Positions 1 through 56,914 of a DNA stretch of 56,914 nt are shown piece by piece. The notes beneath the pieces were generated by a model that did not search any database, was not told the origin of the DNA, and was given only the letters and a program-made list of their open reading frames with translations. The DNA comes from Solirubrobacteraceae bacterium (GTDB lineage: Bacteria > Actinomycetota > Thermoleophilia > Solirubrobacterales > Solirubrobacteraceae): NCBI GenBank assembly GCA_035262945.1, contig DATFRW010000351.1, positions 1 through 56,914 on the forward strand, given 5' to 3'. A program made the position numbers and the translations under genes. The number at the start of each line of letters is the position of its first letter. Positions within the stretch are counted from its first letter, which is position 1.

Positions 1-32
1 CGCGAAGGCGATCACGTCGTGGTGCCGTCGTT

Positions 33-716
33 GTGAGCGACGAATCGGTGCTCGAACTGGAGGGGGTGACGAAGGTCTACGGCGAGCAGCCGCCGGTCCC
101 CGCCCTGCGAGGGGTGTCCTTCTCCGTGCGGCGGGGCGAGCTGGTGGCGATTGTCGGGCCTTCCGGGTCGGGCAAGTCCACGCTCCTGCACGTCATGGGG
201 ACGCTGGAGCGGCCCAGCAGCGGCGTGGTCCGGATCGGTGGGGTCGACGCGGCGCGGCTCGGCGATCGCGAGCTGTCGCGGCTGCGTGCTCGGGAGATCG
301 GGTTCGTGTTCCAGCAGTTCTTCCTGGCCGAACACGCCACGGTGCGCGAGAACGTCGCCGACGGGTTGCTCTACGCGGGCGCCCCCGCCGCCGAGCGGTA
401 CCGGCGCGCGGATGAGGCGCTCGCGCGGGTCGGCCTTTCCGCGCGCGCGGGGTTCAAGCCCACCAAGCTCTCCGGAGGCGAGCGCCAGCGGGTGGGGATC
501 GCCCGGGCGCTCGTCGGGCGTCCGGCGATCGTGCTCGCCGACGAGCCGACCGGGAACCTCGACAGCACCACCGGCGCATCGATCATGAAGCTCATCCGCG
601 AGCTCAACGCCGCCGGCGCCACGATCATCATGATCACGCACGACGCGGGCCTCGCCGATGAGCTGCCGCGTCGGGTTCGGATGCTGGACGGCCAGGTGGT
701 CTCCGATTGCGGCTGA
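33..716 (+). CDS. ABC transporter ATP-binding protein (MacB/LolD/FtsE-like)
   Basis: 227-aa ORF with Walker A GPSGSGKST, ABC signature LSGGERQR and Walker B IVLADEPT. The GTG start overlaps the stop of a truncated upstream ORF (GTGA). It overlaps the next gene by 10 nt. Confidence 0.9.
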   Translation: MSDESVLELEGVTKVYGEQPPVPALRGVSFSVRRGELVAIVGPSGSGKSTLLHVMGTLERPSSGVVRIGGVDAARLGDRELSRLRAREIGFVFQQFFLAEHATVRENVADGLLYAGAPAAERYRRADEALARVGLSARAGFKPTKLSGGERQRVGIARALVGRPAIVLADEPTGNLDSTTGASIMKLIRELNAAGATIIMITHDAGLADELPRRVRMLDGQVVSDCG

Positions 717-1909
717 CGGACGGGCTGCGGGTGGCGAGCGTCGGGCTGCGCGCCCGGCCGCTGCGTGCCGCGCTGTCCGCGCTCGGGATCGCGATCGGGA
801 CGGCGGCGATCGTGGCGGTTCTCGGACTGTCGTCGTCCTCGCAGGCCGGGCTGCTCGCCGAGATCGACCGGCTCGGCACAAACATGCTCACCGTCGAGGC
901 CGGCCAGAGCCTCACCGGCGGGGAGGCGAAGCTGCCGCTCGAGGCACCGGCGCGGATCACGCACCTGGACAAGGTCCAACTGGTGGCACACACCGGCCTG
1001 ATGAAGGAGGAGAACGTCTACCGGAACTCGATGATCCCGGCGGGCAACAGCGGTGGCCTCCAGGTACAGGCCACCAGCCTGAACCTGCTGTCGGTGCTCA
1101 CCACCGGCGTCGCGCGCGGCAACTGGCTCAACGCGGGCACTGCGCGCGAGCCGGTCGCGGTGCTCGGTTCGGCCGCCGCGGCGCAGCTGGGCATCGACCG
1201 GGTCTTTCCCGACCAGCGGATCTGGCTGGGAGGCCAGTGGTTCAACGTCGCGGGCGTCCTGAAGCCCTCGCCGCTGGCGCCCGACATCGACAACAGCGCC
1301 CTGATCGGCTATCCGGCCGCCCAGAAGTACCTCGGGTACGTGAGCGTGGCCGGCGGCAAGACGAAGGCCGGCCCCCCGAGCACGATCTACGTGCGCACGG
1401 CCACCGGTCACGAGGCTGCCGTGCAGTCGCTGCTCGCGCAGACCGCCGACCCCGAGGCACCAAACGAGGCAAACGTCAGCCAGCCATCCGACGTGCTCAC
1501 CGCCCGGGCCGCCGCATCGGGAGCCTTCGACAGCCTCTTCCTCGGTCTCGGCGTCGTGGCCCTGATCGTGGGCGCCGTCGGCGTCGCCAACATCATGATC
1601 ATCTCGGTGCTGGAGCGCCGCTCGGAGATCGGCCTCCGACGCGCCCTCGGCGCGACGAAGGGCCAGATCCGGACGCAGTTCCTCGCGGAGTCGATCCTGC
1701 TCGCCCTCATCGGCGGCGTCGTCGGCGTGCTGGCCGGGGCCGCGGCAACGGCCGTGTATGCCACCTCGAAGAACTGGGCCGTCGTGATCCCCGCGGAGGC
1801 GTGGTCGGGCGGTATCGCCTCGGCCATCCTGATCGGCGCATGCGCCGGCCTGATGCCGGCCGTTCGCGCGTCTCGGATGCCGCCTACCGTGGCGTTGCGA
1901 ACGGTATGA
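707..1909 (+). CDS. ABC transporter permease, FtsX/MacB type
   Basis: 400-aa ORF with an N-terminal TM helix (ALSALGIAIGTAAIVAVLGL), a long extracytoplasmic domain and a C-terminal FtsX-like TM bundle. The TTG start is coupled to the ATPase gene. Confidence 0.88.
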   Translation: MRLTDGLRVASVGLRARPLRAALSALGIAIGTAAIVAVLGLSSSSQAGLLAEIDRLGTNMLTVEAGQSLTGGEAKLPLEAPARITHLDKVQLVAHTGLMKEENVYRNSMIPAGNSGGLQVQATSLNLLSVLTTGVARGNWLNAGTAREPVAVLGSAAAAQLGIDRVFPDQRIWLGGQWFNVAGVLKPSPLAPDIDNSALIGYPAAQKYLGYVSVAGGKTKAGPPSTIYVRTATGHEAAVQSLLAQTADPEAPNEANVSQPSDVLTARAAASGAFDSLFLGLGVVALIVGAVGVANIMIISVLERRSEIGLRRALGATKGQIRTQFLAESILLALIGGVVGVLAGAAATAVYATSKNWAVVIPAEAWSGGIASAILIGACAGLMPAVRASRMPPTVALRTV

Positions 1910-1969
1910 GCGGGAACTCGGCGGGGCTCCCTACCGCGTCCTCGCTGTTCGCTGACCCCGCCCACTCCG

Positions 1970-1999
1970 TTGACTTGCACGCTCCAGCCACCCTACGGT
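1970..1999 (+). promoter_or_regulatory. Candidate sigma-70-type promoter (TTGACT-18 nt-TACGGT)
   Basis: -35 TTGACT at 1970-1975 and -10 TACGGT at 1994-1999 with an 18-nt spacer. It lies in a lower-GC intergenic stretch upstream of an AAGGGGG RBS and a GTG. Confidence 0.35.
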
Positions 2000-2023
2000 C
2001 CGTCGCACGAAAGGGGGCTGCAA

Positions 2024-2203
2024 GTGAACCTCAGGCTTCGCCTCAGCGAATGGCTGCGCTACCGCCGCGAGCGTCGTGCAAGCCACCGACTCAATCGCGC
2101 CGGGCATCGCACCGATTGGTCCGCCGTGCGCGATGCCCGCACGAAGCACGGTCTGGAGCAACGGCCCGACGAGGATCAAGCGCGGAGCGGCGGCGGGACG
2201 TAG
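2024..2203 (+). CDS. Small, very basic hypothetical protein (59 aa)
   Basis: GTG start 6 nt after AAGGGGG. Third-position GC is moderately high. The stop lies in the loop of a GGAGCGG/CCGCTCC hairpin (about 2182-2212). No recognisable domain. Confidence 0.25.
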   Translation: MNLRLRLSEWLRYRRERRASHRLNRAGHRTDWSAVRDARTKHGLEQRPDEDQARSGGGT

Positions 2204-2248
2204 CCCGCTCCGGTTCGGTCGACCCCACGTTTGCGGCCCTTTCTTTGA

Positions 2249-2321
<73 letters not shown>

Positions 2322-2521
2322 AAAATGCCTGCAAATCGGCATCCTTGTCGCACCGAAATCACTGGCGCGAACAACTCCCATACTGCGCTGGTACTGCACG
2401 CGGCGTCAGGAAGCGATGCGGACAAGCGGGCCATGCAGGCCCCGAGTGTAGACCAGGACCAGGTGCGGTCAGCGGCCACTGCGCAGCGCAGGTCGGAGCG
2501 GGATCGAGACATTCCGGCGAC

Positions 2522-3022
2522 TCAGCGGGCCGGCGTGGCAGCCATGGCACGCAGCGCCGCTTCTACCGCGCCGTCGAAGCTGAATCCCTCCGACTGCTCA
2601 TGGCGCATGTCCAGTTCGTGCAGATAGTGCCGATGGATCATCGCCGTCGAGGTCCCGCAGTCGTCGGCGATGCGCTTGATGTCCTCACCCGCAAGAACCC
2701 GAAGCGAGATGTGCCCGCGCGGGAGCGAGTACGGCGTCGTCTTCTTGAGGAACGTCATCTCGTGGTCGCGCGCGGCAGCGTCGCGTCCGCACGCCTTGAT
2801 GTCGCGAATGAAGTTGTGCTGCTGCTCAAGCGTGTAATGGCCGTCGGCGCTGGCGCCGGGGATGATGAAGGCTTCGTCACCCGCCATCAGACCGCGAGCG
2901 ATCAGACGCGCTCGCCAGTCGCAGAGCTGCTGGTACAGCCACGGTCGCATCGTCATCGTCCTCACACCCTCGGCGGTCTTGGCGGTGGGGATGATGCGCC
3001 CGACCCGTGAGCGCGCAAACAT
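2522..3022 (-). pseudogene. Tyrosine recombinase (phage-type integrase) fragment, C-terminal catalytic half only
   Basis: The 166-aa ORF matches only the distal part of the integrase catalytic domain. The usual TPHDLRH box reads TTPYSLPRGH, and the C-terminal GHS..T...Y box reads CGTSTAMIHRHYLH. The N-terminal SAM-like domain, Arg-I and the Lys region are absent. Confidence 0.6.
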
Positions 3023-3407
3023 CCCCGCCGGGCCGCGCTACGCCCCCGGCGCCGACATCGGCGTCTCAATCCACGACGCCGCCCGCCAACTCGGCGTCTG
3101 CACCCAAACCGTCCGCCGCTGGCTGCACGAAGGGCTCCTGCCCGCCGAGCAAACCGCTCCGCACGCGCCGTGGCGCATCAAGCTCAGCGAGGACATCCGC
3201 CGGCGTTTCATTCCCGAAGTCCCCGACGGCTACGTCCGCCTCGCCGACGCTGCCGCCCGCACCGGCCTCGCCCGCCAAACCATCCTCAACCAAGTCCGCC
3301 GCGGCCAACGCGACGCCATCCACGTCACCCACGGACAACGCCGCGGCCTCCGCGTACAACTCCAGCCGCACGAACAAGGCCTCCTATCCCCGATCGGCGG
3401 CCACTGA
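2991..3407 (+). CDS. Excisionase/MerR-type helix-turn-helix DNA-binding protein (two HTH repeats)
   Basis: There are two HTH_17-like segments: SIHDAARQLGVCTQTVRRWLHEGLLP and VRLADAAARTGLARQTILNQVRRGQ. The gene is divergent from the integrase fragment. The start (ATG 2991) is uncertain. Confidence 0.5.
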   Translation: MMRPTRERANIPAGPRYAPGADIGVSIHDAARQLGVCTQTVRRWLHEGLLPAEQTAPHAPWRIKLSEDIRRRFIPEVPDGYVRLADAAARTGLARQTILNQVRRGQRDAIHVTHGQRRGLRVQLQPHEQGLLSPIGGH

Positions 3408-3421
3408 AGTGTCCATTTCGT

Positions 3422-3438
3422 CGAAAGGGATCCTTTCG
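3422..3438. terminator. Hairpin between convergent genes (CGAAAGG-gat-CCTTTCG)
   Basis: Perfect 7-bp stem with a 3-nt loop in the 49-bp gap between the HTH gene (ends 3407) and the dpaL-like gene (ends 3457). A second GC hairpin, GCGCGG/CCGCGC, lies at 3448-3465. Confidence 0.4.
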
Positions 3439-3456
3439 TGGATTGGTGCGCGGACG

Positions 3457-4512
3457 CTACCGCGCCTGGTCGACTGGCTCGCCAGCGGCGTTCGCGGCGG
3501 CGCCTTCGGTGCTGATCAGGACGACGTTCCCAGTCGATTCGAAGGGCGCCGCGTGGAGCCCTGCGAGGGCGGCCGCGCCGCACGGCCCGGCGAGTAGGCC
3601 GGCGGCGTGCAGTTCGCGCATGGCGGCGCGGGTCTCGTCGTCGGTGACGGCGACGGCGACGTCGAGCCCGTCGCGCACGGCCGGCCAGGCGAGCGAGGAG
3701 ACGGTGCCGCAGTTCAGGCCGGCCATGATCGTCGGTGCGGAGGTGTCGACGCTCACCGGCTCGCCGGCGGTTAGCGAGGCCGTGACGCAGGCCGCGGTGA
3801 CGGGCTCCACGGCGAGCACGGCGGGGCGCGCGCCGTCGGCGCGGTAGTGCTCGATCGCCGCTTGCAGCAGCGAACCGACGCCGGTCGGCACCACCACCAG
3901 GCCCGGCTCGAGCAGTTCGTCGATCTCGGCGAACAACGTCTTGTAGCCGGCGACGATCCAGTGCGGCACATCCTCGTAGCCCGCCCACGCGGTGTCCTGG
4001 ATGAGCACGCCGCCGCTCTGCGCGGCCATTCGCACGGCGTCGTCGTAGATGCGGCCGGTGGCGATCACCTCGGCGCCCTCGGCGACGATCGCCTGGATCG
4101 TGCTTCCCGACAGCCCGGCCGCCACGTAGACGCGTGCGGGCAGGCCGAGTTGCCGGGCGATCCATGCCAGCGCCCGGCCGTGGTTGCCGTCGGTGGCCGT
4201 CACCAGCGTGGTGTCCATCCCGCGCGTGCGCTCGATCAGCGCCTCCAAGCTCGGCGCGGGCGGGAGGCCAAGCCGCGCGCTGAGCGCGCAATTGGTCGCC
4301 CACGAGGCGCCGAGGACCTTGAACGCGGGCAGGCCGAAGCGGTCTGACTCATCTTTGACGTAGAGCCCGTCGCGCAGCGGCACCAGCGGGGTGGCCGCGT
4401 AGCCGGGCATGGTCCGGTGAAAGGCAAGCGCCGACTCACCCGAGCTCGGCGCGATCCAACTGCGAGCGTTCGGGTTGGCCGCCCACGGGCGTGTTTGCTG
4501 ATCCGTGGCCAT
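3457..4512 (-). CDS. dpaL: Diaminopropionate ammonia-lyase (PLP-dependent, YgeX/DpaL family)
   Basis: 351 aa. KDESDRFGLPAFKVLGASWA carries the PLP lysine, and TATDGNHGRALAW, QDTAWAGYEDVP.WIVAGY and TIMAGLNCG follow the YgeX pattern. The ATG overlaps the upstream stop (TGATG). Confidence 0.85.
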   Translation of the reverse strand: MATDQQTRPWAANPNARSWIAPSSGESALAFHRTMPGYAATPLVPLRDGLYVKDESDRFGLPAFKVLGASWATNCALSARLGLPPAPSLEALIERTRGMDTTLVTATDGNHGRALAWIARQLGLPARVYVAAGLSGSTIQAIVAEGAEVIATGRIYDDAVRMAAQSGGVLIQDTAWAGYEDVPHWIVAGYKTLFAEIDELLEPGLVVVPTGVGSLLQAAIEHYRADGARPAVLAVEPVTAACVTASLTAGEPVSVDTSAPTIMAGLNCGTVSSLAWPAVRDGLDVAVAVTDDETRAAMRELHAAGLLAGPCGAAALAGLHAAPFESTGNVVLISTEGAAANAAGEPVDQAR

Positions 4513-5627
4513 CAGACGCAGAAGCGGGTCGCAAGTTCAATCAGCGTGCGGGTCACCGCTTCGAGCGAGGCGACGCTCACCCACTCCTCCACTGCGTGCT
4601 CGCCCTCGCCGATCGGCCCGAAGAGGAGCGTCGGGATGCCCGCGGCGGACAGAAACGCGGCATCGGTCCAGTAGGGCGCTCCCGACAGGGGCGGGGCCGC
4701 GCCGAGCTCGGCGGTCGCGAGCTCGCGCGTGAGACGCACCAACTCGTGCCCGGGATCGATGGCGAAGGGCTCGCGGGTCAGCCCGGTGCGGACCGACACG
4801 CCGTCCGCGGCCAGGGCTTCGAGCTCGGCGGCGAAGGTCGCCTCGGTCTCCCCCGGCAGTGTGCGGCGCTCGACCGTGATCGTGCAGCTCGCCGGGTAAG
4901 AGGACGGTTCGCTGCCGCCTTCGATCGTCCCGGCATGCACCGAGCCGCAGCCGAGCAGCTCATCGGGGTCGCGAGCGGCGAGCTCGGCGTCGAGCGCGCC
5001 GATCCCGGCCAGCACCGGCGCGGCGCGAACGATCGCGTCGACACCGAGCTCGGGCCGCGAGCCGTGGGCCGCAACGCCGCTCACCGTGAGCTCACCCCAC
5101 ACGAACCCTTTGTGAGCGACGATGATCTCGTGCCGCGTCGGCTCCGTGATCACCGCGGCATCGGCGCGCAGCTGCCCGACCACCTCCTGGACCCCGAGCG
5201 AGGCGTGTTCCTCGTCGGCCACGCAGGCCACCACGACGTCGCCGGCGACCCCACGCGCGGCCGCATCGCGGGCAGCGATCAACGCGGCGGCGAGACCGCC
5301 TTTCATGTCGCAGGTGCCGCGGCCGTACAGGCGATCGCCGTCGCGCCGTGGGCGGTGCGGATCGGTCATACCGTCAACGCCAACCGTGTCCATATGCCCG
5401 CACAAGGCCAGCGTGCGACCACCGCCCCGGCCACGCGCGGTGACGAGCACCGAGGGCCGCCCGGCCGTCCGCTCGAGCAACTGCACCTCAAGGCCCTGCT
5501 CCGCGCCCCAGCGAGCGATGAAGGCGGCGATCGTGCTCTCGCCGGCGCCGCCCGGCACCAGCGCAGGATTGATGGAATCGATGGCCACCAGGTCAGCGGC
5601 AAGCTCTGCGACGTTCACGAGCGGCAT
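4512..5627 (-). CDS. M20 family metallopeptidase/deacylase (ArgE/DapE-like)
   Basis: 371 aa. CGHMDTV and GRGTCDMKGG are typical M20 metal and catalytic motifs. Coupled to dpaL. Confidence 0.85.
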   Translation of the reverse strand: MPLVNVAELAADLVAIDSINPALVPGGAGESTIAAFIARWGAEQGLEVQLLERTAGRPSVLVTARGRGGGRTLALCGHMDTVGVDGMTDPHRPRRDGDRLYGRGTCDMKGGLAAALIAARDAAARGVAGDVVVACVADEEHASLGVQEVVGQLRADAAVITEPTRHEIIVAHKGFVWGELTVSGVAAHGSRPELGVDAIVRAAPVLAGIGALDAELAARDPDELLGCGSVHAGTIEGGSEPSSYPASCTITVERRTLPGETEATFAAELEALAADGVSVRTGLTREPFAIDPGHELVRLTRELATAELGAAPPLSGAPYWTDAAFLSAAGIPTLLFGPIGEGEHAVEEWVSVASLEAVTRTLIELATRFCV

Positions 5628-5644
5628 GGTCGCTCACCCCGGTC

Positions 5645-5661
5645 GATCGCTTCCAACGATC
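5645..5661. promoter_or_regulatory. Candidate LysR-type (T-N11-A) operator GATCG-N7-CGATC
   Basis: Perfect 5-bp inverted repeat (gatcgcttccaacgatc) in the 62-bp divergent region between the M20/dpaL operon and the LysR gene. Confidence 0.45.
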
Positions 5662-5689
5662 TTCTACGAATTCGCGATAAGCTCAGCTG

Positions 5690-6589
5690 ATGCTCGACGC
5701 TCGCTGGCTGCGGACCTTCGCCGCGGTCGTAGAGCACCGCTCCTTCGGCGCCGCCGCAACGGTGCTCGGCTACACGCAGTCCGCGGTCTCCCAGCAGATC
5801 GCCGAACTCGAGCGCGCCGCCGGGCTCGCTCTCTTGGAGCGCCGCCCGGTTCGCCCCACCCCCGCCGGCGAGATCGCCCTCAAGGCCGCCCACCAAACGG
5901 GTGCCGTCCTCGACGCGGCCGCCACCGAGCTGCGCGCGTTACGCGATGGCACCGCGGGCACCGTCCGCATCGGCGCCTTCCGAACAGCCGCGGAGATGCT
6001 CGTCGCACCCGCGCTCGAAACCTTCGCCGACCAGCACCCCAACGTCCGCGTCTGCATCGCGCAACTCGAGACCACCGCCGCCTACGCCGCCCTGATCAGT
6101 GGCGAAATCGACCTCGCCGTCACCTTTGACGACCAGCTCGAACACGCCCACGCGCCCGCGCCGATCACCCTCCGCCACCTCTTCACCGACGACGTGCTCA
6201 TCGCGCTACCCCACGGGCACCGACTCGCAGACCACGACGAAATCCTCCTCGGCGACCTGACATCAGAACGCTGGATCGACGCGCCCAACGCCGGCGACGA
6301 CTTCGCCCTCGCCCGCCTGCTCCCTGACCGTGAACGCGGCACCTCCTACGACGGCGACGACTTCGCGGTCGTTCTCGCCCTCGTCGCCGCCGGACTCGGC
6401 ATCGCCCTGATCGCCGGCCTGGCGGCACACGCGTCCCCCGCCGTCGTGACCAAGCGACTCGCCGGCCCACAGGTCGGGCGCGACATCAACCTCGCACGAC
6501 TGGACCTACAGACCGTGCCACCCGCCATCAGTGCGCTCGAAGCCCACCTCGCCGACACCGGGCGCCAGTTGGGCGGAGCCCAGACTTAA
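5690..6589 (+). CDS. LysR family transcriptional regulator
   Basis: 299 aa with N-terminal wHTH LRTFAAVVEHRSFGAAATVLGYTQSAVSQQIAELE and a C-terminal substrate-binding domain. Divergent from the M20/dpaL operon. Confidence 0.9.
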   Translation: MLDARWLRTFAAVVEHRSFGAAATVLGYTQSAVSQQIAELERAAGLALLERRPVRPTPAGEIALKAAHQTGAVLDAAATELRALRDGTAGTVRIGAFRTAAEMLVAPALETFADQHPNVRVCIAQLETTAAYAALISGEIDLAVTFDDQLEHAHAPAPITLRHLFTDDVLIALPHGHRLADHDEILLGDLTSERWIDAPNAGDDFALARLLPDRERGTSYDGDDFAVVLALVAAGLGIALIAGLAAHASPAVVTKRLAGPQVGRDINLARLDLQTVPPAISALEAHLADTGRQLGGAQT

Positions 6590-6938
6590 CCCTCAATCGA
6601 CGCATCGTTCTGCTCAACGCGAGCGTCTTGCTACACGCGCCGGTGCACAGCGACACGGCGCGGCGATGACCTCCCGGAGGCGACGGTCAGCGGGCGAGGG
6701 AGCCCGCAATGCCCGGGGCAGGACCGCGTGGGGTCACGTGGACGTCGGGGCCATCGTGTTGCCGGTGTCGGCCAGCGCATGCCCTCGCCGAGGCCCTCGT
6801 TCTGGGGCGTCATCCGGGAGCGTGCGTTCCTTGCGCTCTGCGTAGTTGACGACGAGGCTCAGCGCAAGGCGCGCGGCACCGGGCTAGTGCACCTGCGGCG
6901 GCGTGCGCGCGCAGCCGACGCGGTCGCGCTGGCGCCGC

Positions 6939-7631
6939 TCACGCCGCCGGCCCCGCGCGCAGAGGCTCGATCAGCGATGTGCTCACGACAACGTCGGCGT
7001 ACTGCCGGTCGAGGTCGAAGAGCGCTGTGCGGTGCGAGACGTCGATGCGGTCGAAGACGCAGTCCTCCGGGACGATGGTGCGGAAGTTGTAGGAGACGGC
7101 GTCGACCGCGGTGGCGCGCACGCAGTTGCTGGTCGAACCACCGGTCACGATCACGGTGTCGACGCCGCGATCGACCAGCAGAGCGAGTAGCGGAGTTCCG
7201 AAGAACGCGCTGGGCTTCTTCTTGACGAGCACAAGGTCGGAGTCGGCGGGCGCGACGGCGTCGGCGATCCGCGCGCCCTCGCTGCCCTCCAGGCACCAAC
7301 CCTCGGTGCTCAGGAGATCGCGCTTGCGACCGTAGGCGCCGATGTCGGCGCCGTCGCGGCGCAGCTCGAAGCGCGTGTAGACGACCGGCGCGCCCGCCGT
7401 GCGCGCCGCGTCGAGGAGCGCAGCCAGGCGGTCGAGCGCGGCGACGGCGGCGGGTCCGCACGCGGAGGGGTAGTCGTGCGTCGACCCCGGCGGCGGGCCG
7501 ACCATGTAGTTCTGGGCGTCGATCACCAGGACGGCGGGCCGTGCGCCCATGCCGACCCGGCGCCCGAAGCGGGCGCGCGCGACGATCTCGCGGTCGCGCT
7601 CGCTGAGCAGGTCGTCCCACGGCCGGGTCAT
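6939..7631 (-). CDS. Isochorismatase-family cysteine hydrolase (N-carbamoylsarcosine amidase/nicotinamidase-like), paralog 1
   Basis: 230 aa from MTRPWDD. AVLVIDAQN (Asp), KKKPSAFFGT (Lys) and VTGGSTSNCVRATA (Cys) form the D-K-C triad context. The start overlaps the upstream stop (TGATG). Confidence 0.85.
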   Translation of the reverse strand: MTRPWDDLLSERDREIVARARFGRRVGMGARPAVLVIDAQNYMVGPPPGSTHDYPSACGPAAVAALDRLAALLDAARTAGAPVVYTRFELRRDGADIGAYGRKRDLLSTEGWCLEGSEGARIADAVAPADSDLVLVKKKPSAFFGTPLLALLVDRGVDTVIVTGGSTSNCVRATAVDAVSYNFRTIVPEDCVFDRIDVSHRTALFDLDRQYADVVVSTSLIEPLRAGPAA

Positions 7632-8527
7632 CACACGATCGCCACCGGCTGGACGATCGACGCCGTCGCCCCGCGCAGCCGCGCGGGCAGGATCGCGCAG
7701 AAGAACTCGTGGACCCGATCGCGCACGAGCTCGTCGGTGCGGACGTTCTCCAGCAGGTAGCAGCCGTACTGCGCGATGCAGTGCTGGTGGACCGGGAAGA
7801 CGAGGTCGTCGCGCTCCGCGCCCACCGCTTCGACGGCCCAGTTGTCGGCCCCGATGACGGCGACCCGGCGATCGGTGCACCAGCGCGCGGCAGACAGCCC
7901 GATCCCGGGCTCGCCCGCGGCGTAGGCGGCATCATCGACGCCCCAGAGCGCTCCCCAACCGGTGTGCACGAGCACGACGTCGCCCGCGCCGACCTCGATG
8001 TCCTGGCGCGCCGCGGCCGCCTCGAGGTGCTCGTCGGTGATCGCCACGGTGGGGCCAAGCATGTCCCGTCCCTCGAGTCCCGCGACGTCGAGGAGCACCC
8101 CGCGCGTGACGATCGGGGGCACGGACTCGATCCCCAGGCGATCGACGCCCGTGGCACTGACGACCTCGGCGTAGCGATGGCCGTTGTAGGCGTGCTCGGC
8201 GATGCCGATGTGCGCAAGGCCGTCGAGGTGCGTGCCGCTGTGCGTGGCGCCCGAGACGGCCTCCTCGAGGAACGCCAGCCGGTTGGCGCCGAGTTCGCGG
8301 CCGGGAAGGGCACCGTCGGTCAGCAGGGCGTGCTTCCAGTAGCGCCACATCTGCGCCGGCGAGCCCTCGTCGAGAACCTGGGCCAGGCCGTAGCGTCGCC
8401 CCTGGCGGATGAGGCCGGCGGCGGCGCGGACCGTCTCGGGCTTGATCTCGTTGGCGGCCCCCAGCGTGTCGTCGGGCCCGTAGCGCTGCGGAAACGGCAG
8501 GTCGGCGGGGTTCCAGACCTCCGTCAT
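7631..8527 (-). CDS. Cyclase family protein (kynurenine formamidase-like fold)
   Basis: 298 aa from MTEVWNP. The HSGTHLDGLAH motif matches HxGTHxDxPxH. ATGA overlap with the upstream gene. Confidence 0.8.
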   Translation of the reverse strand: MTEVWNPADLPFPQRYGPDDTLGAANEIKPETVRAAAGLIRQGRRYGLAQVLDEGSPAQMWRYWKHALLTDGALPGRELGANRLAFLEEAVSGATHSGTHLDGLAHIGIAEHAYNGHRYAEVVSATGVDRLGIESVPPIVTRGVLLDVAGLEGRDMLGPTVAITDEHLEAAAARQDIEVGAGDVVLVHTGWGALWGVDDAAYAAGEPGIGLSAARWCTDRRVAVIGADNWAVEAVGAERDDLVFPVHQHCIAQYGCYLLENVRTDELVRDRVHEFFCAILPARLRGATASIVQPVAIV

Positions 8528-10596
8528 GGCTCTCGCTCCTCGGCGGTCGGCGCCCGCCGCAGCCCGAGCTGTTCGAGGATCGCGTCGGTGTCGGCGCCGA
8601 TCATGGTGGGCCCGGTGTGGCGGATGACGCCTGGCGTGCGGCTCAGCCGTGCGACGATGCCAGGCATCGCGATCGTGCCGAGGTCCTCGTCGGGAGCCTC
8701 GACGATCGAACCGCGCGCGCGGTAGTGCGGGTCCTCGAGGATCTGCGCCGCGTCGTAGACCGGCGCAATCGGCGCCTGGACGGCGGCGAATGCCTCCAGG
8801 ACCTCGTCGAGCGGGCGCGCCGCGATCCACTCGGCCACGAGGCGGTCCACCTCGTCCGCGTTGGCGCGCCGCGCCGCGGCGTCTGCGAAGCGCGGGTCCT
8901 GCGCGAGCTCGGGGCGCCCGATCGCAGCGAAGATGCGGTTGGTGATCTGCTGGGTGCCGCCCGACAGAGCGACCCACCGCCCGTCGCCGGTCTCGTAGGC
9001 GTTGCGAGGCGCGGTCCGCGGCGAGCGGTTGCCCTGGCGCTTCTGCACGACGCCGGCGTGCTGGTACTCGGCCAGCTGCGGACCGAGGATGCTGAACAGC
9101 GGCTCGTACAGGCTGAGGTCGATCACCTGGCCCTCCCGGCCGTGGCGCGCGTCGCGCCAGTAGAGCGCGACCATCGTGGCGAACGTGCCCGCCAGCCCGG
9201 CGATCCCGTCCGCCAGGCCAAAGGGCGGCAGCGTTGGCGGCCCGTCGGGCCAACCGGTGATGTGGGCGAAGCCCGAGAAGGCCTCGGCCAGGGTGCCGAA
9301 CCCAGGCTGCGAGCTGCGCGGGCCGGTCTGCCCGAAGCCCGTCATGCGCACGAAGACCAGGCGGCGGTTGAGCGCCGCCAGATCCTCGGGGCCCAGGCCC
9401 CACGCCTCCATCCGCCCGGGACGGAAGTTCTCGATAAGGACGTCGGCCTGCGCGGCGAGACGGCGAGCGACCTCGCGATCGGCGTCCTTGTTGAGGTCGA
9501 GGGCGATGACGCGCTTGTTGCGCGAGATGACCTTCCACCACAGCGGCACGCCGTCCTTGGCCAGCCCCCAGCGGCGGGCGTCGTCGCCGCGGGGGTGCTC
9601 GACCTTGATCACCTCGGCGCCGAAGTCACCGAGGTTGGTGGCGATGAGCGGCGCGGCGTACAGACTCGAGAGGTCGAGCACGCGCACGCCGGCGAGCGGC
9701 ATGGCCGGGGCGCTGCCGTCGACCGGCTCGCCGGCACCGGCCAGCCGACGCCGGGCGTGCGCGGCGACCGGATAGTCGATGAAGCGGCCGTCGATGTGGA
9801 TGTTGGCCACGCCCTCGCGCTCGCTGCGGTCGAACGCGGTGACCACGGTCCGGGCGCGCGCCAACTCGGCCTCGCCCGGGACGAAGACCTCCTCGATGAC
9901 GGGCAGCTGGGCCGGGTGGATCGCGTGCTTACCCGCGAAGCCGAGGGCGCGCGCCTCCTCGGCCTCGATGCGCAGCGTCTCGAGGTCCTTGAAGTCGGGG
10001 AACACGCCGTCGTGGGGCGGCGCGAGCTCGGCCACGCGCGACCTGAGCACGAGCTGGGCCTTGGCGCCCACGATCGTCGCGCTGAGGCGCCGGCCCGGCG
10101 GCGGCCACTCGAGGCCGAGGTCCAGGGAGAAGTCGCCCGCCCCGAACCCCAGGCAGTGCACGCGATCGCTGGCCCGGCCGATCTCGACAGCGCGCTCCAG
10201 CGCGGCCGCCGACTCGATCGTCGCGATGACCTCCACCGGCCGCGCGAGGCCGCGCTCGCGCTCGAGCGCGGTGAGCACGCCCGCGAGCGTCTGGACGTGC
10301 TCGGCGGTCTGGGCCTTCGGGAGCACGATGCCCGTCAGCCCGGGGACGACCACATGCTGGAGGTCCTCGTGGAGCAGGCCGCTCTCGAAGGAGTTGATGC
10401 GGACATAGAGCGTGACCGCGGGGCCGTGGCACTGGATGGCCGCGGCCACGATGCGCCGCGCCGTGGGTTTGGCCGACACCGCCACGGCGTCCTCGAGATC
10501 GAGGATGTACGCCTTCGCGTGGAGGCGCGGGATGTTGTCGAGCTTGTCCTGCGCGCCACCCGGGACGTAAAGCATCGCCGTGAGGGCCGCCGTCAT
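8524..10596 (-). CDS. Fusion protein: CitE/HpcH-like acyl-CoA lyase (N-terminal, about 285 aa) + family III CoA-transferase CaiB/BaiF (C-terminal, about 390 aa)
   Basis: The N-terminal part has LYVPGG...ILDLEDAV...IESA..., a CitE beta-subunit pattern. After the linker GEPVDGSAPAMP comes LAGVRVLDLSSLYAAPLIATNLGDFGAEVIKVEHP, a CaiB N-terminus. The frame is continuous for 690 aa. ATGA overlap with iclR upstream. Confidence 0.85.
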   Translation of the reverse strand: MTAALTAMLYVPGGAQDKLDNIPRLHAKAYILDLEDAVAVSAKPTARRIVAAAIQCHGPAVTLYVRINSFESGLLHEDLQHVVVPGLTGIVLPKAQTAEHVQTLAGVLTALERERGLARPVEVIATIESAAALERAVEIGRASDRVHCLGFGAGDFSLDLGLEWPPPGRRLSATIVGAKAQLVLRSRVAELAPPHDGVFPDFKDLETLRIEAEEARALGFAGKHAIHPAQLPVIEEVFVPGEAELARARTVVTAFDRSEREGVANIHIDGRFIDYPVAAHARRRLAGAGEPVDGSAPAMPLAGVRVLDLSSLYAAPLIATNLGDFGAEVIKVEHPRGDDARRWGLAKDGVPLWWKVISRNKRVIALDLNKDADREVARRLAAQADVLIENFRPGRMEAWGLGPEDLAALNRRLVFVRMTGFGQTGPRSSQPGFGTLAEAFSGFAHITGWPDGPPTLPPFGLADGIAGLAGTFATMVALYWRDARHGREGQVIDLSLYEPLFSILGPQLAEYQHAGVVQKRQGNRSPRTAPRNAYETGDGRWVALSGGTQQITNRIFAAIGRPELAQDPRFADAAARRANADEVDRLVAEWIAARPLDEVLEAFAAVQAPIAPVYDAAQILEDPHYRARGSIVEAPDEDLGTIAMPGIVARLSRTPGVIRHTGPTMIGADTDAILEQLGLRRAPTAEEREP

Positions 10597-11324
10597 CCCG
10601 CCAACCCGCTCCCCAGCGCCGCCGAGAGGCGCTCGGCCACAGCGCGCACACGCGGCTCGGCACGCCCCATTGCATCAAGGTCCCAGCGATCGGCGGGCCC
10701 GGCGACAGAGATCGACGCCACGGGAGTGCCCGCGCGGAACAGGGGGACCGACAGCGCGCCGACGCCCGGTGTGCGATCGCCGATCACCGCCATGGCCCCT
10801 CGTGCGCGGATGCTCTCCAGCTCACGCAGGAGTGCGTCGCGGTTACGGCCCGCCGCGGGCGTGATGAGCGGCCGGATCTCGCTGTCGGGCAGGAACGCAA
10901 GCATGACCTTCCCTGATGGACCGACACAGAGGGGCAGGCTCTCGCCGAGCGAGAGGACGCGGCAGAGCTCGTGCCTGCTCTCGGCCCCGGCCACGCACAC
11001 GCGCCGGCGACCCACACGCAGGTGAAGGCTGGCGGTCTCTCCCGTCTCGTCGCGCAGGGACTGCAGGTGCGGGCCCGCCAGCGAGGGCAGGTCGGAGGTG
11101 CGCATGGCGGCCGCCGAAAGCGATAGGAGCCCTGGGCCGACGCCGTAGCCCTTGGTCGCGGGCTGGCGCTGGATGAGCGTCCGCTCCTCCAGGAAGCCGA
11201 GCAGGCGTGCCGTCGTGCTCTTGTCGATGCCGGTGGCGCCGGCCAGCTCCATGAGCTTGAGCGGTCGCGAGCTGCCGGCAATCAGCTCCAGCAGGTCGAG
11301 TGTTCGTGCCGCAGTCTGGCTCAT
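10593..11324 (-). CDS. IclR family transcriptional regulator
   Basis: 243 aa with an N-terminal wHTH (TLDLLELIAGSSRPLKLMELAGATGIDKSTTARLLGFLEE) and a C-terminal IclR effector domain. First gene of a 4-gene coupled operon. Confidence 0.9.
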   Translation of the reverse strand: MSQTAARTLDLLELIAGSSRPLKLMELAGATGIDKSTTARLLGFLEERTLIQRQPATKGYGVGPGLLSLSAAAMRTSDLPSLAGPHLQSLRDETGETASLHLRVGRRRVCVAGAESRHELCRVLSLGESLPLCVGPSGKVMLAFLPDSEIRPLITPAAGRNRDALLRELESIRARGAMAVIGDRTPGVGALSVPLFRAGTPVASISVAGPADRWDLDAMGRAEPRVRAVAERLSAALGSGLAG

Positions 11325-11351
11325 GCAATTCTCATTGTACGAGAACAGATA

Positions 11352-11588
11352 TCAACATGTGAAATGACCCTGGTCGAGCGCGAACGAGGTCTCCTCGATC
11401 GTGTTCGTCCCCTGGGTCACCACGACGCCGGCGTCGCCTTCGGCGATCCGGCGCCGGATCTCCTCGGCGAGCGCGGTGAGGTCCGCAAGCGTCAGTTCGG
11501 GCGTGGGCACCTGGCGGAAGGTGTCGGCGCGGATCCGAGCGACATCGGCCAAGCCCGGCACGTTCTCGACGCGCTGGTCGGCGGTCAG
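11352..11588 (-). pseudogene. L-asparaginase fragment (about 78 codons of the N-terminal domain)
   Basis: The translation ...VENVPGLADVARIRADTFRQVPTPELTLADLTALAEEIRRRIAEGDAGVVVTQGTNTIEETSFALD aligns to the asparaginase region ending in the GfVItHGTDTmEET motif. The GGTI N-terminus and everything after ALD are missing. It ends in an AT-rich junction. Confidence 0.5.
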
Positions 11589-12595
11589 CGTGGGCGCGAC
11601 GCCCGCGCCGGTCGGATGTTCGCGCCGGTGTCGGCGAGCCTCTGGAACGTGTCGAGTGATTGCTTCAGCCGGTCGACGTCGAGCCCCCGGGTGATGAAGA
11701 CGATGCCCCCGGCCGGATCGGCGATCGCCGCTCGCGTGATGTGCTCGGGCATGTGCATGACGTGCTGGACGCCGTTGACCGAGGCGAGGGTGCCGTCGTC
11801 GAGTTCGATCAGTCCCTTGACGCGGAGCACCTGCTCCCCACGCGCGTGTAACAACATGCTGAGCCAGATCGAGAAGGCCAGCCAGTCGAGAGGCGCGTCC
11901 GCCGGCACGGAGAGGACGCGAACGTCGTCGGTGTGGTGACCGCTGATCTCGGGCGTGTCTGGGTCCGCCGTCCGCGCGGCCGCCCCGGCGGCCGGTCGCA
12001 GCTCCTCGTCGCCCACGACGCCGTAGAGCGCAGAGCGAATGCGGGCAGTCGGGTTCAGCTTCGCCAGCTCGGAGACGAGGTGCTCGGCCGGCTGGTCGTC
12101 GCCAAGGAGATCGAGCTTGGTGAGCACCAGCTCGTCGGCGAGCAGAATCTGCTTGGCCACCTCGGGGTGGGCGTCGAGCTGGCCGGGTCCGTTGTAGCCG
12201 TCGACCGTGACGATCAGCCGCTCCACGTAGTAGTGGTGGCGGAGCATGGGGTGATGGGCGATCGTGAAAACGATCGGTGCCGGATCGGCAAGCCCACTGC
12301 ACTCGATCACCACGCGGCTCAAGCGCGCTGTTCCGCGGTCGTGAGCGTCCAGCAACTCGACCAGGGTCTCCTCGAGATCCTCGCGTCGCGTACAGCAGGC
12401 GCACCCGCCGCCGACGATCGCCACCCGCGCCTCACTCGACCGCAGGAGCTTGTGATCCACGCTGACGGCGCCGAACTCGTTGACGATCACCGCGGTATCG
12501 GGCGCGCCGGTGAGCATGTGCCGGAGCAACGACGTCTTGCCCGAGCCGAGGAAGCCGCCGAGGATCGTGACGGGGATGCGCCCGGATTCGGTCAC
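11585..12595 (-). CDS. COG0523/CobW-family G3E GTPase (metallochaperone)
   Basis: 336 aa with Walker A GGFLGSGKTS, metal motif GCACC (CxCC), IECSGLADP, and a CobW C-terminal domain. Confidence 0.88.
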   Translation of the reverse strand: MTESGRIPVTILGGFLGSGKTSLLRHMLTGAPDTAVIVNEFGAVSVDHKLLRSSEARVAIVGGGCACCTRREDLEETLVELLDAHDRGTARLSRVVIECSGLADPAPIVFTIAHHPMLRHHYYVERLIVTVDGYNGPGQLDAHPEVAKQILLADELVLTKLDLLGDDQPAEHLVSELAKLNPTARIRSALYGVVGDEELRPAAGAAARTADPDTPEISGHHTDDVRVLSVPADAPLDWLAFSIWLSMLLHARGEQVLRVKGLIELDDGTLASVNGVQHVMHMPEHITRAAIADPAGGIVFITRGLDVDRLKQSLDTFQRLADTGANIRPARASRPR

Positions 12596-12903
12596 CCGTG
12601 CGGACGCCGCGCCGCGAGCCGCACGAGCACCGCAGGATCGAGCGGGTCGAGGGGGCGGCCGGTGAGCGACTCGGCGGCAGCCCAGACCTCGCCGAGGTTG
12701 CCGGCAACCCGGACGCCGCCCTTACGGTTGGAGATCAGCGACGTGACGCCACTCGGATCATCGCCGTAGCCCAGCCCGTTGACGGCCATGATCTGCGCGA
12801 GCATCGCACGTCGCCGCGCCCGGACGCTCGCACGCGACTCGTTTCCGACGCGAGCGTCGGTCCAGTGCTCCTCGCCGGCGACCCCGTAGCAGAGGATGCA
12901 CAC
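12592..12903 (-). CDS. Small hypothetical protein with N-terminal CxxC (MCILCYG..EEHW)
   Basis: 103 aa with high third-position GC. 4-nt overlap with the COG0523 gene, and 7-nt gap after the CE4 gene. No domain recognised. Confidence 0.55.
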   Translation of the reverse strand: MCILCYGVAGEEHWTDARVGNESRASVRARRRAMLAQIMAVNGLGYGDDPSGVTSLISNRKGGVRVAGNLGEVWAAAESLTGRPLDPLDPAVLVRLAARRPHG

Positions 12904-12910
12904 GCGTTTG

Positions 12911-13792
12911 TCATCCTTGGAACGGCTGACGGCGCCTGAAGTCGTCGGCAGCCTGCTCCATCGTCATCCAGGTCACGCCCTCATGCTGGTTCATGTAGGC
13001 GATCAGGCGCTCCAGCATGAGGAGCACCTGCGGCCGGCCGCTCACGTCGGGATGGATCGTGAACGCGAACACCGCATAGTCCATGTTCGCGAACACCCAG
13101 TCGAACTGGTCGCGCCACATCTCCTCGATGTCGCGCGGATTGACGAAGCCGTGGCTGTTCGGCGACCCCTTGATGAACATCATCGGCGGCAGGTCGTCGA
13201 GGTACCAGTTGGCGCCGATTTCCACCAGGTCGATCTCGCGGCCGCGCACGAGCGGCTTCATCCACTCGCTGGCTTGCTTGGTGAAGTCGATCTTCGTCCA
13301 CTCGTCGCCCACGCGCGCGTAGAACGGGGTGAAGTCGTTGTAGCCCTGGCTGTGGTCGTACGTGAAGCCGTACTTCTGCAGCAGCTCGGCCGTGCCGCTC
13401 GACATCTCCCACCATGGAGCTACGTATCCGCGCGGCTTGCTACCGGAGACCCGCTCGATGAGGTCGACGCACTTCGCGAGCACGTCCTCCTCCTGCTTCG
13501 GGCTCATCGCCATGGGGTTCTCGTGCGAGTAACCGTGCGCGCCGATCTCGTGCCCGGCGTCGACGATCATCTTGATGGAGTCCGGGAAGGTCTCGATCGA
13601 GTGGCCGGGGATGAACCAGCTCGCGGGAATGTCGTACTTCTTAAAGAGGTTGAGCAGCCGCGGCGTGCCCACCTCACCGGAGAACATGCCTCGCTGAATG
13701 TCGGAGGGTGAATCCTCGCCGCCATAGGAACCCAGCCACCCACCGACGGCGTCGATGTCCACGCCGAAAACGGCATTGATCTCCTTCGCCAC
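12911..13792 (-). CDS. Polysaccharide deacetylase (CE4/NodB-homology) family metal-dependent hydrolase
   Basis: 293 aa. GVDIDAV (Asp-Asp motif region), [12 protein letters not shown] (His-His metal motif) and WYLDD are present. GTG start 7 nt after AAGGGAG. GC is visibly lower than in neighbouring genes. Confidence 0.8.
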
Positions 13793-13833
13793 AGAACGCT
13801 CCCTTTATTGCGGTCCTTCAGAGGTGCGACGCC

Positions 13834-14589
13834 CTATCCGGCCCCGTCAGCGCGGAGCGTGATCGCCGTGCGCTCGGGTTCGCTCGCGAAGAAATCGCGG
13901 CGAAACTCTGCGCTATCCCGCCACTGGCGCTTCGGGAGGAGCCGACGGACGAGCGCGAACTGCTGCTCGCTGCCTTCAAACGGGAACGGGGTCATCTGCA
14001 TGGCGGCCGTTCCGCCCGGCTCAAGGCGGTAGCCCAAGAACTCGCTGGCCGGCGGCGCGACGGTGTCGTTCATGCAGAACAGCAGCGACATGCGGTCATA
14101 GAGCTGCAGCAGCTCGTAGTCGTGCATGCGCTCGTCGGCGGTCACGCCGGTCTGGGCGTCGCGCGCCTCGAAGCTGCCCTCCTGCTCGGCGACGAAGGCC
14201 TCGATCTGCTCGCGTGCGTCCTCGGCAAAGGTCAGCTTGAGCTCCGGCTGGAGGCCGTACCGTCCGCGGTAGATGCCGGCGCCGTGCATCGAGACAAGCA
14301 GGCCCGCGTACGGATCCTGCTCGCCGATCGCCGCGATGCCGGCGCGATAGAAGGCGAGGTGAGCCAACACGCCGACGTCGAGGAAGTTGAGCGGCTTGCT
14401 CGCCTGCGAGTCGCACATCGGAGCCTGCTCCCAAACCGCCCAGCCATCGTCGTGACGCTCGGCGGCGGTGATCAACGAACGCGACCGGTCCGTTTGGTCG
14501 TTCCACCTGCGAGCGAAGTCGCCAGAGAGGTCCCCATGGTCGGTCTGCAGGACGACCTGCCAGTGGTCGCCAACATCGCACACGATCAT
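13834..14589 (-). CDS. Conserved hypothetical protein (possibly DUF3891-like)
   Basis: 251 aa from MIVCDVGDHWQVVLQTDHG. ATGA overlap with the GAF gene upstream. Coding-like codon usage. The family assignment is from memory only. Confidence 0.65.
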   Translation of the reverse strand: MIVCDVGDHWQVVLQTDHGDLSGDFARRWNDQTDRSRSLITAAERHDDGWAVWEQAPMCDSQASKPLNFLDVGVLAHLAFYRAGIAAIGEQDPYAGLLVSMHGAGIYRGRYGLQPELKLTFAEDAREQIEAFVAEQEGSFEARDAQTGVTADERMHDYELLQLYDRMSLLFCMNDTVAPPASEFLGYRLEPGGTAAMQMTPFPFEGSEQQFALVRRLLPKRQWRDSAEFRRDFFASEPERTAITLRADGAG

Positions 14590-15068
14590 CGAGTCCTCCG
14601 GTCCCTGATCAGTCCACCCTCGCCCAGCTCCCTGAGAACGTCCTGCGCGGCCTGCTCGATCGCCTGCACGTCGGCGTCCGTCCACGCGCGCGGACCGCCC
14701 GACTGGTGCACGGAGACGATGCCGGCCAGCCGCTCGCCCTCGAGGACGGGAGCCAGCATCTGCGCTTTGGCGCCGTAGGCCTGGATGAGCTCGGCTGGCG
14801 GCGCCGGATCTGCGCGCTCGAGTTCGTCCTGGACGAGGACGCGGCGCTCGCGGTCGAGCCACTGGAACGTCTTGGCCGCCCGCAGATCCCCCACCCCGCG
14901 GCCGCCCAACAGAGACGGGACCCCCGGCGCGACCGATTCGGCGACGATGGGGAAGACCGCGTCAGGCCGATCGAGGCGGATGGTCGTGCGACTGGCACCG
15001 GTCGTCGCCAACAGCCGGTCGGCGATCGCGATGAGCGAGCTCTCTGACATCGCTGGGCGCATCAGCAT
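14586..15068 (-). CDS. GAF domain protein
   Basis: About 160 aa. ...RTTIRLDRPD..FPIVAESVAPG...VLVQDEL...AQMLAPVLEGERLAGIVSVHQSGGPRAWTDADV is a GAF-like pattern. The start is ambiguous (15068, 15062 or 15050). Confidence 0.65.
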   Translation of the reverse strand: MLMRPAMSESSLIAIADRLLATTGASRTTIRLDRPDAVFPIVAESVAPGVPSLLGGRGVGDLRAAKTFQWLDRERRVLVQDELERADPAPPAELIQAYGAKAQMLAPVLEGERLAGIVSVHQSGGPRAWTDADVQAIEQAAQDVLRELGEGGLIRDRRTR

Positions 15069-15077
15069 ACCGTCGCA

Positions 15078-15083
15078 TACAAT
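15078..15083 (+). promoter_or_regulatory. Candidate -10 element TACAAT, 9 nt upstream of the hyuA-1 start
   Basis: gcaTACAATgccgcccgcGTG. No SD sequence fits between the -10 and the start, which suggests a leaderless or near-leaderless mRNA. Confidence 0.35.
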
Positions 15084-15092
15084 GCCGCCCGC

Positions 15093-17177
15093 GTGTTGTT
15101 CGTCGGCATCGACATCGGGGGCACATTCACCGACCTCGCGCTGTACGACTCCGAGCGCGAGGAGCTCCATGTTCACAAGGTCCGCTCCACGCCGGACGAC
15201 CCTGGGCGCGCGCTCGTGGAGGGCGTGTCGGAGCTCTGCGACCGCGCCGGCGTCGGCCTCGGCGACGTCGACGGGGTGCTGCACGGCACCACCGTCGCGA
15301 CCAACGCCGTGCTGGAGCATCGCGGCGCCCCGACGGGCCTGGTGACCACCGAGGGCATGCGCGACGTCGTGCACATCGGGCGCCATCAGCGCCCGCAGCC
15401 GTACTCGGTGATGCAGGACATCCCGTGGCAGTCGCAGCCCTTCGTCCTGCGCGAGCACCGGCTCGGCGTCGCGGAGCGCATCGCCCCACCCGCGGGCGAG
15501 ATCGTCGTCGAGCTCGACGAGGAGGCCGTGCGCGCGGCGGGCCGTACGCTGCGCGACGCCGGCGTCGAGGCAGTGGCGGTGTGCTTCCTGTTCTCCTACC
15601 TCAACCCCGAGCACGAGGAGCGCGCGGCGGCCATCCTCGCCGAGGAGATGCCCGGCGCGTTCATCTCCACCAGCGCCGGCATCTCGCCGCAGTTCCGCGA
15701 GTTCGAGCGCTTCACCACGGCCTGCATGAACGCCTTCGTGGGGCCGGGCATCGGCAACTACCTGCGAGGGCTCGGCGACGCGCTCGCCAAGCGCGGCGCG
15801 ACGTCGGACCTGCTCGTCATGCGCTCGAACGGCGGCGTCGCCAGCGTGCAGGAAGCGGCGCAGCGGCCCGTCACCCTCATGCTGTCCGGACCGGCGGCCG
15901 GCGTCCTCGGCGCGCAGTGGGCCGGCGGCCTGCTCGACCGTCGGCGGCTGATCAGCTTCGACATGGGCGGCACGAGCACGGACATCGGCCTCGTGACCGA
16001 GAGCGGCGTGCACGAGGCGTCGTCGCGCGACACGCAGATCGCCGGGTACCCGATCCTGGTCCCGATGTTCGACCTGCAGACGATCGGCGCCGGCGGCGGC
16101 TCGATCGCGCGGGTCGACGAGGCCGGGGCGTTCGTGGTCGGGCCGCGTAGCGCCGGCGCCGATCCAGGACCGGCCTGCTACGGCCTCGGGGGTACCGAGG
16201 CCACGATCACCGACGCCCACCTCGTCCTCGGCCGCATCGACCCCGAGCGCTTTCTCGGAGGCGAGATGCGGCTGAACGTCGACGCGGCCGCGGCGGCCAT
16301 CGACGCGCTCGGCGCCAAGCTCGGCATGGGGCGCCGGGAGACCGCCGAAGGGATCCTGACGCTGGCCAACGCCAGCATGGCCCGCACGATCCGCTCGATC
16401 ACGATCGAGCGCGGCCGCGACCCACGCGACTTCACGCTCGTGGCCTTCGGCGGCGCCGGCCCGCTGCATGCCGCGGACCTCGCGTCGCTGCTGGACGTCT
16501 CCCAGGTCCTGATCCCACCCCACCCCGGGATCACGTCGGCCGCCGGCCTGCTCACCTCCGACCTGCGCTACGACCTCATGCGCACGGTCTTCATGCGCGA
16601 GGGCGACATCGACGCGGAGGCGATCAACGCCCAGCTCGACGAGCTCGCCGCCGAGCTGCACAAGCGGCTCGTGCGCGACGGCGCCGATCCCGCCGACATC
16701 CAGACCGAGCGCCTACTGGAGTGCCGCTACATGGGCCAGGGTTACGAGCTGCGCATCCCCGTGGGCACCGAGGGGTTCGCCGAGCCCCAGCTGCAGCGCT
16801 TCCACGCCGTCCACGAGGCCGAGTACGGGCGCGCGCACCCCGACCCGATCGAGGTGGTCAACCTGCGCGTGACGGCGACGGGGCGCCGACCCCGCCTGAC
16901 GCGCGTCAAGCTGGGCTCTGGGACGCTGGACGACGCGACGCTCGGCGAGGCGCCGACCGCCTGGCGCGTCGACGGCGAGCTGGTCGAGCTGCCCACGCGC
17001 CATCTGCTGCGCGAGCAGCTGCCGATCGACGAGCCCGTGGCGTCGCCGGCGATCATCTTCCAGCGCGACACGACGATCGTCGTCCCACCCGGGTGGTCGG
17101 CGGTCGCGACGGCGGGCGGGCCGCTGCTCCTCAGCGCCCAGCCCCGATCCGACAACGGAGGCAGGAGGGTTCGATGA
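15093..17177 (+). CDS. hyuA: Hydantoinase/oxoprolinase family, A subunit (pair 1)
   Basis: 694 aa. The N-terminus is FVGIDIGGTFTDL, followed by HGTTVATNA, FDMGGTSTD and GAGGGS, the signature of the HyuA / 5-oxoprolinase / acetone carboxylase beta family. Confidence 0.92.
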   Translation: MLFVGIDIGGTFTDLALYDSEREELHVHKVRSTPDDPGRALVEGVSELCDRAGVGLGDVDGVLHGTTVATNAVLEHRGAPTGLVTTEGMRDVVHIGRHQRPQPYSVMQDIPWQSQPFVLREHRLGVAERIAPPAGEIVVELDEEAVRAAGRTLRDAGVEAVAVCFLFSYLNPEHEERAAAILAEEMPGAFISTSAGISPQFREFERFTTACMNAFVGPGIGNYLRGLGDALAKRGATSDLLVMRSNGGVASVQEAAQRPVTLMLSGPAAGVLGAQWAGGLLDRRRLISFDMGGTSTDIGLVTESGVHEASSRDTQIAGYPILVPMFDLQTIGAGGGSIARVDEAGAFVVGPRSAGADPGPACYGLGGTEATITDAHLVLGRIDPERFLGGEMRLNVDAAAAAIDALGAKLGMGRRETAEGILTLANASMARTIRSITIERGRDPRDFTLVAFGGAGPLHAADLASLLDVSQVLIPPHPGITSAAGLLTSDLRYDLMRTVFMREGDIDAEAINAQLDELAAELHKRLVRDGADPADIQTERLLECRYMGQGYELRIPVGTEGFAEPQLQRFHAVHEAEYGRAHPDPIEVVNLRVTATGRRPRLTRVKLGSGTLDDATLGEAPTAWRVDGELVELPTRHLLREQLPIDEPVASPAIIFQRDTTIVVPPGWSAVATAGGPLLLSAQPRSDNGGRRVR

Positions 17178-18883
17178 GCGCCGCCGAGCAGGCTTCACGC
17201 GGGTCGTCGGCCACCACGGTCGACCCGATCACGGTCATGGTGATCGGCGGCGCGCTGAACTCGATCGCCATCGACATGGGCTATCGGCTGGCGCGCATGT
17301 CGTACTCGTCGATCATCCGCGAGTCGGAGGACTTCGGCTGCGCGATCTGTGACAGCGAGGGCCGCCAGCTGTGCGAGGCCACGCAGTCCACGCCGCTGCA
17401 GTCAGGCCCGATCGCCGGCTACCTGGCCGGCATCGAGCGCCGCTTCGCCGAGCTCGGCGACGCATGGCGTCCGGGCGACGTCGTGGTCCACAACCACCCT
17501 TACTACGGGTCCTCACACCAGCCCGACGTCGCCTTCTGCGTTCCCGTCTTCCGCGACGAGGAGCTCATCGGCTTCTCGGTGACCACGGCCCACCACCTCG
17601 ATCTCGGGGCGCTTACGCCCGGCAGCTGCGGCATCGTGAACGCCACGGACACGTTCGCCGAGGGTCTGCTCCTCAACGCCGTGCGCGTCGAGGAAGCCGG
17701 CGAACGAGTGGAGAGCGCGTGGCGCATCATTGCCGACAACACGCGCATTCCGCGGCTCGTGCTCGGCGACATGGAGGCCCAGGTCGCTGCCGCCAAGCTT
17801 GGAGCCGCCCGATACGCCGAGCTCGTCGAGAGCTTCGGTCTCGACGCGGTGCGGGCGGCCTCCGAGCACCTGATGGACCACTCCGAGCGCATGCTGCGCA
17901 ACCAGATCGAGAAGCTCCCCGACGGGCGCTACGAGGCCGAGGGGATGATCGACGGCTTCCTCGACCACCCCGACCCGACGTACCGCAATCTGAAGATCAA
18001 GGTCGCGGTCACGGTCGACGGATCGGACCTGCACGTCGACCTCGACGGCACCTCGCCCGAGGTCGACCTCCCGATCAACATGCCGTTCGTCGGAACCGTC
18101 GACGTGGCCATCTACATGACCCTGCGCTCGCTGCTGCTCGACACCGAGCACCACGACGCGGTGTCCACGAACTCCGGCCTCTTCCGCCCGATCGCCATCT
18201 CCGCGCCGCTGGGCTGCCTGGCCAACCCGCGCTTCCCGGCGCCGACCATCGCGCGCTTCTGCCCCGGCAACATCGTCGCCGACACGCTGATGCGCGCGAT
18301 GGCGCAGATCATCCCCGAACGCGTCGCCGCCGGCGTGGGCAACCTCAAGGTCGTGGCGTTCTCGGGCGCCGAAGACGGAGCCGCCTGGGTCTACATGGAC
18401 ATCATCGAGGGCAGTTACGGCGGGCGCCGCGGCAAGGACGGCCTCGACGCCGTCGACACGCTGTACGCGAACACGCGCAACAACCCCGTCGAGGACATCG
18501 AGTCCCACTACCCCCTGCGCGTGACGCGCTACGAGCTGCGCGACGAGGGCGCCGGCGCCGGTCGCTGGCGCGGCGGCCTGGGCTCGATCCGCGAGTTCGA
18601 GTTCCTTGCCGACGGCGGCTTCTCGCTGGAGGGCGACGGCAACGCGATCCCGCCGCCGGGGCTCTTCGGCGGCGGCCCGGGCCGGCCCGGCGAGGTGACG
18701 ATGAACCCGGGGACCGACGCCGAGGAGGCCCTCCCGTCGAAGATCCCGTATCGCAGCGTCCGCAAGGGCGAGGTGCTGCGCCTGCTGGCGCCGTGCGGAG
18801 GCGGCTACGGCGACCCGGCCGAGCGCGACGCCGCCGCGCTCGGGCGCGACGCGGCTGACGGCATCGCGATGGGCAGCGCGTGA
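17174..18883 (+). CDS. hyuB: Hydantoinase B/oxoprolinase family, B subunit (pair 1)
   Basis: 569 aa from MSAAEQ. DPITVMVIGGALNSIAIDMG...SIIRESEDFGCAICD and GGGYGDP match HyuB. ATGA overlap with hyuA. Confidence 0.92.
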   Translation: MSAAEQASRGSSATTVDPITVMVIGGALNSIAIDMGYRLARMSYSSIIRESEDFGCAICDSEGRQLCEATQSTPLQSGPIAGYLAGIERRFAELGDAWRPGDVVVHNHPYYGSSHQPDVAFCVPVFRDEELIGFSVTTAHHLDLGALTPGSCGIVNATDTFAEGLLLNAVRVEEAGERVESAWRIIADNTRIPRLVLGDMEAQVAAAKLGAARYAELVESFGLDAVRAASEHLMDHSERMLRNQIEKLPDGRYEAEGMIDGFLDHPDPTYRNLKIKVAVTVDGSDLHVDLDGTSPEVDLPINMPFVGTVDVAIYMTLRSLLLDTEHHDAVSTNSGLFRPIAISAPLGCLANPRFPAPTIARFCPGNIVADTLMRAMAQIIPERVAAGVGNLKVVAFSGAEDGAAWVYMDIIEGSYGGRRGKDGLDAVDTLYANTRNNPVEDIESHYPLRVTRYELRDEGAGAGRWRGGLGSIREFEFLADGGFSLEGDGNAIPPPGLFGGGPGRPGEVTMNPGTDAEEALPSKIPYRSVRKGEVLRLLAPCGGGYGDPAERDAAALGRDAADGIAMGSA

Positions 18884-20112
18884 CCGACCAGCGGACGAAG
18901 GCGGGCGAGCGCACGCTCGCATCCGACCTCGAGGACGCGGCGCGGATCGGCGGGCTGCCCGACGGCGGCGTGTCGCGCTTCGCGTTCACCCCCGAGCTCG
19001 CCGAGGTGACCGCATGGGTCAGCGAGGAGCTCGAGCGCCTCGGGCTGGAGCCCGAGACGGATGCCGCGGGCAACTTCTTCGCCCGCTGGCCGGCCGGCGA
19101 GGGTAAGCCGGTCCTGGCCGCCTCGCACTTGGACACCGTGCCCCACGGCGGGCACTTCGACGGCGTCCTCGGCGTGCTGACGGCCGTCGACGCTGTCCGC
19201 CAGCTGCGCGCGGAGGGCTTCGAGCCGGCCCGGCCGATCGTCGTGGGCGCGTTCATGGACGAGGAAGGCCCCCGCTTCGGCAACGGGCTGTTCGGCAGCC
19301 GCGCCTTTGTCGGCGACGACATGTCCGTGGCTCTGGCCAACCGCGACGCCGACGGCGTCAGCGCCGCCGACGCGATGCGCGCGGTGGGCCTGGACCCCGA
19401 CCGCATCGGCGAGGCCAACCGCGTCGCCGACGTCGGGGCCTACGTCGAGCTGCACATCGAGCAGGGCCCGGTGCTCGACCAGCGCGGTCTGCGACTCGGC
19501 GTGGTCGACACGATCACCGGCATCTACGGCTACCGCGCCGAGCTACGCGGCGAGACCAACCACGCCGGGACGACGCCGATGGAGCTGCGCCAGGACGCGC
19601 TCGTCGGCGCGGCGCGCGTAGTCCTCGAACTGCGCGAGCGCGCCCGGGCCGACGACCGGCTGCGGGCAACTGTCGGCCGCCTCGAGGCGCTGCCTGGAGC
19701 CAAGAACATCGTCCCCGGCGGCTGCGAGTTCACCGTCGACCTGCGCCCGGCTGACCCCGACCAGTTCGAGCCGGCCGACGCCTGGCTGCGTGCGACGCTC
19801 GACCGGATCGCGGCCGAGGAGGGCCTGTCCGCGTCGCTGCACGTCGACTACGCCGTGCCCGCCGTGCCGATGGACCCCGCAGTGGTCGCCGCGATCGAGG
19901 ATGCCGCGCGCGAGCAGGGTGTCGAGCCGCTGCGGATGTTCAGCGGCGCCGGCCACGACGCGATGCTCGTCGCGCCGTACGTGCCCGCAGGGATGATCTT
20001 CGTGCCCAGCCGCCGCGGGATCAGCCACTCCCCGGAGGAGTGGACCGACGTCGCCGACTGCGAGCTGGGCGCCCGCGTGCTCGCCGGGACACTGCGGCGG
20101 TTGGCGAGCTAG
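18880..20112 (+). CDS. Zn-dependent M20 amidohydrolase: N-carbamoyl-L-amino-acid / allantoate amidohydrolase family
   Basis: 410 aa. SHLDTVPHGGHFDGVLGV and MDEEG.RF match AmaB/AllC-type enzymes. GTGA overlap with hyuB. Confidence 0.85.
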   Translation: MTDQRTKAGERTLASDLEDAARIGGLPDGGVSRFAFTPELAEVTAWVSEELERLGLEPETDAAGNFFARWPAGEGKPVLAASHLDTVPHGGHFDGVLGVLTAVDAVRQLRAEGFEPARPIVVGAFMDEEGPRFGNGLFGSRAFVGDDMSVALANRDADGVSAADAMRAVGLDPDRIGEANRVADVGAYVELHIEQGPVLDQRGLRLGVVDTITGIYGYRAELRGETNHAGTTPMELRQDALVGAARVVLELRERARADDRLRATVGRLEALPGAKNIVPGGCEFTVDLRPADPDQFEPADAWLRATLDRIAAEEGLSASLHVDYAVPAVPMDPAVVAAIEDAAREQGVEPLRMFSGAGHDAMLVAPYVPAGMIFVPSRRGISHSPEEWTDVADCELGARVLAGTLRRLAS

Positions 20113-20118
20113 GACGCC

Positions 20119-20994
20119 ATGTCGGGCCCGTCCGTCTGCGTCGTCGGGCTCGGAATCATGGGCCGGCCGGTCGCGGCGACGCTGGCTCGCGCCGGGCTCC
20201 CCGTCCGGGGCTGGAACCGTTCGCCGCTCGCCGCGGGCGCCCCCGACGGGGTCGAGCTCGTCGCTTCGCTGGCCGACGCGGCGGCCGCCGACGTCGTGCT
20301 CATGCTGCTGTCCGACTCGCGTGCGACCGGAGCCGTGCTCGACGAGCTCGAGCCGTATCTGCGGGGCGCGACGGTCCTCGACATGGGCAGCTCGGACCCC
20401 GCGGACTCGCGCGCGCGGGCCGCTCGCCTGGCGGCGCGCGGCGTGGGCTGGGTCGACGCTCCCGTCTCCGGAGGGCCCGACGGCGCGGCGCGCGCCGCGC
20501 TGGCGATCATGGCCGGCGGCGAGGAGCCCGACTTCGCCCGGGTCCTGCCGGTGCTCGAGGTCCTCGGCGCGAACGTCGTGCGCGTCGGCGGCCCCGGCGC
20601 GGGCCACGCGATGAAGGTCGTCAACCAGGTGATCGTCGGTCTGGGCATCGACGCGGTCGCCGAGGCGCTGGCGTTGGCGGGCTCCTTCGGCTTCAGCGCC
20701 GAGGAGGTGCAGGCGGCGCTGCGCGGCGGCTCGGCCGACACCTACCAGCTGCGCGTCATGGGCACGCGCATGGGGCGCCGCGAGTACGTGCCGGGCGCCA
20801 AGCTGACCACGGTCCGCAAGGACCTGGCGATGGCCGCCGGCGCGGCCGACGCGGCCGGCCTCGAGCTGCCGCACCTTCGCCAGGCGCTCGTCGCCTGCGA
20901 CGAGGTGGTGGCCGCCGGGTCGGGCCACGAGGACTGCGCGATCGTCTACGAGCTGCGCGCGGCCGACGGCCGCCTGCGTGGAATGGGGAGGTGA
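20119..20994 (+). CDS. NAD(P)-dependent 3-hydroxyisobutyrate/2-hydroxy-3-oxopropionate reductase family (beta-hydroxyacid dehydrogenase)
   Basis: 291 aa. VCVVGLGIMGRPVA (Rossmann fold), DAPVSGG and GAGHAMKVVNQ (catalytic Lys region) are present. Confidence 0.85.
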   Translation: MSGPSVCVVGLGIMGRPVAATLARAGLPVRGWNRSPLAAGAPDGVELVASLADAAAADVVLMLLSDSRATGAVLDELEPYLRGATVLDMGSSDPADSRARAARLAARGVGWVDAPVSGGPDGAARAALAIMAGGEEPDFARVLPVLEVLGANVVRVGGPGAGHAMKVVNQVIVGLGIDAVAEALALAGSFGFSAEEVQAALRGGSADTYQLRVMGTRMGRREYVPGAKLTTVRKDLAMAAGAADAAGLELPHLRQALVACDEVVAAGSGHEDCAIVYELRAADGRLRGMGR

Positions 20995-20997
20995 GCC

Positions 20998-21981
20998 GTG
21001 TCGGATCTGGTGTCGCCGGTCGGGCTGGTGCTGGGGAGCGTGCTCGCCCCGGAGCACGTGCTCGCGAACGCGCGCATGGGCGAGGAGCTCGGCTTCGGCC
21101 GCGTCTGGATGGCCGAGGACTACTACTTCACCGGTGGCATCTCGGGCGCGGCGTCCGTGCTCGCGGCCACCGAGCGCATCCCGGTAGGGCTCGGCATCGT
21201 CTCGGCGGTGGCGCGCCACCCCGCGCTGCTGGCCATGGAGATCGCCACCATGGCGCGGCTGCATCCCGGGCGCGTGGCGCCCGCGGTCGGGCTTGGCCTG
21301 CGCGACTGGCTGCGCCAGATGGGCATCCATCCGCGCTCGACGCTCACGGCGGTGCGCGAGTCGATGACCGCGTTGCGCGCGCTGCTGGCCGGGGAGGAGG
21401 TCACGAGCAGCGGCGAGGTCTTCCACCTCGACCACATCCAGCTCGCTTATCCCGTCGAGGTGCCCTTGTTCACGGGTGTGATGGGCCCGCATATGCTGCG
21501 TCTTTCGGGCGAACTGGCCGACGGGACGCTGCTGTCGGTCGGCGCCAGCCCAGGCTACGTGACCTGGGCGCGCGAGCGCATCGCCGAGGGCGCCGCGGCG
21601 GCGGGCCGCGACGCCGGCGCACACGAGGTCTCGACGTTCGCCCTGTTCGCGATCGACGAGGACGGCGAGAAGGCGCGCGCCGATCTGCGCGAGACCCTCG
21701 GCTTCTTCCTGTTGACGATGGCCCAGAGCTCGCTCATCGAGGTGCTTGGGATCCGCGACGAGCTGCTCGAGCTGGGCAAGGACGGGCCGGAGGGCCTGGG
21801 CGCCAAGCTGCCCGACGAGTGGGTCGAGGACCTCGCGGTCGCCGGCGATCCGGCCGAGTGCGCGCAGAAGATCCGGCGCCTCCTCGACGCCGGATCCACC
21901 AGCGTTGACCTCTTCCCCGTGCCCGACCTCGCCTCCGCGCAGATCCGCCTCGCGGGCGAGCGCCTGGTGCCGCTGCTGTAG
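20998..21981 (+). CDS. Luciferase-like (LLM class) flavin/F420-dependent oxidoreductase
   Basis: 327 aa. The LLM pattern is GFGRVWMAEDYYF...IPVGLGIVSAV.RHPALLAME.ATMA.L.PGR. GTG start 3 nt after the upstream stop. Confidence 0.8.
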   Translation: MSDLVSPVGLVLGSVLAPEHVLANARMGEELGFGRVWMAEDYYFTGGISGAASVLAATERIPVGLGIVSAVARHPALLAMEIATMARLHPGRVAPAVGLGLRDWLRQMGIHPRSTLTAVRESMTALRALLAGEEVTSSGEVFHLDHIQLAYPVEVPLFTGVMGPHMLRLSGELADGTLLSVGASPGYVTWARERIAEGAAAAGRDAGAHEVSTFALFAIDEDGEKARADLRETLGFFLLTMAQSSLIEVLGIRDELLELGKDGPEGLGAKLPDEWVEDLAVAGDPAECAQKIRRLLDAGSTSVDLFPVPDLASAQIRLAGERLVPLL

Positions 21982-21987
21982 CCGGGC

Positions 21988-23484
21988 CTACGAGGCCGCG
22001 CCGACGCCCGCCCCGCTCAGCGACGCGCGCGTGAACTCGGTGTCCAGCGGCGTCTGCGTGACCCGCGGGTCGAGCTTGCGCTCTACGAACCGTCCGGTCG
22101 TCTTTGACCCCACGAAGTTGCCGTCGTCGACGAGCACGTTGCCGCGCAGGATCGTGCTGCGCACCTTGCCGGTGAGCTCCCACCCGTCCCAGCACGAGTA
22201 CGGCTCGGACATGTGCAGGTCCTGCCAGTGCACGGTCCACTGTTTGTTGGGGTCGAAGATCATCACGTCGGCGTCGCCGCCCTCCCGCAGCTCGCCCTTC
22301 GTCGGCAGGCCGAGCAGTCGCGCCGGGTTGGTGGCGATGAGCTCGACCCAGCGGCTGGCGCTGAAGCGGCCCTTGGCCACGCCTTCGGAGTACAGGACCG
22401 GGATGCGCAGCTCGGCGGCCGCCTGGCCCGCCTGCATGGCGTCGACCTTCGTCCCCATGACGTGGAAGCGATCGTGCAGCTTGACCAGCGCGTGGTCGGT
22501 GCCCACCGCCTGCAGCCGGTCGTCGGCGATGGCCTCCCAGCACGCCGCACGGTCGGGTCCGAACTTCGGCGTCGGGTAGTTGTTGTAGAGCAGCCCGCGC
22601 GCGTTGTGGACCTCGCCGTCGAACTCGACCGGCGACTCGTCCCAAAGGTCGTCCTGCGTGAAGCTCAGGTAGGCCGACAGCGTCTCGCCGTACATCGGCA
22701 GGCCCTTCGCGCGCGCCTCGGCCAGCGCCTGGATGCCCGAGCCGGCGGCCATGTGCAGGATGTAGAGCGCCGACCCCGAGCGCTCGGCGAGGAACAGCGC
22801 GCGGCGGACCGCGGCCTCCTCGACGATGGGGCCGCGCACCTCGCAGATGTGGGCCCCATGGGTCTTGCCCTCGCGCACGTACTTGGCGGTGAGCCAGTTG
22901 GCGATGGCGTCGTCCTCGGCGTGGACGACGCTCATCCCGCCGTGCTTGGCGACCTCGCACATCAGGCCGTAGCGGCGCCCGTCGTCGGACATCCAGCCGT
23001 AGGTCATCATCGTCTTGACCGTCGGGACGCCGCTGGCGATGACGTCGCCGACCTGCTCGATGTCCTCGAAGGAGAAGTCCCCGGTGAGGATGACGTGCAG
23101 GCCGTAGTCGAGGGCCATGTTGCCTTCGAACTGGGCCTTGCGCGCGGCGATGGTGTCCATCGGGCCGGTCGGCGGATCCTGGATGGCGAAGTCGACGATC
23201 GTCGTGTTGCCGCCGTGGACCGCGGCATCCGTGTGCTCGGGGCCCTCGGTGACGAGCAGGTCCTGGAAGTTCATGGCGTAGTGCACGTGCGGGTCGATGC
23301 CGCCCGGGGTCACGAGACACCCGCTGGCATCGATGACGCGCTTGGCCTCACCGGCCGTCCCGGGCGGGTGCAGGCCCGAGATCCGCTCGCCGTCGATCGC
23401 GACGTCCAGCTCACTCTCCCCGCTGGGGCCTACCACGGTCCCGCCGCTGATGACCAGATCGTGGACCAACTGATCGTTGCTCAT
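21988..23484 (-). CDS. Dihydropyrimidinase / D-hydantoinase (cyclic amidohydrolase) 1
   Basis: 498 aa from MSNDQLV. GGIDPHVHY (HxH), VKTMMTY (carbamylated-Lys context), VVHAED, LYILHM and VGTDH are present. ATGA overlap with the upstream FAD gene. Confidence 0.9.
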   Translation of the reverse strand: MSNDQLVHDLVISGGTVVGPSGESELDVAIDGERISGLHPPGTAGEAKRVIDASGCLVTPGGIDPHVHYAMNFQDLLVTEGPEHTDAAVHGGNTTIVDFAIQDPPTGPMDTIAARKAQFEGNMALDYGLHVILTGDFSFEDIEQVGDVIASGVPTVKTMMTYGWMSDDGRRYGLMCEVAKHGGMSVVHAEDDAIANWLTAKYVREGKTHGAHICEVRGPIVEEAAVRRALFLAERSGSALYILHMAAGSGIQALAEARAKGLPMYGETLSAYLSFTQDDLWDESPVEFDGEVHNARGLLYNNYPTPKFGPDRAACWEAIADDRLQAVGTDHALVKLHDRFHVMGTKVDAMQAGQAAAELRIPVLYSEGVAKGRFSASRWVELIATNPARLLGLPTKGELREGGDADVMIFDPNKQWTVHWQDLHMSEPYSCWDGWELTGKVRSTILRGNVLVDDGNFVGSKTTGRFVERKLDPRVTQTPLDTEFTRASLSGAGVGAAS

Positions 23485-24611
23485 GTCATAGCCCTCTCGA
23501 ATCGCGCCGGGCGGAACCGCTCCAGCGCATCGACCTGTTCGCCTTCCAACAGCTCCTCGCGCACGAGCTCGCCGAGCGCGGGGGCGATCGTCACGCCACT
23601 GTGCGAGACGACCGCGTAGAGACCATCTCGTGTCCAGCCCACCGCAGGCAAGTGGTCGGCGGGCAGCGCCCGGATCCCGATGCGCGCGCTCTCCAGCGCG
23701 GCGGTCTCCGAGCCGCGCAGGCGCCCCCGCGCCAGCTCCACCAGCTCGAGCGCCTCCGCGGGCGCGGGCGTCATCGGCGTGTCGGCGCGCATACGGGCGT
23801 CCTGCTCGTCGCCGTGCAGCAGCAGCCGGCCGGCGCCGTCGGGCCGGATCATCAGACCGTCGACGACCACCACCCGCCGCAGCCGGGCGACCGTCGGCGT
23901 GGTCAGCACGAGCAGGCCGACCGCCGGCGACGGGGCCGGCTCCGGTGCGGTCATCGGGAGCTCCACGCCCGCAAGGCGCAGGACGTCCTCGGTCCAGCGC
24001 CCCACGCAGGTGACCACGGCGTCGGCCCCGAGGGTCTCGCCCGTCGACAGCTGCACCCCGGTGACCGCCTCGCCGCTCGTCGCGAAGCCCGTGACCGTCG
24101 CGCCCGTGCGCAGCGAGACGCCGGCGTCCACGGCGCGCGCCAGCAGGTCGGCGAGCGCGGGGCGCGTGAAGAGGAAGCTCTCCTCCGGGTAGTAGGCGAC
24201 CTTCCCGGCAAGGCCGTCGAGGCGGAGGTCGGGCTCGAGTTCGGCGACGTCCCCTGCGTCGAGGGCCCGGGCGCCGAAGCCGCGCGCGGCGAGCTCCTCG
24301 ATCCGCGCTTCCAGCGCGGCGGCGCGATCGGGATCGCTCTCCCAGGTGAGCGTGCCGGTGATCGTCAGCCAGTCCGGGTCGCCGAAGTCCGCGGCCACGT
24401 CGTGCCACGCCCGGACGCCCGCGATGTTGAGGTCGAGGTAGCCGTCGAGCGCCGGGTGGCTGGCGTCGATCCAGGCGAAGCTCGTGCCGGTCGTGCCGGC
24501 GCCCGGCGTCGACGCATCGAGGAGCGTGACCTCGGCCGCGCCCTGCGCGAGACGCAGGGCCACGCAGGACCCCACGATTCCCGCTCCGACCACGATCACG
24601 CGGACCGGCAC
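23481..24611 (-). CDS. FAD-dependent oxidoreductase (DAO family; D-amino-acid/glycine/sarcosine-oxidase-like)
   Basis: About 376 aa with dinucleotide fold VIVVGAGIVGSCVALRLA....V.LLD. The start is taken as GTG 24611, after GGTGGAG. The ATG at 24665 is less likely. Confidence 0.8.
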   Translation of the reverse strand: MPVRVIVVGAGIVGSCVALRLAQGAAEVTLLDASTPGAGTTGTSFAWIDASHPALDGYLDLNIAGVRAWHDVAADFGDPDWLTITGTLTWESDPDRAAALEARIEELAARGFGARALDAGDVAELEPDLRLDGLAGKVAYYPEESFLFTRPALADLLARAVDAGVSLRTGATVTGFATSGEAVTGVQLSTGETLGADAVVTCVGRWTEDVLRLAGVELPMTAPEPAPSPAVGLLVLTTPTVARLRRVVVVDGLMIRPDGAGRLLLHGDEQDARMRADTPMTPAPAEALELVELARGRLRGSETAALESARIGIRALPADHLPAVGWTRDGLYAVVSHSGVTIAPALGELVREELLEGEQVDALERFRPARFERAMT

Positions 24612-24682
24612 GGCTACTCCACCGCGCTCCCCAGAGCCACGGCGACGTAGTGTATACCGTCGCACACGAACGAGGAGAGGGA

Positions 24683-25438
24683 ATGGCCGAGCACAACGCG
24701 ATCGTCACGGGGGGCGGCGGAGGGATCGGCGGCGTGGCCGCCCGCGAGCTCGCGCGCCGCGGCTTCGCGGTCCTCGTCGTCGACGTCAACCGCGACGCTG
24801 CGCAGGCGACCGCCGACGCGATCGAGGGCGACGGGGGCACCGCCGCCGTGCACGTCAGCGACGTCAGCGACGACGCGGCGGTCAAGGCCTACGTCGACGC
24901 GTGCGTCGAGCGCTTCGGCGCTCCGGGAGCGTTCTTCAACAACGCCGCCTACGAGGGCGCGATCGCGGCGCTCGACGAGTACCCGCTCGACGAGTTCGAC
25001 CGCACGCTGGCCATCAACCTGCGCGGCGTCTTCCTCGGGCTGCGCCACGTGATCCCCGCCATGCGCCGGGGCGGCGGCGGCTCGATCCTCAACACCGCGT
25101 CGCAGGCCGGCGTGCGCGGCGTGCCGAACCTCGCGGGCTACGTCGCCTCCAAGCACGGGGTCGTCGGCCTCTCGCGCGGCGCCGCGCTGGAGTGCGCGCC
25201 GGACATCCGCGTCAACTGCCTGTGCCCGGGCCCGACCTCGACGCGCATGATGCGCGACATCGAGCAGACCATCCGCGACCAGGGCGGCGACCCGAGCGGG
25301 TTCGTCCAGGCGATCCCCGCCGGGCGCTATGGCGAGCCCGAGGAGATCGGCACGTTCGCCGCCTGGGTGCTCGCCGAGGCGCCCGCGTTCCTCACCGGAG
25401 CGGAGCTGTGCGTGGACGGCGGGATGACGGTGAGCTAG
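24683..25438 (+). CDS. Short-chain dehydrogenase/reductase (SDR) 1
   Basis: 251 aa from MAEHNAIVTGGGGGIGG (TGxxxGIG), with NNAA and a YVASKHG (YxxxK) motif. ATG follows GAGGAGAGG. Confidence 0.9.
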   Translation: MAEHNAIVTGGGGGIGGVAARELARRGFAVLVVDVNRDAAQATADAIEGDGGTAAVHVSDVSDDAAVKAYVDACVERFGAPGAFFNNAAYEGAIAALDEYPLDEFDRTLAINLRGVFLGLRHVIPAMRRGGGGSILNTASQAGVRGVPNLAGYVASKHGVVGLSRGAALECAPDIRVNCLCPGPTSTRMMRDIEQTIRDQGGDPSGFVQAIPAGRYGEPEEIGTFAAWVLAEAPAFLTGAELCVDGGMTVS

Positions 25439-26088
25439 GCCTCGACCGCGACGCGGTACTCGGCCGCGCGCAGCATCTCGACCGCCTCGTCGACCGACAC
25501 CACGTCGCCGTACTTCTGGTCGATGTCGAACAGCGAAGCCTCGTGCGGGCCCTGCGCGCGATCGGTCACCGCCTCGCGCGGGACGACCACGCGGTAGCCG
25601 TGCTGCAACGCGTCGACCGCGGTCGCCCGCACGCAGCCCGAGGTCGAGGCGCCCGTCACGACCACCGTGTCGACGTGCGCGGCGGCCAGGTAAGCCGACA
25701 GCGCCGTGCCGAAGAAGGCCGAGGCGAACAGCTTCATGAGGACCGGCTCGTCGGGCCGCGGCCCGAGCCGCTCGTCGACCTTCGCCCAGCGGCTGCCCGC
25801 CTCGAGCGTGAGCAGCGTCGGGACCTTGTCGATGAACGCCTTGGCCACCCGCTGGCCGGCCTCGTCGTACTCGAGCGTGGTGAACGCGATCGGGCAGCCG
25901 GCCTGGCGCGCGGCCTCGAGCACGCGCACGTTCGCGGGTACGGCGGTGTCGGCGTCGCAGTACAGCGGCGAGGCCGGGTCGGTGAAGCCGTAGTTGAGAT
26001 CGACCACGACGACCGCGGGGCGCTTTCCGGCGCCCTGCCGGCGGCCGAGGCCGCGCTCCTCGTAGAGCTTGCGCGTAGCGTCGTCCAT
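25435..26088 (-). CDS. Isochorismatase-family cysteine hydrolase, paralog 2
   Basis: 217 aa from MDDATRK. AVVVVDLNY, MKLFASAFFGT and VTGASTSGCVRATA are present. ATG follows GGAGAGAGGAG. Its stop shares the tetranucleotide CTAG with the convergent SDR stop. Confidence 0.85.
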   Translation of the reverse strand: MDDATRKLYEERGLGRRQGAGKRPAVVVVDLNYGFTDPASPLYCDADTAVPANVRVLEAARQAGCPIAFTTLEYDEAGQRVAKAFIDKVPTLLTLEAGSRWAKVDERLGPRPDEPVLMKLFASAFFGTALSAYLAAAHVDTVVVTGASTSGCVRATAVDALQHGYRVVVPREAVTDRAQGPHEASLFDIDQKYGDVVSVDEAVEMLRAAEYRVAVEA

Positions 26089-26183
26089 GGTGCGGATTCT
26101 CCTCTCTCCGGGGCTTCTTCGCGCTCGAACGCGATGGTATGCAATCGTACGCCGTCCGCGAGCAGAGGAGGGAGTCAAGCCGC

Positions 26184-26960
26184 ATGGGCCGACTTGATGG
26201 GATCGTCGCACTGGTCACCGGCGCCGGATCGGGCATCGGTCGCGAGACCGCGTCGCGCTACGGGGCCGAAGGCGCGGTCGTGGTGGCCGCCGACCTCAAG
26301 GGCGACACCGCCGCCGAGACGGCGGCGGCCATCGAGGCGGGAGGCGGGCGTGCAACGTCGCTGGAGATGGACGTCACCGACGCCGCCGGCGTGAAGGCCG
26401 GCGTCGACCGCGTCGTCGCCGAGCACGGCGGCCTCGACGTCGTCATCAACAACGCCGGGATCACGATCGTCGGCGCGGCGCACACCCTCGAGGAGGACGA
26501 GTGGGACCGCGAGCTCGCCATCAACCTCAAATCGGTCTACCTCGTGTCGCGCGCGGCGTGGCCGCATCTCAAACAGCGCGGCGGCGGCGCCATCCTCAGC
26601 ACCGCGTCGATCGCCGGGCTGTGGGCGATCCCCGCCGATGCCGCGTACTGCGCCTCGAAGGCGGGGGTGATCATGCTGACCAAGTGCATGGCGCTCGACG
26701 GCGCGCGCGATGGCATCCGCGCGGCATGCGTCTGCCCGGGCTACATCGACACGCCGATGATCCAGGGCTACTTCGACGACCAGCCCGACCCCGCCGAGGC
26801 CCGCCGCTTCGCCACGGGCATCCATCCGCTGGGGCGCCTGGGCGACCCCGAGGACATCGCGGAGGCCTTCGTCTACCTCGGCTCGCCGCAGGCCAACTGG
26901 GTGACCGGCACCGCGCTCGTCGTGGACGGCGGCCTGACCAGCGGCATCTGGGCAGGCTGA
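26184..26960 (+). CDS. Short-chain dehydrogenase/reductase (SDR) 2
   Basis: 258 aa from MGRLDGIVALVTGAGSGIG, with NNAG and YCASKAG. ATG follows GAGGAGGGAG. Confidence 0.9.
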   Translation: MGRLDGIVALVTGAGSGIGRETASRYGAEGAVVVAADLKGDTAAETAAAIEAGGGRATSLEMDVTDAAGVKAGVDRVVAEHGGLDVVINNAGITIVGAAHTLEEDEWDRELAINLKSVYLVSRAAWPHLKQRGGGAILSTASIAGLWAIPADAAYCASKAGVIMLTKCMALDGARDGIRAACVCPGYIDTPMIQGYFDDQPDPAEARRFATGIHPLGRLGDPEDIAEAFVYLGSPQANWVTGTALVVDGGLTSGIWAG

Positions 26961-26972
26961 CGGGGGCGCGCG

Positions 26973-29045
26973 ATGCGAAGGCTCGGAGTCGACGTCGGCG
27001 GCACCTTCACCGACCTGCTCATCGTCGACGAGGACGCCGGGACGGTGTCCGTCGAGAAGGTGGCCACCACCGCCGACCCCGCCGACGGGGTGCTGGCCGG
27101 GACCATGCGCGTCATCGAGGCGGCCGGCCTGCGGCCCGACGACGTCGACGACTTTCTGCACGGCACGACGATTGCGACCAACATCGTGCTCGAGCGCGAC
27201 GGAGCCCGCGGCGGGCTGATCACCACCGAGGGCTTCCGCGACATCCTGCACACCGCCCGCCATCGCCGGCCGCTGACGTTCTCGATCTACCAGGAGGTCC
27301 CCTGGCAGGACCATCCACTCATCCCGCGCGAGCTGCGCCTGACCGTGCCCGAGCGCGTCACCGCGCCCGACGGCGCGATCGAGCGCCCGCTGGACGAGCA
27401 GGCGACCCGCGCCGCGGCCCGCCAGCTCGCTGCGCGCGACGTCGAGGCCGTCGCGGTCTGCTTCCTGTTCTCGTTCCTCAACGCCGAGCACGAGCAGCGC
27501 GTGCGGGCGATCCTCGAGGAGGAGCTCCCGGGCGTCTACGTGTTCCTGCGCAGCGACGTCGCGCCGCGCTACCGCGAGTACGAGGCGTTCTCCACGACCG
27601 CGCTGTGCGCCTACGTCGGCCCCAAGACCAACCGCTACATCGAGCGCCTCTCGCAGGCCCTCCAATCGGCCGGCGTGCGCGCCGAACTTCGCGTCATGAC
27701 CTCCGCGGGCGGCGTGGCCACCGCCGCCGGGGCGACGCGCCAGCCGGCGAACCTGCTCATGTCCGGCCCGGTCGCCGGCCTGATCGGCGGGCTCTGGGCG
27801 GCGCGGCTGTCGGGCTTCGAGGACGTGATCACGCTCGACGTCGGCGGCACGTCGGCCGACATCGGCGTGGCGCCCGGCGGCGAGCTGCGCCTCAAGCACC
27901 TGCTCGACACCCAGATCGCCGGCTACCACGCGATGATCCCGATGGCCGAGCTCGACACGATCGGCGCCGGCGGCGGCTCGCTGGCCTCGGTCGACGAGGC
28001 GGGCATGTTCCACGTCGGGCCGCAGTCGGCGGGCGCCGAGCCCGGTCCCGCCTGCTACCAGCGCGGCGGCGATCGCCCGACGGTGACCGACGCGATGCTC
28101 GTGGTCGGCAAGCTGCGGCCCGAGTCGTTCCTGGCCGGCGCGATGAGCGTCGATCCGGCGCTGGCCGAGCGCGCCCTGCGCGAGCACGTCTGCGAGCCGC
28201 TGGGCGTCGATCTCACCGAGGCGGCGGCGAGCACCGTCGGCGTCATCACCCACTCGATGATCCAGGCGATCGAGCTCAACTCGGTCCAGAAGGGCTACGA
28301 CCCGCGCGAGTTCACGCTCGTGGCGCTGGGCGGGGCCGGCGGGCTGTTCGCCGCGGACATCGCGCTGGAGATGGGGATCCCGCGCGTCCTCGTCCCGCCC
28401 AACCCCGGCATCACCTCGGCGCTGGGCCTGCTGGCGACCGACACCCTCTACGAGCACTCCACCACCGAGATGGCGCCCCTGGACGAGCTCGACTGGGACA
28501 GGGTGCGCGACCAGTTTGCCCGCCTGGACGAGCGCGGGCGCGAGCAGCTGCGCCGTGACGGCGTCGCCGACGACGCGATCGAGCTGCGCCACTTCGCCGA
28601 CTGCCGCTACGCCAACCAGGGCTACGAGCTGATGGTTGCCGCCCCCGACCTCGCGGTGGGCGCGCAGGCGTGGGCCGAGCAGCTCGCCGAGGGTTTCCAC
28701 GTCGCCCACGAGCGCCAGTACTCGCGGCGCTTCGACGGCGCGGTGCACCTCGTCAACCTGCGCACGCTGGCGGTGGGGCGCCGGCCGCCGCTGCGCTGGC
28801 CCGAGCTGCCGGCGGGCGACGGCGACCCGGGGCGCGCCCTGCGCCACGAGCAGGACGTGGTCTTCGTCGTCGACGGGCGCCGCGAGGCGCATTCCACCCG
28901 CTTCTACGAGCGCGCGGCCCTGCGCGCCGGCGACGATGTACCCGGGCCGGCCGTCATCGAGCAGTTCGACTCGACCACGGTGGTGAGCCCCGGCATGGGC
29001 GCGCGGGTGGACCCGCGCGGCAACCTGATCCTCGAGGCGCGATGA
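26973..29045 (+). CDS. hyuA: Hydantoinase/oxoprolinase family, A subunit (pair 2)
   Basis: 690 aa with LGVDVGGTFTDL, HGTTIATN, LDVGGTSAD and GAGGGS. Confidence 0.92.
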   Translation: MRRLGVDVGGTFTDLLIVDEDAGTVSVEKVATTADPADGVLAGTMRVIEAAGLRPDDVDDFLHGTTIATNIVLERDGARGGLITTEGFRDILHTARHRRPLTFSIYQEVPWQDHPLIPRELRLTVPERVTAPDGAIERPLDEQATRAAARQLAARDVEAVAVCFLFSFLNAEHEQRVRAILEEELPGVYVFLRSDVAPRYREYEAFSTTALCAYVGPKTNRYIERLSQALQSAGVRAELRVMTSAGGVATAAGATRQPANLLMSGPVAGLIGGLWAARLSGFEDVITLDVGGTSADIGVAPGGELRLKHLLDTQIAGYHAMIPMAELDTIGAGGGSLASVDEAGMFHVGPQSAGAEPGPACYQRGGDRPTVTDAMLVVGKLRPESFLAGAMSVDPALAERALREHVCEPLGVDLTEAAASTVGVITHSMIQAIELNSVQKGYDPREFTLVALGGAGGLFAADIALEMGIPRVLVPPNPGITSALGLLATDTLYEHSTTEMAPLDELDWDRVRDQFARLDERGREQLRRDGVADDAIELRHFADCRYANQGYELMVAAPDLAVGAQAWAEQLAEGFHVAHERQYSRRFDGAVHLVNLRTLAVGRRPPLRWPELPAGDGDPGRALRHEQDVVFVVDGRREAHSTRFYERAALRAGDDVPGPAVIEQFDSTTVVSPGMGARVDPRGNLILEAR

Positions 29046-30844
29046 GCGAGACAGAGACCGTCCGGCCGACCCTCGACCCGATGACGCTGCGCGTGCTGGG
29101 CGGCGCGTTCGGCGCGATCGCCAAGGAGATGGCGCAGGTCATCTTCCGCACCGCCTTCTTCCAGATCATTCGCGAGGCCGAGGACCTCGGCGCCGGCCTG
29201 TACACCCACGACGGCCAGGAGATCGCCGAGAGCGAGACGACCGCCATGCACTGCGGCTCGATCGGCGCCTACCTGCGCGGCATCGTCGAGGTCTGGGGAG
29301 GTGACATCGAGGACGGCGACGTCTTCCTGCATAACGACCCGCTCCATGGCGCCTCGCACATCGCCGACGTGTGCATCGCGGTGCCGATCTTCTGGGAGGG
29401 CCGGCTGATCGCCTGGGCCGCCGACACCGCCCACCTCGCCGACCTTGGCGCCGCCTCCGCAGGCCTGTGCACCGACGCCTTCGACTACTTCGCCGACGGG
29501 CGCAACTACCGTGCGCTGAAGATCGAGACCGGCGGGCAGCGCAACCAGGAGCTGGTGCGCCACATCTTCGACAACGTCCGCACGCCCGACGTCAACCGCG
29601 GCGACATCGAAGCGCTGTACACCGCCTCGCAGCTCGGCGCACGCCGCTTCGGCGCCCTGCTGGACAAGTACGGGGCCGACGTCGTGATGGCCGCCGCGCA
29701 TGCGTGGATGGACCACTGCGAGCAGCTCCTGCGGCGCGAGATCGAGAAGGTCCCCGACGGCGACTACGAGGCGCCCGTCCAGTGGATGGACGACGACGCG
29801 CGCAACCGCGACCACCCGCTCAACATCAATGTGAAGGTGGTCAAGCGCGGCAGCGACGTGACCATCGATCTCACCGGCAGCCACCCGGAGGTCGAGACGG
29901 CGGTCAACGCCCCGCTCGAGGGCTCCACGAAGATCGCCGCCTACTTCATCGTGCGCACGATCTTCCTCGACCAGGCCACCCACGCCGCCTACATCCCCAA
30001 CAACGAGGGGATGTTCCGCCCCGTCCATGTCGAGGCGCCCGAGGGCAGCCTCTTCAACCCGCGCTTCCCGCGCGCGACCTACGCGCGCTTCTGCGCCTGC
30101 CAGATCGCGGCCGACAGCGTGCTGCTCGCGCTGGCGGACGCGCTGCCGCAGCAGGTCTGCGCGGGCACCGGCGCCGAGGTCCACGTGATCGCCTTCAGCG
30201 GCATCGCGCCCGGGTCGCGCGCGTACTGGGTCTACGTGCAGGTCAACGAGTCCAGCTGGGGCGGCCGATACGGCAAGGACGGCATGGACTCGATCGGCTG
30301 CCTGATGGAGAACATCCGCAACAACCCGATCGAGGAGGAGGAGCTCTCCTTCCCGGTCCGGGTCGAACGCTACGAGCTGCGAGACGAAGGCCCCGCGCCC
30401 GGCCGCTGGCGCGGCGGGCTAGGGGTCATCCGCGCGACGCGCTCACTCGGCGAGGGCTGGGTGACCTCCGAGGCTGAGCGCCAGTTCGATCCGCCCAAGG
30501 GTCTCTTCGGCGGGCACAACGGTCGCACCGCGAAGACCGAGGTGCGCCGCGCGGACGGCAGCGTGCTCGAGCTGCCGTCGAAGTTCACCTCGTTCAAGCT
30601 CATGCCCGGCGACGTGATCGAGTTCCGCACCGCCTGCGGCGGCGGCTACGGCGATCCCCTCGAGCGCGACCCCGAGGCCGTCGCCCGCGACGCGCGCGAC
30701 AAGCTCGTGACCGTCGAGGGCGCGCGCGCCGACTACGGCGTCGTCCTGGACCCGCGGACGCTGGCGCTCGACCGCGAGGCGACCGATCGCGCGCGGGCCG
30801 CGGCGCGTCAGCCCACTGTGACGCCCTCCGGCAGCACCCCGTAG
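29042..30844 (+). CDS. hyuB: Hydantoinase B/oxoprolinase family, B subunit (pair 2)
   Basis: 600 aa from MSETETV. DPMTLRVLGGAFGAIAKEM...IIREAEDLGAGLY and GGGYGDP are present. ATGA overlap with hyuA. Confidence 0.92.
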   Translation: MSETETVRPTLDPMTLRVLGGAFGAIAKEMAQVIFRTAFFQIIREAEDLGAGLYTHDGQEIAESETTAMHCGSIGAYLRGIVEVWGGDIEDGDVFLHNDPLHGASHIADVCIAVPIFWEGRLIAWAADTAHLADLGAASAGLCTDAFDYFADGRNYRALKIETGGQRNQELVRHIFDNVRTPDVNRGDIEALYTASQLGARRFGALLDKYGADVVMAAAHAWMDHCEQLLRREIEKVPDGDYEAPVQWMDDDARNRDHPLNINVKVVKRGSDVTIDLTGSHPEVETAVNAPLEGSTKIAAYFIVRTIFLDQATHAAYIPNNEGMFRPVHVEAPEGSLFNPRFPRATYARFCACQIAADSVLLALADALPQQVCAGTGAEVHVIAFSGIAPGSRAYWVYVQVNESSWGGRYGKDGMDSIGCLMENIRNNPIEEEELSFPVRVERYELRDEGPAPGRWRGGLGVIRATRSLGEGWVTSEAERQFDPPKGLFGGHNGRTAKTEVRRADGSVLELPSKFTSFKLMPGDVIEFRTACGGGYGDPLERDPEAVARDARDKLVTVEGARADYGVVLDPRTLALDREATDRARAAARQPTVTPSGSTP

Positions 30845-32580
30845 TCGAACTGCGGCACCTCGCCACGGTCCTGCGCCATGCGCGCGCGCAGCTCGCCGGT
30901 CGCCCGTTCGTCCACGCCGTTGCCGTCGAGCACGACGCCGTAGTCGCGCTCGGACGACTCGCGCGAGACCAACCCGCGGTTGACGTCGCGCAGGACCTCC
31001 TCCGCCGGCCGCTCGAGGGGGTCGCCCCACCCCCCGGCCCCGGCGGTGCGGAAGACGAGGCGGTCGCCGGCCTGCACGGGGTGGGCGTCGACCTTTGAGG
31101 GCAGCTCGATCTCGGTGCCGTCGGCCTTGATCAGCAGCTTGTGGCTGCGCCCGCCGGCACGGCCACCGCCGATCCCCCATGGACTGATCAGCGCGCGATC
31201 GTCGTGGACGGTGAACTCGCCCGGCCCCGTGAAGACGTAGAGCTTCTCGATGCCCGTTCCGCCGCGGTGCAGCCCGGCGCCACCGGAGTCACGGACGGGG
31301 ATGTAGTGGTCGATGCGGACGGGGTAGTAGGACTCGGTGTACTCGGAGGGCGTGGTGCGGAACATCGGCCACCACGAGTGGCCGTCCAGGCCGTCGGCGA
31401 TCGGGCGGCCGGGGATCCCGCCGAAGAGCAACTCGACGAACTGGAAGTAGCGCCCATGCTCGTCGGTGCCCGAGAACACGAACGCGGGGCTCGTGCCGTA
31501 GCCGGCGGCCATCGCCAGGTCCGGGGCCTTCTGCCCCAGCGCCCCGCTCTGGCAGTCGAAGAAGCGCGTGTGCGTGTTGACGCGGTTGGAGAGCGGCGCC
31601 GGGAAGCGCGGGTTCAGCAGCGAGCCCTCCGGCAGGGTGACCTCGAAGACGTCGTAGAGCCCGTCGTTGAACAGGATCTGCGGATCGAAGGCCATGATCA
31701 TGTAGATCCCGAAGAACAGCTTGCAGAGGCCCTCATTGATGTGGAAGTTGATCGATCCGGGAGCCTGGTCGGACGTCCCCGTCCAGTCGACGTGGCAGAC
31801 GTCGCCGTCGCGCCAGATCGTCAGCACCATCTTGAACGGGCCGTTGCCCAGGCCGTCGTCGTCGACCCAGTCGGTGAAGCTGACGCGCTCCTCGGGGATG
31901 TACTGGTGGATGAGGCGCACCATCGCGTCGCGCGTGCGCGTGAGCAGCGCGTCGCAGGCGGCCGAGAAGGTCGCGCGCCCGAAGCGCTCGCAGATCTCCA
32001 CCACGCGGCGCTCGGCCGCGCGGCAGCCGCCGATGAGCGCCATGAGGTCGGAGCGGTTGACGATCGGCGTGCGCGTGTTGTTGAGGATGATCTGCAGCGC
32101 GGTCTCGTTGAGCACGCCGCCCTCGAAGATCTTCACGGGCGGGATCCGCAGGCCCTCCTCCCAGATCGACAGCGCCTCGTTGACCTGGCTGCCGGCGACC
32201 TTGCCGCCGACGTCCATCATGTGGCCGAACATCGAGGCGAAGCCGACGTGCACGCCCTCGTGGAAGATCGGCAGGATCACCAGCCAGTCGTTGCAGTGCG
32301 AGATCGACCCCTTGCACAGGTAGGGGTCGTTGAGCAGGACGACGTCGCCCTCCTCGATGCGCCCCTCGAAGCGCTCGATCACCTCGGGGATGTAGGAGCC
32401 GAACTGCCCGACGATCATCTGCCCGCGCTCGTTGCAGATCATCGGGAACTCGTCGTGCTGCACCCGGATGGTGGGCGACATCGCGGCGCGGCGCACCACC
32501 TCATCCATCTCGAAACGCGCGTTGATGAGCGCGTTCTCGATGAGGTCGAGCGTGATCGGATCCACGGCGGTCTGCGTCAT
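30808..32580 (-). CDS. hyuB: Hydantoinase B family, B subunit (pair 3; divergent subclass)
   Basis: 590 aa from MTQTAVDPITLDLIENALINARFEMD. NDPYLCKGSISHCNDW and AGGWGDP are present. ATGA overlap with hyuA-3. The 3' end overlaps hyuB-2 by 37 nt. Confidence 0.9.
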   Translation of the reverse strand: MTQTAVDPITLDLIENALINARFEMDEVVRRAAMSPTIRVQHDEFPMICNERGQMIVGQFGSYIPEVIERFEGRIEEGDVVLLNDPYLCKGSISHCNDWLVILPIFHEGVHVGFASMFGHMMDVGGKVAGSQVNEALSIWEEGLRIPPVKIFEGGVLNETALQIILNNTRTPIVNRSDLMALIGGCRAAERRVVEICERFGRATFSAACDALLTRTRDAMVRLIHQYIPEERVSFTDWVDDDGLGNGPFKMVLTIWRDGDVCHVDWTGTSDQAPGSINFHINEGLCKLFFGIYMIMAFDPQILFNDGLYDVFEVTLPEGSLLNPRFPAPLSNRVNTHTRFFDCQSGALGQKAPDLAMAAGYGTSPAFVFSGTDEHGRYFQFVELLFGGIPGRPIADGLDGHSWWPMFRTTPSEYTESYYPVRIDHYIPVRDSGGAGLHRGGTGIEKLYVFTGPGEFTVHDDRALISPWGIGGGRAGGRSHKLLIKADGTEIELPSKVDAHPVQAGDRLVFRTAGAGGWGDPLERPAEEVLRDVNRGLVSRESSERDYGVVLDGNGVDERATGELRARMAQDRGEVPQFDYGVLPEGVTVG

Positions 32581-34628
32581 GTGGCCTCCGGTGCGATGAG
32601 CAGATTGAGGTAGGGGTCGACGGTGGCTACGTGCCCCGGCAAGACGATCGTCGTGGCGTCGTACTGCTCGACGATCGCGTAGCCCTCGATGCGAGCGCCC
32701 GCGTGCAGCTGCGCGCGCGAATAGGTGGGGACCTCCTGCGCCACTCCGCCCGCCCACACCGTGTGCGTGCCCGACTGCGCCGCCGACGGGTCGGCCGGCC
32801 CGGGATCGTGGCGCGGGATCTGCGGCGAGCGCGTGCCGCCCTGCGCGACCGCCCGCAGGCTCACGATCTCGGCGCCGCTGGGCAGCCGGAAGCCATAGAG
32901 GCGCTCGTGCACGACGTTGAACCGCTCGGTGAGTGCCTCGAGTGTCAGGTCGGGGAGCTCCCCGGCGCCGACGTCGATCGGGATCTCGAAGCCCTGGCGC
33001 TGGTAGCGCGTGTCGACGACGTAGTCGACGCGGCGGTCGGCGTCCGCCACCCGCTCGCCGGCGAGCCATTCGTCGGCCAGCCCGGCCAGTGCGCCCAGAC
33101 GCGCACGCAGCTCGTCGGCGTCGGTGTCCTCGGCGTCGCGGATGAAGGTCTCGCTGAACTCGTTCTTGATCTCGGCGGCCACGAAGCCCAGCGCCGAGAG
33201 CACGCCCGACTCGGGCGGCACGAGGACCGGGAAGCAGCCCAGCAGCGCGGCCAGCGCGTTGGCGTGCAGCCCGCCCGCGCCGCCGAACGACACGAGCGCA
33301 AACTCGCTGGGCGGTAGGCCCTTCTGCACGGTGACCACGCGCAGCGCGCCGAGCATGTTCTCGTTGACGATGTCCACGATCCCGGCGGCCGCCGCGTGCA
33401 CATCGAGGCCCAGCCGCGACGCGATCGCGTCCACCGACGCGTGGGCGGCGTCGACGTCGAGGCCGATCTCGCCGCCCAGCAGCCGGGGCGGCAGATGCCC
33501 CAGCACCACGTTGGCGTCGGTCACGGTGGCCTGGGTGCCCCCGCGCCCGTAGCACGCGGGCCCGGGATCGGCGCCGGCGCTCTGGGGTCCGACCCGCAGC
33601 GCGCCGGTCATGTCGGCGATGTAGGCGATCGAGCCGCCGCCGGCGCCGATGCTCTCGACCTCGACGGATGGCGCGCGCACCGGGAACTCGCCAACGGTTG
33701 TCTCGCGCGTGATGATCGGCTGGCCGCCCGAGCAGGTGGCGACGTCGGTCGACGTGCCGCCCATGTCGAAGGTGAGGATGCGATCGAAGCCCGCGGCGGC
33801 GGCCACGAACGATGCGCCCTTCACGCCGCCGGCCGGGCCGGAGAGCATCGTGTGGACCGGGATCGAGCGCGCGGACTCGAGGCTCATGAGGCCGCCATCG
33901 GACCGGACGACCTGCAGGTCGGCACCGGCGCGCACCTCGTCGAGGCCCGTACGCAGGCTCGAGAGGTAGCGGTCGAGCACGGGCGACACGTAGGCGTTCA
34001 TCACCGTGGTGACCGTGCGCTCGTACTCGCGGAACTCGGGCATGACGTCGCAGGAGATCGACACCGACAGGCCGGGCGCCTCCGCGCGCGCGATCTCGGC
34101 CACCTCGCGCTCGTGCTCGGGGCTCGCGAACGCGTTCATCAGCGACACGGTGAGCGCCTCGACCCCGCGATCGCGCAGGTCGGCGACCGCGGCGCGCGCC
34201 GCGTCGCGGTCGAGCGCGCGCACGACGGTGCCGTCGGCCGCCATCCGCCCGGGCACCTCGCGCGTGTCCTCGTAGTCAGCGATCGGCTCGGGCTTCTCGT
34301 AGATCATCCAGCCGAACAGCGGCCCCGGGGTCCACGCCTCGGCGAGGTGCAGCATCGAGCGCCAGCCCTCGCTGACGATGAGCCCGACGCGAGCACCGCG
34401 CTTCTCGAGCACCGCGTTCGTCGCCACCGTGGTGCCGTGCAGGATCGCGTCCAGTCGCTCGGGCCCCACGTCGGCCAGCCGGCCGATCACGGCGATGCCC
34501 TCGAGCACGCCAACGGACTGGTTCTGGGGCGTGCTCGGCGTCTTGGCCAGCCACACCTCCTCGGACTCCGTGTCGTGCAGCAGCAGGTCGGTGAACGTGC
34601 CCCCGACGTCGATCCCCATCCTCAGCAT
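32577..34628 (-). CDS. hyuA: Hydantoinase/oxoprolinase family, A subunit (pair 3)
   Basis: 683 aa with MGIDVGGTFTDLL, HGTTVATNA, FDMGGTSTD and GAGGGS. Confidence 0.92.
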   Translation of the reverse strand: MLRMGIDVGGTFTDLLLHDTESEEVWLAKTPSTPQNQSVGVLEGIAVIGRLADVGPERLDAILHGTTVATNAVLEKRGARVGLIVSEGWRSMLHLAEAWTPGPLFGWMIYEKPEPIADYEDTREVPGRMAADGTVVRALDRDAARAAVADLRDRGVEALTVSLMNAFASPEHEREVAEIARAEAPGLSVSISCDVMPEFREYERTVTTVMNAYVSPVLDRYLSSLRTGLDEVRAGADLQVVRSDGGLMSLESARSIPVHTMLSGPAGGVKGASFVAAAAGFDRILTFDMGGTSTDVATCSGGQPIITRETTVGEFPVRAPSVEVESIGAGGGSIAYIADMTGALRVGPQSAGADPGPACYGRGGTQATVTDANVVLGHLPPRLLGGEIGLDVDAAHASVDAIASRLGLDVHAAAAGIVDIVNENMLGALRVVTVQKGLPPSEFALVSFGGAGGLHANALAALLGCFPVLVPPESGVLSALGFVAAEIKNEFSETFIRDAEDTDADELRARLGALAGLADEWLAGERVADADRRVDYVVDTRYQRQGFEIPIDVGAGELPDLTLEALTERFNVVHERLYGFRLPSGAEIVSLRAVAQGGTRSPQIPRHDPGPADPSAAQSGTHTVWAGGVAQEVPTYSRAQLHAGARIEGYAIVEQYDATTIVLPGHVATVDPYLNLLIAPEAT

Positions 34629-34667
34629 GGCGGAAGACTATGGGTTCGGCGAGCCGACGATCTAGAA

Positions 34668-34756
34668 GTCCGACATTGGGACGCGATCGGCGGTTACGTC
34701 CGGCTCATTGGGGCCCATCAGGGCGTCGTCCCGCGCCGCGGAATAGTATGTCGGAC
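34668..34756. repeat. 9-nt inverted repeat GTCCGACAT ... ATGTCGGAC bracketing the ACAD 5' region
   Basis: GTCCGACAT at 34668-34676 is the exact complement of ATGTCGGAC at 34748-34756. The latter includes the ATG of the acyl-CoA dehydrogenase and is itself near-palindromic (ATGTCGGACAT). Confidence 0.4.
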
Positions 34757-35920
34757 ATCACGGTAGCCTCCGAGGAAGCAGTCAGCGAAGGCGAGATCCG
34801 CAGCGCCGTGCGCGAGCTCTGCGCGCGCTATCCGGACAGCTACTGGCGCGACATCGACCGCAGCGAGGCCTACCCCGAGGAGTTCGTGCGCGCACTGACC
34901 GAGGCGGGGTGGCTCGCCGCGCTGATCCCCGAGCGGTACGGCGGCGCCGGACTCGGGATCTCGCAGGGCGCGGTGATCCTCGAGGAGGTCAACCTCTCGG
35001 GCGCCAACGCCGGCGCCTGCCACGCGCAGATGTACGTCATGGGCACGCTGCTGCGCCACGGCAGCGACGAGCAGAAGGACCGCTGGCTGCCGCCGATCGC
35101 CGCCGGCGAGCTGCGATTGCAGGCCTTCGGCGTCACCGAGCCCGACGCGGGCCTCGACACGACGTCGATCAGGACGCGCGCGCGCCGCGACGGCAACACG
35201 TACACGATCGACGGCCAGAAGATCTGGACCTCGCGCGCGCTTCAGAGCGACCTGATGCTGCTGCTCGCGCGCACGTCGCCGCCCGATCCCGAGCGGCGCT
35301 GGTTTGGCCTGTCGACGTTCCTCGTCGACCTGCGCGAGGCCGGTGACGCGGTGCGCATCGTCCCCATCGAGACGATGCTCAACCACAACACCACCGAGGT
35401 CTTCATCGACGGGCTGCAGGTGCCGGCCGAGAACCTCATCGGCGAGGAGGGCTTCGGCTTTCGCTACATCCTCGACGGCATGAACGCCGAGCGCATCCTC
35501 ATCGCAGCGGAGTGCGTGGGCGACGGCCGCTGGTTCGTCGAGCGGGCGTCGAACCATGCCCGCGAGCGCTCGGTCTTCGGCCGGCCCATCGGGCAGAACC
35601 AGGGCGTCGCCTTTCCGATCGCCTGGGCGCACGTGCGGATCGAAGCCGCCGATCTCATGCGGCGGCGCGCATCGGAGCTGTACGAGCGCGGCGAGAAGTG
35701 CGCGGCAGAGGCCAACATGGCCAAGCTGCTGTGCGCGGACGCCTCGTGGCAGGCCGCCAACGCGTGCCTCGACACGTACGGGGGCGCGGGCTTCGCGCGC
35801 GAGTTCGACGTCGAGCGCAAGTTCCGCGAGACGCGTCTGTACCAGGTGGCGCCGGTGAGCACGAACATGGTGCTCGCGTTCCTCGCGCAGAACGTGCTGG
35901 GTCTGCCGCGGTCCTACTGA
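34748..35920 (+). CDS. Acyl-CoA dehydrogenase family protein
   Basis: 390 aa from MSDITVA. FGVTEPDAGLD, DGQKIWTS, YGGAGF and E..RE.RLYQV (C-terminal catalytic Glu region) are present. Confidence 0.88.
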   Translation: MSDITVASEEAVSEGEIRSAVRELCARYPDSYWRDIDRSEAYPEEFVRALTEAGWLAALIPERYGGAGLGISQGAVILEEVNLSGANAGACHAQMYVMGTLLRHGSDEQKDRWLPPIAAGELRLQAFGVTEPDAGLDTTSIRTRARRDGNTYTIDGQKIWTSRALQSDLMLLLARTSPPDPERRWFGLSTFLVDLREAGDAVRIVPIETMLNHNTTEVFIDGLQVPAENLIGEEGFGFRYILDGMNAERILIAAECVGDGRWFVERASNHARERSVFGRPIGQNQGVAFPIAWAHVRIEAADLMRRRASELYERGEKCAAEANMAKLLCADASWQAANACLDTYGGAGFAREFDVERKFRETRLYQVAPVSTNMVLAFLAQNVLGLPRSY

Positions 35921-35932
35921 CAGCATGCGCGC

Positions 35933-36616
35933 ATGAGCGACAACGCCGACACCGCCGTGGGGATCTTCCGCGAGGCGGCCGGCGGATACGACGCCGTCCG
36001 CCGCCGCGTCGTCCCGTGCTTCGACCCGTTCTACGGCCACGTCCTGCGCATGCTGCTCGGCGAGCCGCGGCGGGTGCTCGACCTCGGCGCCGGCACCGGG
36101 CTGCTGAGCCGCATGGTCGCCGACGCCGACCCCGAGGCTCGCCTGGTCCTCGTCGACGGCGCCGCCGAGATGCTCGAGCACGCCGAACGCGCCCTCGGCG
36201 ACCGCATCGAGGCCACCCACGTGCAGGACCTCGCCGACCCGCTTCCGGACGGGCCGTTCGACGCCGTGGTCTCGGCGTTCGCCATCCACCACCTCGAGGA
36301 CCCGGCGAAGGCCGACCTCTACGCGCGCGCCTTCGAGGTGCTCGCCCCCGGCGCGCCACTCGTCAACGGCGAGCAGGTCGCCGGCCCAACGCCCCGGCTC
36401 GACGCGCTGTACCGCCGCTGGCATGAGGAGGACGCCCGTGCGCTCGGCAGCGACGATGCCGAGTGGGAGGCGACCATCGAGCGCATGCGCCTCGACCTAT
36501 CGGCGCCGGTCGAGACGCAGCTTGACTGGATGCGCGACGCGGGCTTCGTCGACGTCGACTGCCCATGGCGCTCCGGTCGCTTCGCCGTGCTCTACGGCCG
36601 GCGCCCCGACGCCTGA
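35933..36616 (+). CDS. Class I SAM-dependent methyltransferase
   Basis: 227 aa. Motif I is VLDLGAGTGLL, followed by the post-I acidic motif LVLVDGA and by AIHHL. Confidence 0.8.
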   Translation: MSDNADTAVGIFREAAGGYDAVRRRVVPCFDPFYGHVLRMLLGEPRRVLDLGAGTGLLSRMVADADPEARLVLVDGAAEMLEHAERALGDRIEATHVQDLADPLPDGPFDAVVSAFAIHHLEDPAKADLYARAFEVLAPGAPLVNGEQVAGPTPRLDALYRRWHEEDARALGSDDAEWEATIERMRLDLSAPVETQLDWMRDAGFVDVDCPWRSGRFAVLYGRRPDA

Positions 36617-36638
36617 CCCGACCACGAGGAGGCAGACC

Positions 36639-37556
36639 ATGGCGGACATCACCGAGATCCGGCAGCCGGGCAGCTACAGCTACGTGTTCTCGCCCTATCC
36701 GGAGCCGGTGGCGACGGTTGATCCCGGCCAGACCGTGGCGATCCACACCGAGGACGCCTTCGAGGGCCGCATCACGACCGAGCAGGACCTCCCCAGCAAG
36801 GTGCTCGGCTCCTACCTCAACCCGCAGACCGGGCCGATCTACGTCAACGGCGCCGAGCCGGGCGACACGCTTGCGGTCACGATCGAGTCGATCGAGCCGG
36901 CGCGCGACTGGGCCGTGAGCGTCTTCGTCCCGTACTTCGGCGGCCTGACGGCGACGCAGGCCACGCGGTTGCTGCACGACCCGCTGCCCGAGCGCCTCTA
37001 CTTCTACGAGCTACGCGACGGCGTCTTCCGCCACGGCGACCGGCTCGCCATCCCGTGGCGCCCGTTCCTCGGCACGATCGGCACGGCGCCCCAGCTCGAG
37101 GCGGTGTCCGCCCTGACGCCCCACAACCACGGCGGCAACATGGACGTGCGCGACACCTGCCCGGGCAACACCGTCTACCTCCCGGTGCGCGTGCCCGGCG
37201 CGCTCTTCTACACCGGCGACGCCCACGGCAGCCAGGGCGACGGCGAGCTGTGCGGCGTGGCGCTCGAGATCTCGGCGCGGTCGGTCCTGAAGTTCGACCT
37301 GATCAAGGGCCAGGCGATCGACTGGCCGCGCATCGAGTCGCCCAAGAAGCTCATGACGGTGGGCAGCGCGCGCCCCATGGAGGACGCCGCTCGGATCGCC
37401 TATGCCGAGCTCGTCGACTGGCTGGCGGCCGATCACGGCTTCGAACGACTCGATGCTTACCAGCTGCTCACCCAGGCCGGCGAGATGTACGTCGGCAACA
37501 TGGTGGACACGAACTACTCGCTGGTGGCCGGGATCGACAAGAGCTACCTGTCGTAG
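36639..37556 (+). CDS. Acetamidase/formamidase family protein (FmdA/AmdA)
   Basis: 305 aa from MADITEI after GAGGAGG. NPQTGPIYV.GAEPGD.L.V.I and GGNMD....PG..VYLPV...GALF..GD.H..QGDGE are the family pattern. Confidence 0.85.
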   Translation: MADITEIRQPGSYSYVFSPYPEPVATVDPGQTVAIHTEDAFEGRITTEQDLPSKVLGSYLNPQTGPIYVNGAEPGDTLAVTIESIEPARDWAVSVFVPYFGGLTATQATRLLHDPLPERLYFYELRDGVFRHGDRLAIPWRPFLGTIGTAPQLEAVSALTPHNHGGNMDVRDTCPGNTVYLPVRVPGALFYTGDAHGSQGDGELCGVALEISARSVLKFDLIKGQAIDWPRIESPKKLMTVGSARPMEDAARIAYAELVDWLAADHGFERLDAYQLLTQAGEMYVGNMVDTNYSLVAGIDKSYLS

Positions 37557-38467
37557 CCGGCCTCCAGGGCCTGGACGAGGGCCGTCACGGTCTCGCAGAC
37601 CGGGGCGCGCAGCCCGACCGCCCGCGCGCGCGGCCCGATGGCGCCGCTGATGACCGCGACCTCGGTGCGCCGGCGGGCCACGACGTCCTGCAGCATCGAG
37701 GGGCGCGCGCCGGGGATGCGCGTGCCGAAGGCGTGGACGTAGGCGACCGGGTCGTCGAACCCGGGGCGCACGCCGTGCGCCCAGCCGACGTCGTAGGCCT
37801 CCTGCGCGCAGCCGGCGGCGACCGACCACGCCGCGGGATCGTCGAGCACGTCGCCGATCGACATCCCGGTGAGCGCGCAGACGGCGCTGAAGGCGACGTT
37901 GCAGATGAGCTTCTCCCAGACGAGCTTGTTGACGTCGTCGAAGGTGGCGACGGTGAACCCCGCGCCGCGCCAGACGTCGGCCACGCGCTCGATGCGCTCG
38001 CTCACCGGCCCGGCGCGCTCGCCGAGGCGCAGCAGCTCCATGCCGTTGTGGTGCACGTGGCCGGGAGCCTCGATCGAGGCGCCGAAGCCGCCCGCCACGC
38101 CGACCGCCACGGGCTCCTCGCCGAGCGCCGCCACCACGCGCTCGACGCTGCCCAGACCGTTCTGGATCGGCAGGACGACCGTCTCGGGCCCGAGCAGCGG
38201 CGCGGCCGAGCGCGCGGCGTCCTCGACGTCGCCCGCCTTCGTGGCGATGACGACCAGGTCGACCTGCCCCGCGTCGCGCGGGTCGGTGGCGGCCGGCATG
38301 CGCACGACGCGGTCGCCGCTTGCCCCGCTGACGCGCAGGCCGCGTTCGCGAATGGCGTCGATGTGCTCGGCCCACGTGTCGACGGCCCAGACCTCGTTGC
38401 CCGCGTCCGCGAGCAGCGCGGCGTACACCGAGCCCATCGCCCCGGTGCCGACGATCGCGATCCTCAC
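37544..38467 (-). CDS. 2-dehydropantoate 2-reductase family (PanE/ApbA-like ketoacid reductase)
   Basis: 307 aa from GTG (VRIAIVGTGAMGS). KLICNVAFSAV (Lys/Asn) and SMLQDV...RRTEV are present. Last gene of the long operon. Its 3' end overlaps the convergent formamidase gene by 13 nt. Confidence 0.82.
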   Translation of the reverse strand: MRIAIVGTGAMGSVYAALLADAGNEVWAVDTWAEHIDAIRERGLRVSGASGDRVVRMPAATDPRDAGQVDLVVIATKAGDVEDAARSAAPLLGPETVVLPIQNGLGSVERVVAALGEEPVAVGVAGGFGASIEAPGHVHHNGMELLRLGERAGPVSERIERVADVWRGAGFTVATFDDVNKLVWEKLICNVAFSAVCALTGMSIGDVLDDPAAWSVAAGCAQEAYDVGWAHGVRPGFDDPVAYVHAFGTRIPGARPSMLQDVVARRRTEVAVISGAIGPRARAVGLRAPVCETVTALVQALEAGYDR

Positions 38468-38483
38468 TGCCGTGCCCTGCTGC

Positions 38484-40148
38484 TCATGCCAGGAAGTAGG
38501 CGCGATTGAGGGGCAGCTCGCCTGCGGGCTCCAGGCGCACGGGCTCGCCGTCGATGCGCACCTCGCGCCGCTCGCCGTCGACCTCGACTGCCGGCGTGGC
38601 GCCGTTGCGCGGCAGGTCGGCCTTGCGGACGGTCCGCGTCCCGCGGACGAGGGCGACCGGTCCACCCCACGCGCCGCGCGCCCGCTCGATCCCGGTCGCC
38701 GCGCTGAACACCGTGGCCAGGTGCGCGGGGCCGGCGCCGGTGCCACCCCAGAGCGCGCCCTGCACGAGCGGCTCGCCAAGGCGGGTGGAGCCGCTGCCCG
38801 ACGCGAGCGGCCCCCACACGGGGAAGCCGCTTTTCAGGATGAGCTGAGGCTTGGCGCCGAAGAACGCCGGGCGCCACAGGACGATGTCGGCGAGCTTGCC
38901 GGGCTCGAGCGAGCCGACCTCGTGGGCGATGCCGTGCACGAGCGCGGGGTTGATCGTCAGCTTGGCGAGGTAGCGCAGGACGCGCTCGTTGGTGCCGTCG
39001 TCGCCCGCGGCGCGCGCCATCACGTGCGCAAGCTGCCAGGTTCGCCGCGTCACCTCGCCGACGCGCCCCATGCCCATGGAATCAGAGCTCATCATGCTGA
39101 TCGCGCCGAGGTCGTGCAGGACCGATTCCGCGGCCATCGTCCACGCGCGGATGCGCCCGCGCGCGGCGGCGGTGTCGAACGGCAGCAGCGGGTTGAGCCG
39201 GTGGACCGTGCGGATCATCTCCTCGTGCTCGGCCACCGCGTTGACGCCGAAGGGCACGGTCGGCGAGGTCGACGAGGGCAGGACATTGTCGTGCGAGACC
39301 GCCTCGAGGAGGTTGACCGGACCGCCGCCGCATCCCTCCACGTGGTAGGCGTGCACGGCCCGGCCGCCGATCGCGGCGAGCGTCTCCTCGAGCGTCGCGG
39401 ACTCCCCCAGCCCGTCGGCGTGCAGCGCCACCTGCATGTCGTGGCGCTCGGCGGCGGCCAAGACGGCATCGACGACCCAGGGGTAGGCACCGACGTCCTC
39501 GTGGACCTTGTAGGCGCCGGCGCCGAGCGCGGCGAGGTCGTCGAGGAAGTCGGCGTTGGCGGTGCTGCCGCGCACGATGGGCAGCAGGTTGATCGGCACC
39601 GCACGCCACGCGCGCAGGATGTTGTCGAGGTTCGCGCGCGGGTTGATGCCCAGGTCGAACGCGCCCGAGTAGCTCATCGCCGCCATCGTGGTCGTCGCGC
39701 CCGCGAGGGCGGCGGGCACGAGCTGCGGGCCGATGAGGTGCACGTGCGAGTCGATCGTCCCGGGCGTGGCGATGAGGCCCTCGCCGGCGACGACGCCGGT
39801 GGCGGCGCTGATCGGGACGGTGACCCCGTCGTCGCGGTCGGGATCCCCGGCGCGGCCGACCGCGGCCACGCGCCCCTCGCGCACCCCGATCGACGTCTTG
39901 CGCACGCCGAGCACCGGATCGACGAGCACGACGTTGGTGACCACGACGTCGAGCGCCTGGTCGAGCGGCCGCTCGCCGGTCGCCATTAGCCCGTCGCGCA
40001 CCGTCTTACCGAAGCCCACCACGGGCTCGTGCCCGGGCCGCCCGTCATCGGCCTCGACCGTCACGAACAGGTCGGTGTCGCCGAGGCGGACGCGGTCGCC
40101 GGTGGTCGGCCCGTACAGCGAGGCGTACTCGGCGCGGGTCAGTCCCAC
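38484..40148 (-). CDS. ureC: Urease alpha subunit (divergent)
   Basis: 554 aa. YGPTTGDRVRLGDT, DSHVHLIGPQ, YKVHED, VALHADGL, HAYHVEG, TVHRL, RGRIR, SSDSMGMGR and TINPA..HGI.HEVGS...GK.AD are all present. The GTG start overlaps ureB by 10 nt. Confidence 0.88.
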   Translation of the reverse strand: MGLTRAEYASLYGPTTGDRVRLGDTDLFVTVEADDGRPGHEPVVGFGKTVRDGLMATGERPLDQALDVVVTNVVLVDPVLGVRKTSIGVREGRVAAVGRAGDPDRDDGVTVPISAATGVVAGEGLIATPGTIDSHVHLIGPQLVPAALAGATTTMAAMSYSGAFDLGINPRANLDNILRAWRAVPINLLPIVRGSTANADFLDDLAALGAGAYKVHEDVGAYPWVVDAVLAAAERHDMQVALHADGLGESATLEETLAAIGGRAVHAYHVEGCGGGPVNLLEAVSHDNVLPSSTSPTVPFGVNAVAEHEEMIRTVHRLNPLLPFDTAAARGRIRAWTMAAESVLHDLGAISMMSSDSMGMGRVGEVTRRTWQLAHVMARAAGDDGTNERVLRYLAKLTINPALVHGIAHEVGSLEPGKLADIVLWRPAFFGAKPQLILKSGFPVWGPLASGSGSTRLGEPLVQGALWGGTGAGPAHLATVFSAATGIERARGAWGGPVALVRGTRTVRKADLPRNGATPAVEVDGERREVRIDGEPVRLEPAGELPLNRAYFLA

Positions 40149-40390
40149 GTGATCTCGAGCTCCCGCGTCGCCCCCGCGGGGATCGCGACACTCGCGCCGG
40201 CGGGCAGGGCGAGCCTGGCCCCCTCGAGGCCCTCGCGCTCGAAGCGCAGCGCCGCGCTGGCCCGGGCCAGGGGGAAGTGGGAGGTCAGGTAGGCGTCGAA
40301 GCGGCCGGTGTTGGTCACCGTGATCTGCCCGCACCGGGCCGCCGCCTGTGGCACCGGCCCGTCGCCCGGGATCACCTCCCCCGGCCTCAT
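40139..40390 (-). CDS. ureB: Urease beta subunit (short, 83 aa)
   Basis: MRPGEV...ITVTNTGRFDAYLTSHF...AALRFERE...G.RLALPAGASVAIPAG.TRE aligns to the UreB core. ATGA overlap with ureA. Confidence 0.8.
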   Translation of the reverse strand: MRPGEVIPGDGPVPQAAARCGQITVTNTGRFDAYLTSHFPLARASAALRFEREGLEGARLALPAGASVAIPAGATRELEITWD

Positions 40391-40695
40391 CGCGCCACGA
40401 GCCCTTCGAGCGGCACCAGCCGGCTGCCGTCGCCGAACGTCGCCTCGACCTGCAGCGGCGCGTCGAGCAGCTCGGCGACGCCGGGCTCGAGCTGCTCGCG
40501 GGCGAACAGGCCGCGCACGCAGCCGCGCACCTCGTCGAATCCGGCGCCGGCCCGCGCGCGCTCGAGCGCGACGTCGCACGCCATCGCCACGCAGTCGGGG
40601 TGGCTGAGCCGGATCCCCTCGCGCAGCCGGCGCCGCGCGAGCTCGGCCGCGGTGAAGATCAGCAGGCGCTCGGTCTCGCGAGGCGAGAGCTGCAT
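40387..40695 (-). CDS. ureA: Urease gamma subunit
   Basis: 102 aa. MQLSPRETERLLIFTAAELARRRL.EG..L..P..VA......E.AR.G...QVEATF.DGS.LV matches UreA. The start overlaps the upstream stop (TGATG). Confidence 0.88.
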   Translation of the reverse strand: MQLSPRETERLLIFTAAELARRRLREGIRLSHPDCVAMACDVALERARAGAGFDEVRGCVRGLFAREQLEPGVAELLDAPLQVEATFGDGSRLVPLEGLVAR

Positions 40696-42056
40696 CACGC
40701 GGCGACCGGCGCCACCGCGGAGAGGTACTCCCCGTCGCCCGGCTGCCCGGTGACCTCGCCCTCGGCGTAGATGATCCGGCCGCGCAGGACCGTGTACATC
40801 GGGTAGACGCGCAGCTCGTAGCCGTCGAACGGCGACCACTTCTCCTGGTCGTGGTACTCGAGGTCGCGTGCGTCGAGCGTGCGCCGGCCGTTGGTCTCGA
40901 CGACGGCGAAGTCGGCGTCGGCGCCCAGCGCGATCTCGCCCTTGCGCGGGCCGAGCCCGAAGATGTGCGCCGGGTTGGACGACACGAGGCGGGCGATGCG
41001 CGTGATGGGGATGTCGCGGCGGTGCAGCGCCTCGGTGGCGAACACCGGGAAGAAGACCTCGACCCCGTTGCCCGACCCGGGCGCCTGCGCCCAGATGTCC
41101 TCGGCCACTGTCTTGGGCAGCGGCGCGTGGTCGGAGCCGACGGAGTGCACCTTGCCGCCCGCCACCAGCCGCCACAGCCAGTCCACCGACGCGCGCTCGC
41201 GCGTGGGCGGGTTCCACTTCAGCCGGATGTCGGAGACCGAGTCCTCCTTGGTGGTGCACAGGTAGTGGTGGCAGGTCTCGGCCCACGCGTCGGCGCCGCG
41301 GGCCCGGGCGGCGGCGATCGCCTCGACCGTCTGCGGCGAGCTGGCGTGCGCCACCACGACGCGGGCGCCGGTGACCTCGGCGAGCAGGGCGACGTTCTGG
41401 GCGGCCGCGACCTCGCTGTACCACGGGCGCGCGTCGTCCCACGCGGCGAGGTCCTTGCGGCCCGCGGCCATCAGGCGCTCGGTCTCCCAGTCGACGATCT
41501 GGGCGTTCTCGCAGTGCACCGTCGTGACGCGCCCGAGCGCCGCGGCCCGGCGGAGCGCGTCGAGCGTCTGGCCCTCGTCGACGCCGGGGTACATCCCGGG
41601 CGGCGCCACGCCGCCGGTGAAGAGCTTGAAGGCGGCGGCGCCGAGGTCGGCCATCGCAGTCATCTGGTCGGGGTCCTCGGCGAGGTAGCCGCCGAAGCAG
41701 GCGTAGTCGACGTGGCAGCTGTCGCGGATCGCGTCGAGCTTGTCGCGCAGCGTGTCCGCCGTGAGCGTCGGCGGCTTGTCGAGCGGCATGTCGACCACCG
41801 TCGTCACCCCGCCCTTGGCCGCCGCCCGCGTCGCGCCCTCGTACGTCTCCCAGCCGTAGCCGCGGAAGCAGTGGAAGTGCTCGTCGATGACTCCGGGCAT
41901 CACCGTCAGCCCCGTGGCGTCGATCGTCTCGTCGGCGTCGATGGCGGCGTCGGAGATCAGCGCGACGCGTCCGTCGCTGACGCCGATGTTGACCTTGACC
42001 ACGTCGTCGCCCAGGACGACGTCGCCATTGAGGATCGCCAGGTCGAGATGCGTCAC
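40695..42056 (-). CDS. Allantoinase/dihydroorotase-like cyclic amidohydrolase
   Basis: 453 aa from GTG (VTHLDLAILNG). GVIDEHFH (HxH), AAFKLF (Lys), TVHCEN, VVAHASS and VGSDHAP are present. GTGA overlap with the upstream gene. Confidence 0.85.
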   Translation of the reverse strand: MTHLDLAILNGDVVLGDDVVKVNIGVSDGRVALISDAAIDADETIDATGLTVMPGVIDEHFHCFRGYGWETYEGATRAAAKGGVTTVVDMPLDKPPTLTADTLRDKLDAIRDSCHVDYACFGGYLAEDPDQMTAMADLGAAAFKLFTGGVAPPGMYPGVDEGQTLDALRRAAALGRVTTVHCENAQIVDWETERLMAAGRKDLAAWDDARPWYSEVAAAQNVALLAEVTGARVVVAHASSPQTVEAIAAARARGADAWAETCHHYLCTTKEDSVSDIRLKWNPPTRERASVDWLWRLVAGGKVHSVGSDHAPLPKTVAEDIWAQAPGSGNGVEVFFPVFATEALHRRDIPITRIARLVSSNPAHIFGLGPRKGEIALGADADFAVVETNGRRTLDARDLEYHDQEKWSPFDGYELRVYPMYTVLRGRIIYAEGEVTGQPGDGEYLSAVAPVAA

Positions 42057-43015
42057 GTTGTCCTCCCGGATGTCGTCGCCGGCGGCAGCACGAGGTCGAC
42101 CGGGCGCCCCTCGCAGAAGGCGAGGATCGCGTCGGTCATGCCCGAGAACTGGCGCTCGAGCGTTTCCTGGGTCAGCCAGGCGATGTGTGGCGTGATGATG
42201 AGGTTGGGCACTGCGGCGAGGCTGCGCGCGCGCTCGGCTTCCAGCGGCTCGCCCTCGACCACGTCGAGGCAGGCGCCCCCGAGGTGGCCGGCCGCGAGCA
42301 GGTCGCAGAGCGCCTCGGTGTCGACGATCTCGCCGCGCGCGGTGTTGACCAGCCAGGCGCCGGGGCGCATCGACTCGAGGCGGTCGCGGTCCAGCAGCCG
42401 GTGCGTCTCGGGAGTGAGCGCGACGTTGACCGAGACGGCATCGCTGCGGCGCAGCAGCTCGTCGAGGTCGACGCGCTCGACGCCCTCCGGGCGCACGTCG
42501 CTGCGCGACCAGCCGAGGACCTGCATGCCCACCGCGCGCGCGAGCGCCGCCACGCGCCGGCCGATCGAGCCCAGCCCGATCACCCCGAGCGTGTGGCCGG
42601 CGAGGTCGGCGCCGATGAAGCCGGTGAACTCCCAGCGCCCCGCGGCGGTCGACGCGGCCGCTTCGGCCAGCCGCCGGCGCCCCATCATCAGCATGCCGAG
42701 CGTGTACTCGGCAACCGAGGCGATGGGTGCCGTCGGGACCGTGACGACTCCCACGCCGCGGCGCGCAGCCGCTTCGACGGCGATGTGCGAGTAGCCGGCC
42801 GTGCGCGTGGCGACCAGCTCGAGACCCGGCAGCCGCGCGATCACGTCCTCGGTGATCGGCGTGTAGGTGTAGAGCGCGGCCAGCACGGTCGCGCCCTGCG
42901 CCCGCTCGACCACGTCGTCGGCGCTCGCGGGCCCGCGTGCGATCCGCGTCGGCAGCGATGCGGCGAGACGTGCCAGCCGTGGCTCGTCGGGCTCGAGGCA
43001 GTCGACCACCGCCAC
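42053..43015 (-). CDS. D-isomer-specific 2-hydroxyacid dehydrogenase (NAD-binding)
   Basis: About 320 aa. GVIGLGSIGRRVA, NTARGEIVD, LDVVEGEP and ITPHIAW give the R-E-H triad. The GTG start (43015 or 43009) is uncertain. Confidence 0.82.
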   Translation of the reverse strand: MAVVDCLEPDEPRLARLAASLPTRIARGPASADDVVERAQGATVLAALYTYTPITEDVIARLPGLELVATRTAGYSHIAVEAAARRGVGVVTVPTAPIASVAEYTLGMLMMGRRRLAEAAASTAAGRWEFTGFIGADLAGHTLGVIGLGSIGRRVAALARAVGMQVLGWSRSDVRPEGVERVDLDELLRRSDAVSVNVALTPETHRLLDRDRLESMRPGAWLVNTARGEIVDTEALCDLLAAGHLGGACLDVVEGEPLEAERARSLAAVPNLIITPHIAWLTQETLERQFSGMTDAILAFCEGRPVDLVLPPATTSGRTT

Positions 43016-43038
43016 GAGGTGGGTCCCGGGCGCGGCGC

Positions 43039-43944
43039 TCAACCCTCGGTGCCGGCGGCGACGAACGGGCCGGCGCGGTGCAGCAGCCCGGGCACGTCGT
43101 GGCGCAACTCGCCGGCCAGCCAGTCGGCGATCGCGATGAGCGCGTCGAGGTCCAGGCCACTGTCCACGCCCTCGCCGTCGAGGAGGTAGACGAGGTCCTC
43201 GGTGGCGATGTTTCCGGTCGCGCGCGGCGCGAACGGGCACCCGCCGATCCCGCCGATCGACGCGTCGAGCAGCGTGGCGCCGTGCTCGAGGCCGGTGATC
43301 GCGTTGGCGTAGCCCGTGTTGCGGGTGTTGTGCAGATGCAGCCCGACCGGCGCGCCGCCGGCGGCCTCCAGCGCGGCGGGCACGAGACGGCGCACCTGCG
43401 CGGGCACGGCCACGCCGATCGTGTCGGCGAGCATGATCTCGTCCACGCCGGCCCCGGCCATGCGCCTGACGTGCTCGATGACCACGCCGGGGTCGACCGG
43501 CCCCTCGAAGGGGCAGCCGAACGAGGCGCCCAGCGTCGCGGTCACCTTCGCGCCGGCCTCGCGCCCCTCGGCGATGAGCTCCTCGGTCCCGCTGGCCGCC
43601 TCCTCGAGCGTCATGCCCTGGTTGCGCTCGGCGAAGGTGTCGGTCACCGGGTAGGCGAGGTGGATCTCCTTCACGCCGGCGGCCAGCGCGCGATCGACGC
43701 CGCGCCGGTTGAGCGCGAGCGCCGCGAAGCTCACGTCGTCGCGAGCCTCGATCGCGTCGAAGACCTCCTCGACCCCGGCCATCTGAGGCACGCGCTTGGG
43801 GTTGACGAAGCTGCCGGCCTCGACGCGCCGCAGCCCCGCGTCGGCGAGGCGCACGCACAACTCGGCGCGCACCTGCGGCGCGAGGGTCGTGACGTCGTTC
43901 TGCAGGCCGTCGCGCGGCCCGACGTCGCAGATGACGATCTCCAT
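43039..43944 (-). CDS. Hydroxymethylglutaryl-CoA lyase family (HMGL-like)
   Basis: 301 aa with DVGPRDGLQN, HLHNTRNTGYAN and GGIGGCPFAPRATGNIATEDL. Confidence 0.88.
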   Translation of the reverse strand: MEIVICDVGPRDGLQNDVTTLAPQVRAELCVRLADAGLRRVEAGSFVNPKRVPQMAGVEEVFDAIEARDDVSFAALALNRRGVDRALAAGVKEIHLAYPVTDTFAERNQGMTLEEAASGTEELIAEGREAGAKVTATLGASFGCPFEGPVDPGVVIEHVRRMAGAGVDEIMLADTIGVAVPAQVRRLVPAALEAAGGAPVGLHLHNTRNTGYANAITGLEHGATLLDASIGGIGGCPFAPRATGNIATEDLVYLLDGEGVDSGLDLDALIAIADWLAGELRHDVPGLLHRAGPFVAAGTEG

Positions 43945-43947
43945 GCC

Positions 43948-45843
43948 TCAGCCTCCCGCGCGGGTCTCCTTGTTCATCCAGGCGTCGAAGTCGCGCCGCT
44001 CCTGGGCGATGCGGGCGGCGAGCTGCTCCTTCTCGGGCAGCGGCCCGAAGTCGAACTCGGACGGCTCGGCGCGCTCGGCCATCGCCTTCTCGCGCAGCGC
44101 CGTCGTGGCGCTCTCGTCGATCTCGCCGCGCGCGGAGACAACCACGCCGTACTGGTCCCGGGCCGCGTCGACGGTCACGAGCCCGGCCCGCACATCGGCC
44201 GCGACGCGCTCGGGCTCGCGGGTGAGGGGATCGCCGAGGCCGCCGGCGCCCGCGGTCGAGAAGATCAGCTGGTCGCCCTTGTGGACCGGGACGTTCTCGA
44301 CCTTCGAGGGCAGGCGCAGCTCCTCGCCGTCCGCGGCGCGAATCAGGCGCTTCTCCGAGGGCTCGCCGTGGCGCGCGCCCTGCAGGCCCCACGGGAAGGT
44401 CTGGCTGCGGTCGTCCTGGTAGGAGATGAAGCCGTCCTCGAGGAAGCGGTAGACCTTGTCGACGCCGTGGCCGCCGCGGTGGTAGCCCGCGCCGCCGGAA
44501 TCTGCGCGCGCCCTGTAGGCCTCCACACGCAGGGGGTAGTACTTCTCGAGGTACTCGGTCGGCACTGCCTTGAACAGCGGCCACCACGAGTGCCCGTCGA
44601 GGCCGTCGGCGAACGGCCGCGCGGGGATGCCGCCATAGAGGATCTCCAGGATCTGGTACGGGTTGCCGGCCGCGTCGGTGCCCGAGTACACGAAATTCGG
44701 GCTGGTGCCGTAGCTGCCCGAGACGGCGAAGTCCTCCAGCGCCTTGGAGAAGACGGCGTCGACGACGTCGAACTGGCGCGCCATCAGGCTCAGGCGGTTG
44801 CCCAGCGGCGCCGGGAACTGCGGCCGCAGCGCGCACCCGTCGGGGATCGTCACCTCGATCAGGTCGTAGTAGCCGTCGTTGAACACGAGGTCCGGAGCGA
44901 AGGCCATGATGAGGAAGACCCCGGCGAACATCTTGAACATCTCGTGGTTGAGCAGGAAGTTCACCGAGCCCGGCACCGCCGGGTCTGTCCCGGTCCAGTC
45001 GAGATGTAGGCGGTCGCCCTCGCGCCACATGGCGAGCTTGAGCTTGATCGGGCCGTGGCCGAGCCCGTCGTCGTCGGCGTGGTCCTCGAACTCGAAGCGC
45101 TCGCCGTCCGGCAGGTGGGTGCGGATGAGCTCGATGAGCCCGCCCCGCGTGCGATCGAGGATCGCGTCGCAGGCCTCGAGGTAGGTGTCGCGGCCGAAGC
45201 GGTCGCACAGCTCGAGCACCCGCGCGGCGCCCGCGGCCGTGCCCGCCGCGATCGCCTTGATGTCGGCCTCGACCTCCTTGGGCAGCCGGGTGTTGTGGCA
45301 GAAGAGGTGCAGGACCTCCTCGTTGAGCCGCCCCTGGTCGTAGAGCTTCAGCGGCGGCATCCGCACGCCCTCGTAGTAGATGCTGCGCGCGCTGATGGGC
45401 ATGGAGCCGGCGGCGGTGCCGCCCACGTCCATGAGGTTCCCCCACTGCGATGCGTAGCCGACCATCACGTCCTCGTGGAAGATCGGCCGCAGGATCATGA
45501 AGTCGGGCGTGTGCGAGATCGACCCCTCGCACATATAGGGGTCGTTCAGCGCGATGACGTCACCGTCGCGGAGGTCGTCGACGGTGTACGGCGAGTGGTC
45601 GAGGATCGTCTGGATCGCGCTGCCGAACTGGCCGATGACCATGCGGCCCTGCCGGTCGGCGATGAGCGGAAACTGGTCGGACTGCTCGCGGATGACCGGG
45701 CTGACCGCGGTGGTCTCGAGGACGCGGTCCATCTCGTAGCGCGTGTTCGAGAGCGTGTTCTCGATGATGTCGAGCGTGATCGGGTCGATGTCGTGCTCGC
45801 GCACGAAGTCCGGCAGCTGCCGCCCGGTCTCGATGCTGGTCAT
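43948..45843 (-). CDS. hyuB: Hydantoinase B family, B subunit (pair 4; same subclass as pair 3)
   Basis: 631 aa from MTSIETG. DPITLDIIENTLSNTRYEMD, NDPYMCEGSISHTPDF and AGGLGDP are present. ATGA overlap with hyuA-4. Confidence 0.9.
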   Translation of the reverse strand: MTSIETGRQLPDFVREHDIDPITLDIIENTLSNTRYEMDRVLETTAVSPVIREQSDQFPLIADRQGRMVIGQFGSAIQTILDHSPYTVDDLRDGDVIALNDPYMCEGSISHTPDFMILRPIFHEDVMVGYASQWGNLMDVGGTAAGSMPISARSIYYEGVRMPPLKLYDQGRLNEEVLHLFCHNTRLPKEVEADIKAIAAGTAAGAARVLELCDRFGRDTYLEACDAILDRTRGGLIELIRTHLPDGERFEFEDHADDDGLGHGPIKLKLAMWREGDRLHLDWTGTDPAVPGSVNFLLNHEMFKMFAGVFLIMAFAPDLVFNDGYYDLIEVTIPDGCALRPQFPAPLGNRLSLMARQFDVVDAVFSKALEDFAVSGSYGTSPNFVYSGTDAAGNPYQILEILYGGIPARPFADGLDGHSWWPLFKAVPTEYLEKYYPLRVEAYRARADSGGAGYHRGGHGVDKVYRFLEDGFISYQDDRSQTFPWGLQGARHGEPSEKRLIRAADGEELRLPSKVENVPVHKGDQLIFSTAGAGGLGDPLTREPERVAADVRAGLVTVDAARDQYGVVVSARGEIDESATTALREKAMAERAEPSEFDFGPLPEKEQLAARIAQERRDFDAWMNKETRAGG

Positions 45844-47897
45844 CGGCTGCCCTCCAGCCCGCGGATGATGAGATTGCCGTAGCCGTCGACCTTGGCACCG
45901 TAGCCCGGCTCGATGACCGTGGTGGCGTCCTGCTGGATCACGATCGCCGGCCCGGAGATCGAGTCGCCGGCGTTCAGGGCGTCGCGGTCGTAGATCCCGG
46001 TCGGACGCCACTCGCCTTCGAAGAAGACCTGCTCCTGGCGCTGTGGTCGCGCCTCGGAGCCGCTGGCGTCGTCCGCGGCGGTCACGACCCCGTCGGCACT
46101 GGCGCTGGCGCCGACCACGCGCACCGTGGCGATCTCGATCGGCGCGCTGAGGTCGAAGCCGTAGCGGCGCCGGTGCTCGTCCTCGAACTGCTCCCGCACG
46201 CGGGCGGCGAAGCTCTCGTCGACGGCGCCGGGATCGAGCTCGCAGGGGATCTGGATGTCCTGCATCGCGTAGCGGCAGTCGGCATAGAACGAGAACGAGC
46301 GCCGGGAGTCGTCCACCCCCTCGCGCTCGAGCCAGTCGGCCGCCTCGGAGCGCAGCTCCGAGAGGACCCCGGAGAGGTCGGAGGCCGGCGTGTCCTCGGC
46401 GATCTTCAGGTAGGTGCGCGCGAACTCGTTCTGCACCTCGGCGACCTGGAAGCCGAACGCGCTGAGCACGCCGGGCGTCGCCGGGATGACGACCGGATCG
46501 GCGTGAATGAGCCGGCCGAGCGCGTTGGCATGCAGCGGGCCGGCGCCGCCGAAGGCGATGAGGCCGAACTCGCGCGGGTCGAAGCCGCGCTCGATGCTCA
46601 CGACGCGAAGCGCGGCGTGCATGTTCTCGTTGGCAATGTCAACGATCGCCTGGGCCGCCTGCGTGATGTCGACGCCGAGGCCGTCGGCGACCTTGCCGAC
46701 CGCGCGCTTGGCGGCCTCCTCGTCGATCTCCAGGGCGCCGGCGAGCAGCGTGCTCGGTGGGATCCGGTGCAGCACGACGTTGGCGTCGGTGACCGTCGGC
46801 TGGTCGCCGCCGCGCCCGTACGCCGCGGGGCCGGGCTCGGCGCCCGCGCTCTGGGGCCCGACGCGCAGCGCGCCGACCGGCGTGAGGTAGGCGATGGAGC
46901 CGCCGCCGGCGCCCACGCTGTGGACGTCCACGCCGCGCGACTGGAACTGGTAGTAGCCCAACTGGGCCTCGCGCTTGATCGTCACCGCGCCGTCGACGCA
47001 GATCGAGACGTCGGTCGAGGTGCCGCCGACGTCGAGCGTGAGCACGTTCGGCGCGCCGATGCGGCGCGCGAGGTAGGCGGCTCCGACCACGCCGCCCGAC
47101 GGCCCCGAGAAGGCGGTGTCGACCGGGCGCTCCTTGGTGGACCGCGTGCTCATCGTGCCGCCGTCGGAGCGCACCACGCCGAGGCGGTTGGCGAACCCGA
47201 CCTCGCGCAGGACGCGCTCGAGGCCGTCGACGTAGCGGATCACCTGCGGCTGCGCGTAGGCGTTGAGCACCGCGGTCAGCGTCCGTTCGTACTCGCGGTA
47301 CTCCGACACGAGGTCCGAGGAGATCGAGATCGGCAGCTCGGGATGCGCCCCGCGAGCGATGTCGCGGGCGCGGCGCTCGTGCGCAGGGTTGACGTAGGAG
47401 TTCAGGAAGCCGACCGTGACCGACTGCACGCCCTCGGCGATGAGCTCGTCGATGGCGCGGCGCACCTCGTCCTCGTCGAGCTCCTCCACGACGGACCCGT
47501 CGGCGGCGATGCGGCCGGTGATCCCGCGGGTGTTCCACAGCTCGACCAGCGGTGGCGGCTTGATCATGCCCATCCAGCCGTACAGCGGGCCGGGCGTCCA
47601 CGCGCGCGCGAGATGCAGGATCTGCTCGTTGCCGCGCGTGGTCAGCAGGCCGCCGGTGGCGCCCTTGCTTTCGAGGATGAGGTTGGTGACGACGGTGCTG
47701 CCGTGGAGGATGAGCTCGAGGTCGCTCGGCTGCGCCCCGACGCGATCGCAGGCCTCCTTGACGCCGGCGATGACGCCGACCGACTGGTCCTCGGGCGTCG
47801 ACAGCACCTTGACCAGGGTGATCTCCCCGGAAGCCGTGTCCTGCATCTGGACGTCGGTGAACGTCCCACCAACATCAACGCCCAAGCGGTACCCCAT
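45840..47897 (-). CDS. hyuA: Hydantoinase/oxoprolinase family, A subunit (pair 4)
   Basis: 685 aa from MGYRLGVDVGGTFTDV after GGAGG. HGSTVVTN, LDVGGTSTD and GAGGGS are present. Confidence 0.92.
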   Translation of the reverse strand: MGYRLGVDVGGTFTDVQMQDTASGEITLVKVLSTPEDQSVGVIAGVKEACDRVGAQPSDLELILHGSTVVTNLILESKGATGGLLTTRGNEQILHLARAWTPGPLYGWMGMIKPPPLVELWNTRGITGRIAADGSVVEELDEDEVRRAIDELIAEGVQSVTVGFLNSYVNPAHERRARDIARGAHPELPISISSDLVSEYREYERTLTAVLNAYAQPQVIRYVDGLERVLREVGFANRLGVVRSDGGTMSTRSTKERPVDTAFSGPSGGVVGAAYLARRIGAPNVLTLDVGGTSTDVSICVDGAVTIKREAQLGYYQFQSRGVDVHSVGAGGGSIAYLTPVGALRVGPQSAGAEPGPAAYGRGGDQPTVTDANVVLHRIPPSTLLAGALEIDEEAAKRAVGKVADGLGVDITQAAQAIVDIANENMHAALRVVSIERGFDPREFGLIAFGGAGPLHANALGRLIHADPVVIPATPGVLSAFGFQVAEVQNEFARTYLKIAEDTPASDLSGVLSELRSEAADWLEREGVDDSRRSFSFYADCRYAMQDIQIPCELDPGAVDESFAARVREQFEDEHRRRYGFDLSAPIEIATVRVVGASASADGVVTAADDASGSEARPQRQEQVFFEGEWRPTGIYDRDALNAGDSISGPAIVIQQDATTVIEPGYGAKVDGYGNLIIRGLEGSR

Positions 47898-47928
47898 CCC
47901 TACCTCCGTTCCTCGTCGCGGCTGAGGG

Positions 47929-49179
47929 TCACACCACACCCTGCTCGCGCAGGCGCTCGAGCTCGGCCTCGTCGACGCCGACCTCGTTGAGTACATCGGC
48001 CGTGTCGGCGCCGAGCGTCCAGCGGGCGGCCTGGCGAACGCGCCCCGGCGTTCGGGTCAGCCGCGGCACGACGCCGGGCGCGGTGATCCGTCCGTGGACC
48101 TCGTCGTCGTACTCGATGAGCAGACGGCGCTCCTTGAAGTAGGGGTCGCGGTAGACGTCCTCGGCGGTGTAGACGGGGGCGCAGACCACGCCCGCCTCGT
48201 TGACCAGTCCGTCGAGCTCCTCGGCGGTGTGCTTGATCGCCCACTCGCCGATGAGCTCGTCCAGCAGGTCCTCGTTCTGCCCACGAGCGTGATGGGAGTT
48301 GAAGCGCTCATCGTCGGCGAGCTCGGGCTTGCCGATGAGGGCGGCCAGGCGGCGCCACAGCGTGTCGTGGTTGGCCGCGATCACCACCCAGCGGCCGTCC
48401 TTGGATCGGTAGACGTTGGAAGGAGCGATCCGTGGCAGCCGCGGCCCGGTCGGCTCGCGGATGACGCCCGCCTTCTCGTACTCGAGCACCGAGGACTCCG
48501 TCATGGCGAAGCACGCGTCAGTGATCGAGGCGTCGACGACCTGGCCCTCCATGCCGCGCGCGTCGCGGGCGTAGAGCGCCAGCAGGATCCCCTGGAACGC
48601 CGACTGCGCCGCGAGCGTGTCGCCGAGGGAAATCCCGTAACGGGGCGGCGCCTCGTCGGGGTAGCCGTTGAAGTACCGCAGGCCCGACATCGCCTCGCTG
48701 GCCGACGCGAACCCCGGCCGGTCGCGGTAGCGGCCGATCTGGCCGTATCCGGTCACGCGCGCGTAGATGGCGCGCGGGTTGACGGCATGGACGTCCTCGG
48801 GTCCGAGGCCCCAGCGTTCCATGGTCCCCGGGCGGAAGTTCTCGACGATGATGTCGGCCTCCTGAGCGAGGCGCCGTCCGACCGCCTGGCCCTCTTCGGT
48901 GCGCAGGTTCAGCGTCACCGAGCGCTTGTTGCGCGCCAGGATCGACCACCACAGCGAGTGGTCGTTGTGGCGCAGGCGCCCCCAGTCGCGCATCGCGTCG
49001 CCCTTGGGGGGCGGCTCGACCTTGATCACCTCGGCGCCGAAGTCGCCCAGGAGCGTGCCGACGTAAGGGCCGGCGAGGAGCTGGCCGAACTCGACGGCCT
49101 TCAGCCCCTGCAGCGGCCCATCGGCCAGCGCCTTGCCCGCGTCGCGCGTGTCCGTGGTGCCGCTCTGGACGCCGGTCAT
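47929..49179 (-). CDS. Family III CoA-transferase (CaiB/BaiF)
   Basis: 416 aa from MTGVQSG. LQGLKAVEFGQLLAGPYVGTLLGDFGAEVIKVEPP and ENFRPG are present. ATGA overlap with the permease gene. Confidence 0.88.
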   Translation of the reverse strand: MTGVQSGTTDTRDAGKALADGPLQGLKAVEFGQLLAGPYVGTLLGDFGAEVIKVEPPPKGDAMRDWGRLRHNDHSLWWSILARNKRSVTLNLRTEEGQAVGRRLAQEADIIVENFRPGTMERWGLGPEDVHAVNPRAIYARVTGYGQIGRYRDRPGFASASEAMSGLRYFNGYPDEAPPRYGISLGDTLAAQSAFQGILLALYARDARGMEGQVVDASITDACFAMTESSVLEYEKAGVIREPTGPRLPRIAPSNVYRSKDGRWVVIAANHDTLWRRLAALIGKPELADDERFNSHHARGQNEDLLDELIGEWAIKHTAEELDGLVNEAGVVCAPVYTAEDVYRDPYFKERRLLIEYDDEVHGRITAPGVVPRLTRTPGRVRQAARWTLGADTADVLNEVGVDEAELERLREQGVV

Positions 49180-50231
49180 GTCGCCTTTCTCACCCCGCGC
49201 CTGCGCGCGAACTGCGAGAGGGTCACGGCGACAACCAGCGCACCGCCGTAGAACAGCTGCTGGACGAAGTTCTGCACGCCGAGCAGCTGCAGGCCGGTGA
49301 TGCCCGAAACGAGGAAGTAGACGGCGATGAACGTCCCGAGCGGGTTGAAGCGGCCGGGGTAGATCGCGGTCGCGCCCAGGAACGCCGCCGCGAAGGCGGG
49401 CAACAGGAACGTCTGCCCCGAGGCCGGGTCCGCGCCGCCGAGGCTGCCCGCGTACATGACGCCCGCAAGACCGGCCATGAAGCCGGTGAGGATGAAGGCG
49501 CCCCAGCGGATGCGGCTGACGCGCAGTCCGCTCAGGCGCGACACGCTGCGCCCGCGGCCGACGAACAGCAGCCGCCGCCCCAACGGGGTGAACTCGAACA
49601 CGTAGAACAGCAGCAGGGTGGCCGCGACGCCGTAGTAGAAGATGAGCGAGATCCCGGCGATGCGGTTGCCGATCGTCCACTCGGTGAGCTGGTTCGAGAC
49701 GCCCGTGATGTTGTTGCCGTGGCTGATCCACTGCACGATGCCGAGAGCGATCGTGCCGCTGCCCAGGGTGACGATGAAGGAATCCACCCCCACGAGCACC
49801 ACCAACCCACCGTTGAGGAAGCCCAGCGTGGTCGCCGCCAGGACCGCGACGATGATCGCCGGCAGGATCGGCCAGCCGTGCTGGGTGTTGAGCACGGCGA
49901 TGATCATGGCGCTCAACGACAGGTTCGACGCGATGGACAGGTCGAAGTCGCCCGCGGTGAGGGTGACGATGAGCCCGAGGGTGAGCACGAGCAGGACCGC
50001 CTGCGATCCGAAGATCGTCTGGAAGTTGCCCGACGTCGGGTAGGTGTCCGGCTTGATGAGGCTGAAGACGAGGACGACGACGCCCCAGGCGACCAGGAGC
50101 GCCCAGCGCTCGAAGTTCAGCGATCTCAGCGCCGACGGCGAGCGACGAGTCGGCTCGTCCGGTCCCGTTCGGGGCTCGACAGTCTCGATCGGCTCTGCGA
50201 TCTCGCCGGGTGGGATGTTCTTGGCTTCCAT
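49176..50231 (-). CDS. Sugar-type ABC transporter permease (RbsC/AraH-like, BPD_transp_2)
   Basis: 351 aa from MEAKNIP with multiple TM helices. The GDFDLSIAS and F.GRGRS...SG patterns are typical of CUT2 permeases. Confidence 0.85.
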   Translation of the reverse strand: MEAKNIPPGEIAEPIETVEPRTGPDEPTRRSPSALRSLNFERWALLVAWGVVVLVFSLIKPDTYPTSGNFQTIFGSQAVLLVLTLGLIVTLTAGDFDLSIASNLSLSAMIIAVLNTQHGWPILPAIIVAVLAATTLGFLNGGLVVLVGVDSFIVTLGSGTIALGIVQWISHGNNITGVSNQLTEWTIGNRIAGISLIFYYGVAATLLLFYVFEFTPLGRRLLFVGRGRSVSRLSGLRVSRIRWGAFILTGFMAGLAGVMYAGSLGGADPASGQTFLLPAFAAAFLGATAIYPGRFNPLGTFIAVYFLVSGITGLQLLGVQNFVQQLFYGGALVVAVTLSQFARRRGVRKAT

Positions 50232-51874
50232 CAGTCGCCAGCCTCCATCGCCGATTCCCTCAGTGTCACGCTGTTGTAGACCTGCTCGCCGATCCGGTCC
50301 TTGGTGACCTCGGTCCCCGAGATCTCCGCGATCACGCGTCCCCGGGCGAGAACGATCACGCGGTCGCAGATCGCGGCGAGCTGCTCGTAGTCGGAGCTGG
50401 CGCACAGGATGCACGCGCCCTGGCCGTGCGCCGCGTCGCCGAGCATCGCGAAGATCTGGGCGCGCGCCCCGATATCGACGCCTTGCGTCGGCTCGTGCAG
50501 GAAGATCACGTTCGGCTTGGTCTGCAGCCACTTGGCCAGCAGCGCCTTCTGCTGATTGCCGCCGCTGAGCGACTCGTACGTGAGCGCCGGGTCGGGCGGG
50601 CGGACGTCGAACTCGCCCAGCACGCGCTTCGCGCGCTTGCGCATGGGCCGCCGCTTGAGCCCGTACGGGCCCCTGTACTCGGGCAGCACCTGCAGCATCA
50701 CGTTCTCCCCCACCGGCAGCTCGGGCACGCTTCCGTCCCGCTGGCGGTCGGCGGGCAGCAGAGCGAAGCCGTTGGCCACGGCCCGGTCGGGCGACATCAG
50801 CCTGAGGTCAAACGTCACGCCGTGCGTGCTCAGCGACCCCTCCGTGCACGCGCGCGCGCCGAACAGGAAGTACGGGATGTCCTCGAAGCCCGAGCCCATC
50901 AGGCCCGTGATCCCGACGATCTCGCCGCGGCGGACCTCGAGGTCGACGCCCTTGAGGACCCCGCCGGCGAGCCCCTTGACCGAGAGGCCGATCTCGCGAC
51001 CCGACGGCTGGCTGTCGAGCGCCATGCTCTCCAGGCGCCGGCCGATGATCATCTGAACGAGCTCGGCCTCGGACGTGCTGGCGGTGTCGACGGTGCCCTG
51101 TAGGCGCCCGTCGCGCAGGACGGTGACGCGATCGGTGACCTCGCGGACCTCGTCGAGGTCGTGGGACACGAAGAGCACGCTCGCGTCGCCGCTGGCGACG
51201 ATGTTGCGGACGATCCGGAACAGCGCCTGCGTGCCCTCCTGGGGCAGGAAGACCGTCGGCTCGTCGAGGATCAGCAGGCCGCCGGCGCTGTGGCGCGCGG
51301 CCTGCTCGGAGCGGATGTCCTCGACCGCCCGGACGATGGCCAGCAGCGCCCGCTCGGTGGGCGTCAGCGCGGTCACCAGCGCGGAGGGGTCGAGGTCGAC
51401 GTTGAAGCTCTTGAACGTCTCGCGCGCCTTGCGACGCTCCTCGCGCCACGAGATGTAGACGCCCTTCTGGGCGATCAGCTCGCCAACGCGCAGGTTCTCG
51501 AGGACGGTCAGCTCGGGCACGAGCCCAAGGTCCTGGTGCACGAAGGACAGCCCGAGGTCTCGGAACTGACCTGGCGCCAGCGGCAGCGACACGTCCTCGC
51601 CGCTGACCTTGAGCTCGCCCCCGGGGTCGGGAGCGTGGAAGCCGTTGAGGATCTTGATGAGCGTCGACTTGCCCGACCCGTTCTCTCCGAGAAGGCCATG
51701 GACCTCGCCGGGGAGGATCGTCAGGTCGACGCCCTTCAGGGCCTGCTCGCCGCCGAAGCTCTTGGACAGGTTGCGAAGCTCGATGACCGGAACGCCGGAC
51801 GCCGCGGGGCCGGAAGCGTTCGCTCCCGGCCCCATCGCCGACTGCCCGCTGGCGCGGTCGGCCGAATCCGTCAT
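50231..51874 (-). CDS. Sugar-type ABC transporter ATP-binding protein (duplicated ABC domains, RbsA-like)
   Basis: About 547 aa. The first domain has GENGSGKST, and LLILDEPT is present. The second domain is degenerate (LSGGNQQK, IFLHEPTQGVD). The start is at 51874, or at an internal Met. Confidence 0.85.
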   Translation of the reverse strand: MTDSADRASGQSAMGPGANASGPAASGVPVIELRNLSKSFGGEQALKGVDLTILPGEVHGLLGENGSGKSTLIKILNGFHAPDPGGELKVSGEDVSLPLAPGQFRDLGLSFVHQDLGLVPELTVLENLRVGELIAQKGVYISWREERRKARETFKSFNVDLDPSALVTALTPTERALLAIVRAVEDIRSEQAARHSAGGLLILDEPTVFLPQEGTQALFRIVRNIVASGDASVLFVSHDLDEVREVTDRVTVLRDGRLQGTVDTASTSEAELVQMIIGRRLESMALDSQPSGREIGLSVKGLAGGVLKGVDLEVRRGEIVGITGLMGSGFEDIPYFLFGARACTEGSLSTHGVTFDLRLMSPDRAVANGFALLPADRQRDGSVPELPVGENVMLQVLPEYRGPYGLKRRPMRKRAKRVLGEFDVRPPDPALTYESLSGGNQQKALLAKWLQTKPNVIFLHEPTQGVDIGARAQIFAMLGDAAHGQGACILCASSDYEQLAAICDRVIVLARGRVIAEISGTEVTKDRIGEQVYNSVTLRESAMEAGD

Positions 51875-51878
51875 GGCG

Positions 51879-53105
51879 TCAGGACCCGCCGCCCGACCAC
51901 AGCTTCGTGTAGCCGTCGACGTACGCGTTGCCGTACCCGAGGTTCGGGCTCGGCGGTGTGCCGGCTTCCTTGATGTTCGCGTCGCTGAAGATGCGCAGCG
52001 GCGTCTGCTCGTTGCCATCCTCGATGATCGGCGCGCCGGTGAGGACGCGCCCCACCTGGTCGGCGGTCGCCCACGCCAGCCACGTGATGTTCTCGCCGGC
52101 GTCCATGTCCATGATGTCGCCGTCCTGGATGAGCTTCATCACGGCGGGAGTGCCGTTGTAGGAGGCGATCTTCACGCTGCCCGACTTGCCGGCCGCCGTG
52201 ATGCCCTGCTGGGCGAACAGCGACATCGAGTCGTAGATCGGCAGCACCCAGTTGACGCCCGGGTCCTGCTGGATCGCGGTCTGCGTCTCAGAGGCGATCT
52301 TGGTCGCCCAGTCGGCGAGCGGGACGTTGATCGACTTGAACTTGCACTTGGGACAGTGGTCGTCGAACTCCTTCTTCATGGCCGCCGTGATGCCGGTCGA
52401 CGGCGGCACGTCGGGCGAGCTGAAGGAGATCACGTTGGCCTTGCCGTTGGACTTCGCGATCGCCCAGTCGGCCTCGAGCCGAGCGGCCTCCCAGAACGGG
52501 ACGGTCACGAACGCCGTCGTCAGCGCCTTGGCCTCCGCGCCCGGTCCGTTCGGCGGCTGAGCATCAAGCTGACCGTTCTGGAAGTCGTGGGTGACCACGA
52601 TCGGGATGCCGGCCGCCTTGGCCTTCTTCATGATCGGGATCATCAGCGTGAGCGGATGTCCCTGGGCCAGGATGATCACGTCGGCCTTCTGGGAGATCGC
52701 CTGGTTGATGCCGGCAGCCCATTCGTTCGGCGTGCCCTGGTTGGTGTACTCGACCCACTTGGCGCCGTACTTCTCGACGACCTTCTTGGCCTCCTTGTCG
52801 ACCGAGACGACGTACGGGACGGCGCTCGTGACGGGGATGTTGAAGATCGTCTTGCCCTTGATCTTCGACATGTCGAAGGCCGGGGCGTCGAGCTTGAACT
52901 CCGGAACCGCGCTCGCCGCCTCGATCTGTTTGTTCGCGTACGCGACGCCGGGGTCACCCGACGTGGTCGATGAGCCGGTGCCTGAGCCGCCCCCGGAGGT
53001 GGCGCTCGAGTTGTCGCTACTGCTGCCGCACGCGGCGATCACGAAGGCGGCCCCCAAGACCGCCAACGCTAGCCCAAGGGCCTTGAAGGAACGTGGAAGG
53101 TGCAA
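51879..53105 (-). CDS. ABC transporter substrate-binding lipoprotein (periplasmic-binding-protein type I, sugar family)
   Basis: Signal peptide plus lipobox (LAVLGAAFVIAAC-G), a Ser/Gly linker, then a PBP fold. The start is taken as TTG 53105, 8 nt after GAGGAG. ATG 53168 is the alternative. GC is lower than in neighbouring genes. Confidence 0.8.
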   Translation of the reverse strand: MHLPRSFKALGLALAVLGAAFVIAACGSSSDNSSATSGGGSGTGSSTTSGDPGVAYANKQIEAASAVPEFKLDAPAFDMSKIKGKTIFNIPVTSAVPYVVSVDKEAKKVVEKYGAKWVEYTNQGTPNEWAAGINQAISQKADVIILAQGHPLTLMIPIMKKAKAAGIPIVVTHDFQNGQLDAQPPNGPGAEAKALTTAFVTVPFWEAARLEADWAIAKSNGKANVISFSSPDVPPSTGITAAMKKEFDDHCPKCKFKSINVPLADWATKIASETQTAIQQDPGVNWVLPIYDSMSLFAQQGITAAGKSGSVKIASYNGTPAVMKLIQDGDIMDMDAGENITWLAWATADQVGRVLTGAPIIEDGNEQTPLRIFSDANIKEAGTPPSPNLGYGNAYVDGYTKLWSGGGS

Positions 53106-53233
53106 AGTGCCGCTCTCCTCGATCTGGCTGCTATGCGAAGTTCTCCCGAGAACCCGAGGTCCCGCCACGAACCCAAGTCTCCTCCCAAGAAGAACCGAAG
53201 GTATACAGCGGTACGCAACCGCGCACTATGCAG

Positions 53234-53263
53234 AGCGTATTGAGGCTTCTCCGGCGCTGTCAA
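53234..53263 (-). promoter_or_regulatory. Candidate promoter TTGACA-18 nt-TACGCT for the 13-gene operon
   Basis: On the minus strand, -35 TTGACA lies at 53263-53258 and -10 TACGCT at 53239-53234. This predicts a 5' UTR of about 120 nt before the SBP gene. Confidence 0.4.
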
Positions 53264-53341
53264 GGACGAACGGGCAGCCTCGGAAGCCCCCTGCTCGACC
53301 AACGGTCCACGTATCCCCCGTTGATGTCGGACTTCCAGCGC

Positions 53342-53398
53342 AGGCGACGATTCTCCCCTGTCAGCGCCGTGGAACGCAAGGGAGAACCGTGCTCGCCT
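53342..53398 (-). terminator. Two-tier stem-loop downstream of the 53422 stop (AGGCGA..TTCTCCC / GGGAGAA..TCGCCT)
   Basis: A 6-bp outer stem and a 7-bp inner stem separated by an internal loop, starting 24 nt after the stop codon of the upstream minus-strand gene. There is no U-tract. Confidence 0.3.
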
Positions 53399-53421
53399 AC
53401 GAATGTCCGACCAAATCGGGG

Positions 53422-54255
53422 TCAGATTCCGAGCAGCTTGGCCGGCCGGCCCGCAAGCATCGTTGCGACGTCGCGCGACGACACGCCGTGAGAGACGATC
53501 GCGCGGGCGAACTCGGCAAGTCCGGCGGGATAGGCGGCGTTCTCCGGCTGGCCCAGGTCCGACGCGATGACGTTGCGCGCGGCCCCGCCCGTCGCCCGGA
53601 TCGCTCCCGCTATGTCCGCGACGTCGGTGCGCCGCGGCGACCCCGGCGAGGCGGCGTACGCGCAGCGCTCGAAGACGAGCCCGGGGAAGTCGCTCGCCAG
53701 CGCGGCCTGCCGCCGCGGCGCGAGGTCCGGGACCACCCAGTCGGCGTGCTGCACCAGCGTGCGCGCGCCGGCGCGCGCAGCCTCCTCGGCGAGCTCACGG
53801 ACCTGCCGCGGGCCGAGGTGGCCCGTCGCGAGCATGGCGTCGTGGGCCGCCACCGACGCGCAGATCGCCGCCAGCGCGGCGCGGCGGACCGGAGTCGGCC
53901 GCGCGGGGCGGACGCTGTAGACGGGGAACGCGCGCATGTGCGCAGCCGCGGCGACCGTCGGCATCCAGATCACGCGGGCGCCGAGCCGCAGGGACAGCTC
54001 GACCGTCTCGGGATCCACGCCGCCGCTGGCGAAGGCGTTGAGGACGAGGCCGCCGTGGACCTCGAGGCCCGTCGCCGCAGCGGCCGCCGCCGCCCGGCCC
54101 ACGGTCGACTCGACGTGGCACTTGAGCACGATGGCACGCATCCCGGCGTCGCGCGCGCGGGTGGCCAGTTCGAGGTCGGTGTAGCGCCGCGGGACCACGT
54201 CGGGCCCGCCGTGGACGTGCAGGTCGACCGCCCCTTCGAGGAGCGCGTCGGTCAC
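53422..54255 (-). CDS. TIM-barrel metal-dependent hydrolase-like protein (amidohydrolase superfamily, uncharacterised subfamily)
   Basis: 277 aa from GTG (VTDALLEGAVDLHVHGGPD). The N-terminal DxHxH-type motif and later His/Asp residues (ATGHLG, VQHADW) are present. GTGA overlap with the upstream gene. Confidence 0.65.
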   Translation of the reverse strand: MTDALLEGAVDLHVHGGPDVVPRRYTDLELATRARDAGMRAIVLKCHVESTVGRAAAAAAATGLEVHGGLVLNAFASGGVDPETVELSLRLGARVIWMPTVAAAAHMRAFPVYSVRPARPTPVRRAALAAICASVAAHDAMLATGHLGPRQVRELAEEAARAGARTLVQHADWVVPDLAPRRQAALASDFPGLVFERCAYAASPGSPRRTDVADIAGAIRATGGAARNVIASDLGQPENAAYPAGLAEFARAIVSHGVSSRDVATMLAGRPAKLLGI

Positions 54256-55652
54256 GCGGCCGGCACGCGGACACGCGCCGGGCGGGGCAGGAACTGCCCC
54301 TGCCCCTCGGGTCCGACGAAGTCGCCGGCCCGCACCATCGGCATGCCGCGCAGGATCGTGTCCGTGGGCGCGCCCACGTACTCGTAGCCGTCCCAGATGC
54401 TGTAGTCGACGGTGTGCAGCTCGGCGGTCCTGTAGGTGCCCGTGCGAGCCTGGTCGAAGACGACGAGGTCCGCATCGGCCCCCGGGAGCAGGCTGCCCTT
54501 GCGCGGCCACAGGCCCAGGCGGCGAGCGATGCCGCTGGAGGCGATGTGGACGAAACGCAACAGCGACCAGCCGCGCCGCACCACCGCCTCGGTGTGCAGC
54601 ACCGCAAGCCGCGTCTCCAGGCCGTTGTGCCCCGCCGGCAGGGCGGGAAGCTCCAAGCCGATGGAGTTGCGGTTGGCCAGCGGCCCGGTGTAGTCGTCAC
54701 TGGACACGTGGCACAGCACGCCGTCGTCCAGCGCGCGCCACAGCTCGTCTCGGTTCCACGGAGGTCGCAGCGGCGGGTAGTTGCCCCAGTTGGCGCCGTC
54801 GGGGCGCTGCACGACGTCGTCCTTGGAGAAGACGACGTAGTTGTGGCAGGCCTCCGCGAAGACGTCGGCGCCGGCGGCCTGCGCGTCGGCGATCTCTTGC
54901 GCCGCCGCCGCCGAGGTGACGTGCAGGACGAAGAGCGGGCACCCGGCGCTGCGGGCGAGGCGTATCGCGCGGGCTACCGCCTCCCCCTCGACCCAGTCGG
55001 GCCGGCTGTCGTCGTTGTAGCGCCAGTCGTTGGTTCCGGCCTCGATCAGCCGGCGCGTGCGGCTGGCGATGACGCTGGCGTTCTCGGCGTGGACGACGCC
55101 GATCCCGCCCGCCCTGGCCAGAGCCTCGAACAACTCGGCGGTCGGCCCGTCCCCCGGGTAGAAGTCGGGGAAGTTCATGAACACCTTCACCGTCGGGACG
55201 CCGGCCTCGACCACCCCGGGGATCTCGCTGAGCTCCGCGTCGTCCACGCTGCCGGTGACGATGAGGTGAAGGCCGAAGTCGCAGCTGATCTCCGCCTCCG
55301 CGTCCGCGCGCTTGCGCGCGACGGCCTCGAGCAGCGACCCGCCCGTCGGCGGCCGGAAGGCGAAGTCGATGACCGAGGTCGTGCCGCCGTACAGCGCCGC
55401 CCGGCTTCCCTGCACATAGGACTGCGACAGCAGCGGCGGCAGCGCGAAGTCGAAGTGGACGTGCGCGTCGATGCCGCCGGGCAGCACGAGACGGCCCGAC
55501 GCGTCGATCAGCTCGTCGGCGTCGCGCGTCGCGATCTGCCCAGGCGCCGTGACCGCGGCGATCCGCCCGTCGGCCACCGCGACGTCGCCGGGGCGCGCGA
55601 TGCGGTCATCGGCGAGCACGCCCCCGCGGACGAGGAGGTCATACCTCGGCAT
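54252..55652 (-). CDS. Dihydropyrimidinase / D-hydantoinase-like cyclic amidohydrolase 2
   Basis: 466 aa with GGIDAHVHF, VKVFMNF, VVHAEN, FVLHVTS and HVSSDD. Its start overlaps the upstream gene by 14 nt. Confidence 0.85.
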   Translation of the reverse strand: MPRYDLLVRGGVLADDRIARPGDVAVADGRIAAVTAPGQIATRDADELIDASGRLVLPGGIDAHVHFDFALPPLLSQSYVQGSRAALYGGTTSVIDFAFRPPTGGSLLEAVARKRADAEAEISCDFGLHLIVTGSVDDAELSEIPGVVEAGVPTVKVFMNFPDFYPGDGPTAELFEALARAGGIGVVHAENASVIASRTRRLIEAGTNDWRYNDDSRPDWVEGEAVARAIRLARSAGCPLFVLHVTSAAAAQEIADAQAAGADVFAEACHNYVVFSKDDVVQRPDGANWGNYPPLRPPWNRDELWRALDDGVLCHVSSDDYTGPLANRNSIGLELPALPAGHNGLETRLAVLHTEAVVRRGWSLLRFVHIASSGIARRLGLWPRKGSLLPGADADLVVFDQARTGTYRTAELHTVDYSIWDGYEYVGAPTDTILRGMPMVRAGDFVGPEGQGQFLPRPARVRVPAA

Positions 55653-56532
55653 GGTCGGCGTCGGGCTCGTAGCGGGCGACGAAGTCCATCGCCTCCTCGA
55701 CGCCGGTCACTTCCTGCCATTCACGGAAGGTGCCCATCTGCGGCCACAGCGCCTCGCTGGTGCCGTCGCGGCGCAGGACCGAGAGCGCGTCGCGCATGGC
55801 CCCCAGCGCGGCGAAGTAGGGCGTGCACGGGTAGATCGCGATCGCGTAACCCATCGCCTCGAGCTCGGCCGCCGGCAGGAACGGCGTCACCCCGCCCTCG
55901 ACCATGTTGGCCATCACCGGGACTCCGTCCATGAGCGACGGGATCGTCTCGAGCTGCTCGCGCGTCTCGACGCCGTCGAAGAAGACCACGTCAGCGCCCG
56001 CCTCCGCGTAGGCGCGGGCGCGCGCGAGGGCGTCGTCGAACCCGGTGACCGCGATCGCGTCGGTGCGCGCGATGATCACGAAGTCCGGATCGGTGCGCGA
56101 GGCCACCGCCGCCCGCAGTCGCCCGGCGTGGGTCGCGGCCGAGACCAGGCGCTTGTCGCGGTAATGGCCGCAGCGCCGTGGCACGTCCTGATCCTCGAAG
56201 TGCAGGCCCGCGGCTCCCACGCCCTCCATCTCCCACATGAGGCGCTGCACGGTGAGCACCGACCCGAAGCCGGCTTCGCCGTCGCCCAGCACCGGCATGC
56301 GGGTGGCCCGCACAGCGCCGCCGACCTGGGCGACGGCCTCCGAGAGCGAACGGATCCCGAAGTCGGGCACGCCCGGGAACGAGGAACCCGACAGCCCGCC
56401 CGAGAAGTAGATGGCGGGGAAGCCGGCCCGCGCGACGAGCCGTGCCGAGAGGCCGTCGTAGGCGCCGGGGAGGACGGGCATCGCCTCGGCCTCGATGAGC
56501 GCCCGCAGGCGCCGTGCGTAGCTATCGGCCAC
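55639..56532 (-). CDS. Isocitrate lyase/PEP mutase superfamily protein (2-methylisocitrate lyase / oxaloacetate decarboxylase-like)
   Basis: About 297 aa. LPGAYDGLSARLV..AGF.A.Y.SG, GDGE.GFG, HFEDQ..P.RCGH and IIARTDA are present. GTG start at 56532, overlapping the upstream gene by 11 nt. Confidence 0.82.
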   Translation of the reverse strand: MADSYARRLRALIEAEAMPVLPGAYDGLSARLVARAGFPAIYFSGGLSGSSFPGVPDFGIRSLSEAVAQVGGAVRATRMPVLGDGEAGFGSVLTVQRLMWEMEGVGAAGLHFEDQDVPRRCGHYRDKRLVSAATHAGRLRAAVASRTDPDFVIIARTDAIAVTGFDDALARARAYAEAGADVVFFDGVETREQLETIPSLMDGVPVMANMVEGGVTPFLPAAELEAMGYAIAIYPCTPYFAALGAMRDALSVLRRDGTSEALWPQMGTFREWQEVTGVEEAMDFVARYEPDADHAEV

Positions 56533-56914
56533 TCGCGCTGCCCTCCAACGCCGCGGGCGCACCGAGGGCCGAGAGCACCGCCTGCGTCGTGACGCCGACG
56601 GCGAAGTTGTTGTGCAGGCGGCGCATCGCGTCCTCGTGCAGCTGCGGCGTGCGGTCCGCGCACGCGTCCTCGACGAGCAGCACCTCGAAGTCGAGGTCGC
56701 AAGCGTCGCGCACCGTGCTCTCCACGCAGCCGCTCGTGACCACGCCGGTGGTGATGAGCGAGCGCACGCCGAGCTGACGCAGCAGCACGCCGAGGTTGGT
56801 GGAGAGGAAGGCGCTGGCGGTGGTCTTGTCCAGGAGGACGTCGCCATCCCGCGGCTCGAGGCCATCGATCAGATCCGCCTGCGGGCTGTCGCGGGCCACC
56901 GCGATGCCGAAGTC
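56522..56914 (-). CDS. Isochorismatase-family cysteine hydrolase, paralog 3 (5' end outside the window)
   Basis: The open frame runs to the window edge. LLDKTTASAFLST.L and ITTGVVTSGCVESTVRDA (Lys and Cys motifs) are present. Confidence 0.8.
   Translation of the reverse strand, partial: DFGIAVARDSPQADLIDGLEPRDGDVLLDKTTASAFLSTNLGVLLRQLGVRSLITTGVVTSGCVESTVRDACDLDFEVLLVEDACADRTPQLHEDAMRRLHNNFAVGVTTQAVLSALGAPAALEGSASGR

Follow-up and report, generated by a model that had tools for sequence, protein, structure and literature searches.

What does it mean that a CitE-type acyl-CoA lyase and a CoA-transferase lie on one polypeptide, and which pathway would such a protein serve? CoA-transferases paired with CitE-type lyases take part in itaconate detoxification, in acetate and glyoxylate assimilation and in CO2 fixation, and they have been used in synthetic pathways; the acyl-CoA intermediates are labile or toxic, as with malyl-, citramalyl- and itaconyl-CoA. 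It is common for enzymes of successive steps to be fused and existing knowledge is not overturned by another such case, while a natural single-chain version makes it possible to test directly whether being fused leads to CoA recycling or channelling. The gene considered here lies in a window (the whole stretch of DNA analyzed, 56,914 nucleotides) from a Solirubrobacteraceae bacterium.

The open reading frame occupies positions 8524-10596 of the minus strand, begins with ATG and encodes 690 amino acids. One gene thus joins a CitE-type acyl-CoA lyase and a CoA-transferase on a single polypeptide. A Pfam scan found two complete domains in this frame, as an earlier note on the DNA had proposed: HpcH_HpaI (PF03328) at residues 7-228 (E 5.8e-38, 130.8 bits against a cut-off of 25, profile positions 2-221 of 221) and CoA_transf_3 (PF02515) at residues 301-670 (E 6.8e-121, 404.3 bits against a cut-off of 23.3, profile positions 1-366 of 366). 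Pfam and PDB matches together with residue conservation place the CitE-like (HpcH/HpaI) lyase domain at residues 1-285 (9742..10596, minus strand), which agrees with the extent given in that note, and its motifs LYVPGG (9-14), DLEDAV (33-38) and IESA (127-130) were all found. By the same kinds of evidence the family III (CaiB/BaiF) CoA-transferase domain comprises residues 301-690 plus the stop codon (8524..9696, minus strand) and is complete, as claimed; the sequence LAGVRVLDLS...DFGAEVIKVEHP was found from residue 301 on. Between the two domains are 15 residues rich in Ala, Pro and Gly (residues 286-300, AGAGEPVDGSAPAMP; 9697..9741, minus strand), so the linker had been placed essentially correctly at 9706-9742. 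AlphaFold2 (AF2) gave this linker a pLDDT below 50 at residues 291-297.

One possibility is that two neighboring genes were joined artificially through a missed stop codon or frameshift in the linker. The source genome is a fragmented metagenome-assembled genome (MAG; 367 contigs, 78.5% complete), and separate adjacent lyase and transferase genes are the usual arrangement. However, the 90% identity cluster of the fusion holds eight further members from other (JGI/ENA) assemblies, seven of which are also 690 aa long and one 653 aa, and the linkers of 51 additional fused homologs differ in length (8-54 aa, 65% A/P/G/S) with the reading frame kept in 51/51. The fused form also occurs in a 5.2-Mb contig that is probably a complete Baekduia soli genome. 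Base composition is uniform over the junction. Recurrence in independent metagenome assemblies and the frame kept in 51 homologs argue that the fusion is not an assembly artefact; of the linker stop or frameshift that the earlier note had said would make this two genes there is no sign, and the artificial joining is effectively refuted.

We then considered the catalytic competence of each half. Besides HpcH_HpaI, the N-terminal half matched C-C_Bond_Lyase over residues 3-268 (PF15617, 53.1 bits against a cut-off of 28.4), and this strong match to CitE-type models disposes of the other outcome that had been named as fatal to the claim, namely a failure of the N-terminal half to match them. Its solved relatives are 1sgj (1.3e-34), malyl-CoA lyase 4l9y (6.3e-29) and CLYBL 5vxc (1.1e-28). 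Among 32 fused homologs R66, E128, D155 and D274 were invariant and D33 and E35 were at least 90% conserved. The four invariant residues align with counterparts in 4l9y and 1sgj, and E128, D155 and D274 fall on 4l9y chain positions 162, 189 and 320. From the Mcl, CitE and CLYBL structures we take R66 to be the substrate-binding Arg, E128 and D155 to be Mg2+-binding and D274 to be the C-terminal catalytic Asp. With a full-length profile match, these catalytic residues and an AF2 pLDDT above 90 over about residues 10-280, the domain belongs to the HpcH/HpaI - CitE-like superfamily.

The transferase half is likewise a bona fide member of family III: the profile match is full-length, the catalytic Asp is present and the racemase His is absent. 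The catalytic Asp, which in this family becomes the acyl-aspartyl anhydride, is D463 (codon 9208-9210). It is invariant among fused homologs and in alignments matches MCR Asp156 and the conserved Asp of YfdE, 4ed9 and 10uh; F433 stands where racemases have their catalytic His (MCR His126). Solved relatives are 4ed9 (5.4e-59), 10uh, SUGCT (9br7) and YfdE (4hl6). The three best NCBIfam matches of this domain (score/cut-off, in bits) were the succinate-glutarate (219/750), succinyl-CoA:mesaconate (205/700) and CoA:oxalate (196/522) transferases; as all three are dicarboxylate transferases they support a dicarboxylate substrate class. The scores lie under the equivalog cut-offs and no specific substrate is supported. 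In the AF2 monomer model pLDDT was low at residues 421-461 and 496-524, as might be seen for regions that need the dimer to fold, though this proves nothing.

It could be speculated that this domain is instead a family III racemase or an intramolecular CoA-transferase, comparable to mesaconyl-CoA C1-C4 transferase, that makes the acyl-CoA isomer used by the lyase. The family does take in the alpha-methylacyl-CoA racemases (match 1.4e-40) and 2-methylfumaryl-CoA isomerase. We regard this as highly improbable, given Phe433 at the racemase His126 position and a score of 59.6 bits against a cut-off of 725 for the isomerase model, compared with 196-219 bits for intermolecular dicarboxylate transferases. 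Furthermore, a free acid made by the operon would have to be activated, and there is no ligase to do so.

The operon itself was as the earlier note described it: four tightly coupled genes in the order iclR-fusion-cyclase-isochorismatase, all on the minus strand, with Pfam matches to IclR_C, HTH_IclR, Cyclase and Isochorismatase. Start and stop codons overlap as ATGA, ATGA and TGATG, the last by one base. The first gene (10593..11324) encodes an IclR-family regulator of 243 aa (IclR_C 2.2e-23, HTH_IclR 1.4e-10), and its stop codon overlaps the start of the fusion. Its best NCBIfam match is BhcR, yet at 107 bits against a 350-bit cut-off it is not a BhcR equivalog. A putative minus-strand promoter, predicted from sequence only, is TTCACA-18-TACAAT at 11334..11363. 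Two promoter-like sites were found in 6500-11700 (0.1 expected), both upstream of iclR at this location. With 9 nt between the end of the putative promoter and the iclR ATG, the transcript would have little or no leader. At the -10 hexamer there is an overlapping short palindrome, TTCTC-N7-GAGAA.

Downstream of the fusion, a cyclase-fold (PF04199) metal-dependent hydrolase of 298 aa is encoded at 7631..8527 (Pfam 2.2e-26; PDB 5ibz, 1.6e-31), with an ATGA overlap indicative of translational coupling. Its motif HSGTHLDGLAH (96-106) contains H96, H100, D102 and H106, which are invariant in 33 homologs, and its AF2 model reached a pTM of 0.90. Foldseek matched this model to 5ibz, isatin hydrolases, kynurenine formamidases and a cyclase-phosphotriesterase, with probability 1.0 for the isatin hydrolases and kynurenine formamidases. 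Both the HxGTHxDxxxH metal-binding motif and the fold therefore assign it to PF04199. The last gene (6939..7631) encodes an isochorismatase-fold cysteine amidohydrolase of 230 aa (PF00857, 7.9e-36). In the PDB it is closest to N-carbamoylsarcosine amidohydrolase 26st (6.4e-33) and to 1nba, followed by 4l07/4l08 and 3ot4/3uao (1.2e-24), of which 3uao is the NicF maleamate amidohydrolase (PMC5806882). D38, K137 and C170 align with the catalytic-triad positions of 26st, so the Asp-Lys-Cys triad is present. The amidohydrolase did not reach the equivalog cut-offs for RutB or BiuH; indeed, none of the four operon proteins reached an NCBIfam equivalog cut-off. The window as a whole is rich in ureide and hydantoin catabolic genes.

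How does this locus compare with known systems? The itaconate, citrate lyase and malyl-CoA pathways had been offered as examples by the earlier note, and, on the evidence that follows, the locus fails a defining test for each. In citrate lyase (CitDEF), a thioester is likewise exchanged onto a hydroxy-polycarboxylate before cleavage by the CitE fold regenerates the acetyl thioester. CitF is the acyl-ACP:citrate transferase, CitE the citryl-ACP lyase and CitD the acyl carrier protein (ACP). The lyase half matches TIGR01588 citE over its whole length at 165.2 bits, far under the cut-off of 443.4, and neither CitF (PF04223) nor CitD (PF06857) had a match in the source genome, which is 78.5% complete; these results argue against a citrate lyase complex. 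The fusion differs further in that its transferase is of family III rather than CitF and in that both activities are on one chain. Without a match to CitF or to the ACP CitD, the carrier has to be free CoA.

In the itaconate system (Ict/Ich/Ccl of Pseudomonas, RipABC of Yersinia) and in human SUGCT/CLYBL, a dicarboxylate CoA-transferase also works with a CitE-like lyase, and among solved structures SUGCT (9br7) and CLYBL (5vxc) rank near the top for the two halves. The fusion might then be an Ict-type CoA-transferase joined to the (S)-citramalyl-CoA lyase Ccl. There are partial matches to the RipC_Ccl and succinyl-CoA:mesaconate transferase models, and a pseudomonad itaconate cluster pairs family III transferases with CitE-like lyases, according to PMC12290011. 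On the other hand, the scores fell well short (RipC_Ccl NF038242, 133.5 bits against 375; mesaconate transferase, 205 against 700). The itaconate and SUGCT/CLYBL systems consist of separate proteins with a hydratase between the steps, whereas this operon has no gene for itaconyl-CoA hydratase or any other hydratase and its conserved neighbors are amidohydrolases, for which itaconate degradation has no use. A fused itaconate pair is thus very unlikely, and the locus does not qualify as an Ict/Ich/Ccl system.

The malyl-CoA route of Chloroflexus and Rhodobacter (SmtAB and Mcl, succinyl-CoA:malate CoA-transferase and malyl-CoA lyase) is the closest match to the chemistry that we propose: a family III enzyme activates a hydroxy-dicarboxylate and a CitE-fold lyase cleaves it directly, with no hydratase. 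It differs in using separate proteins and in its setting: autotrophy and acetate assimilation there, an amide-catabolic operon here. Similarity of the lyase half to Mcl 4l9y is modest (E 6e-29); the alignment spans residues 8-276, and the residues for Mg binding and catalysis are conserved in it. The lyase half may act on malyl-CoA. An equivalog of malyl-CoA or beta-methylmalyl-CoA lyase was rejected: the haloarchaeal model NF041626 gave 44.7 bits against 500, and 4l9y relates to the domain at superfamily level only.

Since CitE-type lyases are reversible, as established for malyl-CoA lyase, the fusion might run in the assimilatory direction, resembling malate synthase. Glyoxylate (or pyruvate) and acetyl-CoA would be condensed to malyl-CoA (or citramalyl-CoA) and the CoA would then pass to acetate or succinate, freeing the hydroxy-acid and saving the thioester. 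Several observations fit: the NCBIfam regulators closest to the operon's own are BhcR, AllR and IclR, which respond to glyoxylate, though the scores are far under cut-offs; the plentiful ureide and hydantoin catabolic genes could yield glyoxylate; and malyl-CoA lyase 4l9y is the second-best solved relative of the lyase half. We nevertheless consider this direction unlikely, as the score against the malyl-CoA lyase model is so low and as the two amidohydrolase partners, one of them fused to the transferase elsewhere, fit acid delivery better than product export.

The partner genes point to amide or N-heterocycle catabolism rather than to any of these three pathways. The lower pathways for nicotinate and other N-heterocycles (NicD deformylase with NicF; RutB; BiuH; N-carbamoylsarcosine amidase) share a cysteine amidohydrolase of the same subgroup, and the second hydrolase before it in the operon recalls their order, in which amide hydrolysis comes after ring opening or deformylation (PMC5806882). 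They end in a free acid that is metabolized without CoA chemistry, whereas here the operon, and in other lineages a fusion, links the amidase to a transferase and a lyase. The operon probably degrades a nitrogen-containing organic acid derivative, and we think it likely that the fusion is a genuine bifunctional enzyme for the last two steps of an IclR-controlled, four-enzyme module for catabolism of an amide or cyclic amide.

We infer the order of steps and the dicarboxylate nature of the substrate, the direction being from amide or cyclic amide to dicarboxylate to central metabolites. A metal-dependent hydrolase (cyclase fold here, PuuE-like in Micromonosporaceae) would open or deacylate the amide or cyclic amide, and the cysteine amidohydrolase, of the N-carbamoylsarcosine amidase / maleamate amidase type, would release the free acid. 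The C-terminal domain would then transfer CoA from either acetyl-CoA or succinyl-CoA to a short dicarboxylic acid, which is probably hydroxylated, and the Mg2+-dependent N-terminal lyase would cleave the product by a retro-Claisen/aldol reaction into a 2-oxo acid and a short acyl-CoA. CitE-type lyases require a beta-hydroxyacyl-CoA; without a hydratase in the operon, the acid must already bear the hydroxyl or else the chemistry departs from this model. If acetyl-CoA is released, it could be the donor for the next round, closing a CoA cycle like that of citrate lyase except that free CoA replaces the ACP.

Such CoA recycling, like the channelling of a labile acyl-CoA that the earlier note had proposed, is likewise predicted; AF2 gave no confident interdomain arrangement of the fusion (pTM 0.50) and thus no structural support for channelling or a tunnel. 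CitE-like proteins are trimers and family III transferases are interlocked dimers; with both on one chain, a hexamer or larger assembly is expected, and the forced combination makes an interesting structural target. A bolder version of the proposal, which we hold to be rather doubtful, is a self-contained, ACP-free machine of the citrate lyase type in which acetyl-CoA is handed straight back to the transferase site and catalytic CoA suffices. It would form the end-piece of an undescribed cyclic imide, lactam or ureide pathway whose enzymes are fused in different pairs across actinobacterial lineages. Candidate substrates would be a hydroxy- or alkyl-succinimide or maleimide (as from tetrapyrrole breakdown) or a hydantoin-like ring.

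The lyase-transferase fusion is rare but conserved, while the unfused adjacent pair is very common. We found it in 1 of 400 Solirubrobacteraceae genomes, in none of 24 species of the same genus and in none of 300 genomes of the same class. Public databases already hold about 55 fused clusters (59-75% identity) under automatic names, none characterized. Examples with the same lyase-linker-transferase architecture are Baekduia soli WP_146916355.1 ("aldolase/citrate lyase family protein") and proteins from Gaiellaceae MAGs. The 51 further fused homologs described above span the same 59-75% identity. Among 170 loci of relatives, lyase and transferase were separate adjacent genes on the same strand in 100 and on opposite strands in 3 more. 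A literature search returned no paper on such a fusion, nor did a check of one itaconate-cluster paper turn up a mention, in agreement with the earlier statement that the two enzymes are separate in characterized systems.

All fused forms fall in a single 50%-identity cluster, and 49 of the 51 form one clade (support 95), whose sister group consists of transferase-amidase fusions. The most likely origin of the fusion is a lyase gene and a transferase gene that lay side by side and were translationally coupled, as a sister lineage keeps both genes overlapping by ATGA. Five stand-alone transferases nest within the fused clade, which suggests that the fusion is dispensable.

Gene neighborhoods give the module its outline. 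The fusion-cyclase-isochorismatase trio is kept in the 5.2-Mb Solirubrobacteraceae genome that is probably Baekduia soli (65/65/73% identity). There, a divergent PrpB-like lyase gene and a crotonase gene stand in place of iclR. In four Micromonosporaceae genomes the transferase ortholog (69-71%) lies directly upstream of the amidase ortholog (68-72%) in the same reading frame, and in three of the four the match to a fused query protein was end to end. A separate lyase gene precedes the transferase, overlapping it by 4 nt at locus L184, where a PuuE-like CE4 hydrolase downstream takes the place of the cyclase. An IclR match lies nearby in all four genomes; the cyclase is absent from these loci. 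With the cyclase missing there and IclR not kept in the probable B. soli genome, only three enzymes are strictly conserved. The two kinds of fusion tie three enzyme families into one uncharacterized catabolic module and provide a defined entry point to its substrate.

To judge from contigs of matching length, cyclase orthologs appear to share contigs with stand-alone transferase orthologs, and among the more distant loci 26 have a cyclase gene after the transferase. Fusions of the reverse order exist too and are placed elsewhere in the tree. In Meiothermus, a member of the same transferase orthogroup has a quite different context, with ADP-ribosylglycohydrolase-family genes, a sugar-type ABC transporter and PucR.

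The lyase-transferase fusion is encoded by a single open reading frame of 690 codons with an ATG start on the minus strand (8524-10596). The window is GC-rich, and the gene has a GC content of 0.73-0.74 throughout, with no compositional break. The earlier note had proposed that profile searches would find a CitE-type lyase domain and a family III CoA-transferase domain on the same protein, and this was borne out with Pfam: HpcH_HpaI matched over its whole profile at residues 7-228 (5.8e-38), and CoA_transf_3 matched over its whole profile (1-366) at residues 301-670 (6.8e-121). C-C_Bond_Lyase matched residues 3-268. All of the motifs quoted in that note are found in the protein sequence, and the interdomain linker occupies residues 286-300 (DNA 9697-9741).

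One possibility is that the fusion is an artefact, with two genes appearing as one. Three independent comparisons with homologous proteins make this very unlikely. The 90%-identity cluster of the protein has eight other members, all from JGI or ENA assemblies; seven of them are exactly 690 residues long and one has 653. A protein search also gave about 55 clusters with both Pfam domains, at 59-75% identity and with 97-100% of the length aligned, among them Baekduia soli WP_146916355.1, which is encoded on a 5.2-Mb contig. In 51 fused homologs the interdomain segment ranges from 8 to 54 residues, 65% of them Ala/Pro/Gly/Ser, and in every one it stays in frame. In an AlphaFold2 model of the fusion the N-terminal domain has pLDDT >90, linker residues 291-297 fall below 50, and the two domains have no fixed packing against each other (pTM 0.50).

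The four-gene operon described from the sequence stands when coordinates, overlaps and Pfam matches are considered together. In order of transcription on the minus strand, it comprises iclR (10593-11324), the fusion gene, the cyclase-fold gene (7631-8527, PF04199) and the isochorismatase-fold amidase gene (6939-7631, PF00857), and the successive junctions are ATGA, ATGA and TGATG overlaps. Within 6500-11700, promoter-like sites occur only directly upstream of iclR, where TTCACA-18-TACAAT ends 9 nt before the ATG. A palindrome, TTCTC-N7-GAGAA, lies over the -10 hexamer of this site (11325-11365, minus strand); it is a candidate IclR operator, short enough to have arisen by chance. Just upstream of the promoter-like site, one frame of 11390-11425 (minus strand) reads VVTQGTNTIEET, an asparaginase-like relic.

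By its sequence, the protein can be assigned to both the CitE-like lyase superfamily and the family III CoA-transferases, since it has the defining features of each. In a 32-sequence alignment of fused homologs, R66, E128, D155 and D274 of the lyase domain are invariant and D33 and E35 are conserved in at least 90%. In an alignment with Rhodobacter malyl-CoA lyase (4l9y), E128, D155 and D274 fall on the residues that act, according to published structures, as Mg2+ ligands and as C-terminal catalytic Asp. In the transferase domain, D463 is invariant and aligned with the Asp that is conserved in YfdE, 4ed9 and 10uh. This residue also aligns with Asp156 of the Mycobacterium tuberculosis racemase. 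The position of the racemase catalytic His126 is occupied by Phe433, and this argues that the C-terminal domain is a transferase; we rejected the racemase assignment.

No NCBIfam equivalog cut-off was reached by the protein. The best NCBIfam matches of the C-terminal domain were the succinate-glutarate, succinyl-CoA:mesaconate and CoA:oxalate transferases, while those of the N-terminal domain were CitE and RipC/Ccl. Together these matches point to a short dicarboxylate as the substrate, with no specific one favored. The fusion lacks the features that define the citrate lyase complex, those of the itaconate Ict/Ich/Ccl system and those of the malyl-CoA lyase equivalog, and we rejected its membership in all three. 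A profile search of its own genome found neither CitF nor CitD.

The fused architecture is rare in the collections searched. In a set of 1.84 billion representatives at 50% identity, a single one (P0018) stands for all full-length lyase-transferase forms, and among the best 150 matches one representative (P0148) has the two domains in reverse order. Many matches of about 800 residues are tandem transferase domains; P0139, P0140, P0142 and about 85 others, each with two family III CoA-transferase domains, dominate the two-stretch matches. The fused gene was found in none of 24 species of the same genus, none of 300 genomes of the same class, none of 300 genomes in a sample of the class of a Solirubrobacteraceae MAG and one of 400 genomes of the family Solirubrobacteraceae, all of these counts being samples in which many genomes are incomplete. 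A related-locus search of genome and metagenome contigs, dominated by widely conserved words of the DFGAEVIK type, returned only relatives of 45-58% identity and no close fused ortholog. At 170 loci of these relatives the unfused pair is very common: the transferase gene precedes a separate lyase gene at 87, the order is reversed at 13, and a lyase gene lies nearby on the opposite strand at three. One locus has a reverse-order fusion. The genome of the MAG itself encodes three more unfused pairs of lyase and family III transferase (C201:2500-4553, C46:23926-26953 and C157:9317-12250), the first with a gap of only 30 nt.

In a tree of transferase domains (FastTree; the supports are local and some branches are long), 49 of the 51 fused proteins form one clade with a support of 95, within which five genuine stand-alone transferases are nested. 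The sister group of this clade consists of transferase-isochorismatase fusions (support 82), and the two reverse-order fusions belong to two different clades elsewhere in the tree. From this placement, lyase and transferase have been joined at least three times. The reverse-order proteins (P0112, P0148 and L123:1010-2992) have the CoA-transferase at the N-terminus and the CitE-like lyase at the C-terminus; P0112 is next to a Rubrobacter locus in which the lyase and transferase genes are still separate. Another protein of the same transferase orthogroup, P0143 (640 residues), carries a fused C-terminal nitroreductase domain.

The gene neighborhoods compared for this module were those of G893, a Solirubrobacteraceae genome of 5.2 Mb and probably B. 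soli, and of four Micromonosporaceae genomes. In G893 the fusion gene is followed by the cyclase and isochorismatase genes in the order seen here, with identities of 65, 65 and 73%. The iclR gene is not conserved there; upstream of the fusion, genes for a PrpB-like lyase and a crotonase are found instead, in divergent orientation (L172:10583-12378). The PrpB-like gene is methylisocitrate-lyase-like and of the PEP-mutase/ICL family, scoring 273 bits against a cut-off of 354.

A different arrangement occurs in the four Micromonosporaceae genomes, where the orthologous transferase (69-71% identity) directly precedes the orthologous amidase (68-72%) in the same reading frame; a fused transferase-amidase query was matched end to end in three of the four. 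Likewise, the stand-alone proteins most closely related to the transferase domain are joined to an isochorismatase-type amidase instead (P0120, P0122 and P0141). Both domains were confirmed by Pfam in P0120 and P0141 and are given by precomputed annotation in P0122; the separate amidase of the window shares 68% identity with the amidase domain of P0120. The Micromonosporaceae lyase is a separate upstream gene, overlapping the transferase gene by 4 nt in locus L184. The operon at that locus reads ADC/MppR-like gene, lyase, transferase-amidase fusion, PuuE-like CE4 hydrolase and IclR, with the CE4 hydrolase in the cyclase's place; its score with the allantoinase PuuE model is 293 bits, below the cut-off of 424.6. 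IclR-like matches are close by at each of the four loci. The window has a gene of the CE4 polysaccharide-deacetylase fold at 12914-13792 (minus strand), which is part of a COG0523/DUF3891 cluster and begins 1.6 kb away on the upstream side of the operon, and we rejected it as the PuuE-like counterpart (29% identity over 126 residues; 74 versus 293 bits on the PuuE model). Cyclase orthologs are numerous (57-74% identity) and, going by contigs of equal length, seem to share contigs with stand-alone transferase orthologs.

Because the transferase is fused alternatively to the lyase here and to the amidase in Micromonosporaceae, the three activities are probably tied to one pathway. The amidase has an Asp-Lys-Cys triad, and the solved structures closest to it are those of N-carbamoylsarcosine amidohydrolase and the maleamate amidohydrolase NicF (3uao; PMC5806882). 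The cyclase protein has an intact HxGTHxDxxxH metal motif and is nearest in fold to 5ibz, isatin hydrolases and kynurenine formamidases. The most coherent reading is a four-step scheme: the metal hydrolase would open or deacylate an amide or cyclic amide, the Cys-amidase would yield the free dicarboxylic acid, the transferase domain would convert this to its CoA ester, and the CitE-like domain would cleave the ester. If the released acyl-CoA is the next donor, the fused enzyme would run a closed CoA cycle, similar to citrate lyase without the acyl carrier protein. Step order, substrate class and the oligomeric state of the fusion are points that we infer, as is any recycling or channelling of CoA.

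The scheme has three weak points. No hydratase gene accompanies the fusion, and the acid would therefore already have to be a hydroxy-acid; in G893, the divergent PEP-mutase/ICL-family gene and the crotonase could be the source of hydration and of a second C-C cleavage. The cyclase and IclR are not universally conserved. Finally, one orthogroup member in Meiothermus has an unrelated gene context. This is a lyase and transferase pair in a MAG (L001:2431-15334; transferase 65% identical, same orthogroup), neighbored by three ADP-ribosylglycohydrolase-family genes, a sugar-type ABC transporter, a PucR regulator and an M20 peptidase.

Among known systems, the fusion would work most like the pair of succinyl-CoA:malate transferase and malyl-CoA lyase, or like citrate lyase, but it differs from both in being one chain and in belonging to a putative amide-catabolic operon. 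Keyword searching of the literature and one targeted paper yielded no description of the fusion or the gene cluster; fused homologs are already in public databases under automatic names. The window also encodes a further family III transferase at 47956-49119.

Follow-up and report, generated by a model that had tools for sequence, protein, structure and literature searches.

A putative 13-gene operon combines proposed cyclic-ureide enzymes with a non-canonical urease-like trio in a Thermoleophilia-type soil bacterium

Introduction

Why a soil bacterium of the Thermoleophilia type should carry urease genes inside a catabolic operon is the question this locus raises. The window, meaning the whole stretch of 56,914 nucleotides that was analyzed (contig GC, 71%), contains thirteen minus-strand genes for an ABC importer, CoA and redox enzymes, HyuAB, a cyclic amidohydrolase (CycAH), and a urease-like trio (Table 1). 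An earlier note on this DNA proposed that an imported ureide is ring-opened, that the released urea is hydrolyzed by an in-operon urease, and that the carbon skeleton is processed through CoA chemistry. That interpretation is partly supported: the single unit and its recurrence in relatives stand, and the standard urease does not. The same note knew of no characterized pathway of this composition, and we likewise found no published match in the full-text literature, searched by gene set or for atypical ureases.

Results

Table 1. Features of the locus, in the direction of transcription of the operon
Feature	Position	Strand	Length (aa)	Basis or remark
Promoter-like element, TTGACA-18 nt-TACGCT	53234..53263	-		Read directly from sequence
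Operator-like element, GCGTACCGCTGTATAC	53201..53216	-		Between -10 box and SBP start; leader alignment
SBP lipoprotein	51879..53105	-	408	Peripla_BP_4, 93 bits
Fused double-domain ABC ATPase	50231..51874	-	547	Two ABC_tran domains
ABC permease	49176..50231	-	351	BPD_transp_2
Family III (CaiB-type) CoA-transferase	47929..49179	-	416	CoA_transf_3, 393 bits, full length
HyuA, ATP-dependent hydantoinase/lactamase alpha-type	45840..47897	-	685	Hydant_A_N, Hydantoinase_A, Hydant_A_C
HyuB	43948..45843	-	631	Hydantoinase_B, 450 bits
HMG-CoA-lyase-type DRE-TIM lyase (HMGL-like)	43039..43944	-	301	PRK05692 subfamily passed, 273 > 246
D-isomer-specific 2-hydroxyacid dehydrogenase (HADH)	42053..43042	-	329	First gene of conserved core
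Cyclic amidohydrolase (CycAH), hydantoinase/allantoinase type	40695..42056	-	453	
Urease-gamma-like	40387..40695	-	102	Urease_gamma, 82 bits
Urease-beta-like, short form	40139..40390	-	83	Urease_beta, 42 bits
Urease-alpha-like catalytic subunit	38484..40148	-	554	Non-canonical family
PanE/ApbA-family 2-oxoacid (or acyl-CoA) reductase	37544..38467	-	307	ApbA and ApbA_C
FmdA/AmdA-type amidase	36639..37556	+	305	Convergent; FmdA_AmdA
Second HyuA/HyuB pair (HyuAB_2)	30808..34628	-		Pfam

Transcription unit and its control

The coupled minus-strand series that the earlier note followed down to 37544 was recovered with all 13 ORFs intact (37544-53105), and each gene family it named was matched by Pfam and NCBIfam models. 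GC3 of these ORFs is 0.93 to 0.98, and dN/dS against relatives was 0.15 to 0.43 for all genes tested, indicating purifying selection. Moreover, a 100% identical copy of the locus (L039) occurs in an independent JGI metagenome. From the SBP gene to the PanE-like gene, the junctions measure +4, -1, -4, +31, -4, +3, -4, -4, -1, -4, -10, and +16 nt; the maximum gap of 31 nt is as first reported, but the start/stop overlaps number 8 of 12 rather than six. Because of these overlaps, the short gaps, and a consensus scan that called no internal promoter or minus-strand terminator, the 13 genes look like one transcription unit.

The promoter candidate noted earlier is present. Its -35 box (53263-53258) is perfect and the spacer is 18 nt; the -10 box (53239-53234) agrees with TATAAT at only 3 of 6 positions and satisfies TANNNT only, and a strict sigma-70 consensus scan did not call it. 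We regard it as a candidate promoter-like element. Downstream, GCGTACCGCTGTATAC aligned with the SBP leaders of two relatives, L006 and L035; among 74 loci, exact copies were confined to those leaders, and the window holds a single copy. The GTATAC core resembles GntR-family operators, and in both L006 and L035 a GntR/FCD gene sits inside the operon.

Importer and ring-opening enzymes

The SBP most likely starts at TTG 53105 (RBS GAGGAG, signal peptide), with GTG 53168 as an alternative, and its lipobox is IAAC. It matches solved sugar SBPs weakly (E 3e-10), its ATPase partner has CUT2-type relatives with every match under the equivalog cut-off, and the permease gene overlaps the ATPase gene at TGATG. 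The closest cultured relatives of the SBP lie inside RutA pyrimidine-catabolism clusters, in Kineococcus, Gordonia, and Rathayibacter. With that setting, and with L-hydantoinase and allantoinase as the best relatives of CycAH, an imported cyclic ureide is the most plausible substrate class, in agreement with the idea of ureide import; identity of 47 to 61% is a weak guide to the ligand itself. The window contains neither RutA nor RutF, and its sole luciferase-like gene is of the F420 type.

Two in-operon systems could open such a ring. HyuA has caprolactamase alpha as its top NCBIfam match (503 bits, below the cut-off of 1000) and an 85% identical counterpart in L034, and hyuB overlaps hyuA at ATGA. 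CycAH scores below the models for allantoinase (TIGR03178, 326.5 < 357.85) and ErtD (297 < 600). Among solved structures, the L-hydantoinase of Arthrobacter (1GKR) is its closest relative, with allantoinases next, which corrects the label "allantoinase-like" given earlier. Neither an isochorismatase carbamoylase nor a racemase is present in the operon, and Pfam and NCBIfam models found no allantoicase, ureidoglycolate lyase, arginase-type enzyme, or M20/nitrilase carbamoylase encoded there.

The system appears to extend beyond 37544-53263, the bounds first given. The convergent FmdA-type amidase gene overlaps the 3' end of the PanE-like gene by 13 nt with its own 3' end and has a solved relative, 5UBU (330 bits). 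Copies 81 to 87% identical adjoin the core in five relatives (L004, L006, L007, L034, and L035), directly after ureC and on the same strand in L006 and L035. Judged by this conservation, the amidase probably belongs to the system.

The window as a whole forms an island that encodes three cyclic amidohydrolases and four HyuAB pairs. HyuAB_2 shares 59 to 71% identity with the pairs that immediately follow ureC in L001 (Baekduia soli) and L042 and 52 to 56% with the L002 pair, while the in-operon pair reaches only 46 to 51% against all three. On sequence identity, HyuAB_2 and not the in-operon pair is the orthologue of the post-urease HyuAB in Baekduia soli and others. Another paralogous pair, HyuAB_4, has a classical M20 carbamoylase gene behind it.

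A remodeled urease-like trio

The earlier reading of the trio as an in-operon urease was not supported as it stood, since this is not a standard urease. All three subunits miss the urease equivalogs (gamma TIGR00193, 73 < 82; beta TIGR00192, 38 < 90; alpha TIGR01792, 535 < 680), and alpha scores above the cut-off of the permissive urease subfamily model (625 > 354). All 110 family members share the metal ligands H134, H136, K217, H246, H272, and D360 and the catalytic residues H219, H320, D221, and R336. The surroundings of the active site differ: the canonical loop GGGTGPAxGTxATTxTPG gives way to one that is 3 residues shorter and has an invariant Asp, no family member retains HEDW, the flap VCHH becomes TVHR, A363 becomes G, the GGGHAPD motif is replaced, and beta stops ~20 residues short of the C-terminus of canonical beta. 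Ureases with an adjacent ureG hardly vary in pocket loop, HEDW, flap, and beta C-terminus. The new Asp165 may lie in the pocket, as placed by alignment across the 3-residue deletion.

The alpha-like subunit belongs to a discrete clade (at least 63% identity, with the next drop to 55%) whose hosts are Thermoleophilia, Solirubrobacterales, and Gaiellales, and H280P and Q362M/L are specific to the window's sub-branch. No ureDEFG genes were found within 10 kb at 15 of 16 non-canonical loci, and they were present at 4 of 4 canonical loci. At L008, the trio adjoins a complete canonical urease cluster, and that co-occurrence argues for a role of the trio that is not redundant with canonical urease. 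The trio belongs to a remodeled, unstudied urease branch that may catalyze a reaction other than urea splitting.

Conservation of the gene association

The association recurs in related loci, and thus the earlier note's composition is not a peculiarity of one genome; the lack of conservation in relatives that the note would have counted against its reading does not hold. Of 15 clade loci with sufficient flanking sequence, 13 have CycAH next to the trio, with the trio directly downstream, and 11 have HADH ahead of CycAH (L001, L002, L004 to L007, L034 to L036, L039, and L042); HADH-CycAH is absent at L003 and L008. HMGL-like, CaiB-type, HyuAB, FmdA-type, and SBP-ABC genes recur around the core in at least four arrangements differing in order and strand, and nothing of this association surrounds the canonical ureases examined. 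Not all of the 13-gene composition is shared, however. Only HADH-CycAH-UreABC is widely conserved, joined in two architectures by the HMGL-like gene; CaiB-HyuAB and PanE are limited to the closest relatives, PanE following ureC only in L004, L034, L039, and L040. In the sister architecture of L006 and L035, CaiB-HyuAB and PanE are missing and a GntR gene occupies the CaiB-HyuAB position. Therefore, two or more pathways may be merged in this 13-gene set.

The CoA and redox genes are recognizable by family. The nearest named relatives of the CaiB-type protein (oxalate CoA-transferase, succinate-glutarate/HMG CoA-transferase, and YfdE) are all below cut-off, as are those of HADH (NCBIfam 2-hydroxyacid dehydrogenase, PGDH, and glyoxylate reductase), and the PanE-like protein passes the TIGR00745 subfamily (242 > 141). 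Aligned with solved HMG-CoA lyases, the HMGL-like protein keeps the RDGLQ, HxHN, and GGCPFAP motifs. Its orthologues, 69 to 81% identical, precede the core in L004, L006, L007, L034, and L035, and in each a GlcD-like FAD oxidase gene that the window's operon lacks separates the HMGL-like gene from HADH. In every context seen, the urease-like family has near it genes for enzymes that act on 2-oxo/2-hydroxy acids (HADH, PanE, GlcD-like oxidase, TPP enzyme, or DAO). At L003, the trio is followed by an isochorismatase, a fused HyuAB, another isochorismatase, an OCD, and two DAO genes, and at L035, split TPP genes resembling LumK/L lie next to the core.

Discussion

What the operon degrades can be narrowed to a class. 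We consider it about an even call that the operon serves catabolism of a carboxylated cyclic ureide of the pyrimidine or hydantoin class, with the urease-fold enzyme removing the ureido nitrogen. The SBP and ABC system would bring in the ring compound, CycAH would open it to a ureido acid, and the ATP-dependent HyuAB would open a related ring or one resisting simple hydrolysis. In the classical hyu and allantoin pathways, the N-carbamoylase is an M20 or nitrilase-family enzyme. Here, the urease-fold enzyme would fill that role, its intact binuclear metal center and remodeled pocket converting ureido nitrogen to NH3 and CO2, most likely by acting on the ureido acid itself. The FmdA-type amidase would take off the remaining amide, HADH and the PanE-like reductase would interconvert the resulting 2-oxo/2-hydroxy acid, the CaiB-type transferase would make its CoA ester, and the HMGL-type enzyme would cleave (or condense) that ester to give acetyl-CoA and a small oxo acid. 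The carbon skeleton might be a branched C5/C6 hydroxy-diacid of the HMG or citramalate type, or, as Frc/YfdE and PanE2 suggest by analogy, it might take a C2 route from oxalate through oxalyl-CoA to glyoxylate. Both versions fit, and under neither is the role of the HMGL-like enzyme convincing.

Perhaps the trio is, as the earlier note assumed, a genuine urease that activates itself or relies in trans on ureDEFG located elsewhere. CycAH, after oxidation by HADH, would then make an acyl-urea (oxalurate or ureidomalonate, for example), from which the FmdA-type amidase would free urea for the urease, and the dicarboxylate would pass through CaiB, PanE, and HMGL. Because all urease metal ligands and catalytic residues are retained, plain urea hydrolysis has to be weighed, and the passing subfamily score, oxalate CoA-transferase as the best named relative of CaiB, the PanE2 oxalyl-CoA reductase precedent, and the FmdA-type amidase, which is the most conserved neighbor and could free urea from an acyl-urea, agree with it. 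Moreover, a canonical accessory set does adjoin the trio at L008, and Bacillus subtilis produces active urease from a ureABC cluster for which no accessory genes are known. Nonetheless, the three missed equivalog cut-offs, the replaced pocket loop, HEDW, flap, and beta C-terminus, the rarity of nearby accessory genes, and the redundancy of a plain urease at L008 count against this route, which we hold less likely than the first. Hydrolysis of released urea, as first proposed, is one of two readings because the operon encodes no recognizable urea-releasing enzyme.

Two further explanations carry less weight. The 13 genes might be a co-transcribed mosaic of four modules (importer, CoA/HMG-type organic acid, HyuAB lactamase, and ureide) that form no single pathway. 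Replacement of CaiB-HyuAB by GntR, the narrow range of PanE, the missing GlcD-like oxidase, and the many HyuAB pairs and cyclic amidohydrolases, which suggest frequent shuffling, would suit a mosaic, but translational coupling spans the module borders and the core re-associates with the same families in varied order and strand (architectures I to III), for which chance is not an easy explanation; we think a mosaic improbable. Even less probable is a deiminase for a cyclic guanidine of the creatinine or 2-iminohydantoin type, in which the invariant pocket-loop Asp would bind guanidinium and HyuAB/CycAH would open the resulting hydantoin or cyclic urea. The L003 neighbors do mirror the route from creatinine through N-methylhydantoin and N-carbamoylsarcosine to sarcosine, but that single context lies behind the reading, the Asp is placed by alignment rather than structure, deimination on a urease scaffold is without precedent, and with no recognizable carbamoylase family among the 13 minus-strand genes, the convergent FmdA-type amidase would have to serve.

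Comparison with known systems

The trio shares with the canonical nickel urease of Klebsiella aerogenes (2KAU/1EJW) its gamma/beta/alpha composition, ~46% alpha identity, and the same metal ligands and catalytic His, Asp, and Arg. Unlike canonical ureABC-ureDEFG, it is embedded in a catabolic operon with no accessory genes nearby, and its shortened loop with an invariant Asp and its replaced HEDW, GGGHAPD, and VCHH motifs set it apart. [quoted passage not shown] In a Streptomyces sp. (protein P0109, locus L037), alpha is 54% identical to that of the window and the non-canonical loop, TVHR flap, and short beta are shared, and the urease-like genes belong to a catabolic operon in which they follow a PucR-type regulator gene. 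There, however, gamma and beta are fused, the neighbors are an MFS transporter, a TPP enzyme, and an aldehyde dehydrogenase without CycAH, and the window clade (at least 63% identity) forms a separate sub-branch.

Oxalate assimilation offers a lead by analogy for the carbon module. It also pairs a family III CoA-transferase (formyl-CoA/acetyl-CoA:oxalate CoA-transferase, Frc/YfdE) with a PanE-family reductase, and PanE2 of Methylobacterium extorquens is an oxalyl-CoA reductase (PMC8411744). The window's CaiB and PanE proteins are far below the equivalog cut-offs, however, and oxalyl-CoA decarboxylase is absent from the operon.

For ring opening, the nearest parallels are hydantoin and creatinine routes, in which HyuA/HyuB opens a five-membered ureide ring and the carbamoyl group is then removed. 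ATP-dependent hydantoin utilization in Pseudomonas sp. NS671 is encoded by hyuA-hyuB-hyuC(-hyuE). Creatinine yields N-methylhydantoin, which ATP-dependent HyuAB converts to N-carbamoylsarcosine and an isochorismatase-type amidase to sarcosine (PMC12623156). The operon differs in lacking both a racemase and any carbamoylase of the M20, nitrilase, or isochorismatase type, and it has in their place a second ring hydrolase, which is metal dependent, together with the urease-fold trio and a CoA/lyase module. Actinobacterial Rut clusters (RutA, a RutB-like isochorismatase, and a flavin reductase) likewise contain an ABC importer of the same subfamily, but ring opening in the operon would be hydrolytic, with one enzyme ATP dependent, rather than oxygenolytic.

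Stadtman reportedly found that the riboflavin route of Pseudomonas RF releases urea and oxamide by enzymes that were not known. We rejected a riboflavin/lumichrome reading of the locus, since P450, xanthine-oxidase-type, Rieske, and catechol dioxygenase genes are absent from the window and the monooxygenase beside the SBP relatives is RutA rather than riboflavin monooxygenase. In Nocardioides simplex, LumH, LumI, and LumM dismantle the lumichrome pyrimidine ring hydrolytically, and the route ends in pyruvate and acetoacetate (PMC12746152). The logic of that actinobacterial route nevertheless resembles what we propose here: a ring-opening hydrolase, a ureido hydrolase, an amidase, and C-C cleavage to small oxo acids.

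Operon structure and leader

By codon-position GC and ORF analysis, 13 intact genes lie on the minus strand of the window, which has a G+C content of 71%. The family that the earlier note had named for each gene was borne out by Pfam and NCBIfam. The order is a Peripla_BP_4 lipoprotein (SBP), a fused double ABC ATPase, a BPD_transp_2 permease, a family III CoA-transferase (CaiB), HyuA, HyuB, an HMG-CoA-lyase-type enzyme (HMGL), a D-2-hydroxyacid dehydrogenase (HADH), a cyclic amidohydrolase (CycAH), urease gamma-, beta-, and alpha-like subunits (UreABC, here the trio), and a PanE/ApbA reductase. The 12 junctions measure +4, -1, -4, +31, -4, +3, -4, -4, -1, -4, -10, and +16 nt. The tight packing described in the earlier note stands, with a largest gap of 31 nt, but the overlaps number eight rather than six. 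HyuA and HyuB are adjacent and coupled by an ATGA overlap, and their Pfam domains are full length.

The promoter candidate proposed for the operon is present, with TTGACA and TACGCT boxes separated by an 18-nt spacer, and its -10 box is weak. A scan of the operon strand for strict sigma-70 consensus promoters and for terminators left this element uncalled and returned no internal promoter and no minus-strand terminator. Rfam detected no riboswitch in the 250-nt leader, its sole match in the window being a tRNA. Between the -10 box and the SBP start is a 16-nt element, GCGTACCGCTGTATAC, and exact copies among the 74 loci compared (L001 to L074) were found only ahead of the SBP gene in L006 and L035 (positions 44-59 in each), both of which carry a GntR/FCD regulator gene within the operon. 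The element is a plausible candidate operator. A copy with three mismatches just upstream of HyuA_4, in the classical hydantoinase module of the window, may be due to chance. Transcription of the genes directly upstream on the same strand may run on into the operon, as the scan showed no terminator ahead of the 250-nt gap; one of these genes encodes a D-hydantoinase-like amidohydrolase 33% identical to CycAH.

Features of the window, with coordinates
Feature	Position	Strand	Remarks
Diaminopropionate-ammonia-lyase-like PALP enzyme and ArgE/DapE/YgeY-like M20 hydrolase	3457-5627	-	Divergent LysR regulator gene; pair similar to ygeX-ygeY in the purine-related island of E. coli
CitE/HpcH-type acyl-CoA lyase fused to family III CoA-transferase	8524-10596	-	Single 690-aa ORF; IclR regulator gene immediately upstream, cyclase and isochorismatase genes after
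COG0523 GTPase	11585-12595	-	cobW and CobW_C
Three-mismatch copy of the 16-nt element	15065-15080
Classical module	15093-20994	+	HyuA_4-HyuB_4, M20 amidase (hydantoinase/carbamoylase family; passes NF006771 and TIGR01879), tartronate-semialdehyde-reductase-like gene
Luciferase-like gene	20998-21981		F420-type
HyuAB pair	26973-30844	+	Convergent with the next pair; HyuB genes overlap at 3' ends
HyuAB pair (HyuAB_2)	30808-34628	-
FmdA-type amidase	36639-37556	+	Convergent with operon
Operon	53105-37544	-	13 genes
16-nt element	53201-53216	-	Candidate operator
-10 box	53239-53234	-	TACGCT
-35 box	53263-53258	-	TTGACA
Genes upstream of operon	53422-56899	-	Isochorismatase, methylisocitrate-lyase-like PEP-mutase-family enzyme, D-hydantoinase-like amidohydrolase, DUF6282

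Conservation of the gene association

The alpha-like protein has an identical counterpart on a 57.5-kb ENA metagenome contig, and a 21-kb JGI metagenome contig (L039) carries a 100% identical copy from HyuB through PanE and beyond. The nearest genomes are those of MAGs from uncultured Thermoleophilaceae and Solirubrobacterales (74-82%) and of Baekduia soli, a cultured species (73%). The alpha-like protein forms a discrete clade at 63% identity or more, followed by a gap down to ~55%. When the 13 operon proteins and other recurring neighbors were mapped onto 19 clade loci, the association on which the earlier note had turned was found in other genomes, but in layers. In 13 of the 15 clade loci with enough flank the urease-like genes follow CycAH directly, HADH is ahead of CycAH in 11, and at least four architectures surround the HADH-CycAH-UreABC core; L003 and L008 have the trio without HADH-CycAH.

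Type I (the window, L039, L004, and L034) reads CaiB-HyuA-HyuB-HMGL-(GlcD-like FAD oxidase)-HADH-CycAH-UreABC-PanE; an FmdA-type amidase in convergent orientation and a methyltransferase accompany it. The importer genes are seen ahead of CaiB in the window, and the remaining type I loci stop short of that point. Type II (L006, L035, and partly L007) reads SBP-ATPase-permease-GntR-HMGL-FAD oxidase-HADH-CycAH-UreABC-FmdA. In type III (L002 and L036, with L009 and L044 partial), HADH-CycAH-UreABC-acyl-CoA dehydrogenase faces CaiB-ADH-isochorismatase-HMGL-like-MFS. Type IV (L042 and L001, the B. soli locus, where a PucR regulator gene lies ahead) reads HADH-CycAH-UreABC-HyuAB. HyuAB_2 in the window (52-71% identity), and not the in-operon pair (46-51%), is the orthologue of the HyuAB genes that follow ureC in types III and IV. 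The best-conserved neighbor is the FmdA-type amidase, 81-87% identical in types I and II.

Purifying selection acts on every gene tested (dN/dS 0.15-0.43), and the canonical and other urease loci that came up in these scans had none of the families of the operon neighborhood around them. We conclude that the conserved, unpublished gene association is real. In L002 and L036, aconitase-type genes next to the core were considered as a mesaconate or maleate hydratase; this reading was rejected, as they are genuine leuCD. We also note that in L035 TPP_enzyme_C and TPP_enzyme_N are encoded by split genes (183 and 180 aa; 12826-13916, minus strand) that come right after the FmdA-type amidase and resemble LumK/LumL, the two-subunit heterocycle decarboxylase of the lumichrome pathway.

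The urease-like subunits

Aligned with Klebsiella aerogenes urease, the alpha-like subunit keeps the six metal ligands (two His, the carbamylated Lys, two His, and Asp) and catalytic His219, His320, Asp221, and Arg336. All of these residues are present without exception in the clade and its wider family (110 of 110 members). The pocket differs. Its loop GGGTGPAxGTxATTxTPG (also written GGGTGPAxGSKATTVTPG) becomes MSYS---GAFDLGINP, three residues shorter, with an invariant Asp aligned with Ala167. HEDWG becomes HEDV, HEDW never being kept in the family, and EGAGGGHAPD becomes EGCGGGP-VN. The flap MxMVCHHL becomes MIRTVHRL (VCHH to TVHR), and SDxQAMGR becomes SDSMGMGR, with Ala363 replaced by Gly. 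Ureases with an adjacent ureG retain the canonical motifs. Moreover, all three subunits miss their equivalog cutoffs (TIGR01792, 535 against 680 for alpha; TIGR00192, 38 against 90 for beta; TIGR00193, 73 against 82 for gamma), and the only urease model that the trio passes is the broad subfamily PRK13207 (625 against 354). The beta-like subunit, finally, is 83 aa long as opposed to ~100-105 aa in canonical ureases, and its C-terminal ~20 residues are missing here and in clade relatives.

Accessory genes are not found nearby. No ureDEFG or canonical urease was detected in the 57-kb window, and no ureDEFG lay within 10 kb at 15 of 16 non-canonical loci, as opposed to being present at 4 of 4 canonical loci. 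A CobW-type GTPase in the window was rejected as UreG because it is a COG0523 protein; it is a possible metallochaperone, ~26 kb from the urease-like genes. In L008 (9451-18490), a Gaiellales MAG, the non-canonical trio is followed 1.8 kb downstream by a canonical ure(AB)-ureC-ureG-ureD-ureE-ureF cluster that is complete, which argues for a non-redundant role of the trio; an M28/M20 peptidase gene lies between the two.

The wider family, at 50-55% identity, includes a Streptomyces protein whose gene sits behind that of a PucR-type regulator and ahead of MFS, TPP-enzyme, and aldehyde-dehydrogenase genes. Clusters of ure(AB)C that lack accessory genes have been mentioned for Streptomyces, though not studied (PMC2492869). 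Uncultured Actinomycetota have a third "urease alpha" family (L010-L031 and L045-L058, e.g., L013:10001-11650). There the pocket loop is reduced to TAGFE-------EPP and the flap is AVHGG, HEDW and the metal ligands remain, and no ureDEFG is within 10 kb at any locus with enough flank.

Substrate class and the rest of the window

What the importer carries is suggested by its relatives. It has the layout of a CUT2-type carbohydrate importer, its SBP has no NCBIfam equivalog match, and the match to solved sugar-binding proteins is weak (E 3e-10). The closest cultured relatives of the SBP are those of Kineococcus, Gordonia, and Rathayibacter (47-61% identical), where the same three-gene importer sits inside clusters with a genuine RutA (609-628 bits against a cutoff of 498), a carbamoyl-amidase-like CN_hydrolase, an AtzE-like amidase, a RutB-like isochorismatase, and a flavin reductase. 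This context points to a ligand of the pyrimidine type. The clusters (L071:10001-20576, L072:3831-13808, and L073:10001-19625) also carry an MFS protein, with a stand-alone flavokinase or ribBA nearby; an orphan SBP homologue in L074 has uninformative flanking genes. Genes for a flavokinase, a flavin reductase, and a luciferase-like protein beside SBP homologues had suggested riboflavin or lumichrome catabolism. This was rejected because the monooxygenase there is genuine RutA and because genes of the P450, Rieske, xanthine-oxidase, and catechol-dioxygenase kinds are all absent from the window.

The best family of CycAH is allantoinase TIGR03178, at 326.5 against a cutoff of 357.85, and its best solved relative is an L-hydantoinase. 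The enzyme thus appears intermediate between L-hydantoinase and allantoinase. The isochorismatase, FmdA, and GlcD-like neighbors gave sub-threshold NCBIfam matches only and no substrate clue.

As judged from its gene families, the window as a whole is a ureide/lactam island, with four HyuAB pairs, three cyclic amidohydrolases, several isochorismatases, and one classical HyuA-HyuB-M20-carbamoylase module. That module provides an internal comparison, since the urease-containing operon has no such carbamoylase. We note that the fused HyuAB of L003 is closest to the pair at 26973-30844, and that a set of families similar to that of the 690-aa fusion and its neighbors occurs near the core in L034.

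Proposed route and its alternatives

How the operon degrades its substrate may be pieced together from its families. Two of them are ring opening (CycAH and HyuAB), and no urea-releasing enzyme (of the allantoicase, ureidoglycolate lyase, or arginase type) and no M20 or nitrilase carbamoylase is recognizable in the operon. Thus, a scheme in which the urease-fold enzyme acts directly is the simplest complete one. A compound would be imported and its ring opened by CycAH, and HyuAB would open a related ring or a more resistant one. The urease-fold enzyme would then remove the ureido nitrogen directly, the FmdA-type amidase would remove a residual amide, and the resulting 2-oxo or 2-hydroxy acid would pass to HADH and PanE and then to CaiB and HMGL. 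The earlier note had proposed that an imported ureide is opened, that the urea released is hydrolyzed by the urease, and that the carbon skeleton goes through CoA chemistry. The evidence supports this proposal in part. Import, ring opening, and the CoA and HMGL steps are retained here, but the urease-fold enzyme is divergent and nothing recognizable in the operon would release urea to it.

The carbon module may process a branched C5/C6 hydroxy-diacid or, alternatively, follow a C2 route from oxalate through oxalyl-CoA to glyoxylate. HMGL passes the PRK05692 cutoff (273 against 246) and, aligned with solved HMG-CoA lyases, keeps the RDGLQ, HxH, and GGCP Cys motifs. CaiB has oxalate CoA-transferases as its best named relatives, and a member of the PanE family is known to be an oxalyl-CoA reductase (PMC8411744). 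Enzymes of 2-oxo and 2-hydroxy acids accompany the urease-like family in every context seen.

A bolder reading, which we consider less likely than not, is that the trio is the first recognizable representative of a large family of urease-fold amidohydrolases in actinobacteria and Chloroflexota, with a remodeled pocket and without dedicated ureDEFG. Their substrates would be substituted ureas, namely the ureido acids left when pyrimidine or hydantoin rings are opened, or possibly cyclic guanidines. In that case the operon would be an undescribed, purely hydrolytic, and partly ATP-driven route for cyclic ureides joined to CoA-dependent C-C cleavage. Perhaps the trio is instead a genuine urease whose urea comes from an acyl-urea cleaved by the FmdA-type amidase; the intact ligands and catalytic residues agree with this account and the altered pocket does not, and we consider it rather unlikely. 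That the operon is a mosaic of unrelated modules seems improbable. Least credible to us is a deiminase for cyclic guanidines, which is suggested by the creatinine-like gene context of L003 (the creatinine pathway is summarized in PMC12623156).

The presence of a urease as such is less interesting than the divergent urease-fold enzyme and its fixed coupling to CycAH. Urease is regarded as a single-substrate enzyme, and "urease subunit alpha" annotations serve to infer ureolysis in soil and gut metagenomes. Should the bolder reading be true, a widespread family with a rebuilt pocket and no nearby ureDEFG would sit in ring-opening operons, many such annotations would misstate function, and the urease fold would not be limited to one function but would have a new activity on a textbook scaffold. 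The operon is also a concrete, testable candidate for hydrolytic breakdown of pyrimidine- or hydantoin-type ureides in Thermoleophilia, an abundant but poorly cultured soil class, for which B. soli, a cultured species with the core, offers an entry point.

Comparison with known systems

The earlier note knew of no characterized pathway with this composition, and full-text literature searches on combinations of urease, hydantoinase, CoA-transferase, HMG-CoA lyase, and allantoinase, and on atypical or second ureases, likewise turned up no account of the gene set. Classical assignment to the allantoin, reductive pyrimidine, or hyuABC pathway was rejected, as each fails at least one defining feature. 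The operon differs from a canonical urease cluster in pocket motifs, equivalog cutoffs, beta length, and adjacent accessory genes, although it shares the ligands and catalytic residues. In contrast to hyuA-hyuB-hyuC-hyuE, the 13 genes include no N-carbamoyl-amino-acid amidohydrolase (M20 or CN_hydrolase) and no hydantoin racemase. Unlike the allantoin pathway, the operon has no M20 AllC, allantoicase, or ureidoglycolate lyase family, and unlike reductive pyrimidine catabolism (PydA-PydB-PydC), it has no PydA or PydC family; its dihydropyrimidinase-superfamily member scores 237 against a cutoff of 393 for TIGR02033. With the Rut pathway it has only the transporter subfamily in common, there being no RutA in the window, and the Rut-like clusters of Kineococcus, Gordonia, and Rathayibacter themselves differ in composition from the E. 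coli rutA-G operon. By analogy, the operon would work like a hydantoin or pyrimidine utilization system, and it also recalls the hydrolytic steps by which the pyrimidine ring of lumichrome is taken apart (PMC12746152).

Follow-up and report, generated by a model that had tools for sequence, protein, structure and literature searches.

A Thermoleophilia lineage of divergent urease-family genes without linked accessory genes, coupled to a hydantoinase/allantoinase-type operon

Ureases are treated as strictly mono-functional, chaperone-dependent nickel enzymes, and soil metagenomic studies take ureC as a marker gene of ureolysis. To our knowledge, urea is the only physiological substrate described for any enzyme of the urease family. 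In the structures of the reference enzymes from Klebsiella aerogenes and Sporosarcina pasteurii (UreABC, nickel urease, EC 3.5.1.5) urea is hydrogen-bonded by three main-chain segments, the Ala167 loop, the Gly277 loop and the Ala363 segment. UreA2B2 of Helicobacter mustelae is an iron urease, an accessory-independent second paralogue beside a canonical nickel urease. UreABC of Bacillus subtilis is canonical in sequence, is not known to be part of a translationally fused hydantoinase operon and is linked to purine and allantoin catabolism by its regulator PucR, which controls both the allantoin genes and ureABC. In the hyu genes of Arthrobacter aurescens the hydantoinase HyuH is followed by an M20 carbamoylase, HyuC. 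Precedents for urease genes that stand alone exist: B. subtilis is reported to have an active urease without accessory genes (Kim et al. 2005, as cited in PMC2770081), and orphan ure(AB)C structural genes are recorded as a second cluster of Streptomyces coelicolor and of S. avermitilis (SCO5525-5526, SAV2715; PMC2492869). As far as the literature was searched, we found no characterisation of these Streptomyces-type non-canonical ureases.

The window analysed here is a stretch of 56,914 nt from a Solirubrobacteraceae bacterium (GCA_035262945.1, contig DATFRW010000351.1, positions 1-56,914), in which an earlier note had read three coupled urease genes with a short ureB. This reading held. The minus strand carries ureA' (40387-40695; gamma-like subunit, 102 aa; Pfam Urease_gamma, 86.7 bits), ureB' (40139-40390; truncated beta-like subunit, 83 aa) and ureC' (38484-40148; alpha-like catalytic subunit, 554 aa, GTG start), the same subunit order as in the reference ureases. 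ureA' and ureB' overlap by 4 nt and ureB' and ureC' by 10 nt, and the ATG of ureA' overlaps the stop codon of the amidohydrolase gene upstream by 1 nt. UreC' matches Pfam Urease_alpha (PF00449, 124.9 bits) and Amidohydro_1 (PF01979, 150.2 bits), corresponding to the N-terminal domain and the (beta/alpha)8 barrel. In contrast to the reference ureases, all three subunits stay below the NCBIfam equivalog cut-offs (90.1 against 123 for UreA', 46 against 129 for UreB', 535.5 against 680 of TIGR01792 for UreC'); UreC' exceeds the cut-off of the subfamily model PRK13207 (625 against 354). UreB' matches Pfam Urease_beta with only 43.4 bits at profile positions 1-79 of 98 and aligns with residues 3-81 of K. 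aerogenes UreB (101/106 aa). Since the match ends at residue 81, the last ~25 residues are absent, in line with the missing C-terminal segment of the earlier note. The subunit is 81-87 aa long at all clade loci, short of the ~100-106 aa of a full-length beta subunit, and is fused to UreC' in P0029, P0047 and P0048.

Residues of UreC' were read, in K. aerogenes numbering, from a HMMER alignment to K. aerogenes UreC (43% identity) and from a table of 150 sequences aligned with MAFFT. All six metal ligands of the reference enzymes are kept, namely H134 and H136 (DSHVHL), K217, the lysine that becomes carbamylated (YKVHED), H246 (LHADG), H272 (YHVEG) and D360 (SSDSMGMGR), and so are the catalytic and substrate-polarising residues H219 and D221 (YKVHED), H320 (TVHRL) and R336 (GRIR). 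The ligands and these four residues are invariant in the alignment rows of all ~80 clade clusters, and no full-length sequence of the clade lacks a ligand. Around them UreC' differs from the reference enzymes: the EGAGGGHAPD block that follows the His272 ligand reads EGCGGGP-VNL, which amounts to the exchange of His280 for Pro and the deletion of one residue, and the 160s loop is four residues shorter. The changes fixed in the clade are N251G, G254A, A276C, H280P with the adjoining deletion, the 160s-loop deletion, H321R, F332A and A363G, and UreC' also carries C319V. Retained ligands and catalytic residues, the altered GGGPVNL block and the exchange of Cys319 had all been noticed before from the letters of the window, and the alignments confirm each of them. 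The block is neither a common nor a neutral variant, Pro being found at position 280 in 78 of 78 clade and 6 of 6 sister sequences and His in all 54 other ureases. All three main-chain segments that contact urea in the reference enzymes are altered, and a flap signature (a PROSITE UREASE_2-type pattern) that matches 10 of 12 canonical sequences is found in none of the 78 clade members. C319V, A363G (SMGMGR) and the short 160s loop are common to a large non-canonical urease radiation that includes Streptomyces ure(AB)C and are, on this alignment, not peculiar to the ureC' of the window. The AF2 model of UreC' is confident (pLDDT 89.6), has a TM score of 0.95 to K. aerogenes UreC (1FWG_C) and retains a helix-turn-helix flap with predicted helices at 304-315 and 323-331.

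In a neighbour-joining tree ure' is monophyletic: ~80 sequence clusters from Thermoleophilia, Baekduia soli among them, join in one clade (bootstrap 100/100), and canonical ureases make up a separate group (99/100). By this placement UreC' falls outside the ordinary ureases, and the clade is a previously undescribed soil-actinobacterial lineage. ureA' shares 64-94% identity across the clade loci, and purifying selection acts on each of the three genes (dN/dS 0.15-0.40; ureB' alone 0.18-0.40). The recurrence of the unusual features in ~80 clusters of homologues, together with these ratios, indicates that they are the result of neither chance nor decay. The nearest sister group also reads GGGP; the single sister locus that was read adjoins an arginase-family gene, a urea producer. 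More distant are the Streptomyces ure(AB)C and other non-canonical ureases of Chloroflexota and Actinomycetota, which are 52-55% identical to UreC' and share the short 160s loop (GxWDxGxNP), the TVHR flap and the xGMGR segment. Unlike the window, however, these relatives keep the His of GGGH and Asn251, have full-length and often fused UreAB, and are found next to a PucR-like regulator, an MFS transporter, a TPP decarboxylase and an aldehyde dehydrogenase.

The ure' genes belong to a co-directional array of 13 genes on the minus strand. It opens with a CUT2-type ABC importer (49176-53066), composed of a binding protein (51879-53066; Pfam Peripla_BP_4), a double ATPase (50231-51874; ABC_tran twice) and a permease (49176-50231; BPD_transp_2). 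This is followed by a family III CoA-transferase (47929-49179; CoA_transf_3) with CoA:oxalate CoA-transferase as its best NCBIfam match, below cut-off, and by an ATP-dependent hydantoinase/lactamase pair (43948-47897; HydA 45840-47897, HydB 43948-45843; Pfam Hydantoinase_A/B), for which caprolactamase alpha/beta is the closest named family, again below cut-off. Next come an HMG-CoA-lyase-like gene (43039-43944; NF004283, 272.7 against 246), a D-2-hydroxyacid dehydrogenase resembling glyoxylate/hydroxypyruvate reductase (42053-43042; Pfam 2-Hacid_dh; best PDB match 2CUK, glycerate dehydrogenase/glyoxylate reductase), a cyclic amidohydrolase of 453 aa (40695-42056) that is translationally coupled to ureA', the three ure' genes and, as the last gene, an ApbA/PanE-family 2-oxoacid reductase (37544-38467; TIGR00745, 241.9 against 141). 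An FmdA/AmdA-family amidase gene (36639-37556, plus strand; Pfam FmdA_AmdA) is the convergent neighbour. The cyclic amidohydrolase scores 326.5 with the allantoinase model TIGR03178 (cut-off 357.85) and 296.7 with the hydantoin-5-propionate amidohydrolase ErtD; its best PDB match is the L-hydantoinase 1GKR (256 bits), which is HyuH of A. aurescens, followed by allantoinases (E. coli allantoinase, 246 bits). On these sequence matches it clearly belongs to the L-hydantoinase/allantoinase subgroup.

This arrangement recurs. At 11 of 14 informative clade loci ureA' lies directly downstream of the genes for the cyclic amidohydrolase and the D-2-hydroxyacid dehydrogenase, the latter preceding the amidohydrolase both in the window and in L002-L006, L035, L038, L042 and L071. 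The coupling of ureA' to the amidohydrolase gene is as tight as 0-2 nt in the window, B. soli, L035 and L038, and different orders of Thermoleophilia share both this coupling and the place of the genes in the operon. B. soli is a cultured organism with a complete genome and has the same ure' module, with a PucR-type regulator upstream. HydA/B genes lie within 10 kb of ure' in most clade loci, and the islands around ure' contain many ATP-dependent hydantoinases and isochorismatase-type amidases. The HMG-CoA-lyase-like gene recurs near the module in L005, L006, L035, L038 and L071, the ApbA/PanE reductase downstream of ureC' in L003 and L040, and the FmdA/AmdA amidase as an adjacent gene in L003, L005 and L006, where it is 85-88% identical and thus more conserved than ureC'. 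No cyclic amidohydrolase adjoins ure' in L007 or in the deep-branching L036 and L037; the CUT2-type importer is directly upstream of ureA' in the latter two. Conversely, an orthologue of the amidohydrolase (67% identity) occurs without ure' and with an isochorismatase-family amidase and HydB nearby.

Beside the cyclic amidohydrolase, ureA'B'C' occupies the position of a carbamoylase. The module itself contains neither an M20 nor a CN-hydrolase carbamoylase or allantoate amidohydrolase; the M20 allantoate-amidohydrolase/carbamoylase gene of the window (18880-20112; NF006771, 408 against 399) lies in a separate HydA/HydB operon. Arginase, allantoicase, ureidoglycolate lyase and creatinase are absent from the conserved module and from the whole 57 kb. 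Accessory genes are likewise missing. UreD, UreE, UreF and UreG gave no Pfam match among the predicted genes of the window, and tblastn with K. aerogenes UreG and Thermoleophilia UreG/D/E/F was negative, the cut ORF at the end (56522-56914) being covered by tblastn alone; no nickel transporter was seen in the window. The linked ureDEFG of the reference ureases is thus wanting, as the earlier note had stated. Its label of orphan genes is right for the window but not for the clade as a whole: 13 of 14 clade loci have no ureD/E/F/G within 6-10 kb on either side of ure', whereas in L007, a Gaiellales MAG, the divergent copy is followed, 1.8 kb downstream, by a full canonical ureABC-GDEF cluster, and the accessory genes near ure' at this locus all lie inside that cluster.

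A urease lineage that has no nickel-insertion genes of its own and is fused into an operon for the degradation of cyclic nitrogen compounds suggests either a urease that needs no helpers or one that has switched to a urea-like substrate. Both options had been raised in the earlier note, and both are still live in a sharper form. From the gene data we infer substrate, metal and route of maturation as follows, and we give about an even chance to the reading that ureA'B'C' is a true urease which serves a ureide pathway and matures with no accessory genes of its own. UreA'B'C' would be a functional urease-family enzyme with a two-metal centre bridged by a carbamylated lysine, co-transcribed and translationally coupled with the ring-opening L-hydantoinase/allantoinase-like enzyme and the 2-hydroxyacid dehydrogenase in a 13-gene operon for uptake and catabolism of a cyclic ureide or lactam. 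It would free two molecules of ammonia from urea, or from a urea moiety released in the pathway, by the standard mechanism: the hydroxide that bridges the two metals attacks the carbonyl carbon, the substrate is polarised by His219, Asp221 and Arg336, and His320 of the flap serves as the acid. The metal may be acquired spontaneously as in B. subtilis, which likewise has structural genes only and offers an earlier example of maturation without accessory proteins (Kim et al. 2005, via PMC2770081), or through a canonical cluster at another place in the genome. The truncated and degenerate UreB' could then reflect a subunit that is no longer required for an activation complex.

Several observations point to a urease. 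The catalytic residues are invariant throughout the aligned clade, the confidently predicted fold includes the flap, all three genes evolve under purifying selection, and the three-subunit unit is kept, in some members with UreB' and UreC' fused. The arginase-family neighbour at the one sister locus and the PucR-type regulator of B. soli are consistent with it, and the Streptomyces relative hints weakly at a guanidino pathway that yields urea. Its TPP decarboxylase passes the generic PRK08199 TPP protein model, has 5-guanidino-2-oxopentanoate decarboxylase as a secondary NCBIfam match (232 bits, cut-off 500) and is followed by a gene of the aminobutyraldehyde-dehydrogenase subfamily. By analogy, the B. 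subtilis and Streptomyces precedents and the history of the family, with urea as the sole physiological substrate described, argue in the same direction. Against a urease stand the lack of a urea-producing enzyme in the module and the 57 kb, the alteration of all three urea-contacting segments with loss of the flap signature, the equivalog scores of all three subunits, the position of ureA' where classical hydantoinase operons have the N-carbamoylase, and L007, where ure' would be redundant to the adjacent canonical cluster if both hydrolysed urea.

The same observations bear on the possibility, to which we give appreciable weight while leaning against it, that UreA'B'C' is a neofunctionalised enzyme of urease fold whose substrate is the linear product of the adjacent ring-opener, hydrolysed at its ureido (N-carbamoyl) group. 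Allantoate, ureidoglycolate, oxalurate or an N-carbamoyl acid would be candidate substrates; the enzyme would take the role of a carbamoylase or allantoate amidohydrolase, and the 2-hydroxyacid dehydrogenase would take over the resulting hydroxy or oxo acid. The layout would then be that of A. aurescens hyu, a ring-opener followed by a ureido-remover, with a urease-family heterotrimer instead of an M20 or CN-hydrolase carbamoylase in second position. The adjacency of ureA' and ring-opener, coupled within 0-2 nt at four loci, the absence of a carbamoylase from the module and of a urea-generating enzyme from the window, and the coexistence with a full canonical cluster in L007 all fit this function, and the clade-fixed changes concentrate in pocket-forming segments and the flap. 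The orthologous ring-opener found near an isochorismatase-family amidase and HydB would fit a ureido-hydrolase step that has undergone non-orthologous displacement, yet its occurrence without ure' also means that the coupling is not obligate, and L036, L037 and L007 do without the ring-opener. Moreover, catalytic and substrate-polarising residues are unchanged, most pocket changes are common to the wider non-canonical radiation in urea-compatible contexts, and the family offers no known precedent. The more demanding version, in which the urease fold was recruited as a two-metal ureido-acid amidohydrolase that replaces the M20/CN-hydrolase step and assembles its metal centre without UreDEFG, is somewhat more doubtful still.

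Returning to the urease reading, a special case already contained in its even chance is an isozyme that uses Fe, Mn or Zn and hence needs no nickel chaperones. We consider it improbable. UreA2B2 of H. mustelae (PDB 3QGA; 38% identical, TM score 0.93 to the UreC' model) is likewise a paralogue beside a canonical nickel-type cluster, as in L007, and the lack of linked accessory genes at 13 of 14 clade loci and of a nickel transporter seen in the window would agree with such an isozyme. However, UreC' has the same ligand set as nickel ureases, so that nothing in the sequence points positively to another metal. UreA2B2 also comes from another phylum and physiological context, and its beta domain is full-length (3qga_A is a 225-aa beta-gamma fusion), which leaves the specific changes of the window without a counterpart there.

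A COG0523 GTPase had been proposed as a stand-in for UreG that loads the metal, an idea that overlaps with the functional readings rather than adding to them. The gene (11585-12595, minus strand; Pfam cobW/CobW_C) is indeed the sole G3E GTPase of the window and belongs to the superfamily of UreG. It lies, however, 27 kb from ure' in another cluster, adjoining a polysaccharide-deacetylase-family gene, DUF3891 and an asparaginase fragment, and no homologue is found within 6-10 kb on either side of ure' at 37 other loci, about a dozen of them from the clade. The distance and the missing synteny leave the maturation link unsupported, and COG0523 genes are common, multi-copy and mostly tied to zinc homeostasis or other targets (PMC2770081); we regard this role as very improbable. 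A decaying or non-catalytic paralogue, which the truncated, weakly scoring UreB' and the three sub-equivalog scores could suggest, is effectively refuted by the intact reading frames, the ligands invariant across ~80 clusters, the dN/dS of 0.15-0.40 and the coupling and operon position conserved across orders.

The ure' genes thus represent a coherent and widespread Thermoleophilia lineage in which the catalytic core is kept, substrate-contacting loops and flap are remodelled and UreB is degenerate, and which is hard-wired to a hydantoinase/allantoinase-type operon rather than to ureDEFG. If UreA'B'C' is a true accessory-free urease, it would provide a natural system for the self-assembly of a carbamylated two-metal site, in an enzyme that would also be simpler to express. 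If it acts on a ureido acid instead, the rule of one family and one substrate would be broken and a missing step of ureide catabolism revealed; it would be the first enzyme of the urease family with a physiological substrate other than urea, ureide nitrogen in soil Actinomycetota would be released by a new route, and some of the 'ureC' reads in soil surveys would not report urea hydrolysis.

The divergent urease gamma-, beta- and alpha-like genes of the window (ure' for short; ~72% G+C in the window) are located on the minus strand, at precisely the positions given in the earlier note: ureA' at 40387-40695 (102 aa), ureB' at 40139-40390 (83 aa) and ureC' at 38484-40148 (554 aa, GTG start). The reading frames overlap by 4 nt (ureA'/ureB') and 10 nt (ureB'/ureC'), and the ATG of ureA' has one base in common with the stop codon of the preceding gene. 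UreA' matches the Pfam domain Urease_gamma and UreC' matches Urease_alpha and Amidohydro_1; the match of UreB' is weak (Urease_beta, 43 bits, profile positions 1-79 of 98). Among the NCBIfam models, UreC' exceeds only the cut-off of the broad 'subfamily' model PRK13207 (625 > 354) and falls below every equivalog cut-off (e.g. TIGR01792, 535 < 680), and UreA' (90 < 123) and UreB' (46 < 129) are likewise found under their cut-offs. The suspected truncation of UreB is real, as UreB' spans residues 3-81 of the 101/106-aa UreB of K. aerogenes and the C-terminal ~25 residues are absent. Pairwise dN/dS values against three relatives are 0.15-0.40 for ureA', ureB' and ureC', and ureB' and ureC' are fused in three homologue clusters; the genes, the short ureB' included, are thus maintained by selection.

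A search of 5.8 billion proteins yielded a tight set of ~80 clusters (P0001-P0081) with 63-100% identity to UreC', below which identity drops stepwise to 55%. Named members of this clade are Baekduia soli (complete genome CP042430.1), a Gaiellaceae MAG and an 'Actinomycetes' MAG; a genome scan added MAGs of Thermoleophilaceae, Solirubrobacterales, Thermoleophilia and Gaiellales. Full-length sequences were placed in a bootstrapped NJ tree, where the clade is recovered in 100/100 replicates, apart from the canonical ureases (99/100), which bears out the divergence suspected for UreC. A small sister group (P0082/84/86/90/93/115) also receives 100/100, the union of clade and sister group only 55/100. 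On average, clade members are 70% identical to each other, 55% to members of the sister group, 52% to the remaining non-canonical ureases and 43% to the canonical enzymes. The UreC' of the window and its nearest public copy (P0001, on contig L001, ERZ27257142 k141_3090478) are one residue apart (Met55 vs Leu), and several neighbouring proteins are 99.1-99.8% identical between the two contigs; as coordinate offsets do not agree with L001 either, the window stems from a closely related assembly.

Residues were read from a HMMER alignment to K. aerogenes UreC and a MAFFT alignment in K. aerogenes numbering. All residues that the earlier note had named are present (H134/H136, K217, H219, H246, H272, H320, R336 and D360), as is D221, and those performing the chemistry are unchanged. 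The two reported substitutions hold as well: C319 is replaced by Val, and EGAGGGHAPD reads EGCGGGP-VNL, i.e. His280 to Pro plus a one-residue deletion. Comparison of 78 clade, 6 sister, 32 other non-canonical, 10 'large-deletion' and 12 canonical sequences assigns the changes to three levels. G254A and A276C are confined to the clade; N251G, H280P and deletion of residue 281 are common to clade and sister group; G156A/G157M, T169G, V318T, H321R, F332A and A363G extend across the whole non-canonical radiation, here taking in Streptomyces and Chloroflexota proteins, and C319V has the same distribution in the motif table. Deletion of residues 161-163 and 173 throughout this radiation leaves a shortened 160s loop (GxFDxGxNP). 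The replacement of GGGH by GGGP as a common neutral variant is ruled out, the change being fixed by lineage. A flap signature of the PROSITE type matched 10 of the 12 canonical and none of 126 non-canonical sequences. In the S. pasteurii and K. aerogenes structures, Ala167, Gly277 and Ala363 form hydrogen bonds to the amino groups of urea through their carbonyl oxygens; the changes in UreC' therefore lie in or beside each of the three segments that contact the substrate, and in the flap. The AlphaFold2 model of UreC' is confident (pLDDT 89.6, pTM 0.93), keeps both flap helices and superimposes on K. aerogenes UreC with a TM score of 0.95 and on the Fe-urease of H. mustelae with 0.93. Weaker blocks are 41-50, 161-170, 271-280 and 451-460; two of the four coincide with the remodelled loops. 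These results firmly show that ure' encodes a two-metal heterotrimer of the urease family, intact and under selection, and that it belongs to a distinct lineage of Thermoleophilia.

The trio is part of a 13-gene co-directional array running from 53066 to 37544 with gaps of at most 31 nt. It comprises, in order, a CUT2-type ABC importer, a family III CoA-transferase, a HydA/HydB ATP-dependent hydantoinase/lactamase pair, an HMG-CoA-lyase-like gene, a D-2-hydroxyacid dehydrogenase (nearest to glycerate dehydrogenase/glyoxylate reductase), a cyclic amidohydrolase, ureA'B'C' and an ApbA-type reductase. The cyclic amidohydrolase, a putative ring-opener, is closest to allantoinase (TIGR03178, 326.5 with a cut-off of 357.85) and to the hydantoin-5-propionate amidohydrolase ErtD; among solved structures the Arthrobacter L-hydantoinase 1GKR matches it best, narrowly ahead of E. 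coli allantoinase. The triplet dehydrogenase / cyclic amidohydrolase / ureA'B'C' recurs in 11 of 14 informative clade loci, usually with a junction of 0-2 nt (the window, B. soli, L003-L006, L035, L038, L040, L042 and L059); L071, which was found via the amidohydrolase itself, also has it and is left out of the count. Hydantoinase A/B pairs, isochorismatase-family amidases, HMGL-like genes, CoA-transferases and acyl-CoA dehydrogenases recur around this module, and the operonic tie of ure' to cyclic-ureide/lactam catabolism is firmly shown by these data. The triplet is absent from two deep-branching loci, with the order ABC importer / ureA'B'C' / isochorismatase / fused HydAB / isochorismatase / OCD / DAO, and from L007, a Gaiellales MAG. 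An obligate coupling of ure' and ring-opener is not upheld, given these three clade loci without the amidohydrolase and one 67%-identical orthologue without ure'. The latter (6001-7365 in the JGI metagenome contigs L072/L073) has no urease-like genes beside it, is preceded by an NAD_binding_2 dehydrogenase instead of 2-Hacid_dh, and lies downstream of HydB and an isochorismatase. The TPP enzyme upstream in B. soli was considered as glyoxylate carboligase or oxalyl-CoA decarboxylase and rejected; its best named matches, the model PRK07064 for an unnamed TPP-binding protein (340 bits) and 5-guanidino-2-oxopentanoate decarboxylase (334 bits), are both below cut-off and so give no clean allantoin signature. 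An FmdA/AmdA-family amidase (36639-37556, plus strand) is convergent to the ure' operon, is always found near ure' and is 85-88% identical in L003, L005 and L006, where ureC' is 75-82% identical; it may be part of the same pathway.

The wider island holds four HydA/HydB pairs (15093-18883 and 26973-30844 on the plus strand, 30808-34628 and 43948-47897 on the minus strand), three hydantoinase/allantoinase-type amidohydrolases, two isochorismatases and one FmdA-type amidase. Four such pairs (ATP-dependent hydantoinase/oxoprolinase/caprolactamase type) in 33 kb form an unusually dense set of lactam/hydantoin ring-openers, and two of them are convergent with overlapping 3' ends (29042-30844 / 30808-32580). 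A bona fide M20 allantoate amidohydrolase/N-carbamoylase gene (18880-20112, plus strand; NF006771, 408 > 399) comes after a HydA/HydB pair, not after the cyclic amidohydrolase of the ure' array, and is with that pair a classical hydantoinase-carbamoylase module of the same island; a tartronate-semialdehyde-reductase-like gene and a luciferase-like monooxygenase follow. A polysaccharide-deacetylase-family gene (12911-13792) was rejected as PuuE allantoinase (74 bits, cut-off 425); its codon-position composition is atypical (GC1 0.59, GC2 0.40) and local G+C dips to 0.66 at 12000-14000, compared with ~0.72. A 690-aa protein (8524-10596, minus strand) fuses an HpcH/HpaI domain (citrate-lyase-beta/malyl-CoA-lyase-like) to a family III CoA-transferase and adjoins genes for an IclR regulator, a cyclase-family protein and an isochorismatase. 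The fusion has partial homologues near ure' in L003, L004 and L007.

The earlier note had found no ureDEFG in the window, and the two approaches used here agree with it. Forty-nine genes were called with a codon-usage model, and Pfam domains were taken from three Pfam scans together with the existing annotation of a near-identical public contig (all but the cut end ORF, 56522-56914); UreD, UreE, UreF and UreG domains were not present among the genes so covered, and tblastn of the window with K. aerogenes UreG and with UreG, UreD, UreE and UreF of a Thermoleophilia genome was negative. Within the flanks of up to 10 kb that make up the clade loci, these accessory genes accompany ure' only at L007. 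The lack of linked, dedicated accessory genes is firmly shown. In this locus (CAYTCZ010000073.1) the order is amidase / enoyl-CoA hydratase / CoA-transferase / ureA'B'C' / M28 peptidase / canonical ure(AB) / ureC / ureG / ureD / ureE / ureF; the canonical cluster (13468-18490) begins 1.8 kb downstream of ureA'B'C' with only the peptidase gene between. The clade enzyme can hence coexist with, and adjoin, a complete canonical urease system. Accessory proteins could act in trans; on the other side, two adjacent enzymes for the same substrate would be redundant.

Gene contexts of relatives bear on the substrate. In one sister-group locus, with GGGP and a full-length UreB, the neighbours are an arginase-family gene, two CN-hydrolases and an amino-acid permease. 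A Streptomyces orphan ure(AB)C is accompanied by a PucR-like regulator, an MFS transporter, a TPP decarboxylase and an aminobutyraldehyde-dehydrogenase-subfamily gene; the TPP enzyme is above cut-off only for the generic PRK08199 (721 > 539), and its secondary match to 5-guanidino-2-oxopentanoate decarboxylase is below cut-off (232 < 500), so that a guanidino pathway yielding urea is only weakly hinted at. Urea as substrate is compatible with the arginase context and, less strongly, with that in Streptomyces, a single locus each, and these two loci argue that GGGP alone need not abolish urease activity. A second urease-alpha-like family, from Actinomycetota MAGs (L009-L016, L018-L020, L022, L024, L026-L027), has a ~10-residue deletion in the 160s loop (E----EP) and the flap VHGGS or VHEGN, and keeps GGGH; UreG was not found within the fetched flanks, and the family appears to represent a further radiation of orphan ureases, likewise uncharacterised.

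The reading we favour, with confidence about evenly balanced, is that ure' encodes a true urease which serves the ring-catabolic pathway and matures without UreDEFG of its own; we infer urea as its substrate. UreB and its hinge take part in UreD docking and in access to the site; the degenerate UreB' would reflect release from its role in the activation complex. An alternative-metal (Fe/Mn) isozyme would be a sub-case of this true urease. As the main rival reading, held tentatively, ure' may instead have switched to a ureido acid and occupy the position of a carbamoylase or allantoate amidohydrolase: it is translationally coupled to the ring-opener in a module without urea-producing enzyme or carbamoylase, its pocket is remodelled, and it coexists with a canonical urease. 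However, the catalytic set is unchanged, most pocket changes are common to relatives in urea-compatible contexts, and a ring-opener orthologue occurs without ure'. A physiological substrate other than urea for the urease fold, the most novel of the readings, we consider less likely than not. Maturation by the COG0523 GTPase, proposed earlier as a stand-in for UreG, is disfavoured. This cobW/CobW_C gene (11585-12595), the sole G3E GTPase of the window, lies 27 kb from ure' in a separate cluster, beside the polysaccharide-deacetylase-family gene, DUF3891 and an asparaginase fragment, and homologues were absent from the 37 other loci compared (about a dozen of them clade loci), so that a functional link is unsupported. 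The fragment, a 69-aa ORF directly downstream (11352-11561, minus strand), has a match to the asparaginase N-terminal domain that is confined to positions 36-97, and is probably a gene remnant. Pseudogenisation of ure' is disfavoured too, decay being rejected on conservation and dN/dS.

Orphan urease structural genes are already known from B. subtilis and Streptomyces: second Streptomyces clusters consisting of ure(AB)C alone were noted in 2008 (PMC2492869), and a passage of PMC2770081 cites the B. subtilis urease as active without accessory proteins. Literature searches for non-canonical, atypical or urease-like enzymes, for the urease phenotype of Baekduia soli and for the function of SCO5525/5526 returned only the 2008 note, with no account of the clade and no function given to any non-canonical urease. 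Within the literature searched, four features appear to be new: the lineage as defined here, the GGGP/N251G signature fixed in it, the truncation of UreB' and the conserved fusion to an L-hydantoinase/allantoinase-dehydrogenase module.
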